Positions 1 through 64,000 of a stretch of DNA of 64,000 bases are shown in pieces. Source of the stretch: Macrostomum lignano (Eukaryota); NCBI GenBank assembly GCA_002269645.1, contig NIVC01001167.1, forward strand, positions 124,001-188,000. Reading direction: 5' to 3'. Within the stretch, counting starts at the first letter, position 1. Every line of letters begins with the position of its first letter. A program made the translations under genes and the position numbers. Below the pieces are notes generated by a model, which saw only the letters and a program-made list of their open reading frames with translations, did not search any database and was not told the DNA's origin.

Positions 1-350
1 CTGTCTGTCTATCTGTCTGTCTGTCTGTGTCTGTCTGCCTGTCTGTCTGCCTGCCTGTCTGCCTGCCTGTCTGTCTGCCTGTCTGTCTGCCTGTCTGTCT
101 GTCTGTCTGCCTGTCTGTCTGCCTGTCTGTCTGTCTGTCTGCCTGTCTGCCTGTCTGCCTGCCTGTCCGCCTGCCTGTCTGTGTCTGTCTGTCTGTCTGC
201 CTGCCTGCCTGTCTGCCTGCCTGTCTGTGTCTGTCTGTCTGTCTGCCTGTCTGTCTGTCTGTCTGTCTGCCTGCCTGTCTGTCTGTCTGCCTGCCTGTCT
301 GTCTGTCTGTCTGCCTGTCTGTCTGCCTGTCTGTCTGCCTGTCTGTCTGC

Positions 351-381
<31 letters not shown>

Positions 382-633
382 CCTGTCTGCCTGCCTGTCT
401 GTCTGCCTGCCTGTCTGTCTGTCTGCCTGTCTGTCTGCCTGCCTGTCTGTCTGCCTGCCTGCCTGTCTGTCTGTCTGCCTGTCTGTCTGCCTGCCTGTCT
501 GTCTGCCTGCCTGTCTGTCTGCCTGTCTTTCTGTCTGCCTGTCTGTCTGCCTGCCTGTCTGTCTGCCTGCCTGCCTGTCTGTCTGTCTGTCTGTCTGTCT
601 GTCTGCCTGCCTGCCTGTCTGCCTGCCTGTCTG

Positions 634-670
<37 letters not shown>

Positions 671-743
671 GCCTGCCTGCCTGTCTGCCTGCCTGTCTGT
701 CTGTCTGTCTGTCTGCCTGCCTGTCTGTCTGTCTGTCTGTCTG
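1..743. repeat. (CTGT/CTGC)n microsatellite, intronic
   Basis: Tetranucleotide array ending about 25 nt upstream of the acceptor at 768. Confidence 0.97.
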
Positions 744-768
744 ATCAATGCACCTGTCCGCCACCCAG

Positions 769-3700
769 GTGCTCGGTGAGCTATCAAAACAGCACCCTGG
801 TAGAGCAGTTCCGCCTGGGCTTCTCAGCCGACCTGTCACTCAAAGCGAAGCCGCAGGGCCCGCTGGAGCCAGCCGTGGACTTCACCAAGAACTCCTCCGT
901 GTGCCTTGGCGGCCGGCTGGAACTGGACTGCGTGGTGTCACCAGCCGCCGCCTCCGTGGTGCTGGCCAGAGTCTACGAGCCACAGCTAGACGCTTTTGGA
1001 GAAATTGTGAAGTACAAGAAGGTCGACCACCTGGTGGCGTACTGGTACCCGGAGGGGCTGGAGTCCAACGGCAGCAAGACGGCATCGGTGACCGTGGGCT
1101 CACGAGACATCCGAGTCAAGCTGGTGATGGACAGCGTGACAGCAGATCAAGACGGCTACTATATCTGCGCCGCTGAAGCCAAAGGCTTTCGAAGACCTGC
1201 GCTCAAATATTCTCGTCTCGACGTGATTCCAGACTGCGTAGTCGGGGAGGCGGCTTCGAGACTGAGCGCTGTGGCTGGTGAGTTCAGAAGGCTCTGCGTG
1301 AATCTTGAATCCCCCAGATTCCCCTGAATCCCCCAGATTTCCTAGAGTCCCCCAGATTCCCCTGAATCCCCCAGATTCCCCTGAATCCCCCAGATTTCCC
1401 GTGAATCCCCCAGATTCCCCTGAATCCCCCAGAGATTCCCCTGAATCCCCCAGATTTCCCGTGAATCCCCCAGATTCCCCTGAATCCCCCAGAGATTCCC
1501 CTGAATCCCCCAGATTCCCCAGAATACCCCAGAAGAATCGCCCCCAGCGTTGGGAATCGTTGAGAATCGTTGGGAATCGTTGAGAATCATTGGGAATCGT
1601 TGAGAATCATTGGGAATCGTTGAGAATCGTTGGGAATCGTTGGGAATCATTGGGAATCGTTGAGAATCGTTGAGAATCATTGGGAATCGTTGAGAATCGT
1701 TGGGAATCGTTGAGAATCGTTGAGAATCGTTGGGAATCGTTGGGAATCGTTGGGAATCGTTAAGAATCGTTGAGAATCGTTGGGAATCGTTGAGAATCGT
1801 TGGGAATCGTTGAGAATCGTTGGGAATCGCTGAGAATCGTTGGGAATCGTTGAGAATCCACAGATTCCCTTGAGTCCCTCAGATTCCCCTGAATCCCTCA
1901 GATTCCCCTGAATCCCTCAGATTCCCCTGAATTCACAGAAAAATTACCGCCTCCCAGAATACCCAGAAGAATCGCCCCCAGAATTCCCCTAAAGAATCGC
2001 CCGCAGAATTCCCCTAAAGAATCGCCCCAGAATTCCCTAAAGAATCGCCCGCAGAATTCCCCTAAAGAATCGCCCCAGAATTCCCCCTAAAGAATCGCCC
2101 CCAGAATTTCCCTAAAGAATCGCCCCAGAATTCCCTAAAGAATCGCCCCCAGAATTTCCCTAAAGAATCGCCCCCAGAATTTCCCTAAAGAATCGCTCCC
2201 AGAATTCCCTAAAGAATCGCCCCCAGAATTCCCCTAAAGAATCGCCCCCAGAATTCCCTAAAGAATCGCCCCAGAATTCCCCTAAAGAATCGCCCCCAGA
2301 ATTCCCTAAAGAATCGCCCCAGAATTCCCTAAAGAATCGCCCCAGAATTCCCCTAAAGAATCGCCCCCAGAATTCCCCTAAAGAATCGCCCCCAGAATTC
2401 CCCTAAAGAATCGCCCCAGAATTCCCCTAAAGAATCGCCCCCAGAATTCCCCTAAAGAATCGCCCCTAGAATTCCCCTAAAGAATCGCCCCCAGAATTCC
2501 CTAAAGAATCGCCCCTAGAATTCCCCTAAAGAATCGCCCCAGAATTCCCCTAAAGAATCGCCCCCAGAATTCCCTAAAGAATCGCCCCAGAATTCCCCTA
2601 AAGAATCGCCCCTAGAATTCCCCTAAAGAATCGCCCCCAGAATCCCCTAAAGAATCGCCCCAGAATTCCCCTAAAGAATCGCCCCCAGAATTCCCTAAAG
2701 AATCGCCCCAGAATTCCCTAAAGAATCGCCCCAGAATTCCCCTAAAGAATCGCCCCCAGAATTCCCCTAAAGAATCGCCCCAGAATTCCCCTAAAGAATC
2801 GCCCCCAGAATTCCCCTAAAGAATCGCCCCAGAATTCCCCTAAAGAATCGCCCCTAGAATTCCCCTAAAGAATCGCCCCCAGAATTCCCCTAAAGAATCG
2901 CCCCCAGAATTCCCTAAAGAATCGCCCCCAAAATTCCCCTAAAGAATCGCCCCCAGAATTCCCCTAAAGAATCGCCCCCAGAATTCCCCTAAAGAATCGC
3001 CCCCAGAATTCCCCTAAAGAATCGCCCCCAGAATTCCCTAAAGAATCGCCCCTAGAATTCCCCAGAAGAATATCGGCAATCTCCCCCTCCCCGACCCCCT
3101 GCAGATGCGGCCCGTCTCCAGATCATTGTGTACTCCGCCGCGGCCGGCCTCGCAGCCTCCCTCATCATCGGCGCCCTGATCTTCATCTACTATTTTGCTA
3201 AGCGCCGCACAGCTCCGATCAAGAAGCGCCTGGTCTGCGTCGACAACAGCGAGCTGTACATGACTGCAGGCGGCGCCGACCAGCGCCAGCGGCAGAACAC
3301 CGCGTCCACCAGCCAGGCTTCCACCGTGACTGCGTCTGACACAGCCCAGCTGCTGGTGCCGGAGGTTCGGGTGGAGCGCATCGGAGCGTCCAGATCCATG
3401 TGGGGCTTCGGATCCCGACGGGCTGGGCAGGATGATGAGGGCGAGGGTTCAACAAGTACAAAAATCAATAGGGAGGTTCGTTATGTCATTCCCAGCTGTC
3501 CCGTGCTGGAGGTGGACCGGAAACGGTGAGTGAAAATTTAATTAAATAAGTTCTATCAGAGTGACAGTTTTATCAGTAAAATCTATCAGAGTGACAGTTT
3601 TATCAGTAAAATCTATCGGAGTGACAATTTTATCAATAAAATTTATCGGAGTGACAATTTTTTCAATAAAATCTATCGGAGTGACAATTTTATCAATGAC

Positions 3701-6700
3701 ATCTATCGGAGTGACAATTTTATCAATGACATCTATCGGAGTGACAATTTTATCAATGACATCTATCGGAGTGACAATTTTATCAATGACATCTATTGGA
3801 GTGACAATTTTATCAATAAAATCTATCGGAGAGACAATTTTATCAATGACATCTATCGGAGTGACAATTTTATCAATGACATCTATCGGAGTGACAATTT
3901 TATCAATAAAATCTATCGGAGTGACAATTTGATCAATGACTCTTTCGGAGTGACAATTTGATCAATGACATCTATCGGAGTGACAATTTTATCAATAAAA
4001 TCTGTCGGAGTGACAATTTGATCAATAGAATCTATCGGAGTGACAATAAGCTGAATTTTCAAAAACAACCAACAGTCTCCATTTTCACCCCATTTCTCTA
4101 ACAAAACCAACAACACTCAGGGTGCAGATGTTTCGACTGCTTGGCGAAGGTGCCTTCGGCAGCGTGCACTCCGGGCAGTTGCTCGTTGGCAACAAACCAA
4201 AGGATGTCGCCGTGAAAATGCTCAAGCGTGAGTTGAGGAAGGAACGACTCGATGGGGATTATATAATGAGGATCCGTGCTCCCCGATCCCAAATGGGGAT
4301 CTGTGTGGGAAACTGTTCTCTGAATCCCAGTTGGGGATCTGTGTTCTCTGAATCCCAGTTGGGGATCTGTGTGTTCTCTGAATCCCAGTTGGGATCTGTG
4401 TGTTCTCTGAATCCCAGTTGGGATCTGTGTGTTCTCTGAATCCCAGTTGGGGATCTCTGTGTGTTCTCTGAATCCCTGTTGGGGATCTGTGTGTTCTCTG
4501 AATCCCAGTTGGGGATCTGTGTGGGAAACTGTTCTCTAAATCCCATTTGGGGATCTGTGTGGGAAACTGTTCTCTAAATCCCATTTGGGGATCTGTGTTC
4601 TCTGAATCCCAGTTGGGGATCTGTGTGTTCTCTGAATCCCAGTTGGGGATCTGTGTGTTCTCTGAATCCCAGTTGGGGATCTGTGTTCTCTGAATCCCAG
4701 TTGGGGATCTGTGTGTTCTCTGAATCCCAGTTGGGGATCTGTGTTCTCTGAATCCCAGTTGGGTATCTCTGTGTGTTCTCTGAATCCCAGTTGGGGATCT
4801 GTGTTCTCTGAATCCCAGTTGGGGATCTGTGTGTTCTCTGAATCCTAGTTGGGGATCTGTGTGTTCTCTGAATCCCAGTTGGCGATCTGTGTGTTCTCTG
4901 AATCCCAGTTAGGGATCTGTGTGTTCTCTGAATCCCAGTTGGGGATCTGTGTTCTCTGAATCCCAGTTGGGTATCTCTGTGTGTTCTCTGAATCCCAGTT
5001 GGGATCTGTGTGTTCTCTGAATCCCAGTTGGGGATCTCTGTGTGTTCTCTGAATCCCTGTTGGGGATCTGTGTGTTCTCTGAATCCCAGTTGGGGATCTG
5101 TGTGGGAAACTGTTCTCTAAATCCCATTTGGGGATCTGTGTGGGAAACTGTTCTCTAAATCCCATTTGGGGATCTGTGTTCTCTGAATCCCAGTTGGGGA
5201 TCTGTGTGTTCTCTGAATCCCAGTTGGGGATCTGTGTGTTCTCTGAATCCCAGTTGGGGATCTGTGTTCTCTGAATCCCAGTTGGGGATCTGTGTTCTCT
5301 GAATCCCAGTTGGGTATCTCTGTGTGTTCTCTGAATCCCAGTTGGGATCTGTGTGTTCTCTGAATCCCAGTTGGGGATCTGTGTGTTCTCTGAATCCCAG
5401 TTGGGGATCTGTGTGTTCTCTGAATCCCAGTTGGGGATCTGTGTGTTCTCTGAATCCCAGTTGGGGATCTGTGTTCTCTGAATCCCAGTTGGGGATCTGT
5501 GTGTTCTCTGAATCCCAGTTGGGGATCTGTGTTCTCTGAATCCCAGTTGGGTATCTCTGTGTGTTCTCTGAATCCCAGTTGGGGATCTGTGTGTTCTCTG
5601 AATCCCAGTTGGGGATCTGTGTTCTCTGAATCCCAGTTGGGTATCTCTGTGTGTTCTCTGAATCCCAGTTGGGGATCTGTGTTCTCTGAATCCCAGTTGG
5701 GGATCTGTGTGTTCTCTGAATCCCAGTTGGGGATCTGTGTGTTCTCTGAATCCCAGTTGGGGATCTGTGTTCCCCGATCCTAAATGGAGCATCTAAAAAT
5801 CAATCAAACAATTTTTATGATTTATTACTTCTATCAAATCTCTGCGCACCCCAGGCAATTACAGCGAAGAGGAACTGGTCGCCCTGTTCAAAGAGATGGA
5901 GATTATGAAGCTGATGAGTCGGAATCCGCATCCCAACATCATCAAACTGGTTGGCATCAGCACCAGGAATGGTGAGTTGGGTTGAGATCACGACTGGGGT
6001 TTCATTTCTGCTGCTTAAATTTTGTTTTGAGTTGTGATGAGAGTGAAAGATTCAATATGAGACTGAATGGAGGTGAGAGTGAATGGAGGTGAGAGTAAAT
6101 GGAGGTGAGAGTGAATGGAAGTGAGCGTGAATGACGGTGAGAGTGAATGTAGGTGAGAGTGAATGTAGGTGAGCGTAAATGACGGTGAGTGTGAATGTTG
6201 GTGAGAGTGAATGGAGGTGAGAGTGAATGTAGGTGAGCGTGAATGACGGTGAGAGTGAATGTAGGTGAGCGTGAATGAGGGTGAGAGTGAATGTAGGTGA
6301 GCGTGAATGTAGGTGAGCGTAAATGACGGTGAGTGTGAATGTTGGTGAGAGTGAATGGAGGTGAGAGTGAATGTAGGTGAGCGTGAATGACGGTGAGAGT
6401 GAATGTAGGTGAGCGTGAATGACGGTGAGAGTGAATGTAGGTGAGAGTGAATGTAGGTGAGCGTGAATGACGGTGAGAGTGAATGTAGGTGAGAGTGAAT
6501 GTAGGTGAGCGTAAATGACGGTGTGTGAATGTAGGTGAGAGTGAATGGAGGTGAGAGTGAATGTAGGTGAGCGTGAATGACGGTGAGTGTGAATGTAGGT
6601 GAGCGTGAATGAGGGTGAGAGTGAATGTAGGTGAGCGTGAATGACGGTGAGAGTGAATGAAGGTGAGCGTGAATGCCGGTGAGAGTGAATGTAGGTGAGA

Positions 6701-9700
6701 GTGAATGGAAGTGAGAGTGAATGAAGTTGATAGTGAATGGAAGTGACCGTGATTGACGGTGAGAGTGAATGTAGGTGAGAGTGAATGACGGTGAGTGTGA
6801 ATGTAGGTGAGAGTGAATGTAGGTGAGCGTGAATGACGGTAAGAGTGAATGACGGTGAGAGTGAATGTAGGTGAGCGTGAATGAGGGTGAGAGTGAATGT
6901 AGGTGAGCGTGAATGACGGTGAGAGTGAATGGAGGTGAGCGTGAATGCCGGTGAGAGTGAATGGAGGTGAGAGTGAATAGAAGTGAGAGTGAATGGAGGT
7001 GAGATTTAATGGAGGTGAGAGTGAATGGAGGTGAGAGTGAATGGAAGTGAGCGTGAATGACGGTGAGAGTGAATGTAGGTGAGAGTGAATGTAAGTGAGC
7101 GTGAATGACGGTGAGTGTGAATGTAGGTGAGAGTGAATGGAGGTGAGAGTGAATGTAGGTGAGCGTGAATGACGGTGAGAGTGAATGGAGGTGAGAGTGA
7201 ATGTAGGTGAGCGTGAATGACGGTGAGAGTGAATGGAGGTGAGCGTGAATGCCGGTGAGAGTGAATGGAGGTGAGAGTGAATGAAGATGAAAGTGAGATT
7301 GTTTAACAAAATGTTCGAGCATAACAGACTGAAAAGTGGAAAAGCATGCAGTGAACAAAAAAGGAAAGTTCACTCCAGGTGCAGGAAGCTGCAAGAGCAG
7401 CAATAAGTCAGAATCAAAGCTCCCCCCCCGAAGTCGTCAGCTGACTCCGTAACTCCAGAAGCGTAGCGAGATGCTGTATAGCGGAAATTGCTATTTCTGT
7501 TATCTGCTGTCTTCATCACCTGGGAAAGTTTCATTTGCTTCCGTCTGTCTGTGCAACAGGTCGCAGTTAAATCAAGTCTTTGTTGTTTCACTTTACAGAA
7601 GTACTATTCAGTCCAAGTCAGCATTTGACTCTGTGTTGTTCCGCTGAGGGACAAAGACTTGGGTGGGAAAAAAACACAAAGAGGAACTGTTGGTCCAGCT
7701 TCACCGTATCAACATCAATCATGTGATATATTCCTTTCCGTAAACTTATATATCCTAACGATCTCGTGATATGCTTCCACCAAAGGTATTAACAGGAACG
7801 AATAAACAAAGACTTGTATTCTGATACCTTCCTATCGTGAAGCACCAACCCTAACCAGATTTTCGGTGCATTTTTGGTCATGAGACCTTGTTTAGTTCAA
7901 GCCAGACTAGTGAGCCCAGTCAGCAAGACCTGATTCTGGGACTGCAAAAAATAGGTGATAGGTGACATTACTTGGTGTTGGACTGGATTCTGTAGCGGTA
8001 TGGCTGATGGCGTGTTGTGATGCTTTAATGTGCGAAATATGCGAAAGATGCATTAAAGACTTATACTGTATTTTCCTTATTTATGAACACTCAATAAGTT
8101 TTTTAGCCCAAATCCTACTTTAACCCCCCCTCCCCAGAAGAATCACCACCCAGAATTCCACAGAAGAATCCCCCCCAGAATTCCCCAGAAGAATCGCCCC
8201 CCCCAGAATTCCCCAGAAGAATCTCCACCCCAGAATTCCCTAAAAGAATTGCCCTCAGAATTCCCCAGAAGAATTGCCACCCCAGAATTCCCTAAAATAA
8301 TTGCTTTCAGAATTCCCCAGAAGAATCGCCACCCCAGAATTCCCCAGAAGAATCGCCCCCCCCCAGAATTCCCCAGAAGAATTGCCCCCCCCCAGAATTC
8401 CCCAGAAGAATCTCCACCCCAGAATTCCCTAAAAGAATTGCCCTCAGAATTCTCCAGAAGAATCGCCACCCCAGAATTCCCCAGAAGAATCGCCCCCCCC
8501 CAGAATTCCCCAGAAGAATCGCCCCCCAGAATTCCCCAGAAGAATCTCCACCCAGAATTCCCTAAAAGAATTGCCCTCAGAATTCCCCAGAAGAATTGCC
8601 ACCCCAGAATTCCCTAAAATAATTGCTTTCAGAATTCCCCAGAAGAATCGCCACCCCAGAATTCCCCAGAAGAATCGCCTCCCCAGAATTCCCCAGAAGA
8701 ATCGCCCCCCCAGAATTCCCCAGAAGAATCGCCCCCCCCCCCAGAATTCCCCAGAAGAATCTCCACCCCAGAATTCCCTAAAAGAATTGCCCTCAGAATT
8801 CTCCAGAAGAATCGCCACCCCAGAATTCCCCAGAAGAATCGCCCCCCCAGAATTCCCCAGAAGAATCGCCCCCCCAGAATTCCCCAGAAGAATCTCCACC
8901 CCAGAATTCCCTAAAAGAATTGCCCTCAGAATTCCCCAGAAGAATTGCCACCCCAGAATTCCCTAAAATAATTGCTTTCAGAATTCCCCAGAAGAATCGC
9001 CACCCCAGAATTCCCCAGAAGAATCGCCCCCCCCAGAATTCCCCAGAAGAATCGCCCCCCCCAGAATTCCCCAGAAGAATCTCCACCCCAGAATTCCCTA
9101 AAAGAATTGCCCTCAGAATTCCCCAGAAGAATCGCCACCCCAGAATTCCCCAGAAGAATCGCCCCCCCAGAATTCCCCAGAAGAATCGCCCCCCCCCATA
9201 ATTCCCCAGAAGAATCGCCCCCCCCCAGAATTCCCCAGAAGAATCGCCACTCCAGAATTCCCTAAAAGAATTGCCCTCAGAATTCCCCAGAAGAATCGCC
9301 CCCCCAGAATTCCCCAGAAGAATCTCCATCCTAGAATTCCACAGAAGAATCGCCACCTCAGAATTCCCTAAAAGAATTGCCCTCAAAATTCCCCAGAAGA
9401 ATTGCCACCCCAGCATTCCCTAAAAGAATTTTCCTCAGAATTCCCCAGAAGAATTGCCACCCCAGCATTCCCTAAAAGAATTTCTCTCAGAATTCCCCAG
9501 AAGAATCGCCACCCCAGAATTCCCCAGAAGAATCGCCCCCCCCCCAGAATTCCCCAGAAGAATCTCCATCCCAGAATTCCACAGAAGAATCGCCACCCCA
9601 GAATTCCCTAAAAGAATTGCCCTCAGAATTCCCCAGAAGAATTGCCACCCCAGCATTCCCTAAAAGAATTTCCCTCAGAATTCCCCAGAAGAATCGCCAC

Positions 9701-11895
9701 CCCGGAATTACCTAGAAGAGTCGCCCCCTAAATTCAGCTCCCCATCCAACCCGCAGGCCCATTTCTGCTCCTAGTGGAGCTGGCCCATCACGGAAATCTG
9801 CGCGACTTTTTGAAATACCGGTGCCTGTCGGACCGGGTGGCGCTCCAGTACCACAACCTGCACCCGGGCACGAAGCAGATGCAGTACCTGCCCTGCGTAT
9901 CCGGCCAGCTGCTGCTGCAGTTCGCGACTGACGTGGCCAGCGCTCTGGACTTCATGGCCAGCATCAAGGTGGGTTACGCAACTGGCTGTCCCTGACCCCT
10001 ATCTCTACGGAAATCTCTGAGATCTCTACGGAAATCTCTCTGAGATCTCTACGGAAATCTCTCTAAGATCTCTACGGAAATCTCTCTAAGATCTCTACGG
10101 AAATCTCTCTGAGATCTCTACGGAAATCTCTCTGAGATCTCTACGGAAATCTCTCTAAGATCTCTACGGAAATCTCTCTAAGATCTCTACCGAAATCTCT
10201 GAGATCTCTACGGAAATTTCTGAGATCTCTACGGAAATATCTCTGAGATCTCTTCGGAAATCTCTCTAAGATCTCTACGGAAATCTCTTTGAGATCTCTA
10301 CGGAAATCTCTCTGAGATCTCTACGGAAATCTCTCTGAGATCTCTACGGAAATCTCTCTGAGATCTCTACGGAAATCTCTCTGAGATCTCTACGGAAATC
10401 TCTCTAAGATCTCTACGGAAATCTCTCTAAGATCTCTACGGAAATCTCTGAGATCTCTACGGAAATATCTCTGAGATCTCTTCGGAAATCTCTCTAAGAT
10501 CTCTACTCTACGGAAATTTCTCTAAGATCTCTACGGAAATTTCTCTAAGATCTCTACGGAAATCTCTCTAAGATCTCTACGGAAATCTCTCTAAGATCTC
10601 TACGTAAATCTCTCTAAGATCTCTACGGAAATCTCTCTGGGATCTCTACGGAAATCTCTCTGGGATCTCTACGGAAATCTCTCTGGGATCTCTACGGAAA
10701 TTTCTCTGGGATCTCTACCGAAATCTCTCTAAGATCTCTACGGAAATCTCTCTGGGATCTCTACCGAAATCTCTCTGGGATCTCTACCGAAATCTCTCTA
10801 AGATCTCTACGGAAATCTCTTTGAGATCTCTACGGAAATCTTTGAGATCTCTACAGAAGTCTTTCTGAGATCTCTACGGAAATCTCTGAGATCTCTACGG
10901 AAATCTCTCTGAGATCTCTACGGAAATCTCTCTAAGATCTCTACGGAAATCTCTCTAAGATCTCTACGGAAATCTCTCTAAGATCTCTACGGAAATCTCT
11001 CTGAGATCTCTACGGAAATCTCTCTGAGATCTCTACGGAAATCTCTCTAAGATCTCTACGGAAATCTCTCTAAGATCTCTACGGAAATCTCTGAGATCTC
11101 TACGGAAATCTCTTTAAGATCTCTACGGAAATCTCTCTAAGATCTCTACCGAAATCTCTGAGATCTCTACGGAAATTTCTGAGATCTCTACAGAAGTCTT
11201 TCTAAGATCTCTACGGAAATCTCTGAGATCTCTACGGAAATCTCTAAGATATTTCAGCGTCTTCAAACTTGAAAATTTCAAAATTATTTTTTTAACTTAA
11301 ATGTTTTAAATTCGAATTCTTGAAAAATTCTCCCACTGGAAACAGGTCTAAACTTCTGAACCCCCAAGAACTTTTCGCCAGTTGTCTTAATCTTAAATAT
11401 CCCCAAGCCAGTAAGTCAAGGCCCACCCATTAGGTTTGGGAATGCGAGGCCCTGGATCCACACAGGTCGCATGGGGATCGTGCCTTGATGCTGATTCTGT
11501 TCGACCCCATTGTGGAGCGTGATGCATACTAGGATTCATGCCTCTAGTGCCAGCCTGTCTGTATCTGCTTTTGGGTGACTGAGTGGCTGACTGTGGGTCT
11601 CCTGAAGAGAGTGGCAACAAGTTGAAACGGATCTCTACATTGTATTTTGTCATTGTAAAACAATGCGCGTCTGCTGCATGCTGCGTAGTAGGACCTGTAA
11701 TTTTTATTGCTTGTATTTATGCACTGCTGTTCTTAAGTTCTGCCTGCGCATCTCTTGGACGGGTGGCATTGCTGTGTGTTGCCGACTCTTGATGGTTGAT
11801 AGATGGTGACAGGGCCCGTCTGTCTGTCTGTCTGTCTGTCTGTGTCTGTCTCTGTCTGTCTGTCTGTCTGTCTGTCTCTGTCTGTCTGTCTGTCA

Positions 11896-11937
<42 letters not shown>

Positions 11938-14900
11938 GTCTGTCTGTCCGTCTGTCTGCCTGTCTGTGTCTATCTGTCTGTCTGTCTGCCTGTCTGTCTG
12001 TGTCTATCTGTCTGTCTGTCTGTCTGCCTGTCTGTGTGTCAGACCGCATCTCTCCGCCTCAATCCCCCAGATTGTCCACAGAGACGTGGCCGCTCGCAAC
12101 ATCCTGGTTGCCAATGGCGACAATAACGATGGCAGTCTGGTTGCTAAGGTGGCCGACTTTGGACTGACGCGCAACGTACAAGACAAGGACTACTACCGGG
12201 TCATCAATGAGGTGAGCGGGGCCGAGTGGATTGTAAAAGATGGCTGAGTAGAAACAGATAGGTTGACACATGACAAACAGGTAGAAAATTGGGGTAGACA
12301 GAGAGATTGGGGTAGACAATGGACAATTAGACACGAGACAGATAAATGCGAGACAAGTAGACACCAGACAGGTACACACAGGTAGACAGGTAGACAAGGA
12401 AGAGACTGGTAGATAAGAGACAGGTAGATACGAGACAGGTAGACAAGAGACAGATAGACACGAGACAGGTAGACATGGGACAGGTAGACAAGAGACAGGT
12501 AGACACGAGACAGGTAGACGCGGGACAGGTAGACACGGGACAGGTAGACACAGGACAGGTAAACACGGGACAGGTAGACACGGGACAGGTAGACACGGGA
12601 AGGTAAACACGGGACAGGTAGTCACGGGACAGGTAAACACGGGACAGGTAAACACGGGACAGGTAAACACGGGACAGGTAAACACGGGACAGGTAGACAC
12701 GAGACAGGTAGACACGGGACAGGTAGACACGGGACAGGTAGACACGGGACAGGTAGACACGGGACAGGTAGACACAGGACGGGTAGACACAGGACAGGTA
12801 GACGCGGGACAGGTAGACACAGGACGGGTAGACACAGGACAGGTAGACGCGGGACAGGTAGACGCGGGACAGGTAGACATGGGACAGGTAGACATGGGAC
12901 AGGTAGACATGGGACAGGTAGACACAGGACGGGTAGACACAGGACAGGTAGACGCGGGACAGGTAGACATGGGACAGGTAGACACAGGACGGGTAGACAC
13001 AGGACAGGTAGACGCGGGACACGTAGACACGGGACAGGTAGACACGGGATAGTAGACACGAGACGGGTAGACACAGGACAGGTAGACGCGGGACAGGTAG
13101 ACACGAGACGGGTAGACACAGGACAGGTAGACGCGGGACAGGTAGACACGGGAGACAGGTAGACATGGGACAGGTAGACACAAGCTAGGCATATACAGAT
13201 CACTTGACCACTGCAGCAGTTAAATATCACGCGTTTCATGACTTTCTCTCCAATCCAGCAACCAGTGTGAATCGAGTGCAGGATATGTGATGCCTATCTT
13301 TGCATTGTAATTGCAATCGTAATTCAGCTTCTTATTCAACCCTTGGGGAGCTCTTTGTTGCGTCCGCGATTTCGGGGCTCTCCCGCCATCCCCAGGGTCC
13401 CCTGATATAGAGTAATACCCCCGGTGCCTGCACCAGGACAAGCCTCACCATCATAATTCTTTAGTTCTGGGTTTGTTGCGTGCCCTAAGCGAGGCCTTGA
13501 CTTTGTCTTTGTTTTATTAAATCGCTTCTGTGCCTCTCCTCTTTGTCTGGTTTAAGCGACTCCCCTGCTGGGGACATAGAGGTGAATCAAGGTCAGTCTG
13601 ATAGGGAATGGGGGTCTAGTAAGGCATGTAGGAAGTACTGTACAGCCGTTTATTTGCTTCTTGAACTAAGTTAAAGAATTTCTGCTTTTAGTAAGCCAGT
13701 TCTAACTATTTTTGGGGGATGTGGGAGATGGATATGGGAGAGAGGGTGGATAGGAGGGGAGAGAGGGTAACAGGAGAGGGGAGAGAGGGTAACAGGAGAG
13801 GGGAGAGAGGGTAACAAGAGAGGGGAGAGAGGGTAACAGGAGAGGGGAGAGAGGGTTAACAGGAGGGGAGAGAGAGGGTAAACAGGAGAGGGGAGAGATG
13901 GTTAACAGGAGGGGAGAGAGAGGGTTAACAGGAGGGGAGAGAGAGGGTTAAGATAAGGGGAGAGAGAGGGTTAACAGGAGGGGAGAGAGAGGGTTAACAG
14001 GAGGGGAGAGAGAGGGTTAACAGGAGGGGAGAGAGAGGGTTAACAGGAGGGGAGAGAGAGGGTTAACAGGAGGGGAGAGAGAGGGTTAACAGGAGGGGAG
14101 AGAGAGGGTTAACAGGAGGGGAGAGAGAGGGTTAACAGGAGGGGAGAGAGAGGGTTAACAGGAGGGAGAGAGAGGGTTAACAGGAGGGGAGAGAGAGGGT
14201 TAACAGGAGGGGAGAGAGAGGGTTAACAGGAGGGGAGAGAGAGAGTTAACAGGAGGGGAGAGAGAGGGTTAACAGGAGGGGAGAGAGAGGGTTAACAGGA
14301 GGGGAGAGAGAGGGTTAACAGGAGGGGAGAGAGAGGGTTAACAGGAGGGGAGAGAGGGTTAACAGGAGGGGAGAGAGAGGGTTAACAGGAGGGGAGAGAG
14401 AGGGTTAACAGGAGGGGAGAGAGAGGGTTAACAGGAGGGGAGAGAGAGGGTTAACAGGAGGGGAGAGAGAGGGTTAACAGGAGGGGAGAGAGGCCAGTTG
14501 GTGACAAACTGATGTGAGAAGCAGCCATCAACCTGTCAATCATCAAATTTCACCTTGCAGGGCAAGCTGCCGGTGAAGTGGCTGGCTCCCGAGTGCCTGC
14601 GTTCTCGAGTGTTCTCCACAGAATCGGACGTGTGAGTAACCCAGTTCGCCAGTGCGATAATTGCCAAATTATTGTTACTGTCATGTGAAATCAATGTCGA
14701 TATTGTAAACTGGTTATAAAAGGTTGTAAAGTTTCGAATACAGCTTGCATATACTTATAATTGCATTTCAAATTGTAAAATCTAGTAGTTACACGTCAGC
14801 GTTGGTGAGGTTGGCAACTTTATGATGGTGCCGCTGGTGCTGGGAGATGGAAATCCTCTTTAGGTTGTCCTAGCATTTACCGAATAGGATGCAGGCTAAA

Positions 14901-17900
14901 TGCCCATCTATCCAAGTAGTCAAGGGAACTCCAATCCTTCCGTTGAAGACTGAAACCGAAACGTTTTGTCCATGGACCTCTAAGTGTGCGAATTTGGACT
15001 GGAAGTTGAAACACTTGAATTATTAAAATCCACCCTGGAATCAAAATATGTGACAGAGAGAGGTATTTTCACAATTCCCAATATTCACTATTCATTCACA
15101 ACCCTAACATTCACAATCTTCACAATCACCAATATTCACAATCTTCACGATCTTTAATATTCACAATCTTCACGATCTCTAATATTCACAATCTTCACGA
15201 TCTCCAATATTCACAATCTTCACGATCTCCAATATTCACAATCTTCACGATCTCTAATATTCACAATCTTCACGATCTCTAATGTTCACAATCTTCACAA
15301 TCTCCAATATTCACAATCTTCACAATCTCCAATATTCACAATCTTCACGATCTCTAATGTTCACAATCTTCACAATCTCCTATATTCACAATCTTCACGA
15401 TCTCCAATATTCACAATCTTCACGATCTCTAATGTTCACAATCTTCACAATCTCCAATATTCACAATCTTCACAATCACCAATACTCACAATCTTCACGA
15501 TCTCCTATATTCACAATCTTCACGATCTCCAATATTCACAATCTTTACAATCACCAATATTCACAATCTTCACGATCTCTAATATTCACAATCTTCACAA
15601 TCACCAATATTCACAATCTTCACGATCTCCTATATTCACAATCTTCACGATCTCCTATATTCACAATCTTTACAATTCCCAATGCTCTCAGTCTTCACAA
15701 TCACCAATATTCACAATCTTCACGATCTCTAATATTCACAATCTTCACGATCTCTAATGTTCACAATCTTCACAATCTCCTATATTCACAATCTTCACGA
15801 TCTCCAATATTCACAATCTTCACGATCTCTAATGTTCACAATCTTCACAATCTCCAATATTCACAATCTTCACAATCACCAATACTCACAATCTTCACGA
15901 TCTCCTATATTCACAATCTTCACGATCTCCAATATTCACAATCTTTACAATCACCAATATTCACAATCTTCACGATCTCTAATATTCACAATCTTCACAA
16001 TCACCAATATTCACAATCTTCACGATCTCCTATATTCACAATCTTCACGATCTCCTATATTCACAATCATTACAATTCCCAATGCTCTCAGTCTTCACAA
16101 TCACCAATATTCACAATCTTCACGATCTCTAATATTCACAATCTTCACGATCTCTAATATTCACAATTTTCACGATCTCCAATATTCACAATCTTCACGA
16201 TCTCTAATATTCACAATCTTCACGATCTCCTATATTCACAATCTTCATGATCTCCAATATTCACAATCTTTACAATCCCCAATGCTCTCAGTCTTCACAA
16301 TTCCCAATATTCACAATCTCCAAAATTCACAATTTTCACAATCCCTACTGTTCACAATTTTCAAAATTTCCAATGTTCAGAATCTTCACGATCTTCACAA
16401 ACTCCACAATCCCTAACATTCACAATCCCGAATATTCACAATCCCCAGTATTCAAAATCTTCACAATCCCAGTATTCACAATCTTTACAATCACCAATAT
16501 TCACAATCTTCCCAATTCACAATCTTAACAATCCGATTGTCACTAAAACATGCCAGTCTTTCCAATCCAGATCCAGCAAAGTCCCTGGTGCCGCATAGAA
16601 TTCCAAGTCTTACCCACCAGTGTGTGATTCATGACTAAAAGAGACAGGGTAAAGGGAGCGACTTTCAACCCCAAAGTGGCCTGTGGGGTCAGTCATCACG
16701 TGACTTCCTTCGCTGGGGTCCCCCATCTCTTGAATTATAACTTGGTTCCTCGAAAGCTTGCAATCTTCAGTCTAAACCCACCAGCATCCTCTTTGCCTCT
16801 TATTAATGGCATTGCTGGAAGCGAACTGAACTTTAAGGGAGGCTGCCCTGGATGTGGATCGATTTAAATGACGCTGGGTACTTTAAGAATCTCTCTTGAC
16901 TCCTTATTCCCGAATGGGGATCTTGATCCCAGAAATGGGGATCTTGATCTCAGAAATGGGAATCTTAATTCCAGAAATGGGGATCTTCATCCCAGAAATG
17001 GGGATCTTGATCTCAGAAATGGGATTTTGATTCCAGAAATGGGGATCTTGATTCCAGAAATGGGGATCTTGATCTCAGAAATGGGAATCTTAATTCCAGA
17101 AATGGGGATCTTGATCCCAGAAATAGAAATCTTAATCTCAGAAATGGGGATCTTGATCTCAGAAATGGGAATCTTAATTCCAGAAATGGGGATCTTGATC
17201 CAGAAATGGGGATCTTGATCTCAGAAATGGGATTTTGATTCCAGAAATGGGGATCTTGATTCCAGAAATGGGGATCTTGATCCCAGAAATGGGGATCTTG
17301 ATCCTAGAAATGAGAATCTTGATTCCAGAAATGGGGATCTTGATCCCAGAAATGGGGATCTTGATCTCAGAAATGGGATTTTGATTCCAGAAATGGGGAT
17401 CTTAATTCCAGAAATGGGGATCTTGATCCCAGAAATGGGGATCTTGATCCCAGAAATGGGGATCTTGATCCAGAAATGGGGATCTTGATCCCAGAAATGG
17501 GGATCTTGATCCCAGAAATGGGGATCTTGATCCCAGAAATGGGGATCTTGATCCCAGAAATGGGGATCTTGATCCCACAAATGGGGATCTTGATCCCAGA
17601 AATGGGGATCTTGATCCCACAAATGGGGATCTTGATCCCACAAATGGGAATATTGATCCCACAAATGGGAATATTGATCCCAGAAATGGGATCTTGATTC
17701 CAGAAATGGGATCTTGATTCCAGAAATGGGATTTTGATCTCAGAAATGGGATTTTGATCTCAGAAATTGGGATCTTGATCCCAGAAATGGGGATCTTGAT
17801 CTCAGAAATGGGGATCTTGATCCCAGAAATAGGGATCTGAATTATAGAAATGATCTTAAATTCTTTGAAAAATTAAAAACGCTACTAAACTTACTTCAGC

Positions 17901-18212
17901 TGGGCCTACGGAATTTTGCTATTCGAGATCTACAGCTTTGGCGAGCTGCCGTACCCGGGCGTTTCACCCGGCGACATCCTGGGCCACCTGGAGTCCGGCA
18001 AGGTCAACTCGCGTCCCAAATTCGCCGGCGAGCCGATGTACCAGCTGATGCGCCAGTGCTGGAGCTGGGATCCGAAGCTCCGGCCCGGATTTCGGGAGAT
18101 TTTAAACCGGCTTGAAGAGATGCGGACGGCTGGCAACTCGCTGGCCGAGCCGGAAGCTGCGGATGAAGCTGATTCGGGGGACGGCGAAGTTGGGAATTCG
18201 CAGGCGGAGTGA
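769..18212 (+). CDS. Ig-domain receptor tyrosine kinase, FGFR-like (5'-partial, 8 exons visible)
   Basis: Exons 769-1277, 3105-3525, 4121-4227, 5855-5971, 9757-9968, 12071-12211, 14561-14631, 17900-18212. All introns are GT-AG with matching phases. Exon 1 has an Ig-like domain (LELDC...DQDGYYIC) and exon 2 a TM helix followed by KRR. Kinase motifs: [59 protein letters not shown]...P..RP. The 71-nt exon at 14561 is absent from the ORF track and was read by eye. FGFR-like assignment rests on motif resemblance. Confidence 0.93.
1304..1935. repeat. Composite minisatellite (GAATCCCCCAGATTCCCCT-type arrays flanking a GGGAATCGTT/GAGAATCGTT 10-mer array)
   Basis: Directly visible, in the 5' part of RTK intron 1278-3104. 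Confidence 0.9.
1950..3070. repeat. ~24-bp minisatellite CAGAATTCCCCTAAAGAATCGCCC
   Basis: Tandem copies with variable C-run length. Same family as 8130-9735. Confidence 0.93.
3552..4048. repeat. 30-bp minisatellite ATCTATCGGAGTGACAATTTTATCAATGAC
   Basis: About 16 tandem copies in RTK intron 3526-4120. Confidence 0.93.
4296..5780. repeat. 28-30-bp minisatellite GGGGATCTGTGTGTTCTCTGAATCCCAGTT
   Basis: Fills RTK intron 4228-5854. Confidence 0.95.
6060..7285. repeat. 16-bp minisatellite GTGAGAGTGAATGTAG and variants
   Basis: 5' part of RTK intron 5972-9756. Confidence 0.93.
8130..9735. repeat. Minisatellite CCCAGAATTCCCCAGAAGAATCGCC with higher-order variants
   Basis: 3' part of RTK intron 5972-9756. 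Confidence 0.93.
10001..11250. repeat. 23-bp minisatellite GAGATCTCTACGGAAATCTCTCT
   Basis: 5' part of RTK intron 9969-12070. Same unit as 22085-23295. Confidence 0.95.
11813..12040. repeat. (CTGT)n microsatellite
   Basis: Ends about 30 nt upstream of the acceptor at 12070. Confidence 0.95.
12290..13185. repeat. 15-bp minisatellite GACAGGTAGACACGG
   Basis: 5' part of RTK intron 12212-14560. Confidence 0.93.
13740..14492. repeat. 23-bp purine-rich minisatellite GGGTTAACAGGAGGGGAGAGAGA
   Basis: 3' part of RTK intron 12212-14560. Confidence 0.95.
15075..16530. repeat. 25-bp minisatellite TCACAATCTTCACGATCTCTAATAT
   Basis: Middle of RTK intron 14632-17899. Confidence 0.93.
16910..17840. repeat. 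21-bp minisatellite CCAGAAATGGGGATCTTGATC
   Basis: 3' part of RTK intron 14632-17899. Confidence 0.93.
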
Positions 18213-21200
18213 TCTTAGCGGCTGTCAATGCGGGCTTGAGACTAATTTGGGATATTTATCCTAATTATTTGAATTGGGGAAATTTATCCTATTATTGGAA
18301 TAGGGGATATTTAAACCATTATTGCTAAACTCCTTCCCGACATCAAACTAAGAGTTTTAGGAGTCTTAGGAGCTGTCAGCTCTTATTAATAGCTATTCCA
18401 GTATCTAGTGATTTCTTATTTTTCTAAACTTCATATCCGCACCATACTACTGAAATGTGAGGTACTGGAAATTCAATTCAATTCAATTTCGAAATTCAAT
18501 TCGATTTCGATTATAACAAACTTTTTTACGCTTTTTATTATTCAAAGCGATCAGGCCTGTTTGCTATATGATTGACATCCCAATAAGCATGAACTCATTT
18601 GGCAGCAGATTCTACAAACTATTCTACAAACAAATTATTTACTAATTTGTTATATATGCTACTATAAGTATTTGTGCGTCGAACTATTTTTTCTCAGTTG
18701 GTTCATTCTAATTATCATTTTCTCATCTCTGCGCACGTGTAACATTTAATTCTGCTTTTTTTTATGTCATCTCGATTTATTTTCGACCTGTTTATTATTT
18801 TTTTAAATCGAAACACGTGTTGTATTTAATTACTTTTCCTACGATTAACTACTGTTTTCTAAGTAGGGACTGGCGAGTTTGCGGCGAAAAAACTGTCTAC
18901 AGTTTGCTGAATTTTAATTTTTATGTAATTGATTGATCTTAGTTTTCTGTTTTGAACGATTCTATTTTGTTATAATTTGTTGCGCTTTGCGCTTCAAATT
19001 TTCTGTAGTCCATCATAAAGTTTCTTAGTCGCTCCTTTAATTAATAAAGTCTCCTAAACGTCCCATAAATTCGCAAGACTGCATCATAACTTGTAAACTT
19101 GTATAGCTTTACATAGCTTACATCATCATCTTACATCACCAATCATACATTTGTTAAGTCTTTTGTTAAGTTGTTTTTATTGGTAATTGGTTTTCCCTGT
19201 TGTTACTAGGAGTGTACATGTTTAATAATATTTTTGTTCATTTTTTACCCAATATTTGTACTGTACTATTGTTTTGCATCGAAATACAATTGTAGTATAA
19301 TATGTACTTTACTGCTGACAGTAATAATACATGCGTCGAATATCGTCGAATATTTAAAAAAGCAAAAAAATATAAGTACATGTACCCAAAACTGCTCAAA
19401 CAAATAAATTTACCCACTGAGTAATATTTTATTAGTAAAAATTTGTTTTTGTCGTTTAAAATAATGTTCGCATTAAATAATTGTGACCATTGCAACGTTT
19501 AAAACTTCATTATTTGCATACATATCGTCCAAGCTCTGAGGCGTTTCAGATAGGCAGATAGACAAAGTGATTTAATGGATAGGAATTGACTTTAGCTTAC
19601 ATGTTATATCTATCTCATTTATTGAAGACCAATCAAGTACATCGAAGTGGGGGGGGGCTATTTGATGGGAGCACATATGTACATTGCACATACATTTTGT
19701 AATCTATAAGGGCCACCCTAAATCCTGCTGTATACCTTTATGTCAGTTTGTGGAATTGGGACAACCAGGTCATTCGATTCTGTGTTGGAAGTGACAATTC
19801 GTCTGAAAATGTTCGAATTTTCAACTGATTCAAAGATACATGTATTGCAACATTACGTACTGTACACAGAACTATTAATTTATTTAGTAAATATATCCTA
19901 AAGAAATGAAAATTACAAAGGGCAAGACCAATCAGTTAATTTTCTGGATCTCTTGGCTGCCTCCTTTGGGTGGGTTTCACAAACGCGAAATTTCACAATC
20001 GTTAAATTTTTTGCACTTACTTTCATATACGGCAGTCTTTTTAGCGGTTTCGAAGTTTCGCAGTGGTGAAGTTTCGCATTTGTGAAGTTTATAGCAACAG
20101 TGCCCTATCGCTCCAGCTTGTACCCTTTGCTCCTTCAACAAACAGTTCCGGAAATTGTACTAGTTTTAAGAAAGTTTAGACAAAAATTAGGAAAATCAGG
20201 GTTTTAATTTACCAATTTAACTGCAGAATTTAAAAAAAAGTTTTTGTAATGCATAAAAAATTAAAATACGAACAGCATAAAAGTAAACAAGTTGTTTCGC
20301 CTGACAACTTCGACACGATAGTTTACTCAGATTTTACGAAAACTTTGACTCCCTGTCTCCCAGTTTCCACAATAATGTTAATCTTAACCCAAGCTTTGTA
20401 AATTCACAGAATATATTATTCATACGATAGGCTCGTAGTTTTCCTCAGCTATACTCACTGTGTAATAACATTTATTTTTCTTTTTTATTTCAGCCAACCT
20501 GCACTGGCTTTACGCCTGTACATCAGTATAAAATAGTTTTCTTACTGTCGTAAGAAACTTTAATATTGAAGAAAGTATTCAAATAATATGTGAAAATAGA
20601 TAAATTTTCAAAAATTTTGATAAAAAATAAATAAAACTAGTAGTCTTACACTAAAAATAATACTAGCTAAATTATATTGTACTTGTAGTGTGATATTATT
20701 ATGGGTTTGTGATTTCAAGCGTGAGTCGTGACTGTATTTTCTAAAATTGTGTAATAACAGTAATGATATTATTGTAATAAATAAAACCACTAGAATAATT
20801 TAAGGATGCTTATATGATACTAGCCGTAGCCGATGGATAGAAATTGTTCTGGATTCGCATGCTGTTAGTTTTTATGATTTTTGGAATTTTTAAACACTTT
20901 GGCCATACTCCTAGACTAGCTAGTTGGGAATTATTTGCAATGTTTTGAATTTAACCATTTATCTTGTTAATCATTAAAAATCATATTTATAATTAATGAT
21001 CAAACTTAAACTGTGCACAATTTTTTAGGAATTTTTTAATTTCTAAACTAAGGTAATAAAGGTGCTTAAGATGCTATGAGCTATAGCTGGTATTCTAATA
21101 TCCTCTATCTTACTTTTAATTGATTAAAAATTCCTGAAATCTTTTTTTCCAACTAGCTGAAAGTGAACTTCCATGAAAATTTTATCGAAATAAGCAAATC

Positions 21201-21345
21201 TCAAACAACTTAGTGACGTTGACTCGTAAATCAAAACTTTTTTTTCATTCCATTTGAAAATCAAATGACCAAAATGCAATTAAAAGACAATTGACATTTA
21301 TTAAAGCAGTCAGTAAATGAAATTGTTTAAAAGAGCCAATCAAAG

Positions 21346-21747
21346 TCAGATGTTGTTAACGTTAGTGACGATCCATTCGATCAGCCTAGCCCGGATCTCG
21401 TTGTACCCTGCATCCTGGAAGTTCATCGCTAGAGAGAGCGGCGCGTACTTTAGCCTGGTTGGCGCCCACATCTGCACATAGGGTACATTGCTGATGTCCT
21501 GCGCCTCCGCAATGTTGGGCCGCGGATTGTTGGATGTGTCCAGCGCTGACAGGCGCATGGGGACACTGGACTGGAGACCGCTGGCCTGCCAATTTGCTGA
21601 ACTCCAGCCGCTGAGCTCCTGAAAGATTGGCACCAGTTTGCCCTGACAGATCTGGCAGGTCTGGGCGCTGTACAGCAGCACCTCCACCCGGTTGCTGCTG
21701 TACTTGTAGTCGTAAACGCTCTGCGATGTCACCCAGGCTAGGGTCAT
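21346..21747 (-). CDS. Thioredoxin-fold protein with CQIC motif (133 aa, single coding exon)
   Basis: ATG in gcggccATGA context, GC-rich ORF in AT-rich surroundings. VEVLLYSAQTCQICQGKLVPIFQEL matches the Trx strand-CxxC-helix pattern, and ALD...NIAEAQDISNVPYVQMW matches the region containing the cis-Pro. Confidence 0.75.
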   Translation of the reverse strand: MTLAWVTSQSVYDYKYSSNRVEVLLYSAQTCQICQGKLVPIFQELSGWSSANWQASGLQSSVPMRLSALDTSNNPRPNIAEAQDISNVPYVQMWAPTRLKYAPLSLAMNFQDAGYNEIRARLIEWIVTNVNNI

Positions 21748-22084
21748 GGCCGCGGGACTTTAAATTCCTGATCTTGTCTTATCCTAGAACTGCAGAGCGC
21801 GAACTCTGATCTTGCCTACTAGGCAGAGTCCTACTGCATGTCTTTTTATCCATTCAATTCTCGACTGCCGCTCTTGAAGCGGGTTGTGCCATAGACTAAA
21901 CTTGTGGCTCCTGCCGCCGCGGATGCCATAGAGAGATTGCAATTTTTCTTTTTTGAGTACCTTATAGGTCTGGGGAATAAGTTGTCATTAACTGGATGCG
22001 TAATGATATCAACTTGTGCTGTGAAATCAACCCACTTGCCAAATATCTCACAAATCTTTCTAAAATCAATTTAAACTTACTCAA

Positions 22085-23295
22085 AGATCTACATCGAAAT
22101 CTCTATGACATCTACATGGAAATCTCTCTGACATCTACATCGAAATCTCTCTGACACCTCTACGGAAATCTCTCTGAGATCTCTACGGAAATCTCTATGA
22201 GATCTCTACTGAAATCTCTCTGAGATCTCTACGGAAATCTCTCTGAGATCTATATGGAAATCTCTCTGAGATCTCTACGGAAATCTCTACGGAAATCTCT
22301 CTGAGATCTATATGGAAATCTCTCTGAGATCTATATGGAAATCTCTCTGAGATCTCTACTGAAATCTCTCTGAGATCTCTACGGAAATCTCTCTGAGATC
22401 TATATGGAAATCTCTGAGATCTCTACGGAAATCTCTCTGAGACCTCTACGGAAATCTCTCTAAGATCTCTACGGAAATCTCTCTAAGATCTCTACGGAAA
22501 TCTCTGAGATCTCTACGGAAATCTCTCTGAGATCTCTACGGAAATCTCTGAGTCTATATGGAAATCTCTCTGAGATCTCTACGGAAATCTCTGAGTCTAT
22601 ATGGAAATCTCTCTGAGATCTCTACGGAAATCTCTGAGTCTATATGGAAATCTCTCTGAGATCTCTACGGAAATCTCTCTGAGATCTCTACGGAAATCTC
22701 TCTGAGATCTCTACGGAAATCTCTCTGAGATCTCTACGGAAATCTCTGAGTCTATATGGAAATCTCTCTGAGATCTCTACGGAAATCTCTCTGAGATCTC
22801 TACGGAAATCTCTCTGAGATCTCTACGGAAATCTCTCTGAGATCTCTACGGAAATCTCTCTGAGATCTCTACGGAAATCTCTCTGAGATCTCTACGGAAA
22901 TCTCTCTGAGATCTCTACGGAAATCTCTCTGAGATCTCTACGGAAATCTCTCTGAGATCTCTACGGAAATCTCTCTGAGATCTCTACGGAAATCTCTATG
23001 AGATCTCTACCGAAATCTCTCTGAGATCTCTACGGAAATCTCTCTGAGATCTCTACGGAAATCTCTCTGAGATCTCTACGGAAATCTCTCTGAGATCTCT
23101 ACGGAAATCTCTCTAAGATCTCTACGGAAATCTCTCTGAGATCTCTACGGAAATCTCTCTGAGATCTCTACGGAAATCTCTCTGAGATTTCTACGGAAAT
23201 CTCTCTGAGATTTCTACGGAAATCTCTCTGAGATCTCTACGGAAATCTCTCTGAGATCTCTACGGAAATCTCTCTGAGATCTCTACGGTCATCTA
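22085..23295. repeat. 23-bp minisatellite GAGATCTCTACGGAAATCTCTCT
   Basis: Same unit and orientation as 10001-11250. Lies upstream of the first recognisable ankyrin exon. Confidence 0.95.
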
Positions 23296-23417
23296 CCTTA
23301 AATCTTCTTTCCTTAAATCGCCCATGGAACGTTCAATATCATATTCAACCCAAGCCAATTTTTTTTAATTCTCAAAATTCAAAATACTTTAAAATTTTGA
23401 CGACTCAAAAATTCCAG

Positions 23418-26400
23418 GCTGCAGATCTCGCTGAAGCTGTTCGCTCCGGCGATGCGGGTCGCGTGCGTGATCAGTTCCTTAGCAACCACACGCAGGTGCG
23501 GCTGCTGGTGGAGCGGGACCGGCTTTTGCATGTGGCCTGCGGTTTTGGACACCTGGAGGTTGTGAGAGAGCTGCTGCAGGTGAGGCTGCAGGCAGATGCA
23601 TGTGGGATCTGATAAGGGATTTGATGGATGGTATTGGGATTCAGGGATCAATAATTGGGATTCTCGTGGAAACAATAATCTGACATCTGGGATCAAAAAT
23701 TGGCACTCTGGTATCGATAATTGGATTTCAATATCAATAATTAGGATTCTCGTGGAATCAATAGCTGGGATTCTTCGACAGATCCCTTCGGAAAAAATCC
23801 CCAGCACTACATTATCCCCACGCCCTACGGCCTCCGCCCGTTCCGCCTCCTCCAAGCACGGGGTGCCACCGAATCTCGCCGCGCCAAACTCCGGACGCCG
23901 GCCATTGCACGAGGCGGTCTCTGCCGGTTTCGAGCCCGTGGTTCGCGAGCTGCTGCCCTGGATTGAGAAGCAGCAGCAGCAGCAGCAGCAGCCTCAGGCG
24001 GATGGTGGCATCAATGCTGTTGACAATCGCGGTCGATCTGCTGTCCACGCTGCCTGCGAACAGGGCGAACTGGCCTGTCTGAACCTCCTGGCAGCGGCGG
24101 GAGCGTCGCTGAATCTGCCAGACTCTGGCGGAGTCACCCCGGCGCACCTGGCTGCTGGCAGGGACCACCCGGAGCTGCTTAAACGTCTGAGGAAGCGCTG
24201 CGGACCTGCGGCTGGCAACGCGCTCATGTCTGCTCGGGATGGAAAGGTGGGGGAGAATTTGCGAAAGAGAGCGGATTAGGAAAGCTGATTTAATTGTTGT
24301 AGAAGATTAAGGTGAGAGGGACTGAGAGGCTGAGGGAGAGAAGGAGTAGGATAGGGGAGACAGGGGGAGAGGGAGACAGGGGTAGAGGGAGACAGGGAAG
24401 AGGGAGATAGGGATAGAGGGAGATAGGGGAGAGGGAGACAAGGGAGAGGGAGACAGGGGAGAGGGAGACAGGGGAGAGGGAGACAGGGGAGTGGGAAACA
24501 TGGGAAGGGAGAGACAGGTGGAGAGGGAGACAGGGAAGAGGGAGATAGGGATAGAGGGAGACAGGGATGGAGGGAGACAGGGGTAGAGGGAGACAGGGAT
24601 AGAAGGAGACAGGGATATAAGGAGATAGGGATAGAGGGAGATAGGGATAGAGGGAGATAGGGATAGAGGGAGACAGGGGAGAGGGAGACAGGGGAAAGGG
24701 AGACAGGGGAAAGGGAGACAGGGGAGAGGGAGACAGGGGAAAGGAAGACAGGGAAAGGGAGACAGGGGAGAGGGAGACAGGGGAAAGGGAGACAGGGGAG
24801 AGGGAGACAGGGGAGAGGGAGACAGGGGAGAGGGAGACAGGGGAAAGGGAGACAGGGGAGAGGGAGACAGGGGAGAGGGAGACAGGGGAAAGGAAGACAG
24901 GGGAAAGGGAGACAGGGGAGAGGGAGACGGGGAGAAGAGGGAGACAGGGGAGAGGGAGACAGGGGAGAGGGAGGCAGGGGAGAGGGAGACAGGGGAAAGG
25001 GAGACAGGGGAGAGGGAGACGGGGAGAATAGGGAGACAGGGGAGAGGGAGACAGGGGAGAGGGAGGCAGGGGAGAGGGAGACAGGGGAAAGGGAGACAGG
25101 GGAGAGGGAGACAGGGGAGAGGGAGGCAGGGGAGAGGGAGACAGGGGAGAGGGAGACAGGGGAGAGGGAGACAGGGGAGAGGGAGACGGGGAGAAGAGGG
25201 AGACAGGGGAGAGGGAGACAGGGGAGAGGGAGACGGGGAGAAGAGGGAGACAGGGGAGAGGGAGACAGGGGAGAGGGAGACAGGGGAGAGGGAGACGGGG
25301 AGAAGAGGGAGACAGGGGAGAGGGAGACAGGGAAAAGGGAGGCAGGGGAGAGGGAGAAAGGGAAGAGGGATACAGGGGAGAGGGAGACAGGGGAGAGGGA
25401 GACGGGGAGAAGAGGGAGACAGGGGAGAGGGAGACAGGGGAGAGGGAGACAGGGAAAAGGGAGGCAGGGGAGAGGGAGAAAGGGGAGAGGGAGACAGGGG
25501 AGAGGGAGACAGGGGAGAGGGAGAAAGGGAAGAGGGAGACAGGGGAGAGGGAGACAGGGGAGAGGGAGACAGGGAAAAGGGAGGCAGGGGAGAGGGAGAA
25601 AGGGAAGAGGGAGGCAGGGGAGAGGGAGAGCATAGAGGTAGTGAAAACAGAGAGAGAAACGCAGCAGGGACAAGAGAGCAGGCACAGAAGCAGTTATTGC
25701 TCAAAGCGACCACAATCGCTGTTGCAGAGACCTTGAAGCCCGTTAAGCTCTTGACATTCACACTGTCAGAATCTGCTGACCTCCCCCCACAGGGCCTGAC
25801 CCCCGCGCACTGGGCTGCCGCGAGCGGCGCAACTCGAGCCCTGCACGCCCTGGCCTCGGAGCTGAAGGCGCCAGTGGACCTGCCCGACCGGCAGGGCAAC
25901 CAGCCAGCGCACCTGGCGGCTCGGCACGACCGCCTTAACTGCCTGCGGCTGTTGGCTGACCGGGGGGTGGCTCTGGACCTGCCTGGCAGGGCTGGGAAAC
26001 TGCCGATGCACTTTGTGAGAACGCTGGTGCCCCTCAACGTACCCTTCCTGTCTTATCCTCTCTTCCCATCTCTTCCCCTCTCTTCCCCTCACTTCCCCTC
26101 TCTTCCCCTCACTTCCCCTCACTTCCCCTCTCTTCCCCTCTCTTCCCCTCTCTTCCCCTCTCTTCCCCTCTCTTCCCCTCACTTCCCCTCACTTCCCCTC
26201 TCTTCCCCTCTCTTCCCCTCGCTTCCCCTCTCTTCCCCTCGCTTCCCCTCTCTTCCCCTCTCTTCCCCTCACTTCCCCTCTCTTCCCCTCTCTTCCCCTC
26301 TCTTCCCCTCTCTTCCCCTCTCTTCCCCTCTCTCCCCCTCTCTTCCCCTCTACTCCCTCTCTTCCCCTCTCTTCCCCTCTACTGCCCTCTCTTCCCCTTT

Positions 26401-27981
26401 ATTTCCCTCTACTCCCCTCTCCTCCCCTCTCTTCCCCTGTCCTCCCCTCTCTTCCTTCTCTCTTCCCCTCTCTTCCCCTCCCTTCCCTTCCATTTTTCCT
26501 ATTTCTTTTTCTTAACGCTAGCTATTTCATAGCATAAAAGAACAGAAAGAAAGAATTTCATAGATTTATTCGCCTTTCTCTCTCCGTCTCCCTCCTCCCA
26601 GGCCGCTCAGTTCGGGAACTTGCAATGCCTGCACTGGCTACTTGAGCAAGGCGCAGATCCAAACGCTCAGGACGGTGAGACCCAGGCCTGGCTTTATCTA
26701 ACCCTAATTGCCCTTATCTATCCTAATCTACTCCTTATTGAAACTACCCGTATCTACCAAAAATACGCCTATTACCCCAGCCGAGGGCAACACGCCCGGC
26801 CACTGGACAAATTTGTCCGGTCAAGCCGAGTGCTTCGCCTGTTGGTTGCGTCACGGCGGCGACTCCGAGCTGGCAAACCTGATGGGCGAGAACTGTGCCC
26901 AGGTGAGTGACGGGTGAGGGAATGCACTAGCAGAGAATGGCTGCCGAATTTGAGGGAAATCAAAACCGGACACTCATTTTGGCGCCATCCGGAATCCAGA
27001 CACTCGTTGTGGCGCCATCCGGACACTCGTTGTGGCGCCATCCGGACACTCATTGTGCCGCCATCCGGACACTGATTGTGGCGCCATCCGGACACGTGGC
27101 GCCATCCGGACACTTATTGTGGCGCCATCCGGACACGTGGCGCCATCCGGACACTTATTGTGGCGCCATCCGGATACTCATTTTGGCGCCATCCGGACAC
27201 TCATTGTGGCGCCATCCGATCCGGACACTTATTGTGGCGCCATCCGGACACTCATTGTGACGCCATCCAGACACTCATTGTGGCGCCATCCGGACACTCA
27301 TTGTGGCGCCATCAGGACACTCATTTTGGGGCCATCTGGACACTCATTGTGGCGCTATCCAGATGCTCATTTTGCCGCTATCCGGACACTCATTGTGACG
27401 CCATCCAGACACTCATTGTGGCGCCATCCGGACACTCATTGTGGCGCCATCAGGACACTCATTTTGGGGCCATCTGGACACTCATTGTGGCGCTATCCAG
27501 ATGCTCATTTTGCCGCTATCCGGACACTCATTGTGGCGCCATCCGGACACTCTTTGTGGCGCTATCCGGACACTCATTGTGGTGCTATCCGGACACTCAT
27601 TGTGGCACCATCCGGACACTCATTTTGGCGCCATCCGGACACTCATTTTGTCAGCTAGACTTATTATCGAAACTTTGCTCTCCTCAGGCCGCAAGGCGCG
27701 CCGGCCACCCGGTTCTCATGGCAACGGTTGTCAAGCAACCTACCGACAACGCCGCCAAGTCTCCTTCGTGCCCGCTGTGCGTTGAGAAGGACCGCAAGTG
27801 GAAATGGGAGCAGGCGCACCAGTCGGCACCGGTGCTGCGCGCCATGGGCGCCAGCGCGCGCCGCGTGTACACAGACCCGCTGGGCGACTATCGCGCCAAT
27901 TTGAATCGGCGCAGTCAGGACTCGCGCGGACTCAGGTCGGCAGGCGCCCAGGCGCCACCGCTCAAGCCGCGACTTCGCTGA
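23418..27981 (+). CDS. Ankyrin-repeat protein (about 8-9 repeats; start codon not located)
   Basis: Exons 23418-23579, 23857-24246, 25793-26014, 26602-26674, 26781-26902, 27688-27981, GT-AG and in phase (1263 nt = 420 aa + stop). Motifs include LLHVACGFGHLEVVRELL, RPLHEAV, SAVHAAC, TPAHLAA, TPAHWAA, QGADPNAQD. The first visible exon begins after an AG and contains no Met. Confidence 0.88.
24330..25630. repeat. 15-bp purine-rich minisatellite GGGGAGAGGGAGACA
   Basis: Ankyrin intron 24247-25792. Confidence 0.93.
26050..26500. repeat. 10-bp pyrimidine repeat CTCTTCCCCT
   Basis: Ankyrin intron 26015-26601. Confidence 0.93.
26965..27650. repeat. 23-bp minisatellite TGGCGCCATCCGGACACTCATTG
   Basis: Ankyrin intron 26903-27687. 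Confidence 0.92.
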
Positions 27982-28064
27982 ATCTCCGGACTTATATTGG
28001 GGATTCTTGTGCGATTTTGGGATTCTCGGGATTGGGATAATAGAGTCTTGGTATAGGGGAGATT

Positions 28065-28590
28065 GAGATTGAGATTGAGATTGAGAGGCTTAGAGACATT
28101 AGGATTTGAAATTTTAGGATCTTGAGATTTTATGATTTTGGGAATTTTTTTGATTTCAGGAATTTCGGGGAGTTTGGGGATTTTTGAGATTTGGGGATTT
28201 TCGGGATTTTAGGATTTTTGGATTTTAGGATTTTTGGGATTTTTGGATTCCGGTAATTTTGAGATTTTAGGGATTTTGTGGATTTCTCGATTTTGGGGAT
28301 CGCAGGGATTTTAAGGGCTATGTGGATTTTCGGTGTTTTAGGATTCGAGGGATTTTAGGGATGTTGAGATTTTAGGGACTTCCGGGATTTTAGGATGTTG
28401 GGGATTTTGGGATTTTTTGGATTTTGGGATTTTGGGATTTTGGGATTTTTTGGATTTTGGGATTTTGGAAATTTCGGGATTTTGCGGATTCTTTTATTTT
28501 GGGTATTTTAAGATGTTGGGATGTTGGGGATGTTAGGGATTTCGGAAGTTGTTCGGGGATTTTAGTGATATTATTATTTGGGGAATTTGG
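28065..28590. repeat. Degenerate GGGATTTT low-complexity repeat
   Basis: Downstream of the ankyrin stop codon. Confidence 0.75.
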
Positions 28591-29017
28591 GATCGAGGAA
28601 AGGATGACTGAATCCAGATACCAAAGAAGCTGTTGTGTTCAAAACTCTAGGATTTGGACTAATTTTTCTGCACCACCTATACGTGGTGACTCACCTGTAG
28701 CTTATATTACTCGTCAAGTATTTCAAAACGTCAATCACAATATTTTATTTTTTTAATTCATCTGCGCTTTTTTGTTTAATTTAAATTTAAATTGTAGTAA
28801 AATCTCACGGCGAAATATAATGCTCGTATAAACAAAAATTTTGTTTTATAAACTAATTGGAGTTTAAAAACTGTTTGTACACAATTTTGTATTTAAAAAT
28901 AAATTAAGAAAAAAAAATTCAAATTTTATTCTGATGCTGTTCAAGTCTCGACAGACAATTGGATTTTGACAATTACTCGCATTACCGTTTAGAATTCAAT
29001 TACGAGATATTTCATCG

Positions 29018-29382
29018 CACGGGCGTCGCCACGGATTTTACGGTGGGGGGGGGACAAAGCCAAGAATTCTAGATGTACATGTACATGACGAAATTCCTAC
29101 ATGTACATTTTTTCAGAATTGGTGTTGTCAGCACTCATTTTAGCACTGCAGGGACTAATTCTAGTGCCGCAGGCACTCATTTTAGCGCCGCAGGCACACA
29201 TTTTAGCGCCGCAGGCACTCATTTTAGCGCTGCAGTCGCTATTTTATCACCATGCAGCAAAAATTTTTGATTTTCACAACGGGCCACAAGGTGGGGGTGG
29301 GGGGACAAAGCATTGGTATGTCCCCCCCAGATCTTTTACTGGAGGGGACATGTCCCCCTGTCCCCCCGTTGGCGACGCCCTG
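29018..29382. mobile_element. hAT-type MITE (365 bp)
   Basis: TIRs CACGGGCGTCGCCA / TGGCGACGCCCTG. Perfect 8-bp direct repeat TTTCATCG on both sides (29010-29017, 29383-29390). An 8-bp TSD is characteristic of hAT elements. No coding capacity. Confidence 0.85.
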
Positions 29383-30004
29383 TTTCATCGAGACTGTTTC
29401 TAAAAAGTACTGAGTGTCACGTGCTATTACAACATTATAATGTACGAGCTATTTTAAAGCCAAGACTTATTTTATTGGCTCTAAACACCCAGATTAAATC
29501 CTCCAACCGCGCCTTTCCAGACTTTCCACACTTACCCCACCCCCCCTGCCCCCGCCCGCCACAAATTTAATTGCCTTTCTCGGAATTCCAGCCTAAAACC
29601 GCCATGTACATTTCAGTGGACTGGCTAATGTACATTATTGCTGAACCAATTAGCAAGTTTGTGTTTACGCCTGCAAGCTTGGGGCTTCAAAGCTTATCAA
29701 AGTCATTTCAGCTGCCTTTTTACGAGCTAGTAAACACAATAAAAATGAATAGGCCTTCACGTTTTTCTGCATGTATTGATGAATTCCATTCCCTTTTCTA
29801 GTTGTCCTTAGCTTTTTATTGAGAAATGTTTAATTAAGAGGAATTAGTTTCTTCTTGAGTGCCATAATTTGTTGAAAGGCCACTCTGTCGCCACTTGCCA
29901 GTCAATCATGTGAAGATGTTTTTTTTTAAATTTCAAATTTTCGGAAAAAAATTGAAAAAATGTATATTGAAACAATCGTTCGGGTGCTCGGGTCATGGTC
30001 AGCC

Positions 30005-33000
30005 CTGTCACTCCACTGATTCCCGGTCACTCCACTGTTTATCGGTAACTCCATTGTCGCCCCACTGTTTCCCGGCCACTCCATTGTCACTCCACTGATT
30101 CCCGGTAACTCCATTGTCACTCCACTGATTCCCGGTAGCTCCATTGTCGCTCCACTGATTCCCGGTAACTCCATTGTCGCTCCACTGATTCCCGGTAACT
30201 CCATTGTCGCTCCACTGATTCCCGGTAACTCCATTGTCGCTCCACTGATTCCCGGTAACTCCATTGTCACTCCACTGATTCCCGGTAACTCCATTGTCGC
30301 TCCACTGATTCCCGGTCACTCCATTGTCACTCCACTGATTCCCGGTCACTCCATTGTCACTCCACTGATTCCCGGTAACTCCATTGTCACTCCACTGATT
30401 CCCGGTAACTCCATTGTCGCTCCACTGATTCCCGGTAACTCCATTGTCACTCCACTGATTCCCGGTAACTTCATTGTCGCTCCACTGATTCCCGGTCACT
30501 CCATTGTCGCTCCACTGATTCCCGGTCACTCCATTGTCACTCCACTGATTCCCGGTCACTCCATTGTCACTCCACTGATTCCCGGTAACTCCATTGTCGC
30601 TCCACTGATTCCCGGTAACTCCATTGTCACTCCACTGATTCCCGGTAACTCCATTGTCGCTCCACTGATTCCCGGTCACTCCATTGTCACTCCACTGATT
30701 CCCGGTCACTCCATTGTCACTCCACTGATTCCCGGTAACTCCATTGTCACTCCACTGATTCCCGGTAACTCCATTGTCGCTCCACTGATTCCCGGTAACT
30801 CCATTGTCACTCCACTGATTCCCGGTAACTCCATTGTCACTCCACTGATTCCCGGTCACTCCATTGTCACTCCACTGATTCCCGGTCACTCCATTGTCGC
30901 TCCACTGATTCCCGGTCACTCCATTGTCACTCCACTGATTCCCGGTAACTCCATTGTCACTCCACTGATTCCCGGTAACTCCATTGTCGCTCCACTGATT
31001 CCCGGTAACTCCATTGTCGCTCCACTGATTCCCGGTAACTCCATTGTCACTCCACTGATTCCCGGTAACTCCATTGTCGCTCCACTGATTCCCGGTAACT
31101 CCATTGTCGCTCCACTGATTCCCGGTAACTCCATTGTCGCTCCACTGATTCCCGGTAACTCCATTGTCGCTCCACTGATTCCCGGTCACTCCATTGTCAC
31201 TCCACTGATTCCCGGTAACTCCATTGTCGCTCCACTGATTCCCGGTAACTCCATTGTCACTCCACTGATTCCCGGTAACTCCATTGTCGCTCCACTGATT
31301 CCCGGTCACTCCATTGTCGCTCCACTGATTCCCGGTAACTCCATTGTCGCTCCACTGATTCCCGGTAACTCCATTGTCACTCCACTGATTCCCGGTCACT
31401 CCATTGTCACTCCACTGATTCCCGGTAACTCCATTGTCGCTCCACTGATTCCCGGTAACTCCATTGTCGCTCCACTGATTCCCGGTAACTCCATTGTCAC
31501 TCCACTGATTCCCGGTCACTCCATTGTCACTCCACTGATTCCCGGTAACTCCATTGTCGCTCCACTGATTCCCGGTAACTCCATTGTCACTCCACTGATT
31601 CCCGGTAACTCCATTGTCGCTCCACTGATTCCCGGTAACTCCATTGTCGCTCCACTGATTCCCGGTAACTCCATTGTCGCTCCACTGATTCCCGGTCACT
31701 CCATTGTCACTCCACTGATTCCCGGTCACTCCATTGTCACTCCACTGATTCCCGGTAACTCCATTGTCGCTCCACTGATTCCCGGTAACTCCATTGTCGC
31801 TCCACTGATTCCCGGTAACTCCATTGTCACTCCACTGATTCCCGGTAACTCCATTGTCACTCCACTGATTCCCGGTAACTCCATTGTCACTCCACTGATT
31901 CCCGGTCACTCCATTGTCGCTCCACTGATTCCCGGTAACTCCATTGTCGCTCCACTGATTCCCGGTAACTCAATTGTCGCTCCACTGATTCCCGGTCACT
32001 CCATTGTCACTCCACTGATTCCCGGTCACTCCATTGTCACTCCACTGATTCCCGGTAACTCCATTGTCGCTCCACTGATTCCCGGTAACTCCATTGTCAC
32101 TCCACTGATTCCCGGTCACTCCATTGTCGCTCCACTGATTCCCGGTAACTCCATTGTCGCTCCACTGATTCCCGGTAACTCCATTGTCGCTCCACTGATT
32201 CCCGGTCACTCCATTGTCACTCCACTGATTCCCGGTCACTCCATTGTCACTCCACTGATTCCCGGTAACTCCATTGTCGCTCCACTGATTCCCGGTAACT
32301 CCATTGTCGCTCCACTGATTCCCGGTAACTCCATTGTCGCTCCACTGATTCCCGGTAACTCCATTGTCGCTCCACTGATTCCCGGTCACTCCATTGTCAC
32401 TCCACTGATTCCCGGTCACTCCATTGTCACTCCACTGATTCCCGGTAACTCCATTGTCACTCCACTGATTCCCGGTAACTCAATTGTCACTCCACTGATT
32501 CCCGGTAACTCCATTGTCGCTCCACTGATTCCCGGTAACTCCATTGTCACTCCACTGATTCCCGGTAACTCCATTGTCGCTCCACTGATTCCCGGTCACT
32601 CCATTGTCACTCCACTGATTCCCGGTCACTCCATTGTCGCTCCACTGATTCCCGGTAACTCCATTGTCACTCCACTGATTCCCGGTAACTCCATTGTCGC
32701 TCCACTGATTCCCGGTAACTCCATTGTCACTCCACTGATTCCCGGTAACTCCATTGTCACTCCACTGATTCCCGGTCACTCCATTGTCACTCCACTGATT
32801 CCCGGTCACTCCATTGTCACTCCACTGATTCCCGGTAACTCCATTGTCGCTCCACTGATTCCCGGTAACTCCATTGTCGCTCCACTGATTCCCGGTAACT
32901 CCATTGTCGCTCCACTGATTCCCGGTCACTCCATTGTCGCTCCACTGATTCCCGGTCACTCCATTGTCACTCCACTGATTCCCGGTAACTCCATTGTCAC

Positions 33001-34735
33001 TCCACTGATTCCCGGTCACTCCATTGTCACTCCACTGATTCCCGGTCACTCCATTGTCGCTCCACTGATTTCCGGTCACTCCATTGTCACTCCACTGATT
33101 CCCGGTCACTCCATTGTCACTCCACTGATTCCCGGTAACTCCATTGTCGCTCCTCTGATTCCCGGTAACTCCATTGTCGCTCCACTGATTCCCGGTAACT
33201 CCATTGTCACTCCACTGATTCCCGGTAACTCCATTGTCGCTCCACTGATTCCCGGTAACTCCATTGTCGCTCCACTGATTCCCGGTAACTCCATTGTCGC
33301 TCCACTGATTCCCGGTCACTCCATTGTCACTCCACTGATTCCCGGTAACTCCATTGTCACTCCACTGATTCCCGGTAACTCCATTGTCGCTCCACTGATT
33401 CCCGGTAACTCCATTGTCACTCCACTGATTCCCGGTAACTCCATTGTCACTCCACTGATTCCCGGTAACTCCATTGTCACTCCACTGATTCCCGGTAACT
33501 CCATTGTCGCTCCACTGATTCCCGGTAACTCCATTGTCACTCCACTGATTCCCGGTAACTCCATTGTCGCTCCACTGATTCCCGGTAACTCCATTGTCGC
33601 TCCACTGATTCCCGGTAACTCCATTGTCGCTCCACTGATTCCCGGTCACTCCATTGTCACTCCACTGATTCCCGGTCACTCCATTGTCACTCCACTGATT
33701 CCCGGTAACTCCATTGTCGCTCCACTGATTCCCGGTCACTCCATTGTCACTCCACTGATTCCCGGTAACTCCATTGTCGCTCCACTGATTCCCGATAACT
33801 CCATTGTCGCTCCACTGATTCCCGGTAACTCCATTGTCACTCCACTGATTCCCGGTCACTCCATTGTCACTCCACTGATTCACGGTCACTCCATTGTCGC
33901 TCCACTGATTCCCGGTAACTCCATTGTCGCTCCACTGATTCCCGGTAACTCCATTGTCGCTCCACTGATTCCCGGTAACTCCATTGTCGCTCCACTGATT
34001 CCCGGTAACTCCATTGTCGCTCCACTGATTCCCGGTCACTCCATTGTCACTCCACTGATTCCCGGTCACTCCATTGTCACTCCACTGATTCCCGGTAACT
34101 CCATTGTCACTCCACTGATTCCCGGTAACTCCATTGTCACTCCACTGATTCCCGGTAACTCCATTGTCGCTCCACTGATTCCCGGTAACTCCATTGTCAC
34201 TCCACTGATTCCCGGTAACTCCATTGTCGCTCCACTGATTCCCGGTCACTCCATTGTCACTCCACTGATTCCCGGTCACTCCATTGTCGCTCCACTGATT
34301 CCCGGTAACTCCATTGTCACTCCACTGATTCCCGGTAACTCCATTGTCGCTCCACTGATTCCCGGTAACTCCATTGTCACTCCACTGATTCCCGGTAACT
34401 CCATTGTCACTCCACTGATTCCCGGTCACTCCATTGTCACTCCACTGATTCCCGGTCACTCCATTGTCACTCCACTGATTCCCGGTAACTCCATTGTCGC
34501 TCCACTGATTCCCGGTAACTCCATTGTCGCTCCACTGATTCCCGGTAACTCCATTGTCGCTCCACTGATTCCCGGTCACTCCATTGTCGCTCCACTGATT
34601 CCCGGTCACTCCATTGTCACTCCACTGATTCCCGGTCACTCCACTGTTTATCAGTCACTCCATTGTCACTCCATTGTCTACCGGTCACTCCACTGGCACT
34701 CCACTGTTTCCCTGTCACTCAATGTCAACTCCACA
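30005..34735. repeat. 30-bp satellite TCCACTGATTCCCGGT(A/C)ACTCCATTGTC(A/G)C, about 150 copies
   Basis: Highly homogeneous array with degenerate ends. Confidence 0.98.
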
Positions 34736-35290
34736 CTGTTTCCATGTCACTCCGAAATCTTGCCATTGACAATCGTCGCAGCATGCAGATTGAATATGGT
34801 GGGTAGTGTATGATAGTATTAAATGGAGCGCTCGACTTCTTAAATTAAAAAACGCATAGTACTTTAACCAGTAGTATACTTAAAACAGTATATTTAGAAA
34901 ATAATAATTGTCAGACTTAATCTTTTGTTTAGGCTCGCTTATATACACGATTAATCTTCAACTTTCTCCTCATTTCGCTGACGATTTTACAGCGAACCGT
35001 TGACCACTGATCGACAAACAAAAACTAAAAAAACACAGCAGAAAGTTTTATACAACTTAAACCACTAGCTTTTGGCTGATGCCGACTGTACACATTTAAT
35101 AGTACTAACTAATTTAATAGTCTAGGGCAGCGATGGGATGCAGCTCGCACTGCTGCAACGGGATTGCAGGGTGGAAGAGTTTGGCTTGAGAGCTCGATAT
35201 TCTCTAAGCACTAGCAAATAACTCAGTAGCAACTGAATTCAGAAATCTGCAGCATTCCGTTAAGCAGGCTGTAAAAAACAGGAAAGTAAA

Positions 35291-37584
35291 ATGCGAGCCC
35301 GACTCCGCACGGTGACCGGTGCCGCCCAGGAGGTGGCTGGCATCACGAGAACCCACGGCTTGCTGCACATCTTTCTGTCCAGAAGCACAGCTCGACGGAT
35401 CTTCTGGCTGCTTCTGTTCGTAGCTGCGCTGATCGGCTGCACCGTCCACCTGGCAAAGTTGGTGCAGAAGTTCACCGATCGCTCCGTTGAGTCGCAGCTG
35501 AAGCTGAGGAGCGAACGAGCCCAGTTTCCCGACGTCACAATCTGCAACTTCAAGCCCGCTTCTACTGGCTTAATGGAGGGGTTTTTTTTGAACGATACAT
35601 GGAAATCTTCTGGGGCAACTTCACCAACTGGTTCCAGGAGGACACCAAGAAGCGCCCGCAAGAATCAGAGGAAGGCTACGAAAATCGACTTGAGAAGGTG
35701 TGTAAGAAGCTCCTGGACGTGATGTGGGTGTCGGGCGACACCAGAGACGTCTCCCACCTCGATAAGACCATGCTGCTGAGCTGCCGCTACAACAACGAGC
35801 CCTGCAGTCACAAGAACTTCTCGCTTGTCCAGACCAGCCGGTTCTGGAGCTGCTACACGTTCCACCCGGACCCGGGGCAGTCGTCCAGCGGTCCTGGGGG
35901 CAGGGGAGCCGAGCTCGACATGGTGCTCTTCACCGACGGATACCACAAAGTTTCTATGGAAGACAATTTAATCGAAAACGACTTAGAATATTTGTCCCAA
36001 TCTTGCTCTACTCGCCTATTTAAATGCAGCAATGATGTCAACCGGGTGCTGCAGAACAACGAGCTCCAGTCCACTGGATTGCGCGTTTTCGTTCACGAGG
36101 CGAAAAGCTACCCAATGAGTCGTACGTAATTTTTGCTTTGCTACCTGCAAGTTTACGAGTATTATTCTAACAGTAAAAAAGCAGACCGCAAGCAGCAGCA
36201 AAGGTTGGTCTCATTTGCAGAGCCTAACCCAGTTGCTTGTCGTAATTATGTAATATTATTTATTTCTATTTTAGGATAGAGTCTGAAACAATTTTTATGT
36301 TACGGTTAAGAACTCTTCGTTCCAAACCAGTCTCATAGCCCATGCCAAACCCATGCCAAACCAGTCTCACAACCCATGCCAAACCAGTCTCACAGCCCAT
36401 GCCAAACCAGTCTCACAGCCCATGCCAAACCCATGCCAAACCAGTCTCACAGCCCATGCCAAACCCATGCCAAACCGCAGAGACCGAGTTCGTGGACGTG
36501 GCCTCAGCCACCAGCACCTCCATCAAACTCAGGCCGGTCCACAACCGACTCATGTCGAAGCCCAGCCGCAGATGCTCCGAGCCTCCAATCGAAACCATCA
36601 ACTATGTCAGGCACTTCTCCAACGCCTCGCTGAACGTGGTCACCAAGGCCTACTCAAAGTCCGTCTCCGATTTCGTAGTCGAGGCACAGCAGAGCATCCT
36701 GCACAGCAACTGCGGCTGCTATTCGCACCTGCTCGCGTTCTCGGTGAATACGAGCGACCTGTGCTACTTCGCTCCACCGCAGGAGTGGATCACCCCATCG
36801 GATGCTGTGCTCAAGAGAATTGACTGCCATGATCACTGGTTTGAGCACGCACAGAGGCAAAGCCAAGAGCTGGCGAAGGAGTTCCAACACCGGATGTGGT
36901 GCCAGTTCACTCAGCAACGGCCTTGGCAGCAGAGCCGCAGGTGGCCCCCGTTCAGCGCCATTCAAGAGATCTGGGAGAACCTGATGGTGCCGCAAGTCAG
37001 ACATGGAGTCGAGTTCCTGCCCGAGGATGGCAAAGTGCATCATATCTATAGGAATAATACAGGTAACTATACCAGACAGGTATTGCAACTAATACTGCTG
37101 GGACTTGTAGAAAAGTGCGACAGAAAAGGAATAAGTTTAAAAGATTTGGTTATGTCGAGTACGATTTGCGTTAAGCGTGACGAATTGGCCAAAAACCTGG
37201 CAGCAGTCCGCATCAGCTTGCAGAATCCTGCAGCGGACGTCTACGAAGAGAAGTACAAATACCACTGGACCGAGGCCCTGTCGGAGGTGAGAGTTGCATT
37301 CCGGTTGCAATATTCCCGCATTTGAGGCTGTTGCTCAGACCAAATTGCATGCTCATTTAAAATCGGCCCCAGCAACTTTGTCTCGCTCTGGTTGCCATAG
37401 AGATACTGAGCTGCGCTGTACCAATTTTCAATTTTTTCTCGATATTCCGCAGGTCGGAGGAACTCTGGGACTCTGGCTCGGCATCAGCGTCGTGAGCACA
37501 TTTGAGCTGCTTGAGTTCATCTATATTCTGGTGCAGAGGTGCAGGAGAAATGATGACGACTCGGACACTGAAGAAGAGTCCTGA
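35291..37584 (+). CDS. DEG/ENaC (ASIC/amiloride-sensitive-type) channel subunit, copy A, with an apparent 1-nt frameshift
   Basis: Exons 35291-36121, 36481-37286, 37453-37584. Motifs: TxHG pre-M1, TM1, FPDVTICN, CYTF, GLRVFVH, and TM2 SEVGGTLGLWLGISVVSTFELLEF. The frame breaks at T8 (35582-35589); one extra T restores it and the length relative to copies B and C. Could be a pseudogene or an assembly error. Confidence 0.85.
36322..36476. repeat. Young minisatellite (CCATGCCAAAC +/- CAGTCTCACAG) at the acceptor of ENaC-A intron 1
   Basis: Eight copies of CATGCCAAAC. The equivalent sequence is single-copy in paralogues B and C. Confidence 0.9.
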
Positions 37585-37689
37585 GTTCGAACCGGCAGCT
37601 CTCTGCATAGCGATTTGGATCGGTCACTGGGTTCAGTTTCAATGGCTGCTTCTTTATCACAGGCACAGCAAAAAAATACAAGAAAGTCC

Positions 37690-39630
37690 CTGTAATTTAC
37701 TGTCACTGCATGATAAATCTCTGTAATTTACTGTCACAGCATGATCAATCTCTGTAATTTACTGTCACTGCATGATAAATCTCTGTAATTTACTGTCACA
37801 GCATGACAAATCCCTGTAATTTACTGTCACAGAAGGATAAATCTCTGTAATTTACTGTCACAGCATGATCAATCCCTGTAATTTACTGTCACAGCCTGAT
37901 CAATCTCTGTAATTTACTGTCACAGAAGGATAAATCTCTGTAATTTACTGTCACAGAAGGATAAATCTCTGTAATTTACTGCCACAGCATGATCAATCTC
38001 TGTAATTTACTGTCACAGCATGATCAATCTCTGTAATTTACTGTCACAGCATGATCAATCTCTGTATTTACTGCCACAGCATGATCAATCTCTGTAATTT
38101 ACTGCCACAGCATGATCAATCTCTGTAATTTACTGTCACAGAAGGATAAATCTCTGTAATTTACTGTCACAGCATGATCAATCTCTGTATTTACTGTCAC
38201 AGAAGGATAAATCTCTGTAATTTACTGTCACAGAAGGATAAATCCCTGTAATTTACTGTCACAGAAGGATAAATCTCTGTAATTTACTGTCACAGCATGA
38301 TCAATCCCTGTAATTTACTGTCACAGCATGATCAATCTCTGTAATTACTGCCACAGCATGATCAATCTCTGTAATTTACTGTCACAGAAGGATAAATCTC
38401 TGTAATTACTGCCACAGCATGATCAATCTCTGTAATTTACTGTCACAGCCTGATCAATCTCTGTAATTACTGCCACAGCATGATCAATCTCTGTAATTTA
38501 CTGTCACAGAAGGATAAATCCCTGTAATTTACTGTCACAGAAGGATAAATCTCTGTAATTTACTGTCACAGCATGATCAATCCCTGTAATTTACTGTCAC
38601 AGCCTGATCAATCTCTGTAATTACTGCCACAGCATGATCAATCTCTGTAATTTACTGTCACAGAAGGATAAATCTCTGTAATTTACTGTCACAGCATGAT
38701 CAATCCCTGTAATTTACTGTCACAGCCTGATCAATCTCTGTAATTTACTGTCACAGAAGGATAAATCTCTGTAATTTACTGCCACAGCATGATCAATCTC
38801 TGTAATTTACTGTCACAGCCTGATCAATCTCTGTAATTTACTGCCACAGCATTATCAATCTCTGTAATTTACTGCCACAGCATGATCAATCTCTGTAATT
38901 TACTGTCACAGAAGGATAAATCCCTGTAATTTACTGTCACAGAAGGATAAATCTCTGTAATTTACTGTCACAGAAGGATAAATCTCTGTAATTTACTGCC
39001 ACAGCATGATCAATCTCTGTAATTTACTGTCACAGCATGATCAATCTCTGTAATTTACTGTCACAGCCTGATCAATCTCTGTAATTTACTGCCACAGCAT
39101 GATCAATCTCTGTAATTTACTGCCACAGCATGATCAATCTCTGTAATTTACTGCCACAGCATGATCAATCTCTGTAATTTACTGCCACAGCATGATCAAT
39201 CTCTGTAATTTACTGCCACAGCATGATCAATCTCTGTAATTTACTGCCACAGCATGATCAATCTCTGTAATTTACTGTCACAGCATGATCAATCTCTGTA
39301 ATTTACTGTCACAGAAGGATAAATCTCTGTAATTTACTGCCACAGCATGATCAATCTCTGTAATTTACTGCCACAGCATGATCAATCTCTGTAATTTACT
39401 GTCACAGCATGATCAATCTCTGTAATTTACTGTCACAGCATGATCAATCTCTGTAATTTACTGTCACAGCATGATCAATCTCTGTAATTTACTGCCACAG
39501 CATGATCAATCTCTGTATTTTACTGTCACAGCATGATCAATCTCTGTAATTTACTGCCACAGCATGATCAATCTCTGTAATTTACTGCCACAGCATGATC
39601 AATCTCTGTATTTTACTGTCACAGCATGAC
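37690..39630. repeat. 31-bp minisatellite ATCTCTGTAATTTACTGTCACAGCATGATCA
   Basis: About 60 copies, starting about 100 nt after the ENaC-A stop codon. Confidence 0.95.
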
Positions 39631-39929
39631 AGTGTCTTCAATATGGGATTCAGTTTTTCGAATATTAACAAGTGCGCAATTTGTTTGACCTTTTATGTAC
39701 CTAAAAACTACGAACCAATGTGTTCCTATCGCCAAAATACACCAACTCACAGCTAAATACTTTTCCTACATCCTTTGTTTTGAATATTTAAAAATTTATC
39801 TTTGTCAAAATTCTTTTGCTGGATTTAGTACACCATTTTGTTTTACAATTTTTAACAAATTCGACATAAATTCAAACTGCATAAGCGTGTTACAGTGGGT
39901 TACTTAATTGTCAGCTTGACCCTCAATTG

Positions 39930-40180
39930 ACCCTCGATCCGCTGTGTCTGACCCTCCACCCGCTGTGTCTGACCCCCAATCCGCTGTGTCTGACCCCCAA
40001 TCCGCTGTCTGACCCCCAATCCGCTGTGTCTGACCCCCCCAATCCGCTGTGTCTGACCCCCAATCCGCTGTGTCTGACCCCCAATCCGCTGTGTCTGACC
40101 CCCAATCCGCTGTGTCTGACCCTCAATCCGCTGTGTCTGACCCTCCACCCGCTGTGTCTGACCCTCCACCCGCTGTTTCT
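39930..40180 (-). repeat. Short array of the 21-bp satellite in reverse orientation (ATCCGCTGTGTCTGACCCTCA)
   Basis: Reverse complement of the unit at 43990-47020. Confidence 0.92.
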
Positions 40181-40609
40181 GAACTTCAACCCAGCAACAA
40201 CACCTCGTGATCACTAAAGCGACACTTTAAAATTCTATGGCTAAATAAGATGTTTTTTTTAGGTAAAAAATGTTAGAAATTAATTTAATCCATCTCATCT
40301 GAGATCAGTGGGAAACTAGATAATGCCATCAATTGCCCCTTAAGCAAATTTGACACTTACAAATTTATGCACATCTTGAATTGGTGAGTTGTTGGGAAAT
40401 GAAACGAAATAAATGGCGAGTTCAAGTGTATAGTTTTCAATCAGTCAATCAATCACCAGTCAAGTGTTTAGGAAAATTGGACCAAGAGCACTCAATCAGA
40501 GGTTTCATGACGATTTTCAATTTATCGCTAATGCAAAAACACGCCAAATATTCAAATAAGTATGTAGCATAGAGCCGCTCTTCAAACTCCAAATCTTCAC
40601 CGCATCGAG

Positions 40610-41626
40610 ATGGCCGAACCGCATCAGCAGATGCTGCTGTTCCTGCTTCTCGGGAGCCTGCCGCTAGCTCACGCTGAATGCCGCTCCGCCATCACCAAAT
40701 ACACTGTGCTCAGCGCTAACCACTGCCTGAACAAGTCAAAGTCCGTGTGGCAGCTCAGCTCCGGGCGCTCCTCGTCAATGCTCGACTGCTTCGTGTCGAG
40801 TCGGTCGTTCCGTCTCGGCAGCGTCGGCCTAGTGCAGCGGAGCAAGCGAGACGCCTCGTGTGCGCTGTTCCGCTTCGGTGAGGTGTGCCGCCTGCTCAAC
40901 ATGACCTCCACGACACCGTCTGAGGGAGTGGCCGCTGAGAGCACCTGCGAGACCGTGGTGGACTCGGAGTACGACGCGATCGCTGCGAACGAGCACTTCA
41001 GCGCTGTGTGGGTCGGAGACAGGGGACCGGCGCTGGAGAACCTGGTGTGCGGCTCCGAGGGACAGAGGAACCCCATGAAGTCCAGCGGTGTCTCGTGGAC
41101 GAACGAAGGCGCTCGCATGGACGGAGTCTCGTCTCGGCTGTGGGTGGACGACCCCACAGGTCTGGACTTCACGGCGTCCTACACCTGGGTGCTGCACCTG
41201 AAGAGAACGCCAGGTTTAGCTAGCTTTCTAGAACTGAGCAGCTGCATCGGATCCGGCAGCAAGCTCGACCACCTGCAAGAGTACTCAGTGATGACCGGAG
41301 TGAGTCGCGCCCTCTTCCTGAACCCGGGTTACTTCGCCAGATTCCAGACCAGCTCGGTGCTACCTGCGGACCCGAACGAGTTCTTCATCGCTGGCGTCTC
41401 ATTCAGGAGGCAGCAGAACCTGACTCGCTTCTTCTATGGAGCAAAGTTTCTACCGACTGCCGGCGTCTTCGCTCGGACGAACAGCTTCAACCAAGCCGGA
41501 GCCTGCATCCATGTGGGCTGGCGGTATGACGGCACCTGCATGCTTTATGGTGTGGTCAGAGCCGTGGCGGTTTCTAATACGAATCTACCGGAAGAAACCA
41601 TCAATAAAATTTTCTTCGGAGTGTAA
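40610..41626 (+). CDS. Secreted protein: signal peptide, Cys-containing N-terminal (PAN/apple-like?) region, C-terminal ConA/LamG-like domain (338 aa, intronless)
   Basis: GC-rich ORF with a hydrophobic leader (MLLFLLLGSLPLAHA). The C-terminal GVVRAVAVSNTNLPEETI resembles the end of LamG/pentraxin-type beta-sandwiches. Domain names are inferred from patterns only. Confidence 0.7.
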   Translation: MAEPHQQMLLFLLLGSLPLAHAECRSAITKYTVLSANHCLNKSKSVWQLSSGRSSSMLDCFVSSRSFRLGSVGLVQRSKRDASCALFRFGEVCRLLNMTSTTPSEGVAAESTCETVVDSEYDAIAANEHFSAVWVGDRGPALENLVCGSEGQRNPMKSSGVSWTNEGARMDGVSSRLWVDDPTGLDFTASYTWVLHLKRTPGLASFLELSSCIGSGSKLDHLQEYSVMTGVSRALFLNPGYFARFQTSSVLPADPNEFFIAGVSFRRQQNLTRFFYGAKFLPTAGVFARTNSFNQAGACIHVGWRYDGTCMLYGVVRAVAVSNTNLPEETINKIFFGV

Positions 41627-43189
41627 ATTGATTGTAAAACGTCAGGAATTAACAAAAGGTTTTGAACAACTATTTTTTGAAATAAATATCAGTTATACCA
41701 ACTCCCTCTGGAAAGATCTATTTCCAGTTAAAGTTAATTTTGTTCAAGTTTTCCCGATATTTTTGAATTTTTCATGAGCCCAGGAACGCTTTTTTATCTT
41801 TGCTTTTACGAGTATCTATATGAATTTTCTACACATTTTAACTTCAAACGATCGAGACCGTTCCGTGCAAAAAAATGGCTACCCGTCCCTGGATGCTGTT
41901 AATTAAACTTTGTTGAGTACTTACAGTGCACTCGCTGTTATTGGTACGCTCTTAGACCTATAAATAACTTCTTCAAAATCAGGTTTATTGTTTGACTGCC
42001 TTATTGAAGAACCGTTTTATTTTTTCTAGACTTCAAGCAAGCATAATCTGAAATTATATTTTCAGGATGGAAGCTTCAAAGAGGCTTTTCAGAGTCAAAA
42101 TTAAAATATACATTCTATCATCTTGTTTTCAGGGTGATTGGGGCCTAAATCAGCTGTGCTTTAATGGAGGAGTTTTAATTGCTTTCATTCCACAATAGAG
42201 TCAACCGATAGAACAGGTTGCTGTCGAAAAGGAATTCGGATTAGGGCGCCGCAGGCTGGAACGGTAAGCACAAATTTTCGCATACCCGTGCAGCAACAGG
42301 ACGTCCGCCTACAACCCGACGTCAATGGACATTGTTGGCAAAATGATACTTCTATCTTACACCGAAGTATAACGACGCCATCCGTCGGCTGATTGTCGCA
42401 TGATTTAAATCAGATTGCTGTACAGGATACTCTATAACCGGATGCACAGTTTCAAAAAGCATGTAATTCAACTATTCTTAAATTATTAGTACTCACACGT
42501 GCCATTGTGATTATTTCACGACCTAACATTGAGCTACAGTAATGCAAAATATTCCTATATTCCTATGCTATTATCTTTAGTTGCTTCGTCCAAACTACGT
42601 AATTTAACTGCTGAATAAACAAAAAATCTATTAAGAGGCTTGTAACCACTGCTCCAAATAAAAGAGCAACGAAATTTAAATCGAAGTTCCCAAATAAGTG
42701 GGGCCCTTTTTAATTCACTAATTTAAGTGTTGACTTGCTTCTCCTGAAGCCAGAAAGGATCTAATTTTGCTGAAAGCTTGTACGCATTCATTTAAAGGCC
42801 GTATAAACAAATGGGGGACGGGGAAGCAAAAAGTCCATCTCGTTGAAAACGATAATGTCGTCAAATTTGCAAATTGGCCGATTTATATAAATTCAAAAAT
42901 GATAATTAGGATATGAAAAACAGCTCTTGGCCATGAAGATGTTTACAGCTATCGCCCGTCAGCCTGTCCATGCCCCCGCCCAGAAAGCTATGGGGGGCTT
43001 CCCATAATGCTTTGTCTCCCCGCCCCACCCACTTTGTGTACCGTTTTGTAAGTCAATAATTTTGCCTCAGGGCCCCAAAATGAGCAATCAACACCGATTC
43101 TTAAAATAATATAGGAATTTAATAATGCAAACTTCTCGCCTTTGTCCACCCATCATAAAATTCATGGCGATGCATAGTCTCGGGTTAGA

Positions 43190-43652
43190 AAACACCGCAG
43201 GTCTGGACTTCACGGCGTCCTACACCTGGGTGCTGCACCTGAAGAGAACTCCAGGAAAGCAGAGCTACTTGTCATGGGGCAGTTGCTGCAACGCTAGCAA
43301 AGAGGACATTCGATTTTTTGGGAAGAATATAAGCCTATGCTTAAAGTTGATTCCACTAATGAAAATTATTTACGGATCTGTCCTGCCCGCCAACGCTGAC
43401 CAATTCTTCACTGTCGGTGTGGTCCGGGACACGGCCGCAGGCAGGACTCAATTCTTTGTCAAATCGGAATTTTTCCCGAGGCAAAAAGTTTAATCGCTTC
43501 AAATATGACTGCAAGCAGTGGAAAGAGTTTCTGCTTGAAGATGGGCTGGCAAACTCTGGCCCAGCGGAGTCATCAAGGCTGTCGCCGTGACCAACCGGGT
43601 TCTGACTGAGGATCAGATCCTGATGCTTTTCCACCAGCAACTCAAATACTGA
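43190..43652 (+). pseudogene. Frameshifted 3' fragment paralogous to the 40610-41626 gene
   Basis: GLDFTASYTWVLHLKRTPG is identical to the 40610 gene, SVLPANADQFF aligns to SVLPADPNEFF, and GVIKAVAVTNRVLTEDQI aligns to GVVRAVAVSNTNLPEETI. In-frame stops lie between 43491 and 43560, and no 5' half was found. Confidence 0.65.
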
Positions 43653-43989
43653 GTGAGGTATGGACCATTCAAAATGCGTTGATGTACATGAAAACTGATA
43701 TGAACTGACATGAACTGACATGAACTGACATGAAAGCTAAGGCCGATTCTCATGCACCAGATGGGTTGCTGATGAGGCCGATTCTCATGCACCAGATGAG
43801 TGCTGAGGCCGATTCTCATGCACCAGATGAGTGCTGAGGCCGATTCTCATGCACCAGATGAGTGCTGAGGCCGATTCTAATCCGGCCTGCTCAGGGTTTG
43901 TTTCTCTGCTCAGCCCTCTTCTCTCCTCTCGCTTCTCTCCCATCTCACGTCTCTCCCTTATCTCCTCTTTCTTCTCTCTCCTCTCTCCT

Positions 43990-46900
43990 GAGAAACAGCA
44001 GATAGAGGGTTAAATACAGCGGATTGAGGGTGAGACACAGCAGATAGAGGGTCAGACACAGCGGATTGAGGGTCAGACACAGCGGATTGAGGGTGAGACA
44101 CAGCGGATTGAGGGTGAGACACAGCGGATTGAGGGTCAGACACAGCGGATTGAGGGTGAGACACAGCGGATTGAGGGTGAGACACAGCGGATTGAGGGTC
44201 AGACACAGCGGATTGAGGGTGAGACACAGCGGATTGAGGGTGAGACACAGCGGATTGAGGGTGAGACACAGCGGATTGAGGGTGAGACACAGCGGATTGA
44301 GGGTGAGACACAGCGGATTGAGGGTCAGACACAGCGGATTGAGGGTGAGACACAGCGGATTGAGGGTGAGACACAGCGGATTGAGGGTCAGACACAGCGG
44401 ATTGAGGGTGAGACACAGCGGATTGAGGGTGAGACACAGCGGATTGAGGGTGAGACACAGCGGATTGAGGGTGAGACACAGCGGATTGAGGGTGAGACAC
44501 AGCGGATTGAGGGTGAGACACAGCGGATTGAGGGTGAGACACAGCGGATTGAGGGTGAGACACAGCGGATTGAGGGTGAGACACAGCGGATTGAGGGTGA
44601 GACACAGCGGATTGAGGGTCAGACACAGCGGATTGAGGGTCAGACACAGCGGATTGAGGGTCAGACACAGCGGATTGAGGGTGAGACACAGCGGATTGAG
44701 GGTCAGACACAGCGGATTGAGGGTGAGACACAGCGGATTGAGGGTCAGACACAGCGGATTGAGGGTGAGACACAGCGGATTGAGGGTGAGACACAGCGGA
44801 TTGAGGGTCAGACACAGCGGATTGAGGGTGAGACACAGCGGATTGAGGGTGAGACACAGCGGATTGAGGGTGAGACACAGCGGATTGAGGGTGAGACACA
44901 GCGGATTGAGGGTGAGACACAGCGGATTGAGGGTGAGACACAGCGGATTGAGGGTGAGACACAGCGGATTGAGGGTGAGACACAGCGGATTGAGGGTCAG
45001 ACACAGCGGATTGAGGGTGAGACACAGCGGATTGAGGGTGAGACACAGCGGATTGAGGGTGAGACACAGCGGATTGAGGGTCAGACACAGCGGATTGAGG
45101 GTGAGACACAGCGGATTGAGGGTCAGACACAGCGGATTGAGGGTGAGACACAGCGGATTGAGGGTCAGACACAGCGGATTGAGGGTGAGACACAGCGGAT
45201 TGAGGGTGAGACACAGCGGATTGAGGGTCAGACACAGCGGATTGAGGGTCAGACACAGCGGATTGAGGGTGAGACACAGCGGATTGAGGGTGAGACACAG
45301 CGGATTGAGGGTGAGACACAGCGGATTGAGGGTGAGACACAGCGGATTGAGGGTGAGACACAGCGGATTGAGGGTGAGACACAGCGGATTGAGGGTGAGA
45401 CACAGCGGATTGAGGGTGAGACACAGCGGATTGAGGGTGAGACACAGCGGATTGAGGGTGAGACACAGCGGATTGAGGGTGAGACACAGCGGATTGAGGG
45501 TCAGACACAGCGGATTGAGGGTGAGACACAGCGGATTGAGGGTCAGACACAGCGGATTGAGGGTGAGACACAGCGGATTGAGGGTAAGACACAGCGGATT
45601 GAGGGTCAGACACAGCGGATTGAGGGTGAGACACAGCGGATTGAGGGTGAGACACAGCGGATTGAGGGTCAGACACAGCGGATTGAGGGTGAGACACAGC
45701 GGATTGAGGTTGAGACACAGCGGATTGAGGGTGAGACACAGCGGATTGAGGGTGAGACACAGCGGATTGAGGGTGAGACACAGCGGATTGAGGGTGAGAC
45801 ACAGCGGATTGAGGGTGAGACACAGCGGATTGAGGGTGAGACACAGCGGATTGAGGGTGAGACACAGCGGATTGAGGGTCAGACACAGCGGATTGAGGGT
45901 GAGACACAGCGGATTGAGGGTGAGACACAGCGGATTGAGGGTGAGACACAGCGGATTGAGGGTCAGACACAGCGGATTGAGGGTGAGACACAGCGGATTG
46001 AGGGTCAGACACAGCGGATTGAGGGTCAGACACAGCGGATTGAGGGTCAGACACAGCGGATTGAGGGTGAGACACAGCGGATTGAGGGTCAGACACAGCG
46101 GGTGGAGGGTCAGACACAGCGGATTGAGGGTCAGACACAGCGGATTGAGGGTGAGACACAGCGGATTGAGGGTCAGACACAGCGGGTGGAGGGTCAGACA
46201 CAGCGGGTGGAGGGTCAGACACAGCGGGTGGAGGGTCAGACACAGCGGATTGAGGGTCAGACACAGCGGATTGAGGGTGAGACACAGCGGATTGAGGGTC
46301 AGACACAGCGGGTGGAGGGTCAGACACAGCGGGTGGAGGGTCAGACACAGTGGTTGGAGGGTCAGACACAGCGGATTGAGGGTCAGACACAGCGGATTGA
46401 GGGTGAGACACAGCGGATTGAGGGTGAGACACAGCGGATTGAGGGTGAGACACAGCGGATTGAGGGTCAGACACAGCGGATTGAGGGTCAGACACAGCGG
46501 ATTGAGGGTCAGACACAGCGGATTGAGGGTGAGACACAGCGGATTGAGGGTGAGACACAGCGGATTGAGGGTGAGACACAGCGGATTGAGGGTCAGACAC
46601 AGCGGATTGAGGGTCAGACACAGCGGATTGAGGGTCAGACACAGCGGATTGAGGGTGAGACACAGCGGATTGAGGGTCAGACACAGCGGGTGGAGGGTCA
46701 GACACAGCGGATTGAGGGTGAGACACAGCGGATTGAGGGTGAGACACAGCGGATTGAGGGTCAGACACAGCGGGTGGAGGGTCAGACACAGCGGGTGGAG
46801 GGTCAGACACAGCGGGTGGAGGGTCAGACACAGCGGATTGAGGGTCAGACACAGCGGATTGAGGGTGAGACACAGCGGATTGAGGGTCAGACACAGCGGG

Positions 46901-47020
46901 TGGAGGGTCAGACACAGCGGGTGGAGGGTCAGACACAGTGGGTGGAGGGTCAGACACAGCGGATTGAGGGTCAGACACAGCGGATTGAGGGTGAGACACA
47001 GCAGACAGAGGGTGTGACAC
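43990..47020 (+). repeat. 21-bp satellite GACACAGCGGATTGAGGGT(C/G)A, about 140 copies
   Basis: Homogeneous array. A GCGGGTGG variant is concentrated after 46090. Confidence 0.98.
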
Positions 47021-47632
47021 AGCGCTTCTCTAATCAGTCCTAACTAAGATTAGTCGTCGACTTGCTCGATGTCATCTGGTCAAGTTGGGGCATCTTGAAG
47101 AGCCTTACAACCGAAAATGGACCCCTGCAGTTGGCCACGAGTTTGATGACTGCCTGGCGAGCCGGGAGATCCATCACAAGCAACTGTCGATCCAAACTGC
47201 ACTCTCAGCGAGGACGAGACGATGCACTCGCGGTCACCGGATGGAGCTTCTGCATGGTGATCCGAACAAAATTGTCGTGGTCTACAGGGTGACCGAAACT
47301 CAACCCGGCTCGCATTCCGACCTGACTCGTAAGCCAAGCAGCCGATATGTCGGCTCATGACCGGGTCGGCGCGGCAAATTAAGCAGCGATCAAAGCGCCG
47401 AGGCGACACGCATCGGCGACAAGACCGCGATTCTTTCTTATATTACGAGTTATTACAGTACAAAAATATGCGAGAAAAGAGATGAGATAGAAAATAAGAT
47501 AAGAGAGGGAGAGAAGAGAAGAGCGAGGAGAGAAAACAAGAGAGAGGAGAGGAGACGAGAGAGGAGAGGAGGCGAGAAAGGAGAGGAGACGAGAGAGGAG
47601 AGGAGACGAGAGAGGAGAGAGGAGAGAACTTG

Positions 47633-47720
47633 CCTTGAGCGGGCCGGATTGCTTTTGTAAAGTCTCAAAGACCCGAGGGCCGGATTGAGAGGCTTCGGGG
47701 CCGTAGTTTGCAGACCCCTG
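47633..47720. mobile_element. hAT-MITE-like right end (GGGCCGGATT...GGGCCGTAGTTTGCAGACCCCTG)
   Basis: The terminal motif resembles CAGGGG-ended hAT non-autonomous elements. A matching left terminus and TSD were not found; only a subterminal 18-bp inverted copy at 43879-43896. Confidence 0.4.
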
Positions 47721-48024
47721 ATATACGCGCTAGTATTAAATAGAAACAATCAAAGCTCAACGCAGAAGAGAGCAGGCAAGGCTGCATTGTTCTTATTGAC
47801 AATTCCTTTTGTGTGGTTAAGAACGCAAATAAACTGTTGCATGGCTTGCCAGCCTTTCTACTGAGAAGGAATCGAAGCTTTCCAGACTTTTATATTTTCA
47901 AAAACAAGCTTTCGAAAAAATGAAACGTTTCTGAGATTGGCGACCCTTTAAAATGTTTAAACATTGGTCACCAGCAAAAGTTTGAGGGGCTTCACAGTTG
48001 CCATAGCAACGGACAGTTTTTGCT

Positions 48025-50180
48025 TCAGTCTGGAGACCCCTCGGACTCCGAGCCGGTCGTTCCGCCGCGGCAGCGCTGCGCCAGGATGTAGAAAAACTCG
48101 AGCAGCTCGAACGTGCTGACAACGCTGATTCCCAGCCAGAGCCCCAGAGTTCCTCCAACCTGTGGGATTTCAAACGGCACCAACCAATCATTGATCGAGC
48201 ATGCGAAACTCGAAATAGCGTCAAACATCGCGTTTGATAAATAGACAGTCCTTGATGCAGTATTCTTTGCTAAAACATTAAAGTTACTTGAGAATTAGTT
48301 GGTTTGATAAGCTCCCGAGACAACTACTTCGACTGCAATGTTGATTAGCAGGAACACTCTCCGCATTTCTAAGGCCAATGTGTGAAATGCCTCACCTCGG
48401 ACAGAGCTTCAGTCCAGTGGTAGCCGGCCTTCTCTTTGTAAACGTCAGCTCCCGGGCTCTGCAAGCTGATGCTGACTGATGCCAGGGTGTCAGCCAAAGT
48501 TTTTTGGTAGATGCAGTAGGACATGTTTTTCAGATGCTGCAGCATCAAAGAAATGTTGCATTCGTAATAATAACTCCTGGTGGAATTTCTGCAGAAGAAG
48601 CTAAAGCAGTTATAGTCTTGCGTAAGAAACACCAAAATTTGCCCTAATTGTCGAGATTCATTCATATTCCTGAATATGTGATGCTCTTTGCCATCCTCGG
48701 GCAGGAACTCGACTCCATGTCTGTATTGCGGGGGCATCATCAGGTTCTCCCAGATCTCTTGAACGGCGCTGAACGGGGGCCACCTGCGGCTCTGCTGCCA
48801 AGGCCGTTGCTGAGTGAACTGGCACCACATCCGGTGCTGGAACTCCTTCGCCAGCTCCTCGCTTTTCCTCTGTGCGTGCTCGAGCCAGATGTCATGGCAG
48901 TCAATTCTCTTGAGCACAGCATCCGATGGGGTGATCCACTCCTGCGGTGGAGCGAAGTAGCACAGGTCGCTCGTATTTACCGAGAACGCGAGCAGGTGCG
49001 AATAGCAGCCGCAGTTGCTGTGCAGGATGCTCTGCTGTGCCTCGACTACGAAATCGGAGACGGACTTTGAGTAGGCCTTGGTGACCACGTTCAGCGAGGC
49101 GTTGGAGAAGTGCCTGACATAGTTGATGGTTTCGATTGGAGGCTCGGAGCATCTGCGGCTCGGCGTCGATATGAGTCGGTTGTGGACCGGCCTGAGTTTG
49201 ATGGAGGTGCTGGTGGCTGAGGCCACGTCCACAAACTCCGTCTCTGCAGTTTGGCATGGATTTTCCAGTGTCCGTTATCACGTAACTATTTTCTATAAAT
49301 GTTCCAATAAATGTTAAAATAACTCAAATAAGATCTCCATTAAATGATACGTACGGCTCATCGGGTAGCTGTGCGCCTCGTGAATAAAAAGTCGCAGTCC
49401 TTTCGACTGAGGATCACTGCTTTTCAGCAACCTGTTCGTCGCACCTTGACGCGCAATTAGTCGCTTGAAGCAGACTCCCACAGAATCGGAATTTAGGAAG
49501 TCATTATGAGGCTCAGAGGACACAGTGTAGCCATCGGTGAAGAGCACCATGTCCAGCTCGGCTCCCCTGCCCCCAGGACCGCTGTACGACTGCCCCGGGT
49601 CCGGGTGGAACGTGTAGCAGCTCCAGAACCGGCTGGTCTGGACAAGCGAGAAGTTCTTGTGACTGCAGGGCTCGTTGTTGTAGCGGCAGCTCAGCAGCAT
49701 GGTCTTATCGAGGTGGGAGATGTCTCTGGTGTCGCCCGACACCCACATCACGTCCAGGAGCTTCTTGCACACCGTCTCAAGTCGGTCTTCGTAGCTTTCA
49801 TCCGATTCTTGCGGGCGCTTCTTGGTGTCCTCCTGGAACCAGTTGTCGAATTTACCCCAATATTTTTTCAAGTAGTCGTGATAAACATCAAACCAAGTCA
49901 AAGATGAAGAAGCGGGCTTAAAGTTGCAAATTGTGACGTCGGGAAACTGGGCTCGTTCGCTCCTCAGCTTCAGCTGCGACTCAATGGAGTGCTCGGTGAA
50001 TTTCTGCACCAACTTGGCCAGGTGGACGGTGCAGCCGATCAGGGCAGCTACGAACAGAAGCAGCCAGAAGAGCCGTCGAGCTGTGCCTCTGGACAGGAAT
50101 ATGTGCAGCAAGCCGTGGGTTCTCGTGATGCCAGCCACCTCCTGGGCGGCACCGGTCACCGTGCGGAGTCGGGCTCGCAT
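48025..50180 (-). CDS. DEG/ENaC channel subunit, copy B (intact, 602 aa)
   Basis: Exons 50180-49355, 49243-48396, 48159-48025, GT-AG, with phases 1 and 0 as in copies A and C. Same family motifs (HG, FPDVTICN, GGTLGLWLGIS). Confidence 0.93.
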
Positions 50181-51656
50181 TTTTCTCTTTGGTTTTTCAA
50201 GCAGCCTGCTCAAAAACCCAGATGTTCGTAGCAATTAGTACTGATACGATCAAACTTGTTTGTAGTTAGCTTAGTCTACGCGTGGCGCGAGCTAAAGTGT
50301 ATGGACCGTTTTCTTTAAATGCATCGGGGTAAAAAGAACTGGCGGTAGCCATAGACATGTTTCATAGTCAATCGAGTCGATAAATTTCCTCCTGTGCCTC
50401 TGCTTCTCTCTGGCGGCAGGATGTCTTTGGTCTTCAAGTCTCCTGACTTAGTTCAGGTCCAATTCAAGTGGTGCTGACTGATTGTTCTTGACATGTCGGG
50501 CTGAGTTTCGTCTTGTTGCTTTTAACAGCAATGGCTGGTCGACTTGATGTCTCTGCTCACTGACTTTTGATTCTTTTCTCAGGGTCTGAGAGTCGAGAAG
50601 AGTCTGAGCAAACTCGGCATTCCTGCGACACCGATCTTCTGACCGTATGTGCAGTCAACAACTACAACAATGCAGGCTGACAAATTTATTAAATCATTCG
50701 AGCGTAAAAAACTGCGTCACATTGTGCCCCAACAGAAACGCCGAGTGCGCTCCAGCTGATGACGTAGCCAGCATTTTCTTCCGGAGGGGGGCGTCTTGTG
50801 TCGGAGCCACAACACCCTGCATGGTCAATGACATTGTCGCATAATCCCGAAAAGATTCGGAAAAAGGTTGGGGTAGCAGTCCCATTCCCAGGCAGTTTCC
50901 AGTCGCTAAACCAAATATTTGAGGGTCACGAAAACCCCGTGGAAAGATTTGCGCCACCCTTGCTGGGAGGAAAAAAGAATGTAATTTTTTTGAATAAACT
51001 ACATGTACCCTGGTAACTTTTGAACTTACAATAGTAACAAAAACAAAAAACTGTGCTTTTTAGTGAGACCAAAAAAATAATAAACTGAAGTACTGAAACA
51101 ATATTTAAACAAAGATGTATTTATTGAAATGAAATGACTAACTGTTTACAACCATCAGCTTTATTTGATAAACGTTAATACTTAATAGGATTTATGACTT
51201 TATAAACCATCAGACTGTCGTTTCAGCAGATGGTGTCATCTGCAAGCTCAGCCAGTTTAGCAAAGTGCCCTGCCAGGTGGAGTCGCCTTCGGCGTGACAG
51301 GTTGATTGGACTAGCCGGCCTGGCACGGTGATTCATTCATCGCGATCGCCGAGATCGCCATGCAGCTTAAGCCAAGAACACCGTCAAGAAATGCCGTTTT
51401 CGTCGGTAAGTAAAGCATGCAGTTTGCAGCACCGAGTTTAGCACCAGAACAAACACGAACAGCGAGAACGTATCTCTCTGGAGCACAACAGAATGTCTCG
51501 AGGCCGATTGAGGCCATCTGGAATTGACACAGAAGTTTTCTGGCCCGAGTACAACGGCATGATGGCGGAAATCAGCTGCTCTGGCACGTTGTTTACATGC
51601 AGGACACCCCATTTCAGTCGACGTCTAGTTGATTGTCATGAATGTGTTATTATGAC

Positions 51657-52445
51657 TGTGTGTACTTTGCTAGTTTGCTACGCCGGGCCAGTCGGCCGTC
51701 CTCTCCCCCCTCCTTAGATATTTTCTGACTCACCCACCTGCACTTCTGCGCGTGCGTACCCCCTCCCTGCCTAGGCCTTTTCCGTTTAGTCAACCCCCCC
51801 CCCCTTGCTCTGTGTGCGCCCCGTGTGACCCCGCCCCATTCTTTTGTTAGCTTTGCTGCCCCGCCCCTGTTTGTGATTGGCTGCCAGTCCCAGTCTGCCG
51901 TGCTGCGCCCCGGCGATTGGCTGGTACGGCTCATGTTTTTCCTATGCTGATGTCTAAGCCCCCTTTTCTGCCTTTATCCCGCACCCTCAACCCCCAGTTT
52001 GCTGCCTATTTATTCGGACCCCCTTGAGAGCCCATTCTCGTCGTCTTCGTGGCTCCCCGGGGATTGTGCCAGCGTTAATTGCGATACAAATACAATTAAA
52101 AGAATATCGATCAATACTACGAGTACCACTTCTCTGACGGCGCTGTGTCTTGTTGTACGACCGAAATCGCGGCTGGTAAGCCTTCCAATTTGCAAGTCAT
52201 TTTGGTCTGCCTCTGTACTAGGCACCTTAGGGGGATTAAGTGCGTTGTACGCCGGTCCCACCCCAAGCAGCTCTGCGTCGTACGCGAGTCTGTAGGCTGT
52301 CGTGCGTCGTACGCTCGAGCAGCCTAGTCCCGACGGACACCGCGTCGTACGCGTGTCGGTGGAGGACCGCAGCCAGGGTCAGTACGCGAACCCGGGTCTG
52401 GGAAAGGGGCACGAAAGGACCGAGCCCTTGAGCCCCATCACCGCA
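51657..52445. mobile_element. Possible solo LTR or GC-rich promoter-like insertion
   Basis: Starts with TG and ends with CA. Contains CCCCGCCCC boxes, two GATTGGCT (reverse CCAAT) motifs and an ATTAAA. Flanks TGAC/TGAT are only an imperfect 4-bp repeat, and the boundaries are uncertain. Confidence 0.25.
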
Positions 52446-52810
52446 TGATCTTCCTGGATTTCATTTTCGTTTGAAGTCAATCGCTTTGCTGATTTTTTTA
52501 ATGATGCTGCTGTTTTGGAGGCCTGATCCTGTGCTCAAGTTGGAGAATGAAAGCTGAAGAGACTCAAGAGTACACGAAGCGAGAGGTAAATAAATATTTC
52601 AATGGCAATGTTGTACTTGTAAGTTACTCCCAGAACGCACATACGAGCGTACACAACGCAATGCAAAGCCCTATAAAGTCTGATTTGCCTCGAGTCAATC
52701 TATTCTATCTATGGTTTTGACCACTTTCAACGAGTTAGGACTGCAATCCACAATGTAGCATAAGACGTACATAACAAAATGCTAAACAAGGTCAGATTTT
52801 TAGTGATTTA

Positions 52811-53476
52811 TAATATACTTTTTTGCGATTGAATTCGTCCAAACTGCAAAACCTTTCGTCCACAAATGCTTTCTTAATGGGAGCTAAATTTAGATTATAC
52901 CATAGACAACTGTGTTCACGCAAAACGGTTCATCCAGTTTGTAAAACATTTCGTCTAAACCCTACGTCCAAACAGCTAACAGCTAAACGGAGCGACTTTA
53001 TTTGATATCACGAGATATTGAACAAAGCAAAAACAGTGTCTCTTGTTAGAATGTTAGTTCAAAATGTCTTCGTGGTCCAAACAGCGGCCGTAGTAACCCA
53101 CCGTGTGATTGGTCCATTGCTGGCACTTCTCCTGTGTAATCACGTGCAGTGCAGCTTCGACCTCTCTCTTCAAAATGTGCATCCGCCAGGCCTCGGTTCA
53201 TCTTCGACTGTTTTGCCGGGTTCAGAATGGAAGATATGCGTTGCTGTAGCTGTAGTGGTAGCAAAAGCGAACTGTCAATTGGGTGTTAACTATAGTAGGA
53301 ACAGTACACTCGGTCGGTCTCTAGTCTAGGGGACGAAATGTTTTACAAACTGGATGAACCGTTTTGCGTGAACACAGTTGTCTATGGTATAATCTAAGTT
53401 TAGCTCCCATTAAGAAAGCATTTGTGGACGAAAGGTTTTGCAGTTTGGACGAATTCAATCGCAAAAAAGTATATTA
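52811..53476 (-). mobile_element. Non-autonomous Tc1/mariner (IS630-Tc1-mariner) deletion derivative with 145-bp TIRs
   Basis: 52811-52955 and 53332-53476 are inverted repeats with one mismatch seen, and both outer ends are TA. The internal minus strand encodes, across a frameshift, SSILNP... and REVEAALHVITQEKCQQWTNHTVGYYGRCLDHEDI*, which resembles the C-terminus of Tc1-like DDE transposases. Confidence 0.75.
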
Positions 53477-53824
53477 CTGTTTTTATAATATCGTGCAATT
53501 ACTTCGTGGATTGCAGCCAGATGGTATAATCTAAAAGTAAAAAAACTCAAAAAGCAACTTGAGGTCGTAAATTAACATTCGAAAAAAACAATTACTTACA
53601 AAAACTGATAAAAAAATATTTTTCCTCAGATCTGCTACTGACATCCGCCGCCGTAGTAGCCAAAGCTGCGCCTTTGTCGGCAATTAACTTAGGCTCACCA
53701 GCAGCTGTAGCAGGCGCTGAGTTCCCACCAGCTCGAGTGGATAAATGCCGACTCGCAATGTCTGCTCAAATTTGCAACTCAAAGTGGCCGCTCCAATCAG
53801 CGACTCTCATTGGCGACTCAGCAA

Positions 53825-55806
53825 ATGCAGCACCGCCAGCTACTCGCTGCCTGCCTCGCCGCAGCCACTGCAGCTCTGCTGCTCACCGGCGCCGCCTCTG
53901 CTCAGTGTCCCGGACACGGCTGGACACACCGAGCTCACTCATGCTACAAGTGGTTCAGCGAGCCGAACTACTGGTTTCAGGCCGAGCAGACGTGTCTGTC
54001 TCACCGGGCTCACCTCGCGTCCATCCAAAGTGAGCAAGAGAACCGACTGGTAGGCCGACTGTCTCACTGCAGAGACGCCTGGATCGGTTTGTTCGGCACC
54101 GACCTCGACCGTCTGGCCGACCCTACAAGCTACAGGTGGACGGACGGCGGCGTAGGCGGCGTAGGGGGTTTGAGAGACACAACTTCTCTCAGCTGGACAG
54201 CGTTCACAAGCCTCTGATCCGAAGTGACGGTGAGTGGTGGCTCAACTCGCTGTATCACGAGCGGCACCCGTTTGTGTGCAAGTTGAGCGCCAACTCCAGC
54301 AGTCTCGTCGACTGGTGGCGGCGGTCGAAGGGCCGATGTCCCAGCGGCTGGTGGCTGCACGACAAGCAGTGCTACGTGATGCCGCAGTTTGAGGCCAACT
54401 TCAACGAGGCCAACTTCTACTGCCAGCGAAACTCGTCGCAGCTGGCGTCGGTGCTCACCCAGTCTGAGCTGGACTTTGTGAACAAGCTCAGCTTCGGAAT
54501 CGACAGCTGCGAGTCGGCAGAGCTGCTCGACTCGGTGTGGCTCGGCCTCATCAAGCTGAACCCCTGCTTCCCTGACAGTGCGGGTCGCGAGCTCTGCTAC
54601 CAGTGGACGGATTTCTCAGGGAAACACGACAACAAGCTGCCCGCATGGGAGACTGGACACCCGGACAGTGCGGACTGGACTGTGAACTGCGTCACGCTGT
54701 CAGCTGGTCGACTGCGCAGCGACAGGTGCCACAGCAGGCACAGGTTCGTGTGCAAGACGGAGGCGTCGGACGGGACCTCCACACCTGACGGAGGCGTCAC
54801 CTCCACACTTGACGGAGGCGTCACCTCCACACTTGACGGAGGCGTCACCTCCACACCTGACGGAGGCGTCACCTCTGCACCTGACGGAGGCGTCACCTCT
54901 GCACCTGACGGAGGCGTCACCTCTGCACCTGACGGAGGCGTCACCTCCACACCTGACGGAGGCGTCACCTCCACACCTGACGGAGGCGTCACCTCCACAC
55001 CTGACGGAGGCGTCACCTCTGCACCTGACGGAGGCGTCACCTCTGCACCTGACGGAGGCGTCACCTCTGCACCTGACGGAGGCGTCACCTCTGCACCTGA
55101 CGGAGGCGTCACTCCACCTGTGGACGGCCTCGTGGCTGCGTTCGACTTCAGGAGGGGCCTCGACAACCTGGTGGACCCGCGCACCTTCGCCATCGAGGAC
55201 CAGTTCGGCGTGGAGAGGTCGGCAGAGGACGGGGCCTGCTTTAAGTGGAACTCAACTTATCCATTCAATCACAGCGAGTTCTACAATGTCGGAGCTCCCG
55301 TGGCATTCAATGAGTCGATCTGGAACGCAGCAGAGTGGACCATGTACTTCAGGCTGACTCGGAGCAACGGCAGCAATGCTGACTTTGTATCAGTCCTCAG
55401 TGATTATTCAAACCCATTTTCATATTTCAGCTTTTTTGCCTGGCTTTATTCTTTTAGCGCTGACATCTTCTATTTAACTAGTTTTCAAGGTATACATCCT
55501 GGAAATATTAGACACAGAAATGACCATGTTTATAGAGGATCGGGCTGTGCTGGCAGCTGGTGCGACATTCGGCTGGCAATGAAAAACAGCATTTTGGATT
55601 CTCCTTCCATAGGAGAGCCGCTGAGAGTTGAATATCGGAACTGGACTTGGGGGGCTCAGGAACTGGGACTGCAGCAACTTCGATTAGGCATTTTCAATCC
55701 CCATCATGCCACATCTCAGCGACTCTGCATGAGGTGTTTCGGGGTCGCTCGCAGGCAGCTGAGCACCGATGAGGTGCGGCAGGCGATGTCGGCCTTGTGC
55801 CCGTGA
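53825..55806 (+). CDS. Secreted protein: two C-type lectin domains, Thr/Ser-rich repeat stalk, ConA/LamG-like C-terminal domain (intronless; apparent 1-nt frameshift)
   Basis: Signal peptide followed by CTLD motifs (CP..GW...SCY, WFQAEQTC...AHLASI, AWIGL, RWTDG, FVCK) and a second CTLD (CPSGW, EANFYC...LASV, VWLGL, YQWTD, NCV, FVCK). The frame changes at G5 (54164-54168), and one extra G joins the two ORFs. Confidence 0.82.
54784..55119 (+). repeat. Coding 24-bp repeat, 14 x (P/L)DGGVTS(T/A)
   Basis: In frame between CTLD2 and the C-terminal domain. Confidence 0.92.
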
Positions 55807-56489
55807 GACCGCTTCAAATATTAAATATGTCTAGGTGTACTTTTTGAAGAGCTTATTACAATAAAAGTCAATTCAAATAGACAAAGAAATTGTTTAGTTG
55901 CTCTTGGCAATAAAATTCACCATTCGCTTAAGTATTGAAGGCATTTTTAGTGATTATTTAAGTGCGTGAAGTTACGCTCGTACAAAACCTTACTCTACTC
56001 TTTTTAACGCTTTTTAACTACTATCAGTAGCATCGAAAAGTTGGCATCACAAAAGATTCCGTCTGTTGTCGCCACATTTGAGAGTGCAGGTAAAGTCTCT
56101 CTCAATCTTTGCGAGTGACGCAACTCAGCTACTATACTTTCGCGGCAGACATGAGTTGAGGAATGAAGTGGGGGCAGCGGTGTGCGAGGGTTGGACGGAT
56201 TAAAGCTACCCCGATCAGTTTTCTAGTATCTATTGTTCCAGAATAGTCCCAGAAAAAATGCTCACTGGCGCATAGAGTGGCGACTTTTCAATGTTGCTGA
56301 TATACTTCTAGCCTTGTTGAAAGAATCAATATTCTCAGTAGGACTGTGGGAACTCCAACGAAACGCCTTCGGTAACGCAACAACCAGGGCTGAGGCAATT
56401 CTGCCCATTCCACTGGCTCTTGAGCACACACAAGCGCACTAATGAGTACAAAGGCACGCACTCATGCACACGCTCACCAGAGAATATTG

Positions 56490-57200
56490 GGCTGTCTTGG
56501 GCTGGCTGTCATGGCGGCTGTCTAGGGGTGGCTGTCTTGGGCTGGCTGTCATGGCGGCTGTCTGGGGGTGGCTGTCTTGGGCTGGCTGTCATGGCGGCTG
56601 TCTGGGGGTGGCTGTCTTGGGCTGGCTGTCATGGCGGCTGTCTAGGGGTGGCTGTCTTGGGCTGGCTGTCATAACGGCTGTCTAGGGGTGGCTGTCTTGG
56701 GCTGGCTGTCATGGCGGCTGTCTAGGGGTGGCTGTCTTGGGCTGGCTGTCATGGCGGCTGTCTAGGGGGTGGCTGTCTTGGGCTGGCTGTCATGGCGGCT
56801 GTGTAGGGGGCTGGCTGTCATGGCGGCTGTCTAGGGGCTGGCTGTCATGGCGGCTGTCTAGGGGTGGCTGTCTTGGCGGCTGTCTAGGGGTGGCTGTCTT
56901 GGGCTGGCTGTCATGGCGGCTGTCTAGGTGGTGGCTGTCTTGGGCTGGCTGTCATGGCGGCTGTGTAGGGGGGGGGGGCTGTCTTGGGCTGGCTGTCATG
57001 GCGGCTGTCTAGGAGGTGGCTGTCTTGGGCTGGCTGTCATGGCGGCTGTCTAGGAGGTGGCTGTCTTGGGCTGGCTGTCATGGCGGCTGTCTAGGAGGTG
57101 GCTGTCTTGGGCTGGCTGTCATGGCGGCTGTGTAGGGGGGGGCTGTCTTGGGCTGGCTGTCATGGCGGCTGTCAAGGGGGGGGGCTGTCTTGGGGGCCGT
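56490..57200. repeat. 40-bp minisatellite built from GGCTGTC subunits
   Basis: Unit GGCTGTCTTGGGCTGGCTGTCATGGCGGCTGTCTAGGGGT. Confidence 0.92.
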
Positions 57201-57813
57201 CTTGGTGGGGCTTTTGAATCCATGCACGACCCATCTTTTTGACCAACCCATCATTGATTGAACACATTGGCACAAAATGGATGTTAGCTTTTGAATTGGA
57301 CTCTAGAGAAACTATGCGGAGCCTAAAAATGAAAAGTTTAAGTTTGGTATTGCAATGTACAGTTATTTTTGCGAAGTTTGTTAATTTGTTTGCTTTTTAC
57401 TTCTATTATTGGTGGAGTTCTAGCCATAAGCTGACTGGAACGGTGGGTAGAGAATTCGCGTTCTGGCCACAGATATTATGAACCGACTGCGCTGGGGAGT
57501 TAAAGCTTCCCGACATCTCAAGGCATGAGTAAAAAGCATAGGTAGAGTAGTACATAATCGAGCTAACAAATTCAGATATGACATCGCACCGTAAGTGCAA
57601 GTTTAAATAGATAGGAGCCAAGTACCGTGCAAAGTGTAACATCGAAAGAGTCGAATAAAGATAAGCCAAGTACAGTCGAACTTCAACAAGCCGCTGAAAG
57701 ACTATATTTAGGCGGTGGAACGCCCGCACCTTCGAAAATCCTCTGAAACGCGTTGGATCAGCACTGGACTGCTCATATTTTTTTCAATTTTAACCGACCG
57801 GTCCTGACGAAGC

Positions 57814-58086
57814 ATGGGAGGCGCTTTCGGAGTGCAGAACAATACAAAAGAAGAGTGGACTGTGACAGGAAAGTATCACGATCGGACATTCGGTTATGCC
57901 AATGCGGTGCATATTCGCCCATATGGCTATGTATGGTTCGATTGCCGCGAGCTGGCCCTGGATGTTTATTTTAAACGCGGAAATGACACAGCAGAGGAAA
58001 CAAGAAGAAACCCCAGTATAAGATCGTGGTGCAATGGCATCACCAAAGGCACGCGTGGACGTTGGACAACCCACAGCCCGGCCTGA
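57814..58086 (+). CDS. Possible small protein of unknown function (MGGAFGVQNNT...)
   Basis: ATG ORF of 90 codons in a moderately GC-rich island. No recognised family. Confidence 0.3.
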   Translation: MGGAFGVQNNTKEEWTVTGKYHDRTFGYANAVHIRPYGYVWFDCRELALDVYFKRGNDTAEETRRNPSIRSWCNGITKGTRGRWTTHSPA

Positions 58087-58989
58087 TTACTTTAAAGTGG
58101 AGCAGGGACCCGGATTTTTGTTTGAATCACTTATTTCAAGTGGAAACCAAGAAGGCGACAAAACGTTGCTATTTGTCAAAGAAACACAAATCCTGCGGCT
58201 GGCAAAGGAGACATTTGAAGTATGCGCAATTGGTATGAAGGTTCCAATTGAAGTAATTTAGACTTGGTGTTTGATTAATTCTCTGTACATGTTTTTTATC
58301 ACGTGGTAAATCCGTATCCATAGCGAAAAACAGAGTTTAAGACTACTTTTCTTTTAAATAGAATTGAAAAAAAACAAAGCCATCGAGAAACATTCGGTTT
58401 ATTTCGAATATTTGTGGATACTGTATACTATAGTCTAATTTATATTTTCGTTCCTTTAACCTTTGTTGTTTCTCGCAAATACTTTTTAATCTACCTGAGA
58501 ATGCTGTGCGCTGAGCGAAACATGTCGTATATTGATATTTAACATATCGATATTTAAATGTAAGCCACTGCTTTTAGTATGTGACTGAATTGGACTCCTA
58601 TTTGGCTGACAACAATTACCTATCAAAATACATTTCTGACTTTGTGTTTCATCTGTTTAAACACTAATTAATTAAGAACTCTTAAATTCACAAAAATCTC
58701 GTATGCACTACTAGCAGTAGGCTGTTTGCATTTTTTACTCATTTTATTCAATGATAAATAATTGTTGCTATTGAAATCAAGATTCTACTGATATAATACT
58801 TAACAAAACAGTAGTCCTTGGATGACTTACTTTGGTTTGCTCTCAGAAGGAGAGTTATCAACCCAAAACAAATGTAACAGCGTACGATGGTTGCATGAGT
58901 AACCCTTCGTACTTCTACAGAATCAAAACTCCGTGGAAAAACTACTGAGCATTTAGTTATTAAAGCTGACTAGAACTGAAGGAACATGT

Positions 58990-59455
58990 TACGACATGAC
59001 TGGACAGAACAGAACAGGACAGGACATGACAGGACAGGACATGACAGGACATGACAGGACATGACAGGACATGGCAGGACATGACAGGACATGACAGGAC
59101 AGGACATGACAGGACATGACAGGACAGGACATGACAGGACATGACAGGACATGACAGGACATGGCAGGACATGACAGGACATGACAGGACAGGACATGAC
59201 AGGACATGACAGGACAGGACATGACAGGACATGACAGGACATGACAGGACATGACAGGACATGACAGGACATGACAGGACATGACAGGACAGGACAGGAC
59301 AGGACAAGATATGACAGGACAGGACAGGGCAGGACAGCACAGCATAGGACAGCACAGCATAGGACAGCATAGGAGAGCATAGGACAGCACAGCAAGGACA
59401 AGACAGCACAGCACAGCATAGGAGAGCACAGCACAGGACAGCTCAGGACAGCACA
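58990..59455. repeat. Pentamer-based microsatellite (GACAG/GACAT)
   Basis: Directly visible. Confidence 0.93.
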
Positions 59456-60134
59456 TTTCTTTGCCCGCCATTCATATTTTTCACGCCAAACTTTAAACCA
59501 TCCACTTCTCAGTAGTCAAGCTTTGCGCTGTGATTTAATGTATTGGCCCGTACTGTACCAGATTAGTCTTCATCCGACTCAGACCAGTCTTCATCCGACT
59601 TAGACCAGTCTTCATCCGACTCAGACAAGTCTTCTTCGCGCAACTCAGAGCAGCTCTCATTGGATTCAGACCTGTCTATTTTAGATTCAGGAAAAGCATG
59701 CAAAAGCAGCTTTTGGTAGGAGGCTGCGCCAGAGCATGTACATTCATGTGCAAGGTGGACCTGAGACAGGCCTACAGGATAGGTAGTGTGGCATTATTTG
59801 CTTTGCTTCCCTCGGATTTCCTTTCTTTCCAAGGACAACTTGGTATTGAGTAGTCCCTGTCTCTTTCTTGCGCTCAGAAAGTCTGTGGTATTGGTATATA
59901 CTCGTAGTTATCGGTGCAAGTATACCCAAGGGCACAAAAGTAAAAAATAATAATTTTTTTTCTATTTCATTGCGCTTGTGACATTCACCCATATAGCTAT
60001 ATGTTGAACACTGTGATGGCGGCAATCGGTCTATGGTCATAATTGTGCACTTCTGGTACGAGCCATCCTGATACGAGTATTCGTACTCTTTCTATAACTA
60101 GACGCGCGTATACAGAAACTTCACAAAGTAAAAA

Positions 60135-62601
60135 ATGCAAGACCGACTCCGCACGGTGACCGGTGCCGCCCAGGAGGTGGCTGGCATCACGAGAACCCAC
60201 GGCTTGCTGCACATCTTCCTGTCCAGAGGCTCAGCTCGACGGCTCTTCTGGCTGCTTCTGTTCGTAGCTGCGCTGATCGGCTGCACCGTCCACCTGGCAA
60301 AGTTGGTGCAGAAGTTCACCGAGCAGTCCGTTGAGTCGCAGCTGAAGCTGGGGAGCGAACGAGCCCAGTTTCCCGACATCACAATCTGCAACTTCAAGCC
60401 CGCTTCTGCTAGCTTAATAAGGTGGAATATTTATCACGACTACCTGAATGAATCTTGGGGCAACTTCGACAACTGGTTCCAGGAGGACACCAAGAAGCGC
60501 CCTCATGAATCGGATGAAAGCTACGAAGACCGACTTGAGACGGTGTGCAAGAAGCTCCTCGACGTGATGTGGGTGTCGGGCGACACCAGAGACATCTCCC
60601 ACCTCGATAAGACCATGCTGCTGAGCTGCCGCTACAACAACGAGCCCTGCAGTCACAAGAACTTCTCGCTTGTCCAGACCAGCCGATTCTGGAGCTGCTA
60701 CACGTTCCACCCGGACCCGGGGCAGTCGTCCAGCGGTTCTGGGGGCAGGGGAGCCGAGCTCGACATGGTGCTCTTCACCGATGGTTATGCCGAACCGTCT
60801 ATCCATCATTATGAATTCCTAAATTCCGAATCTGTGGGAGTCTGCGTCAATCGAATAATTTTGGGTCAGGATGCGACGAACAGGTTGCTGAAAAGCAGTG
60901 ATCCTCAGTCAGAAGGACTGCGACTTTTTATTCACGAGGCGCACAGCTACCCGATGAGCCGTACGTATCATTTCATTGAGGTCTTTTTTGAGTTGTATTC
61001 ATTTGAGAATTTACAGAAAAATAGTTCCATGATCACGGACACAAGAGAATCCATGTCAAACCGCAGAGACGGAGTTCGTGGATGTGGCCTCAGCCAGCAG
61101 CACCTTCATCAAACTCAGGCCGATCCACAACCGACTCATATCGACGCCGAGCCGCAGATGCTCCGAGCCTCCAATCGAAACCATCAACTATGTCAGGCAC
61201 TTCTCCAACGCCTCGCTGAATGTGGTCACCAAGGCCTACTCAAAGTCCGTCTCCGATTTCGTAGTCGAGGCACAGCAGAGCATCCTGCACAGCAACTGCG
61301 GCTGCTATTCGCACCTGCTCCCGTTCTCGGTGAATACGAGCGACCTGTGCTACTTCGCTCCACCGCAGGAGTGGATCACCCCATCGGATGCTGTGCTCAA
61401 GAGAATTGACTGCCATGATCACTGGTTTGAGCACGCACAGAGGCAAAGCGATGAGCTGGCGAAGGAGTTCCAGCACCGGATGTGGTGCCAATTCACTCAG
61501 TAACGGCCTTGGCAGCAGAGCCGCAGGTGGCCCCCGTTCAGCGCCATTCAAGAGATCTGGGAGAACCTGATGGTGCCGCAAGTGAGACATGGAGTCGAGT
61601 TCCTGCCCGAGGATGGCAAAGAGCATCACATATTCAGGAATATGAATCAATCTCGACAATACAGCCAAATTTTACCATTTCTAAACGACGATGACTGCAT
61701 GAGTTTCTTTTGCAATCACAGCCATACGGATTACTATTATTGCGATACTTTACTGATTCAGCTGTATTTGAAGCAAGCGTCGGGTTGCATCGAGCGGTAT
61801 ACTTTGTCTCGCAGCCTGGCGTCAGTCAGCATCAGCTTGCAGAGCCCGGCAGCTGACGTTTACAAAGAGAAGGCCGGCTACCACTGGACTGAAGCTCTGT
61901 CCGAGGTGAGACATTTCACACATATTGGCCTTAGAAATGCGGAGAGTGTTGCCACCTGTCAACATTGCAGTCGAAGTATATATACAGTTGTCTGATCGAG
62001 ACATTCATCCAGCTAACGAAAGTCCGTTCAAAGCGGACTAAAAACATTCTGTAAGTCCTGTTTTAACATTTGATATATGGCACTTTTGAGCAGCATTCTT
62101 TTTTTAAGTGATTTGAGATATTTGGTCTAAAATGTCTCAAGGTTAGAATTCCGTAGTGTTAAATAATACTTTAATAACTAAAATATATTAACCAAGGACA
62201 ATTAAAGCAACGTAATATACAGGACTTGACACTCGAAATCTATGGAAAATGTTTTGAAGGCCACTTTTCGCCGAAAATGCACTACCGGAGGTAACAAGTT
62301 TTCATTTTTCAGCACAAAAACTGTTATTGCTTTCGATAGGAGGCGAATCCAGTGTTCATATTTTGATATGATGTGCCTTTCTTATTGCTTTATTGATATT
62401 CATAAAGCTTTTCGTTCCGAAAATTAAGATTCAATGTTAATTTTTGATTCTACGGACATTCCGAAGGTCGGAGGAACTCTGGGGCTCTGGCTGGGAATCA
62501 GCGTTGTCAGCACCTTCGAGCTGCTCGAGTATTTCTACATTCTGGCGCAGCGATGTCGCGTCGGAACCACCGGCTCGGAGTCCGAGGGTTCTCCAGACTG
62601 A
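60135..62601 (+). pseudogene. DEG/ENaC channel subunit, copy C, with a premature stop
   Basis: Exons 60135-60960, 61067-61905, 62467-62601. TAA at 61501-61503 corresponds to CAA (Gln) in copies A and B. The last acceptor is CCGAAG versus CCGCAG/CCACAG in the others. Otherwise colinear. Confidence 0.85.
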
Positions 62602-63314
62602 AGCAGAAATTGTCCGTTTCTATGGCAACTGTGAAGCCCCTCAAACACTTGCTGGTGACCAATGTTTAAACATTTAAAACGGTCACCAATCTCAGAACCA
62701 TTTCATTTGTTTGAAAGCTTGCCTTTGAAAAAATTTAGCAAGCCTTCGATAGCAGAGATGCATACAAAAGAAATCTGTGTTTGACTTTTTAGTCTGTCTA
62801 TTCGAAGACTTCAATGCCTACGAAGTTTTGATGATTTGTTTTATTTTCAGCATTTTTCTGCTTGAATATATTCTTTTTTGCTTGTATCTTTTTTCAGTTG
62901 AAATTGTCTAAAAACACAACAATTCATTTTAACAAAGTCGGCATTCATTGTTAACAAAAACTAGAAGGATGTTTTACACTTGGCCACTTGTTTAAAACCA
63001 GAGAATTAAAACAAAATTGAATGATATGACAGACAGATAACAGACGGACATGCGAGTATAGATACTCCTACATGTAGTTTTCAACAGTTATTTTCTGGTT
63101 GAGTAGCCACTTGTATAAATAGCTTGTCCTGTCCGAATTACCCAAAAAGCAAGGGACGAAAACTATTCACGTGAATCCTATTTGCCTTGCCATCTCAGCA
63201 ATTCTCCACAAGCGTTGATATCTCAAACCCCCCTGTAAGTCTTGACATCTCAGCAATTCCCCTAGCAAGCAGCCCTCAAAAAGCAAGCACCGCCTAGATT
63301 AGCATGTAGCTAGT

Positions 63315-64000
63315 GCAACAATTTCCTTATCTAGTGCAATAATCCATGTCTCAGCTAGTGCAATAATCCATGTCTTATCTAGTGCAATAATCCATGTCTT
63401 ATCTAGTGCAATAATCCATGTCTTATCTAGTGCAATAATCCATGTCTTATCTAGTGCAATAATCCATGTCTCAGCTAGTGCAATAATCCATGTCTTATCT
63501 AGTGCAATAATCCATGTCTTATCTAGTGCAATAATCCATGTCTTATCTAGTGCAATAATCCATGTCTTATCTAGTGCAATAATCCATGTCTTATCTAGTG
63601 CAATAATCCATGTCTTATCTAGTGCAATAATCCATGTCTCAGCTAGTGCAATAATCCATGTCTTATCTAGTGCAATAATCCATGTCTCAGCTAGTGCAAT
63701 AATCCATGTCTTATCTAGTGCAATAATCCATGTCTTATCTAGTGCAATAATCCATGTCTTATCTAGTGCAATAATCCATGTCTTATCTAGTGCAATAATC
63801 CATGTCTTATCTAGTGCAATAATCCATGTCTCAGCTAGTGCAATAATCCATGTCTCAGCTAGTGCAATAATCCATGTCTTATCTAGTGCAATAATCCATG
63901 TCTTATCTAGTGCAATAATCCATGTCTCAGCTAGTGCAATAATCCATGTCTCAGCTAGTGCAATAATCCATGTCTTATCTAGTGCAATAATCCATGTCTT
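63315..64000. repeat. 24-bp minisatellite CTAGTGCAATAATCCATGTCTTAT (runs off the window)
   Basis: Two linked variants, TTATCT and TCAGCT. Confidence 0.96.

What the first reader, a model, noticed from the sequence alone, without database searches (positions are those of the whole stretch)
35291..62601. DEG/ENaC triad with near-identical framework and three hypervariable, AT-rich extracellular blocks
The three paralogues are almost identical in DNA over long stretches (TM1, DTKKRP...LDMVLFTDGY, most of exon 2). They switch abruptly to poorly alignable, visibly AT-richer sequence at the same three places. V1 follows FKPAS (A about 35564-35610). V2 follows FTDGY (A about 35944-36075). V3 lies between EDGK.HHI and SLQ (A about 37040-37205) and also differs in length and Cys number. 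Reading frames stay open through V2 and V3. The extracellular domain of DEG/ENaC channels determines ligand gating (established for ASIC and FaNaC), so this looks like a constant-framework/variable-loop receptor family, possibly chemosensory or immune-like. That functional reading is inference.
Basis: partly seen in the sequence, partly recalled or inferred. Interest (0 to 1): 0.72.

Follow-up and report, generated by a model that had tools for sequence, protein, structure and literature searches.

The report
Flatworm channel genes with variable patches
Three neighbouring DEG/ENaC ion-channel genes of the flatworm Macrostomum lignano are kept almost identical over most of their length by copying between copies (gene conversion), while three short stretches stay old and different, two of them on elements that form the ligand pocket in related channels; only one of the three copies is intact, so the pattern is real and tidy but largely explained by known processes.

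Summary
Copies A (+), B (-) and C (+) are three-exon DEG/ENaC genes (Pfam ASC, E 6e-51) of Macrostomum lignano. They are 93-100% identical over three coding tracts. Identity drops abruptly to 0-60%, and GC from about 0.6 to about 0.4, at the same three blocks.

- Only B is intact. A has a net -1 frameshift inside V1, shared with a second locus. C has an in-frame TAA at 61501-61503.
- The constant framework is not simply conserved. It is homogenised. Between the two old subfamilies, synonymous divergence is 0.02-0.24 in the framework but 0.8-1.2 in the equally conserved TM2 end. The V blocks are as old as that end. Introns do not align between subfamilies. 52% of informative site pairs in the framework fail the four-gamete test. 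This is interlocus gene conversion leaving old islands.
- dN/dS in the V blocks is 0.3-1.2, never clearly above 1.

Homology maps V1 to finger helix alpha1 and V2 to the beta6-beta7 loop, both walls of the FMRFamide pocket in FaNaC. V3 is a disulfide-bracketed, sequon-rich knuckle insertion.

A constant-frame, variable-loop architecture is therefore supported. A chemosensory or immune role is not tested.

The parts
35291..37584 (+). Copy A, a DEG/ENaC gene of subfamily A/E/F/G. Exons 35291-36121, 36481-37286 and 37453-37584. Disabled by a frameshift.
   Evidence: Splice sites are C|GTACGT, CAG|AG, GAG|GTGAG and CAG|GT. The CDS length is 1769, which is 2 mod 3. The same lesion is present in locus L005, which is 99.6% identical.
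35564..35625 (+). A V1. It contains the net -1 frameshift, somewhere between 35564 and 35610. The alignment places a 1-bp deletion at AACGA-TAC, about 35594/35595.
   Evidence: No GT-AG mini-intron restores the frame when the sequence is read directly.
35941..36045 (+). A V2 core (beta6-beta7 loop). The frame is open.
37050..37202 (+). A V3 (knuckle insertion). 51 codons, 2 Cys, frame open.
36735..36735 (+). The G (Ala in LLAFS) that is shared only with window copy B, at 48989. Every other copy has C, including the near-identical A2 and B2. This is a footprint of a very recent A-B conversion.
   Evidence: The chance of this coincidence is about 0.01 (my estimate).
48025..50180 (-). Copy B, the only intact gene of the three (602 aa), subfamily B/C/D. 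Exons 50180-49355, 49243-48396 and 48159-48025.
   Evidence: It is 99% identical to public protein P0001. Pfam ASC E 6e-51.
49845..49907 (-). B V1 (start of finger helix alpha1).
49431..49529 (-). B V2 core (beta6-beta7 loop).
48480..48671 (-). B V3 (knuckle insertion). 64 codons, 4 Cys. It holds 4 of the protein's 7 N-x-S/T sequons.
60135..62601 (+). Copy C, subfamily B/C/D. Exons 60135-60960, 61067-61905 and 62467-62601. Interrupted by a nonsense codon.
   Evidence: An intact C-like protein (P0003) exists in another assembly.
61501..61503 (+). In-frame TAA (CAA in all other copies; FTQ*RPW) in the homogenised part of exon 2 of C.
60408..60470 (+). C V1.
60786..60884 (+). C V2 core.
61636..61821 (+). 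C V3. 62 codons, 4 Cys.

Best explanation
The three genes belong to a Macrostomum-specific DEG/ENaC subfamily with at least eight distinct members, about half of them pseudogenes. The family has two old lineages, {B,C,D} and {A,E,F,G}. Silent-site divergence between them is about 1 and their introns do not align.

Short-tract interlocus gene conversion repeatedly homogenises three coding tracts. These are the N-terminus with TM1, the alpha2-to-beta6 part of exon 1, and the first 560 bases of exon 2. Conversion acts across both lineages, across dispersed loci, and between intact genes and pseudogenes. Within a lineage it also covers the rest of the gene.

Three short blocks escape homogenisation. 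They keep deep, independently assorting variants, so each gene is a different V1/V2/V3 combination on a shared frame. The blocks lie at the upper outer corner of the extracellular domain:
- V1 is finger helix alpha1.
- V2 is the beta6-beta7 loop.
- V3 is a disulfide-bracketed knuckle insertion.

In FaNaC channels this region forms the neuropeptide pocket.

Shown here: family membership, the lesions, the mosaic silent-site pattern, the recombination signal and the homology mapping of V1 and V2.

Inferred: the islands persist because differences there are tolerated or favoured (gating or ligand specificity), and because their divergence and indels now block heteroduplex formation. Their AT-richness reflects fast, weakly constrained evolution toward the AT-rich mutational background, without the GC-favouring effect of conversion or codon selection. 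In the window, only B can make a channel subunit.
For: Family: Pfam ASC scores 174 bits against a cut-off of 23.6. The best solved relative is Aplysia FaNaC 7yvb, at E 5e-25 for the single sequence and 1e-47 for the profile.

Silent-site mosaic:
- NG86 dS between lineages is 0.02-0.10 (F1), 0.08-0.24 (F2) and 0.05-0.17 (F3). It is 0.82-1.19 in F4, which includes TM2, where dN is only 0.09-0.14.
- At codons that encode the same amino acid, B and E differ in 13/337 framework codons, 18/46 F4 codons and 23/51 V-block codons. Fisher p is 7e-11 and 2e-14.

Recombination:
- In F4, 22 of 32 informative sites support BCD|AEF.
- In F1-F3, 53 informative sites scatter over many conflicting splits. 712 of 1378 site pairs fail the four-gamete test, giving Rm of at least 21. 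In F4 the figure is 37 of 496.

Blocks have different genealogies. V1 groups C with D, with 0/16 silent differences against 4/10 to B. V3 groups B with D, at 16% against 41% and 28%.

Introns and flanks align only within a lineage.

Recent event: the G at B-CDS 1081 is shared only by window A and window B. About half of the 13 differences between near-identical copies (A/A2, B/B2) fall on sites that vary among paralogues.

Pseudogenes F and G keep the homogenised framework.

The V blocks are coding. Frames are open in V2 and V3 in all copies except V2 of the pseudogene G. Two bracketing V3 cysteines are conserved out to 31-41%-identical relatives. Four of B's seven sequons lie in V3.

Mapping:
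- V1 aligns to 8on7 from about V87, the start of alpha1.
- V2 lies just before beta7 (8on7 S252).
- The FaNaC pocket is formed by alpha1-alpha3a, the beta6-beta7 loop and alpha6 of the neighbouring subunit (PMC11026163; PMC11993918).

Theory: peaks of divergence in converting duplicates mark regions where difference is maintained (PMC3924837).
Against: - dN/dS in the V blocks is 0.3-1.2 and never significantly above 1. Selection for diversity is therefore not demonstrated. Heterology alone could keep the islands once they had formed.
- FaNaC alpha6 aligns to the constant PFSAVQEIWENL segment, not to V3. V3 is a lineage-specific insertion after it, whose position relative to the pocket is unknown.
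- The only structural model was unusable.
- The direct footprint of a recent conversion is a single nucleotide.
- Conversion among loci on different contigs has to be frequent. That is inferred here, not observed.
- Two of the three window genes are dead, and some public gene models skip V2 or V3.
Confidence: 0.72

Rival explanations
1. The copies are recently duplicated or strongly conserved receptors. Positive diversifying selection has driven rapid amino-acid change in three ligand-contacting loops. The constant frame reflects purifying selection.
For: The blocks sit on or next to elements that form the ligand pocket in FaNaC. Frames, cysteines and sequons are retained. The closest comparisons give omega near or above 1: V2 B-D 1.18, V1 E-F 1.20, V3 F-G 2.45.
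Against: - Silent sites in the V blocks are 5-10 times more diverged than in the framework. They equal those of the conserved TM2 end, which amino-acid selection cannot produce.
- Pseudogenes share the constant frame.
- Introns do not align between the lineages.
- No omega is significantly above 1, and the highest values involve pseudogenes F and G.
Confidence: 0.12
2. Relaxed constraint only. V1-V3 are structurally permissive surface loops that drift neutrally. Once they diverged and gained indels they became barriers to conversion. The family is a decaying birth-and-death array with no specificity role for the blocks.
For: Omega is 0.3-1.2. GC3 in the blocks is intermediate between introns and framework. 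Finger sequences are hard to align even within the FaNaC family (PMC11026163). A, C, F and G are disabled.
Against: The reading frame stays open through about 60 AT-rich codons in three V3 types that are saturated at silent sites. The bracketing cysteines are conserved out to 31-41%-identical relatives, and the sequons are retained. Omega is 0.37-0.47 for V1 and V3 between the intact genes B and D. These show continuing constraint rather than free drift.
Confidence: 0.3
3. Locally raised mutation rate (targeted hypermutation) in the three AT-rich blocks.
For: Silent and replacement divergence are both high in the blocks, and the boundaries are abrupt.
Against: - Silent divergence in the blocks (33-56% of same-amino-acid codons) equals that of F4 (39%), which is not hypervariable in protein.
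- C and D share a nearly identical V1, while B and C share V2. This fits exchange of old variants, not continuous hypermutation.
- The near-identical copies A/A2 and B/B2 show no excess of differences in the blocks, with about 5 of 13 there.
Confidence: 0.03
4. Assembly or polishing artefact. Multi-mapped reads homogenised the paralogues' similar parts during consensus polishing.
For: The genome is highly repetitive. Indel lesions occur in some copies.
Against: The same mosaic is seen in the window, in six loci of assembly GCA_002269645.1 and in proteins from a third annotation. Paralogue-specific framework variants are reproduced between the window and that assembly, with B/B2 differing at 5 of 2156 bases and A/A2 at 10 of 2294. 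Polishing would not create 21 or more recombination breakpoints with consistent haplotypes.
Confidence: 0.03

Closest known systems
FMRFamide-gated sodium channels (FaNaC; Aplysia 7yvb/7yvc, Malacoceros FaNaC1 8on7-8ona)
   Same: FaNaC is the best solved relative by sequence. It shares the fold signature: the HG motif, FPxVTICN, the Cys-rich thumb and G-I-S in TM2. The FaNaC peptide pocket is built from alpha1-alpha3a, the beta6-beta7 loop and the neighbouring subunit's alpha6 (PMC11026163). V1 and V2 coincide with the first two elements. Finger sequences are also notably divergent within FaNaCs.
   Different: Identity is only about 25-30%. alpha2-alpha3 and the alpha6-equivalent are constant in this family. 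V3 is an extra Cys-bracketed insertion after alpha6. No agonist is known. Three other M. lignano DEG/ENaCs near the FaNaC clade gave no current with FMRFa-type peptides (PMC9234716), and they were not shown to be this subfamily.
Duplicated genes under gene conversion with peaks of divergence (human red/green opsins, RHD/RHCE, clustered protocadherins; Teshima and Innan model)
   Same: Low divergence is maintained by frequent short-tract conversion. It is interrupted by sharp peaks where paralogue differences persist (PMC3924837; copepod GOT1, PMC3728101). Intermediate segments show conflicting genealogies.
   Different: Here the exchange involves at least seven loci on at least five contigs, including pseudogenes. 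Three separate islands assort independently. Selection on the islands is not demonstrated (omega about 1 or below).
Lineage-specific DEG/ENaC expansions (Drosophila pickpocket, C. elegans degenerins/ACD/DEL, Hydra HyNaC)
   Same: Large species-restricted families whose extracellular finger region varies most. Some members are chemosensory or peptide-gated (my own knowledge, not tested here).
   Different: I know of no report of DNA-level concerted evolution of the frame with discrete old islands in those families. That is recall, not a search result.
Acid-sensing ion channels (ASIC1, for example 2qts, 6ave)
   Same: Same family and topology. They align over TM1 to beta6 and over beta11 to TM2.
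   Different: ASIC has a short knuckle (alpha6-alpha7) without the V3 insertion. Proton sensing uses the acidic pocket between thumb and finger. No comparable paralogue mosaic is known.

Membership tests
DEG/ENaC (Pfam ASC, PF00858) | Full-length match to the family HMM above the curated threshold | tested here: met
   174.3 bits against a cut-off of 23.6, E 6e-51, residues 19-580 of B on profile positions 5-455 of 455.
DEG/ENaC (Pfam ASC, PF00858) | Two transmembrane helices flanking a large Cys-rich extracellular domain, with the HG motif, post-TM1 FPxVTxCN and a G-x-S selectivity motif in TM2 | tested here: met
   Read from the B translation: THGLLHI, FPDVTICN, GLWLGISVVSTFELLE, and 16 extracellular Cys. 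TM1 and TM2 align to ASIC, FaNaC and ENaC chains.
DEG/ENaC (Pfam ASC, PF00858) | Trimeric, amiloride-sensitive cation channel activity | not testable with these tools
   Needs expression and electrophysiology.
FaNaC (peptide-gated branch) | Gating by FMRFamide-type neuropeptides | not testable with these tools
   There is only indirect literature. Three other M. lignano DEG/ENaCs (Mlig049925.g2, Mlig051885.g1, Mlig041003.g1) did not respond (PMC9234716). Their relation to this subfamily was not established.
FaNaC (peptide-gated branch) | Placement inside the FaNaC clade in a phylogeny | not tested
   FaNaC is the best PDB hit, but no tree was built. All 12 closest library representatives are M. 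lignano proteins.
Multigene family under concerted evolution by interlocus gene conversion | Silent-site divergence far lower in some segments than in others of the same gene pair | tested here: met
   dS 0.02-0.24 against 0.82-1.19; Fisher p 7e-11.
Multigene family under concerted evolution by interlocus gene conversion | Conflicting genealogies or four-gamete failures among neighbouring segments | tested here: met
   52% of framework site pairs are incompatible, Rm is at least 21, and V1 and V3 group the copies differently.
Multigene family under concerted evolution by interlocus gene conversion | Paralogues within a species more alike than orthologues between species | not testable with these tools
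   No other Macrostomum genome was available in the collections searched.
Diversifying-selection receptor repertoire (immune-like or chemosensory) | dN/dS above 1 concentrated in the variable segments | tested here: not met
   omega is 0.3-1.2. The values above 1 rest on fewer than 10 silent changes or involve pseudogenes.
Diversifying-selection receptor repertoire (immune-like or chemosensory) | Variable segments exposed and clustered on the folded protein | tested here: inconclusive
   The AlphaFold2 model has pLDDT 47.8 and is unusable. Homology puts V1 and V2 on the FaNaC pocket walls. V3 carries 4 sequons, but its position is unknown.
Diversifying-selection receptor repertoire (immune-like or chemosensory) | Expression in sensory or immune cell types | not testable with these tools
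   No expression data were available.

The most novel reading that the evidence does not exclude
The subfamily is a combinatorial ligand-gated (peptide or small-molecule) receptor repertoire. V1, V2 and V3 together line a FaNaC-like pocket at the subunit corner. Gene conversion in the shared frame acts as a shuffling device that reassorts old V1/V2/V3 variants among loci, with pseudogenes serving as variant reservoirs. This would generate new pocket combinations in the germ line, in the way V-pseudogene conversion does for chicken immunoglobulin genes.
Probability: 0.15. Interest if true: 0.8.

Novelty: new member of a known kind. Interest (0 to 1): 0.42.

Why it matters
If the V blocks do set agonist or gating specificity, this family would be a natural set of pocket chimaeras on one fixed scaffold. 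That would be a ready-made experiment on how DEG/ENaC finger and knuckle elements encode ligand recognition, in a phylum where no DEG/ENaC agonist is known.

Independently of function, it is a clean and strongly supported example of exon-restricted concerted evolution, with independently assorting islands of old divergence, in an animal ion-channel family.

It is also a warning for annotation and phylogenetics. Trees built from these genes mix histories. Two of the three look-alike genes are dead. Near-identity here does not mean recent duplication.

Tried and rejected
- Structure: AlphaFold2 on P0001 with the only alignment permitted (10 M. lignano sequences) gave pLDDT 47.8 and pTM 0.40. I did not use it for exposure or for fold search.
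- Wider homologue searches: two further word-indexed searches with family alignments found only M. lignano proteins. In one search I set the E-value cut too strictly. No deeper alignment could be built.
- Rescuing A's frameshift with a mini-intron: the only GT in the T-run context is in phase 2, while the nearest AG (before GAGGAC) is in phase 0. I rejected this by reading the sequence.
- V blocks as unrecognised introns or skipped cassettes: public models P0003 (skips V2), P0005 (skips V3) and P0008 (splices out of V3, out of frame) suggested it. Against it, V2 plus its tail includes the conserved beta7 GLRxFIH strand. V2 and V3 also stay in frame with conserved Cys across saturated divergence, and full-length models P0001, P0002, P0004 and P0006 keep them.
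- NG86 dS inflation by multi-hit codons in the V blocks: I controlled for this by counting only codons with identical amino acids. The result held.
- Global intron alignments: my aligner has a high random baseline of about 0.5-0.65, so I state only that introns align within a lineage and not between lineages.
- Literature: no paper links M. lignano to gene conversion in this family.

Full report
WHAT IS THERE

The region holds three paralogous three-exon genes.
- A: plus strand, exons 35291-36121, 36481-37286, 37453-37584.
- B: minus strand, exons 50180-49355, 49243-48396, 48159-48025.
- C: plus strand, exons 60135-60960, 61067-61905, 62467-62601.

A and B are tail to tail, 10.4 kb apart. B and C are head to head, 10 kb apart. 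Splice sites are conserved: C|GTACGT, CAG|AG in phase 1, GAG|GTGAG in phase 0, and (C/A)AG|GT.

B translates to an intact 602-residue protein that matches Pfam ASC (PF00858) end to end, at 174 bits against a cut-off of 23.6 and E 6e-51. It carries the family landmarks: THGLLHI, FPDVTICN, 16 extracellular cysteines, and GLWLGISVVSTFELLE in TM2.

The organism is the free-living flatworm Macrostomum lignano. B is 99% identical to the public protein BOX15_Mlig025378g2 (P0001). Every relative found was from that species. This includes the 12 closest named representatives in an exhaustive HMMER scan of 1.8 billion sequences.

CHECK OF THE OBSERVATION

In 30-column windows, the three copies are 0.90-1.00 identical over B-CDS 1-270, 348-646 and 820-1386. 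Identity falls abruptly at the same three places.

In window coordinates:
- V1: A 35564-35625, B 49845-49907, C 60408-60470
- V2 core: A 35941-36045, B 49431-49529, C 60786-60884
- V3: A 37050-37202, B 48480-48671, C 61636-61821

GC is 0.33-0.44, 0.44-0.52 and 0.37-0.42 in the three blocks, against 0.57-0.61 in the frame. GC3 is 0.41-0.67 against 0.75-0.86. Introns are at 0.32-0.46. V3 differs in length (51, 64 and 62 codons) and in cysteine number (2, 4 and 4). V2 and V3 are open in all three copies.

First, A is out of frame inside V1. The CDS is 1769 nt, and the alignment places a 1-bp deletion near 35594/35595. The lesion is shared by a second locus, L005 on contig NIVC01000038.1, which differs from A at 10 of 2294 bases. 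It is therefore real and not a read error. Public annotation splits that gene in two at this point (P0169 and P0008).

Second, C has an in-frame TAA at 61501-61503 where all other copies have CAA. An intact C-like protein, P0003, exists in another assembly.

Only B can encode a channel subunit.

THE WIDER FAMILY

I fetched six more loci from assembly GCA_002269645.1.
- D: intact, 600 aa, a singleton on another contig.
- E: intact, 610 aa, on another contig.
- F: a +2 frameshift and a lost exon-3 acceptor.
- G: seven indels.
- B2 and A2: near-identical to B and A.

Proteins P0005/P0009 and P0006 add two more V types.

The family splits into {B,C,D} and {A,E,F,G}. The split is marked by the C-terminal tail, by intron 1 length (106-111 against 261-359) and by whether introns and flanks can be aligned. 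V1, V2 and V3 are variable at the same positions in every member, including relatives that are 31-41% identical.

WHY THE FRAME IS CONSTANT

The decisive result concerns silent sites.

Between the two lineages, NG86 dS is:
- 0.02-0.10 in F1 (CDS 1-273)
- 0.08-0.24 in F2 (337-651)
- 0.05-0.17 in F3 (835-1398)
- 0.82-1.19 in F4 (1591-1764: beta11, beta12 and TM2), where the protein is well conserved (dN 0.09-0.14)

I then counted only codons that encode the same amino acid, which avoids multi-hit artefacts. B and E differ in 13/337 framework codons, 18/46 F4 codons and 23/51 V-block codons. Fisher p is 7e-11 and 2e-14.

So the V blocks are not hypermutated. They are as old as the unconverted 3' end. 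It is the frame that is anomalously young.

In F4, 22 of 32 informative sites support BCD|AEF. In F1-F3, the 53 informative sites scatter over many conflicting splits. 52% of site pairs fail the four-gamete test, giving a Hudson-Kaplan Rm of at least 21. In F4 the figure is 7%.

Pseudogenes F and G carry the same homogenised frame, so purifying selection cannot be the cause.

Introns between homogenised exon tracts do not align between lineages. Tracts are therefore short and confined to the exons.

Within {B,C,D} the introns and F4 are also similar, yet V1 and V3 remain deeply diverged. V3 of B and C differs at 13/32 same-amino-acid codons, against 22/397 elsewhere (p 9e-8).

The blocks also have different genealogies. 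C and D share V1, B and D are closest in V3, and all three are close in V2. Each gene is thus a different combination of old V variants.

There is a footprint of a very recent event. The G at B-CDS 1081 (window 48989 in B, 36735 in A) is shared only by the two neighbouring window copies. It is absent from their near-identical counterparts B2 and A2 and from all other paralogues. About half of the 13 A/A2 and B/B2 differences lie at sites that vary among paralogues, although only about 10% of frame sites do so.

This is the textbook signature of interlocus gene conversion with peaks of divergence (PMC3924837; PMC3728101).

SELECTION ON THE BLOCKS

dN/dS in the blocks is 0.28-0.38 (V1, B against C, D or E), 0.80-1.18 (V2 within {B,C,D}), 0.40-0.65 (V3 within {B,C,D}), and about 1.1-2.5 for pairs involving pseudogenes F and G. 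None is significantly above 1.

The blocks are not decaying, however.
- V2 and V3 stay in frame through about 60 AT-rich codons in types that are saturated at silent sites.
- The first and last V3 cysteines are conserved out to P0012 and P0014.
- Four of B's seven N-x-S/T sequons lie in V3.

The data fit weak constraint with tolerated or favoured diversity. They do not discriminate between diversifying selection and permissive drift combined with a heterology barrier.

WHERE THE BLOCKS SIT

The AlphaFold2 model was unusable, with pLDDT 47.8.

The family profile aligns to solved chains as follows.
- V1 falls at the start of finger helix alpha1, about V87 onward in Malacoceros FaNaC1 (8on7).
- V2 falls between beta6 (LDMVLFTD) and beta7 (GLRLFIH, which matches 8on7 S252-EGVRVVIH). 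It is therefore the beta6-beta7 loop.

In FaNaC1 the FMRFamide pocket is formed by alpha1-alpha3a (V87-F144), the beta6-beta7 loop (D234-G241) and alpha6 of the adjacent subunit (G423-K428) (PMC11026163; also PMC11993918).

The alpha6-equivalent here is the constant PFSAVQEIWENL, just after the WP motif. V3 is a further insertion of 50-65 residues between alpha6 and beta11 in the knuckle.

Two blocks therefore coincide with pocket walls. The third is adjacent to the third wall, but its position is unknown. alpha2-alpha3, which carry the key FMRFa contacts in FaNaC1, are constant in this family.

Three other M. lignano DEG/ENaCs near the FaNaC clade gave no currents with candidate peptides (PMC9234716).

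VERDICT

The pattern is real and statistically overwhelming. Its main cause is concerted evolution of three exon tracts in an old, partly decayed, Macrostomum-specific DEG/ENaC subfamily. The constant-frame, variable-loop description holds. Placement of V1 and V2 on FaNaC pocket elements makes a specificity role plausible.

Selection for diversity, solvent exposure, expression and any chemosensory or immune role remain untested. Two of the three window copies are pseudogenes.

The genes are already annotated as amiloride-sensitive channels, and the evolutionary mechanism is a known one. I rate the finding as a new member of a known kind, of moderate interest.

Noticed in passing
window 1-34734, 37690-39629, 43989-47024, 56490-57194, 58993-59455, 63326-64000: The window is dominated by long minisatellite arrays. 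Examples are a 30-bp unit x154 at 30026-34647, a 21-bp unit x145 at 43989-47024, and a 31-bp unit x63 immediately 3' of copy A. They create very long spurious ORFs on both strands.
   Followed up: partly
window 40610-41626 (+) and 43185-43631 (+): A 338-aa ORF with a signal-peptide-like N-terminus and no Pfam hit, plus a diverged partial paralogue (35% identity). The same gene lies 3' of A-type copies in L005 (15768-16775) and L003 (17184-18191). A 76% relative lies 3' of copy E in L002 (14791-15426, minus). The A and E loci are therefore old segmental or whole-genome duplicates.
   Followed up: partly
window 54136-55806 (+): A C-type lectin domain gene (PF00059, E 1e-10) with fourteen 24-bp (8-aa, TS(T/A)PDGGV) repeats at 54775-55117, lying between copies B and C. 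The same gene neighbours B2 in L003.
   Followed up: no
L001 13184-13505 (-): A relic of a DEG/ENaC exon 2, 48-78% identical in protein, about 1 kb 3' of the intact singleton copy D. It is a trace of a lost tandem partner.
   Followed up: no
window 36322-36476: Intron 1 of copy A contains a 57-bp tandem repeat (CCAAACCAGTCTCACAGCCCATG...). It accounts for much of the intron-length difference from B and C. It also fuses in frame with exon 2 to give a misleading 327-aa ORF.
   Followed up: no
window 36654-37088 (-), 48648-49070 (+), 61240-61668 (-): Antisense ORFs of 140-144 aa run through the homogenised exon-2 tract of all three copies. They are most likely a by-product of high GC3 and of the conversion that keeps the tract identical. 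I did not test them as genes.
   Followed up: no
public proteins P0003, P0005, P0008, P0169 (loci L005 and others): Public gene models treat the variable blocks inconsistently. P0003 skips V2 via a GT at the V2 start. P0005 skips V3. P0008 splices from a GT inside V3 to exon 3 out of frame. A2 is split into two genes at the V1 frameshift.
   Followed up: partly
L003, L005 and window (A and B loci): At least three versions of the A locus, about 99.5% identical, exist: the window, contig NIVC01000349.1 and contig NIVC01000038.1. This is consistent with retained haplotypes or recent polyploidy in this species.
   Followed up: no
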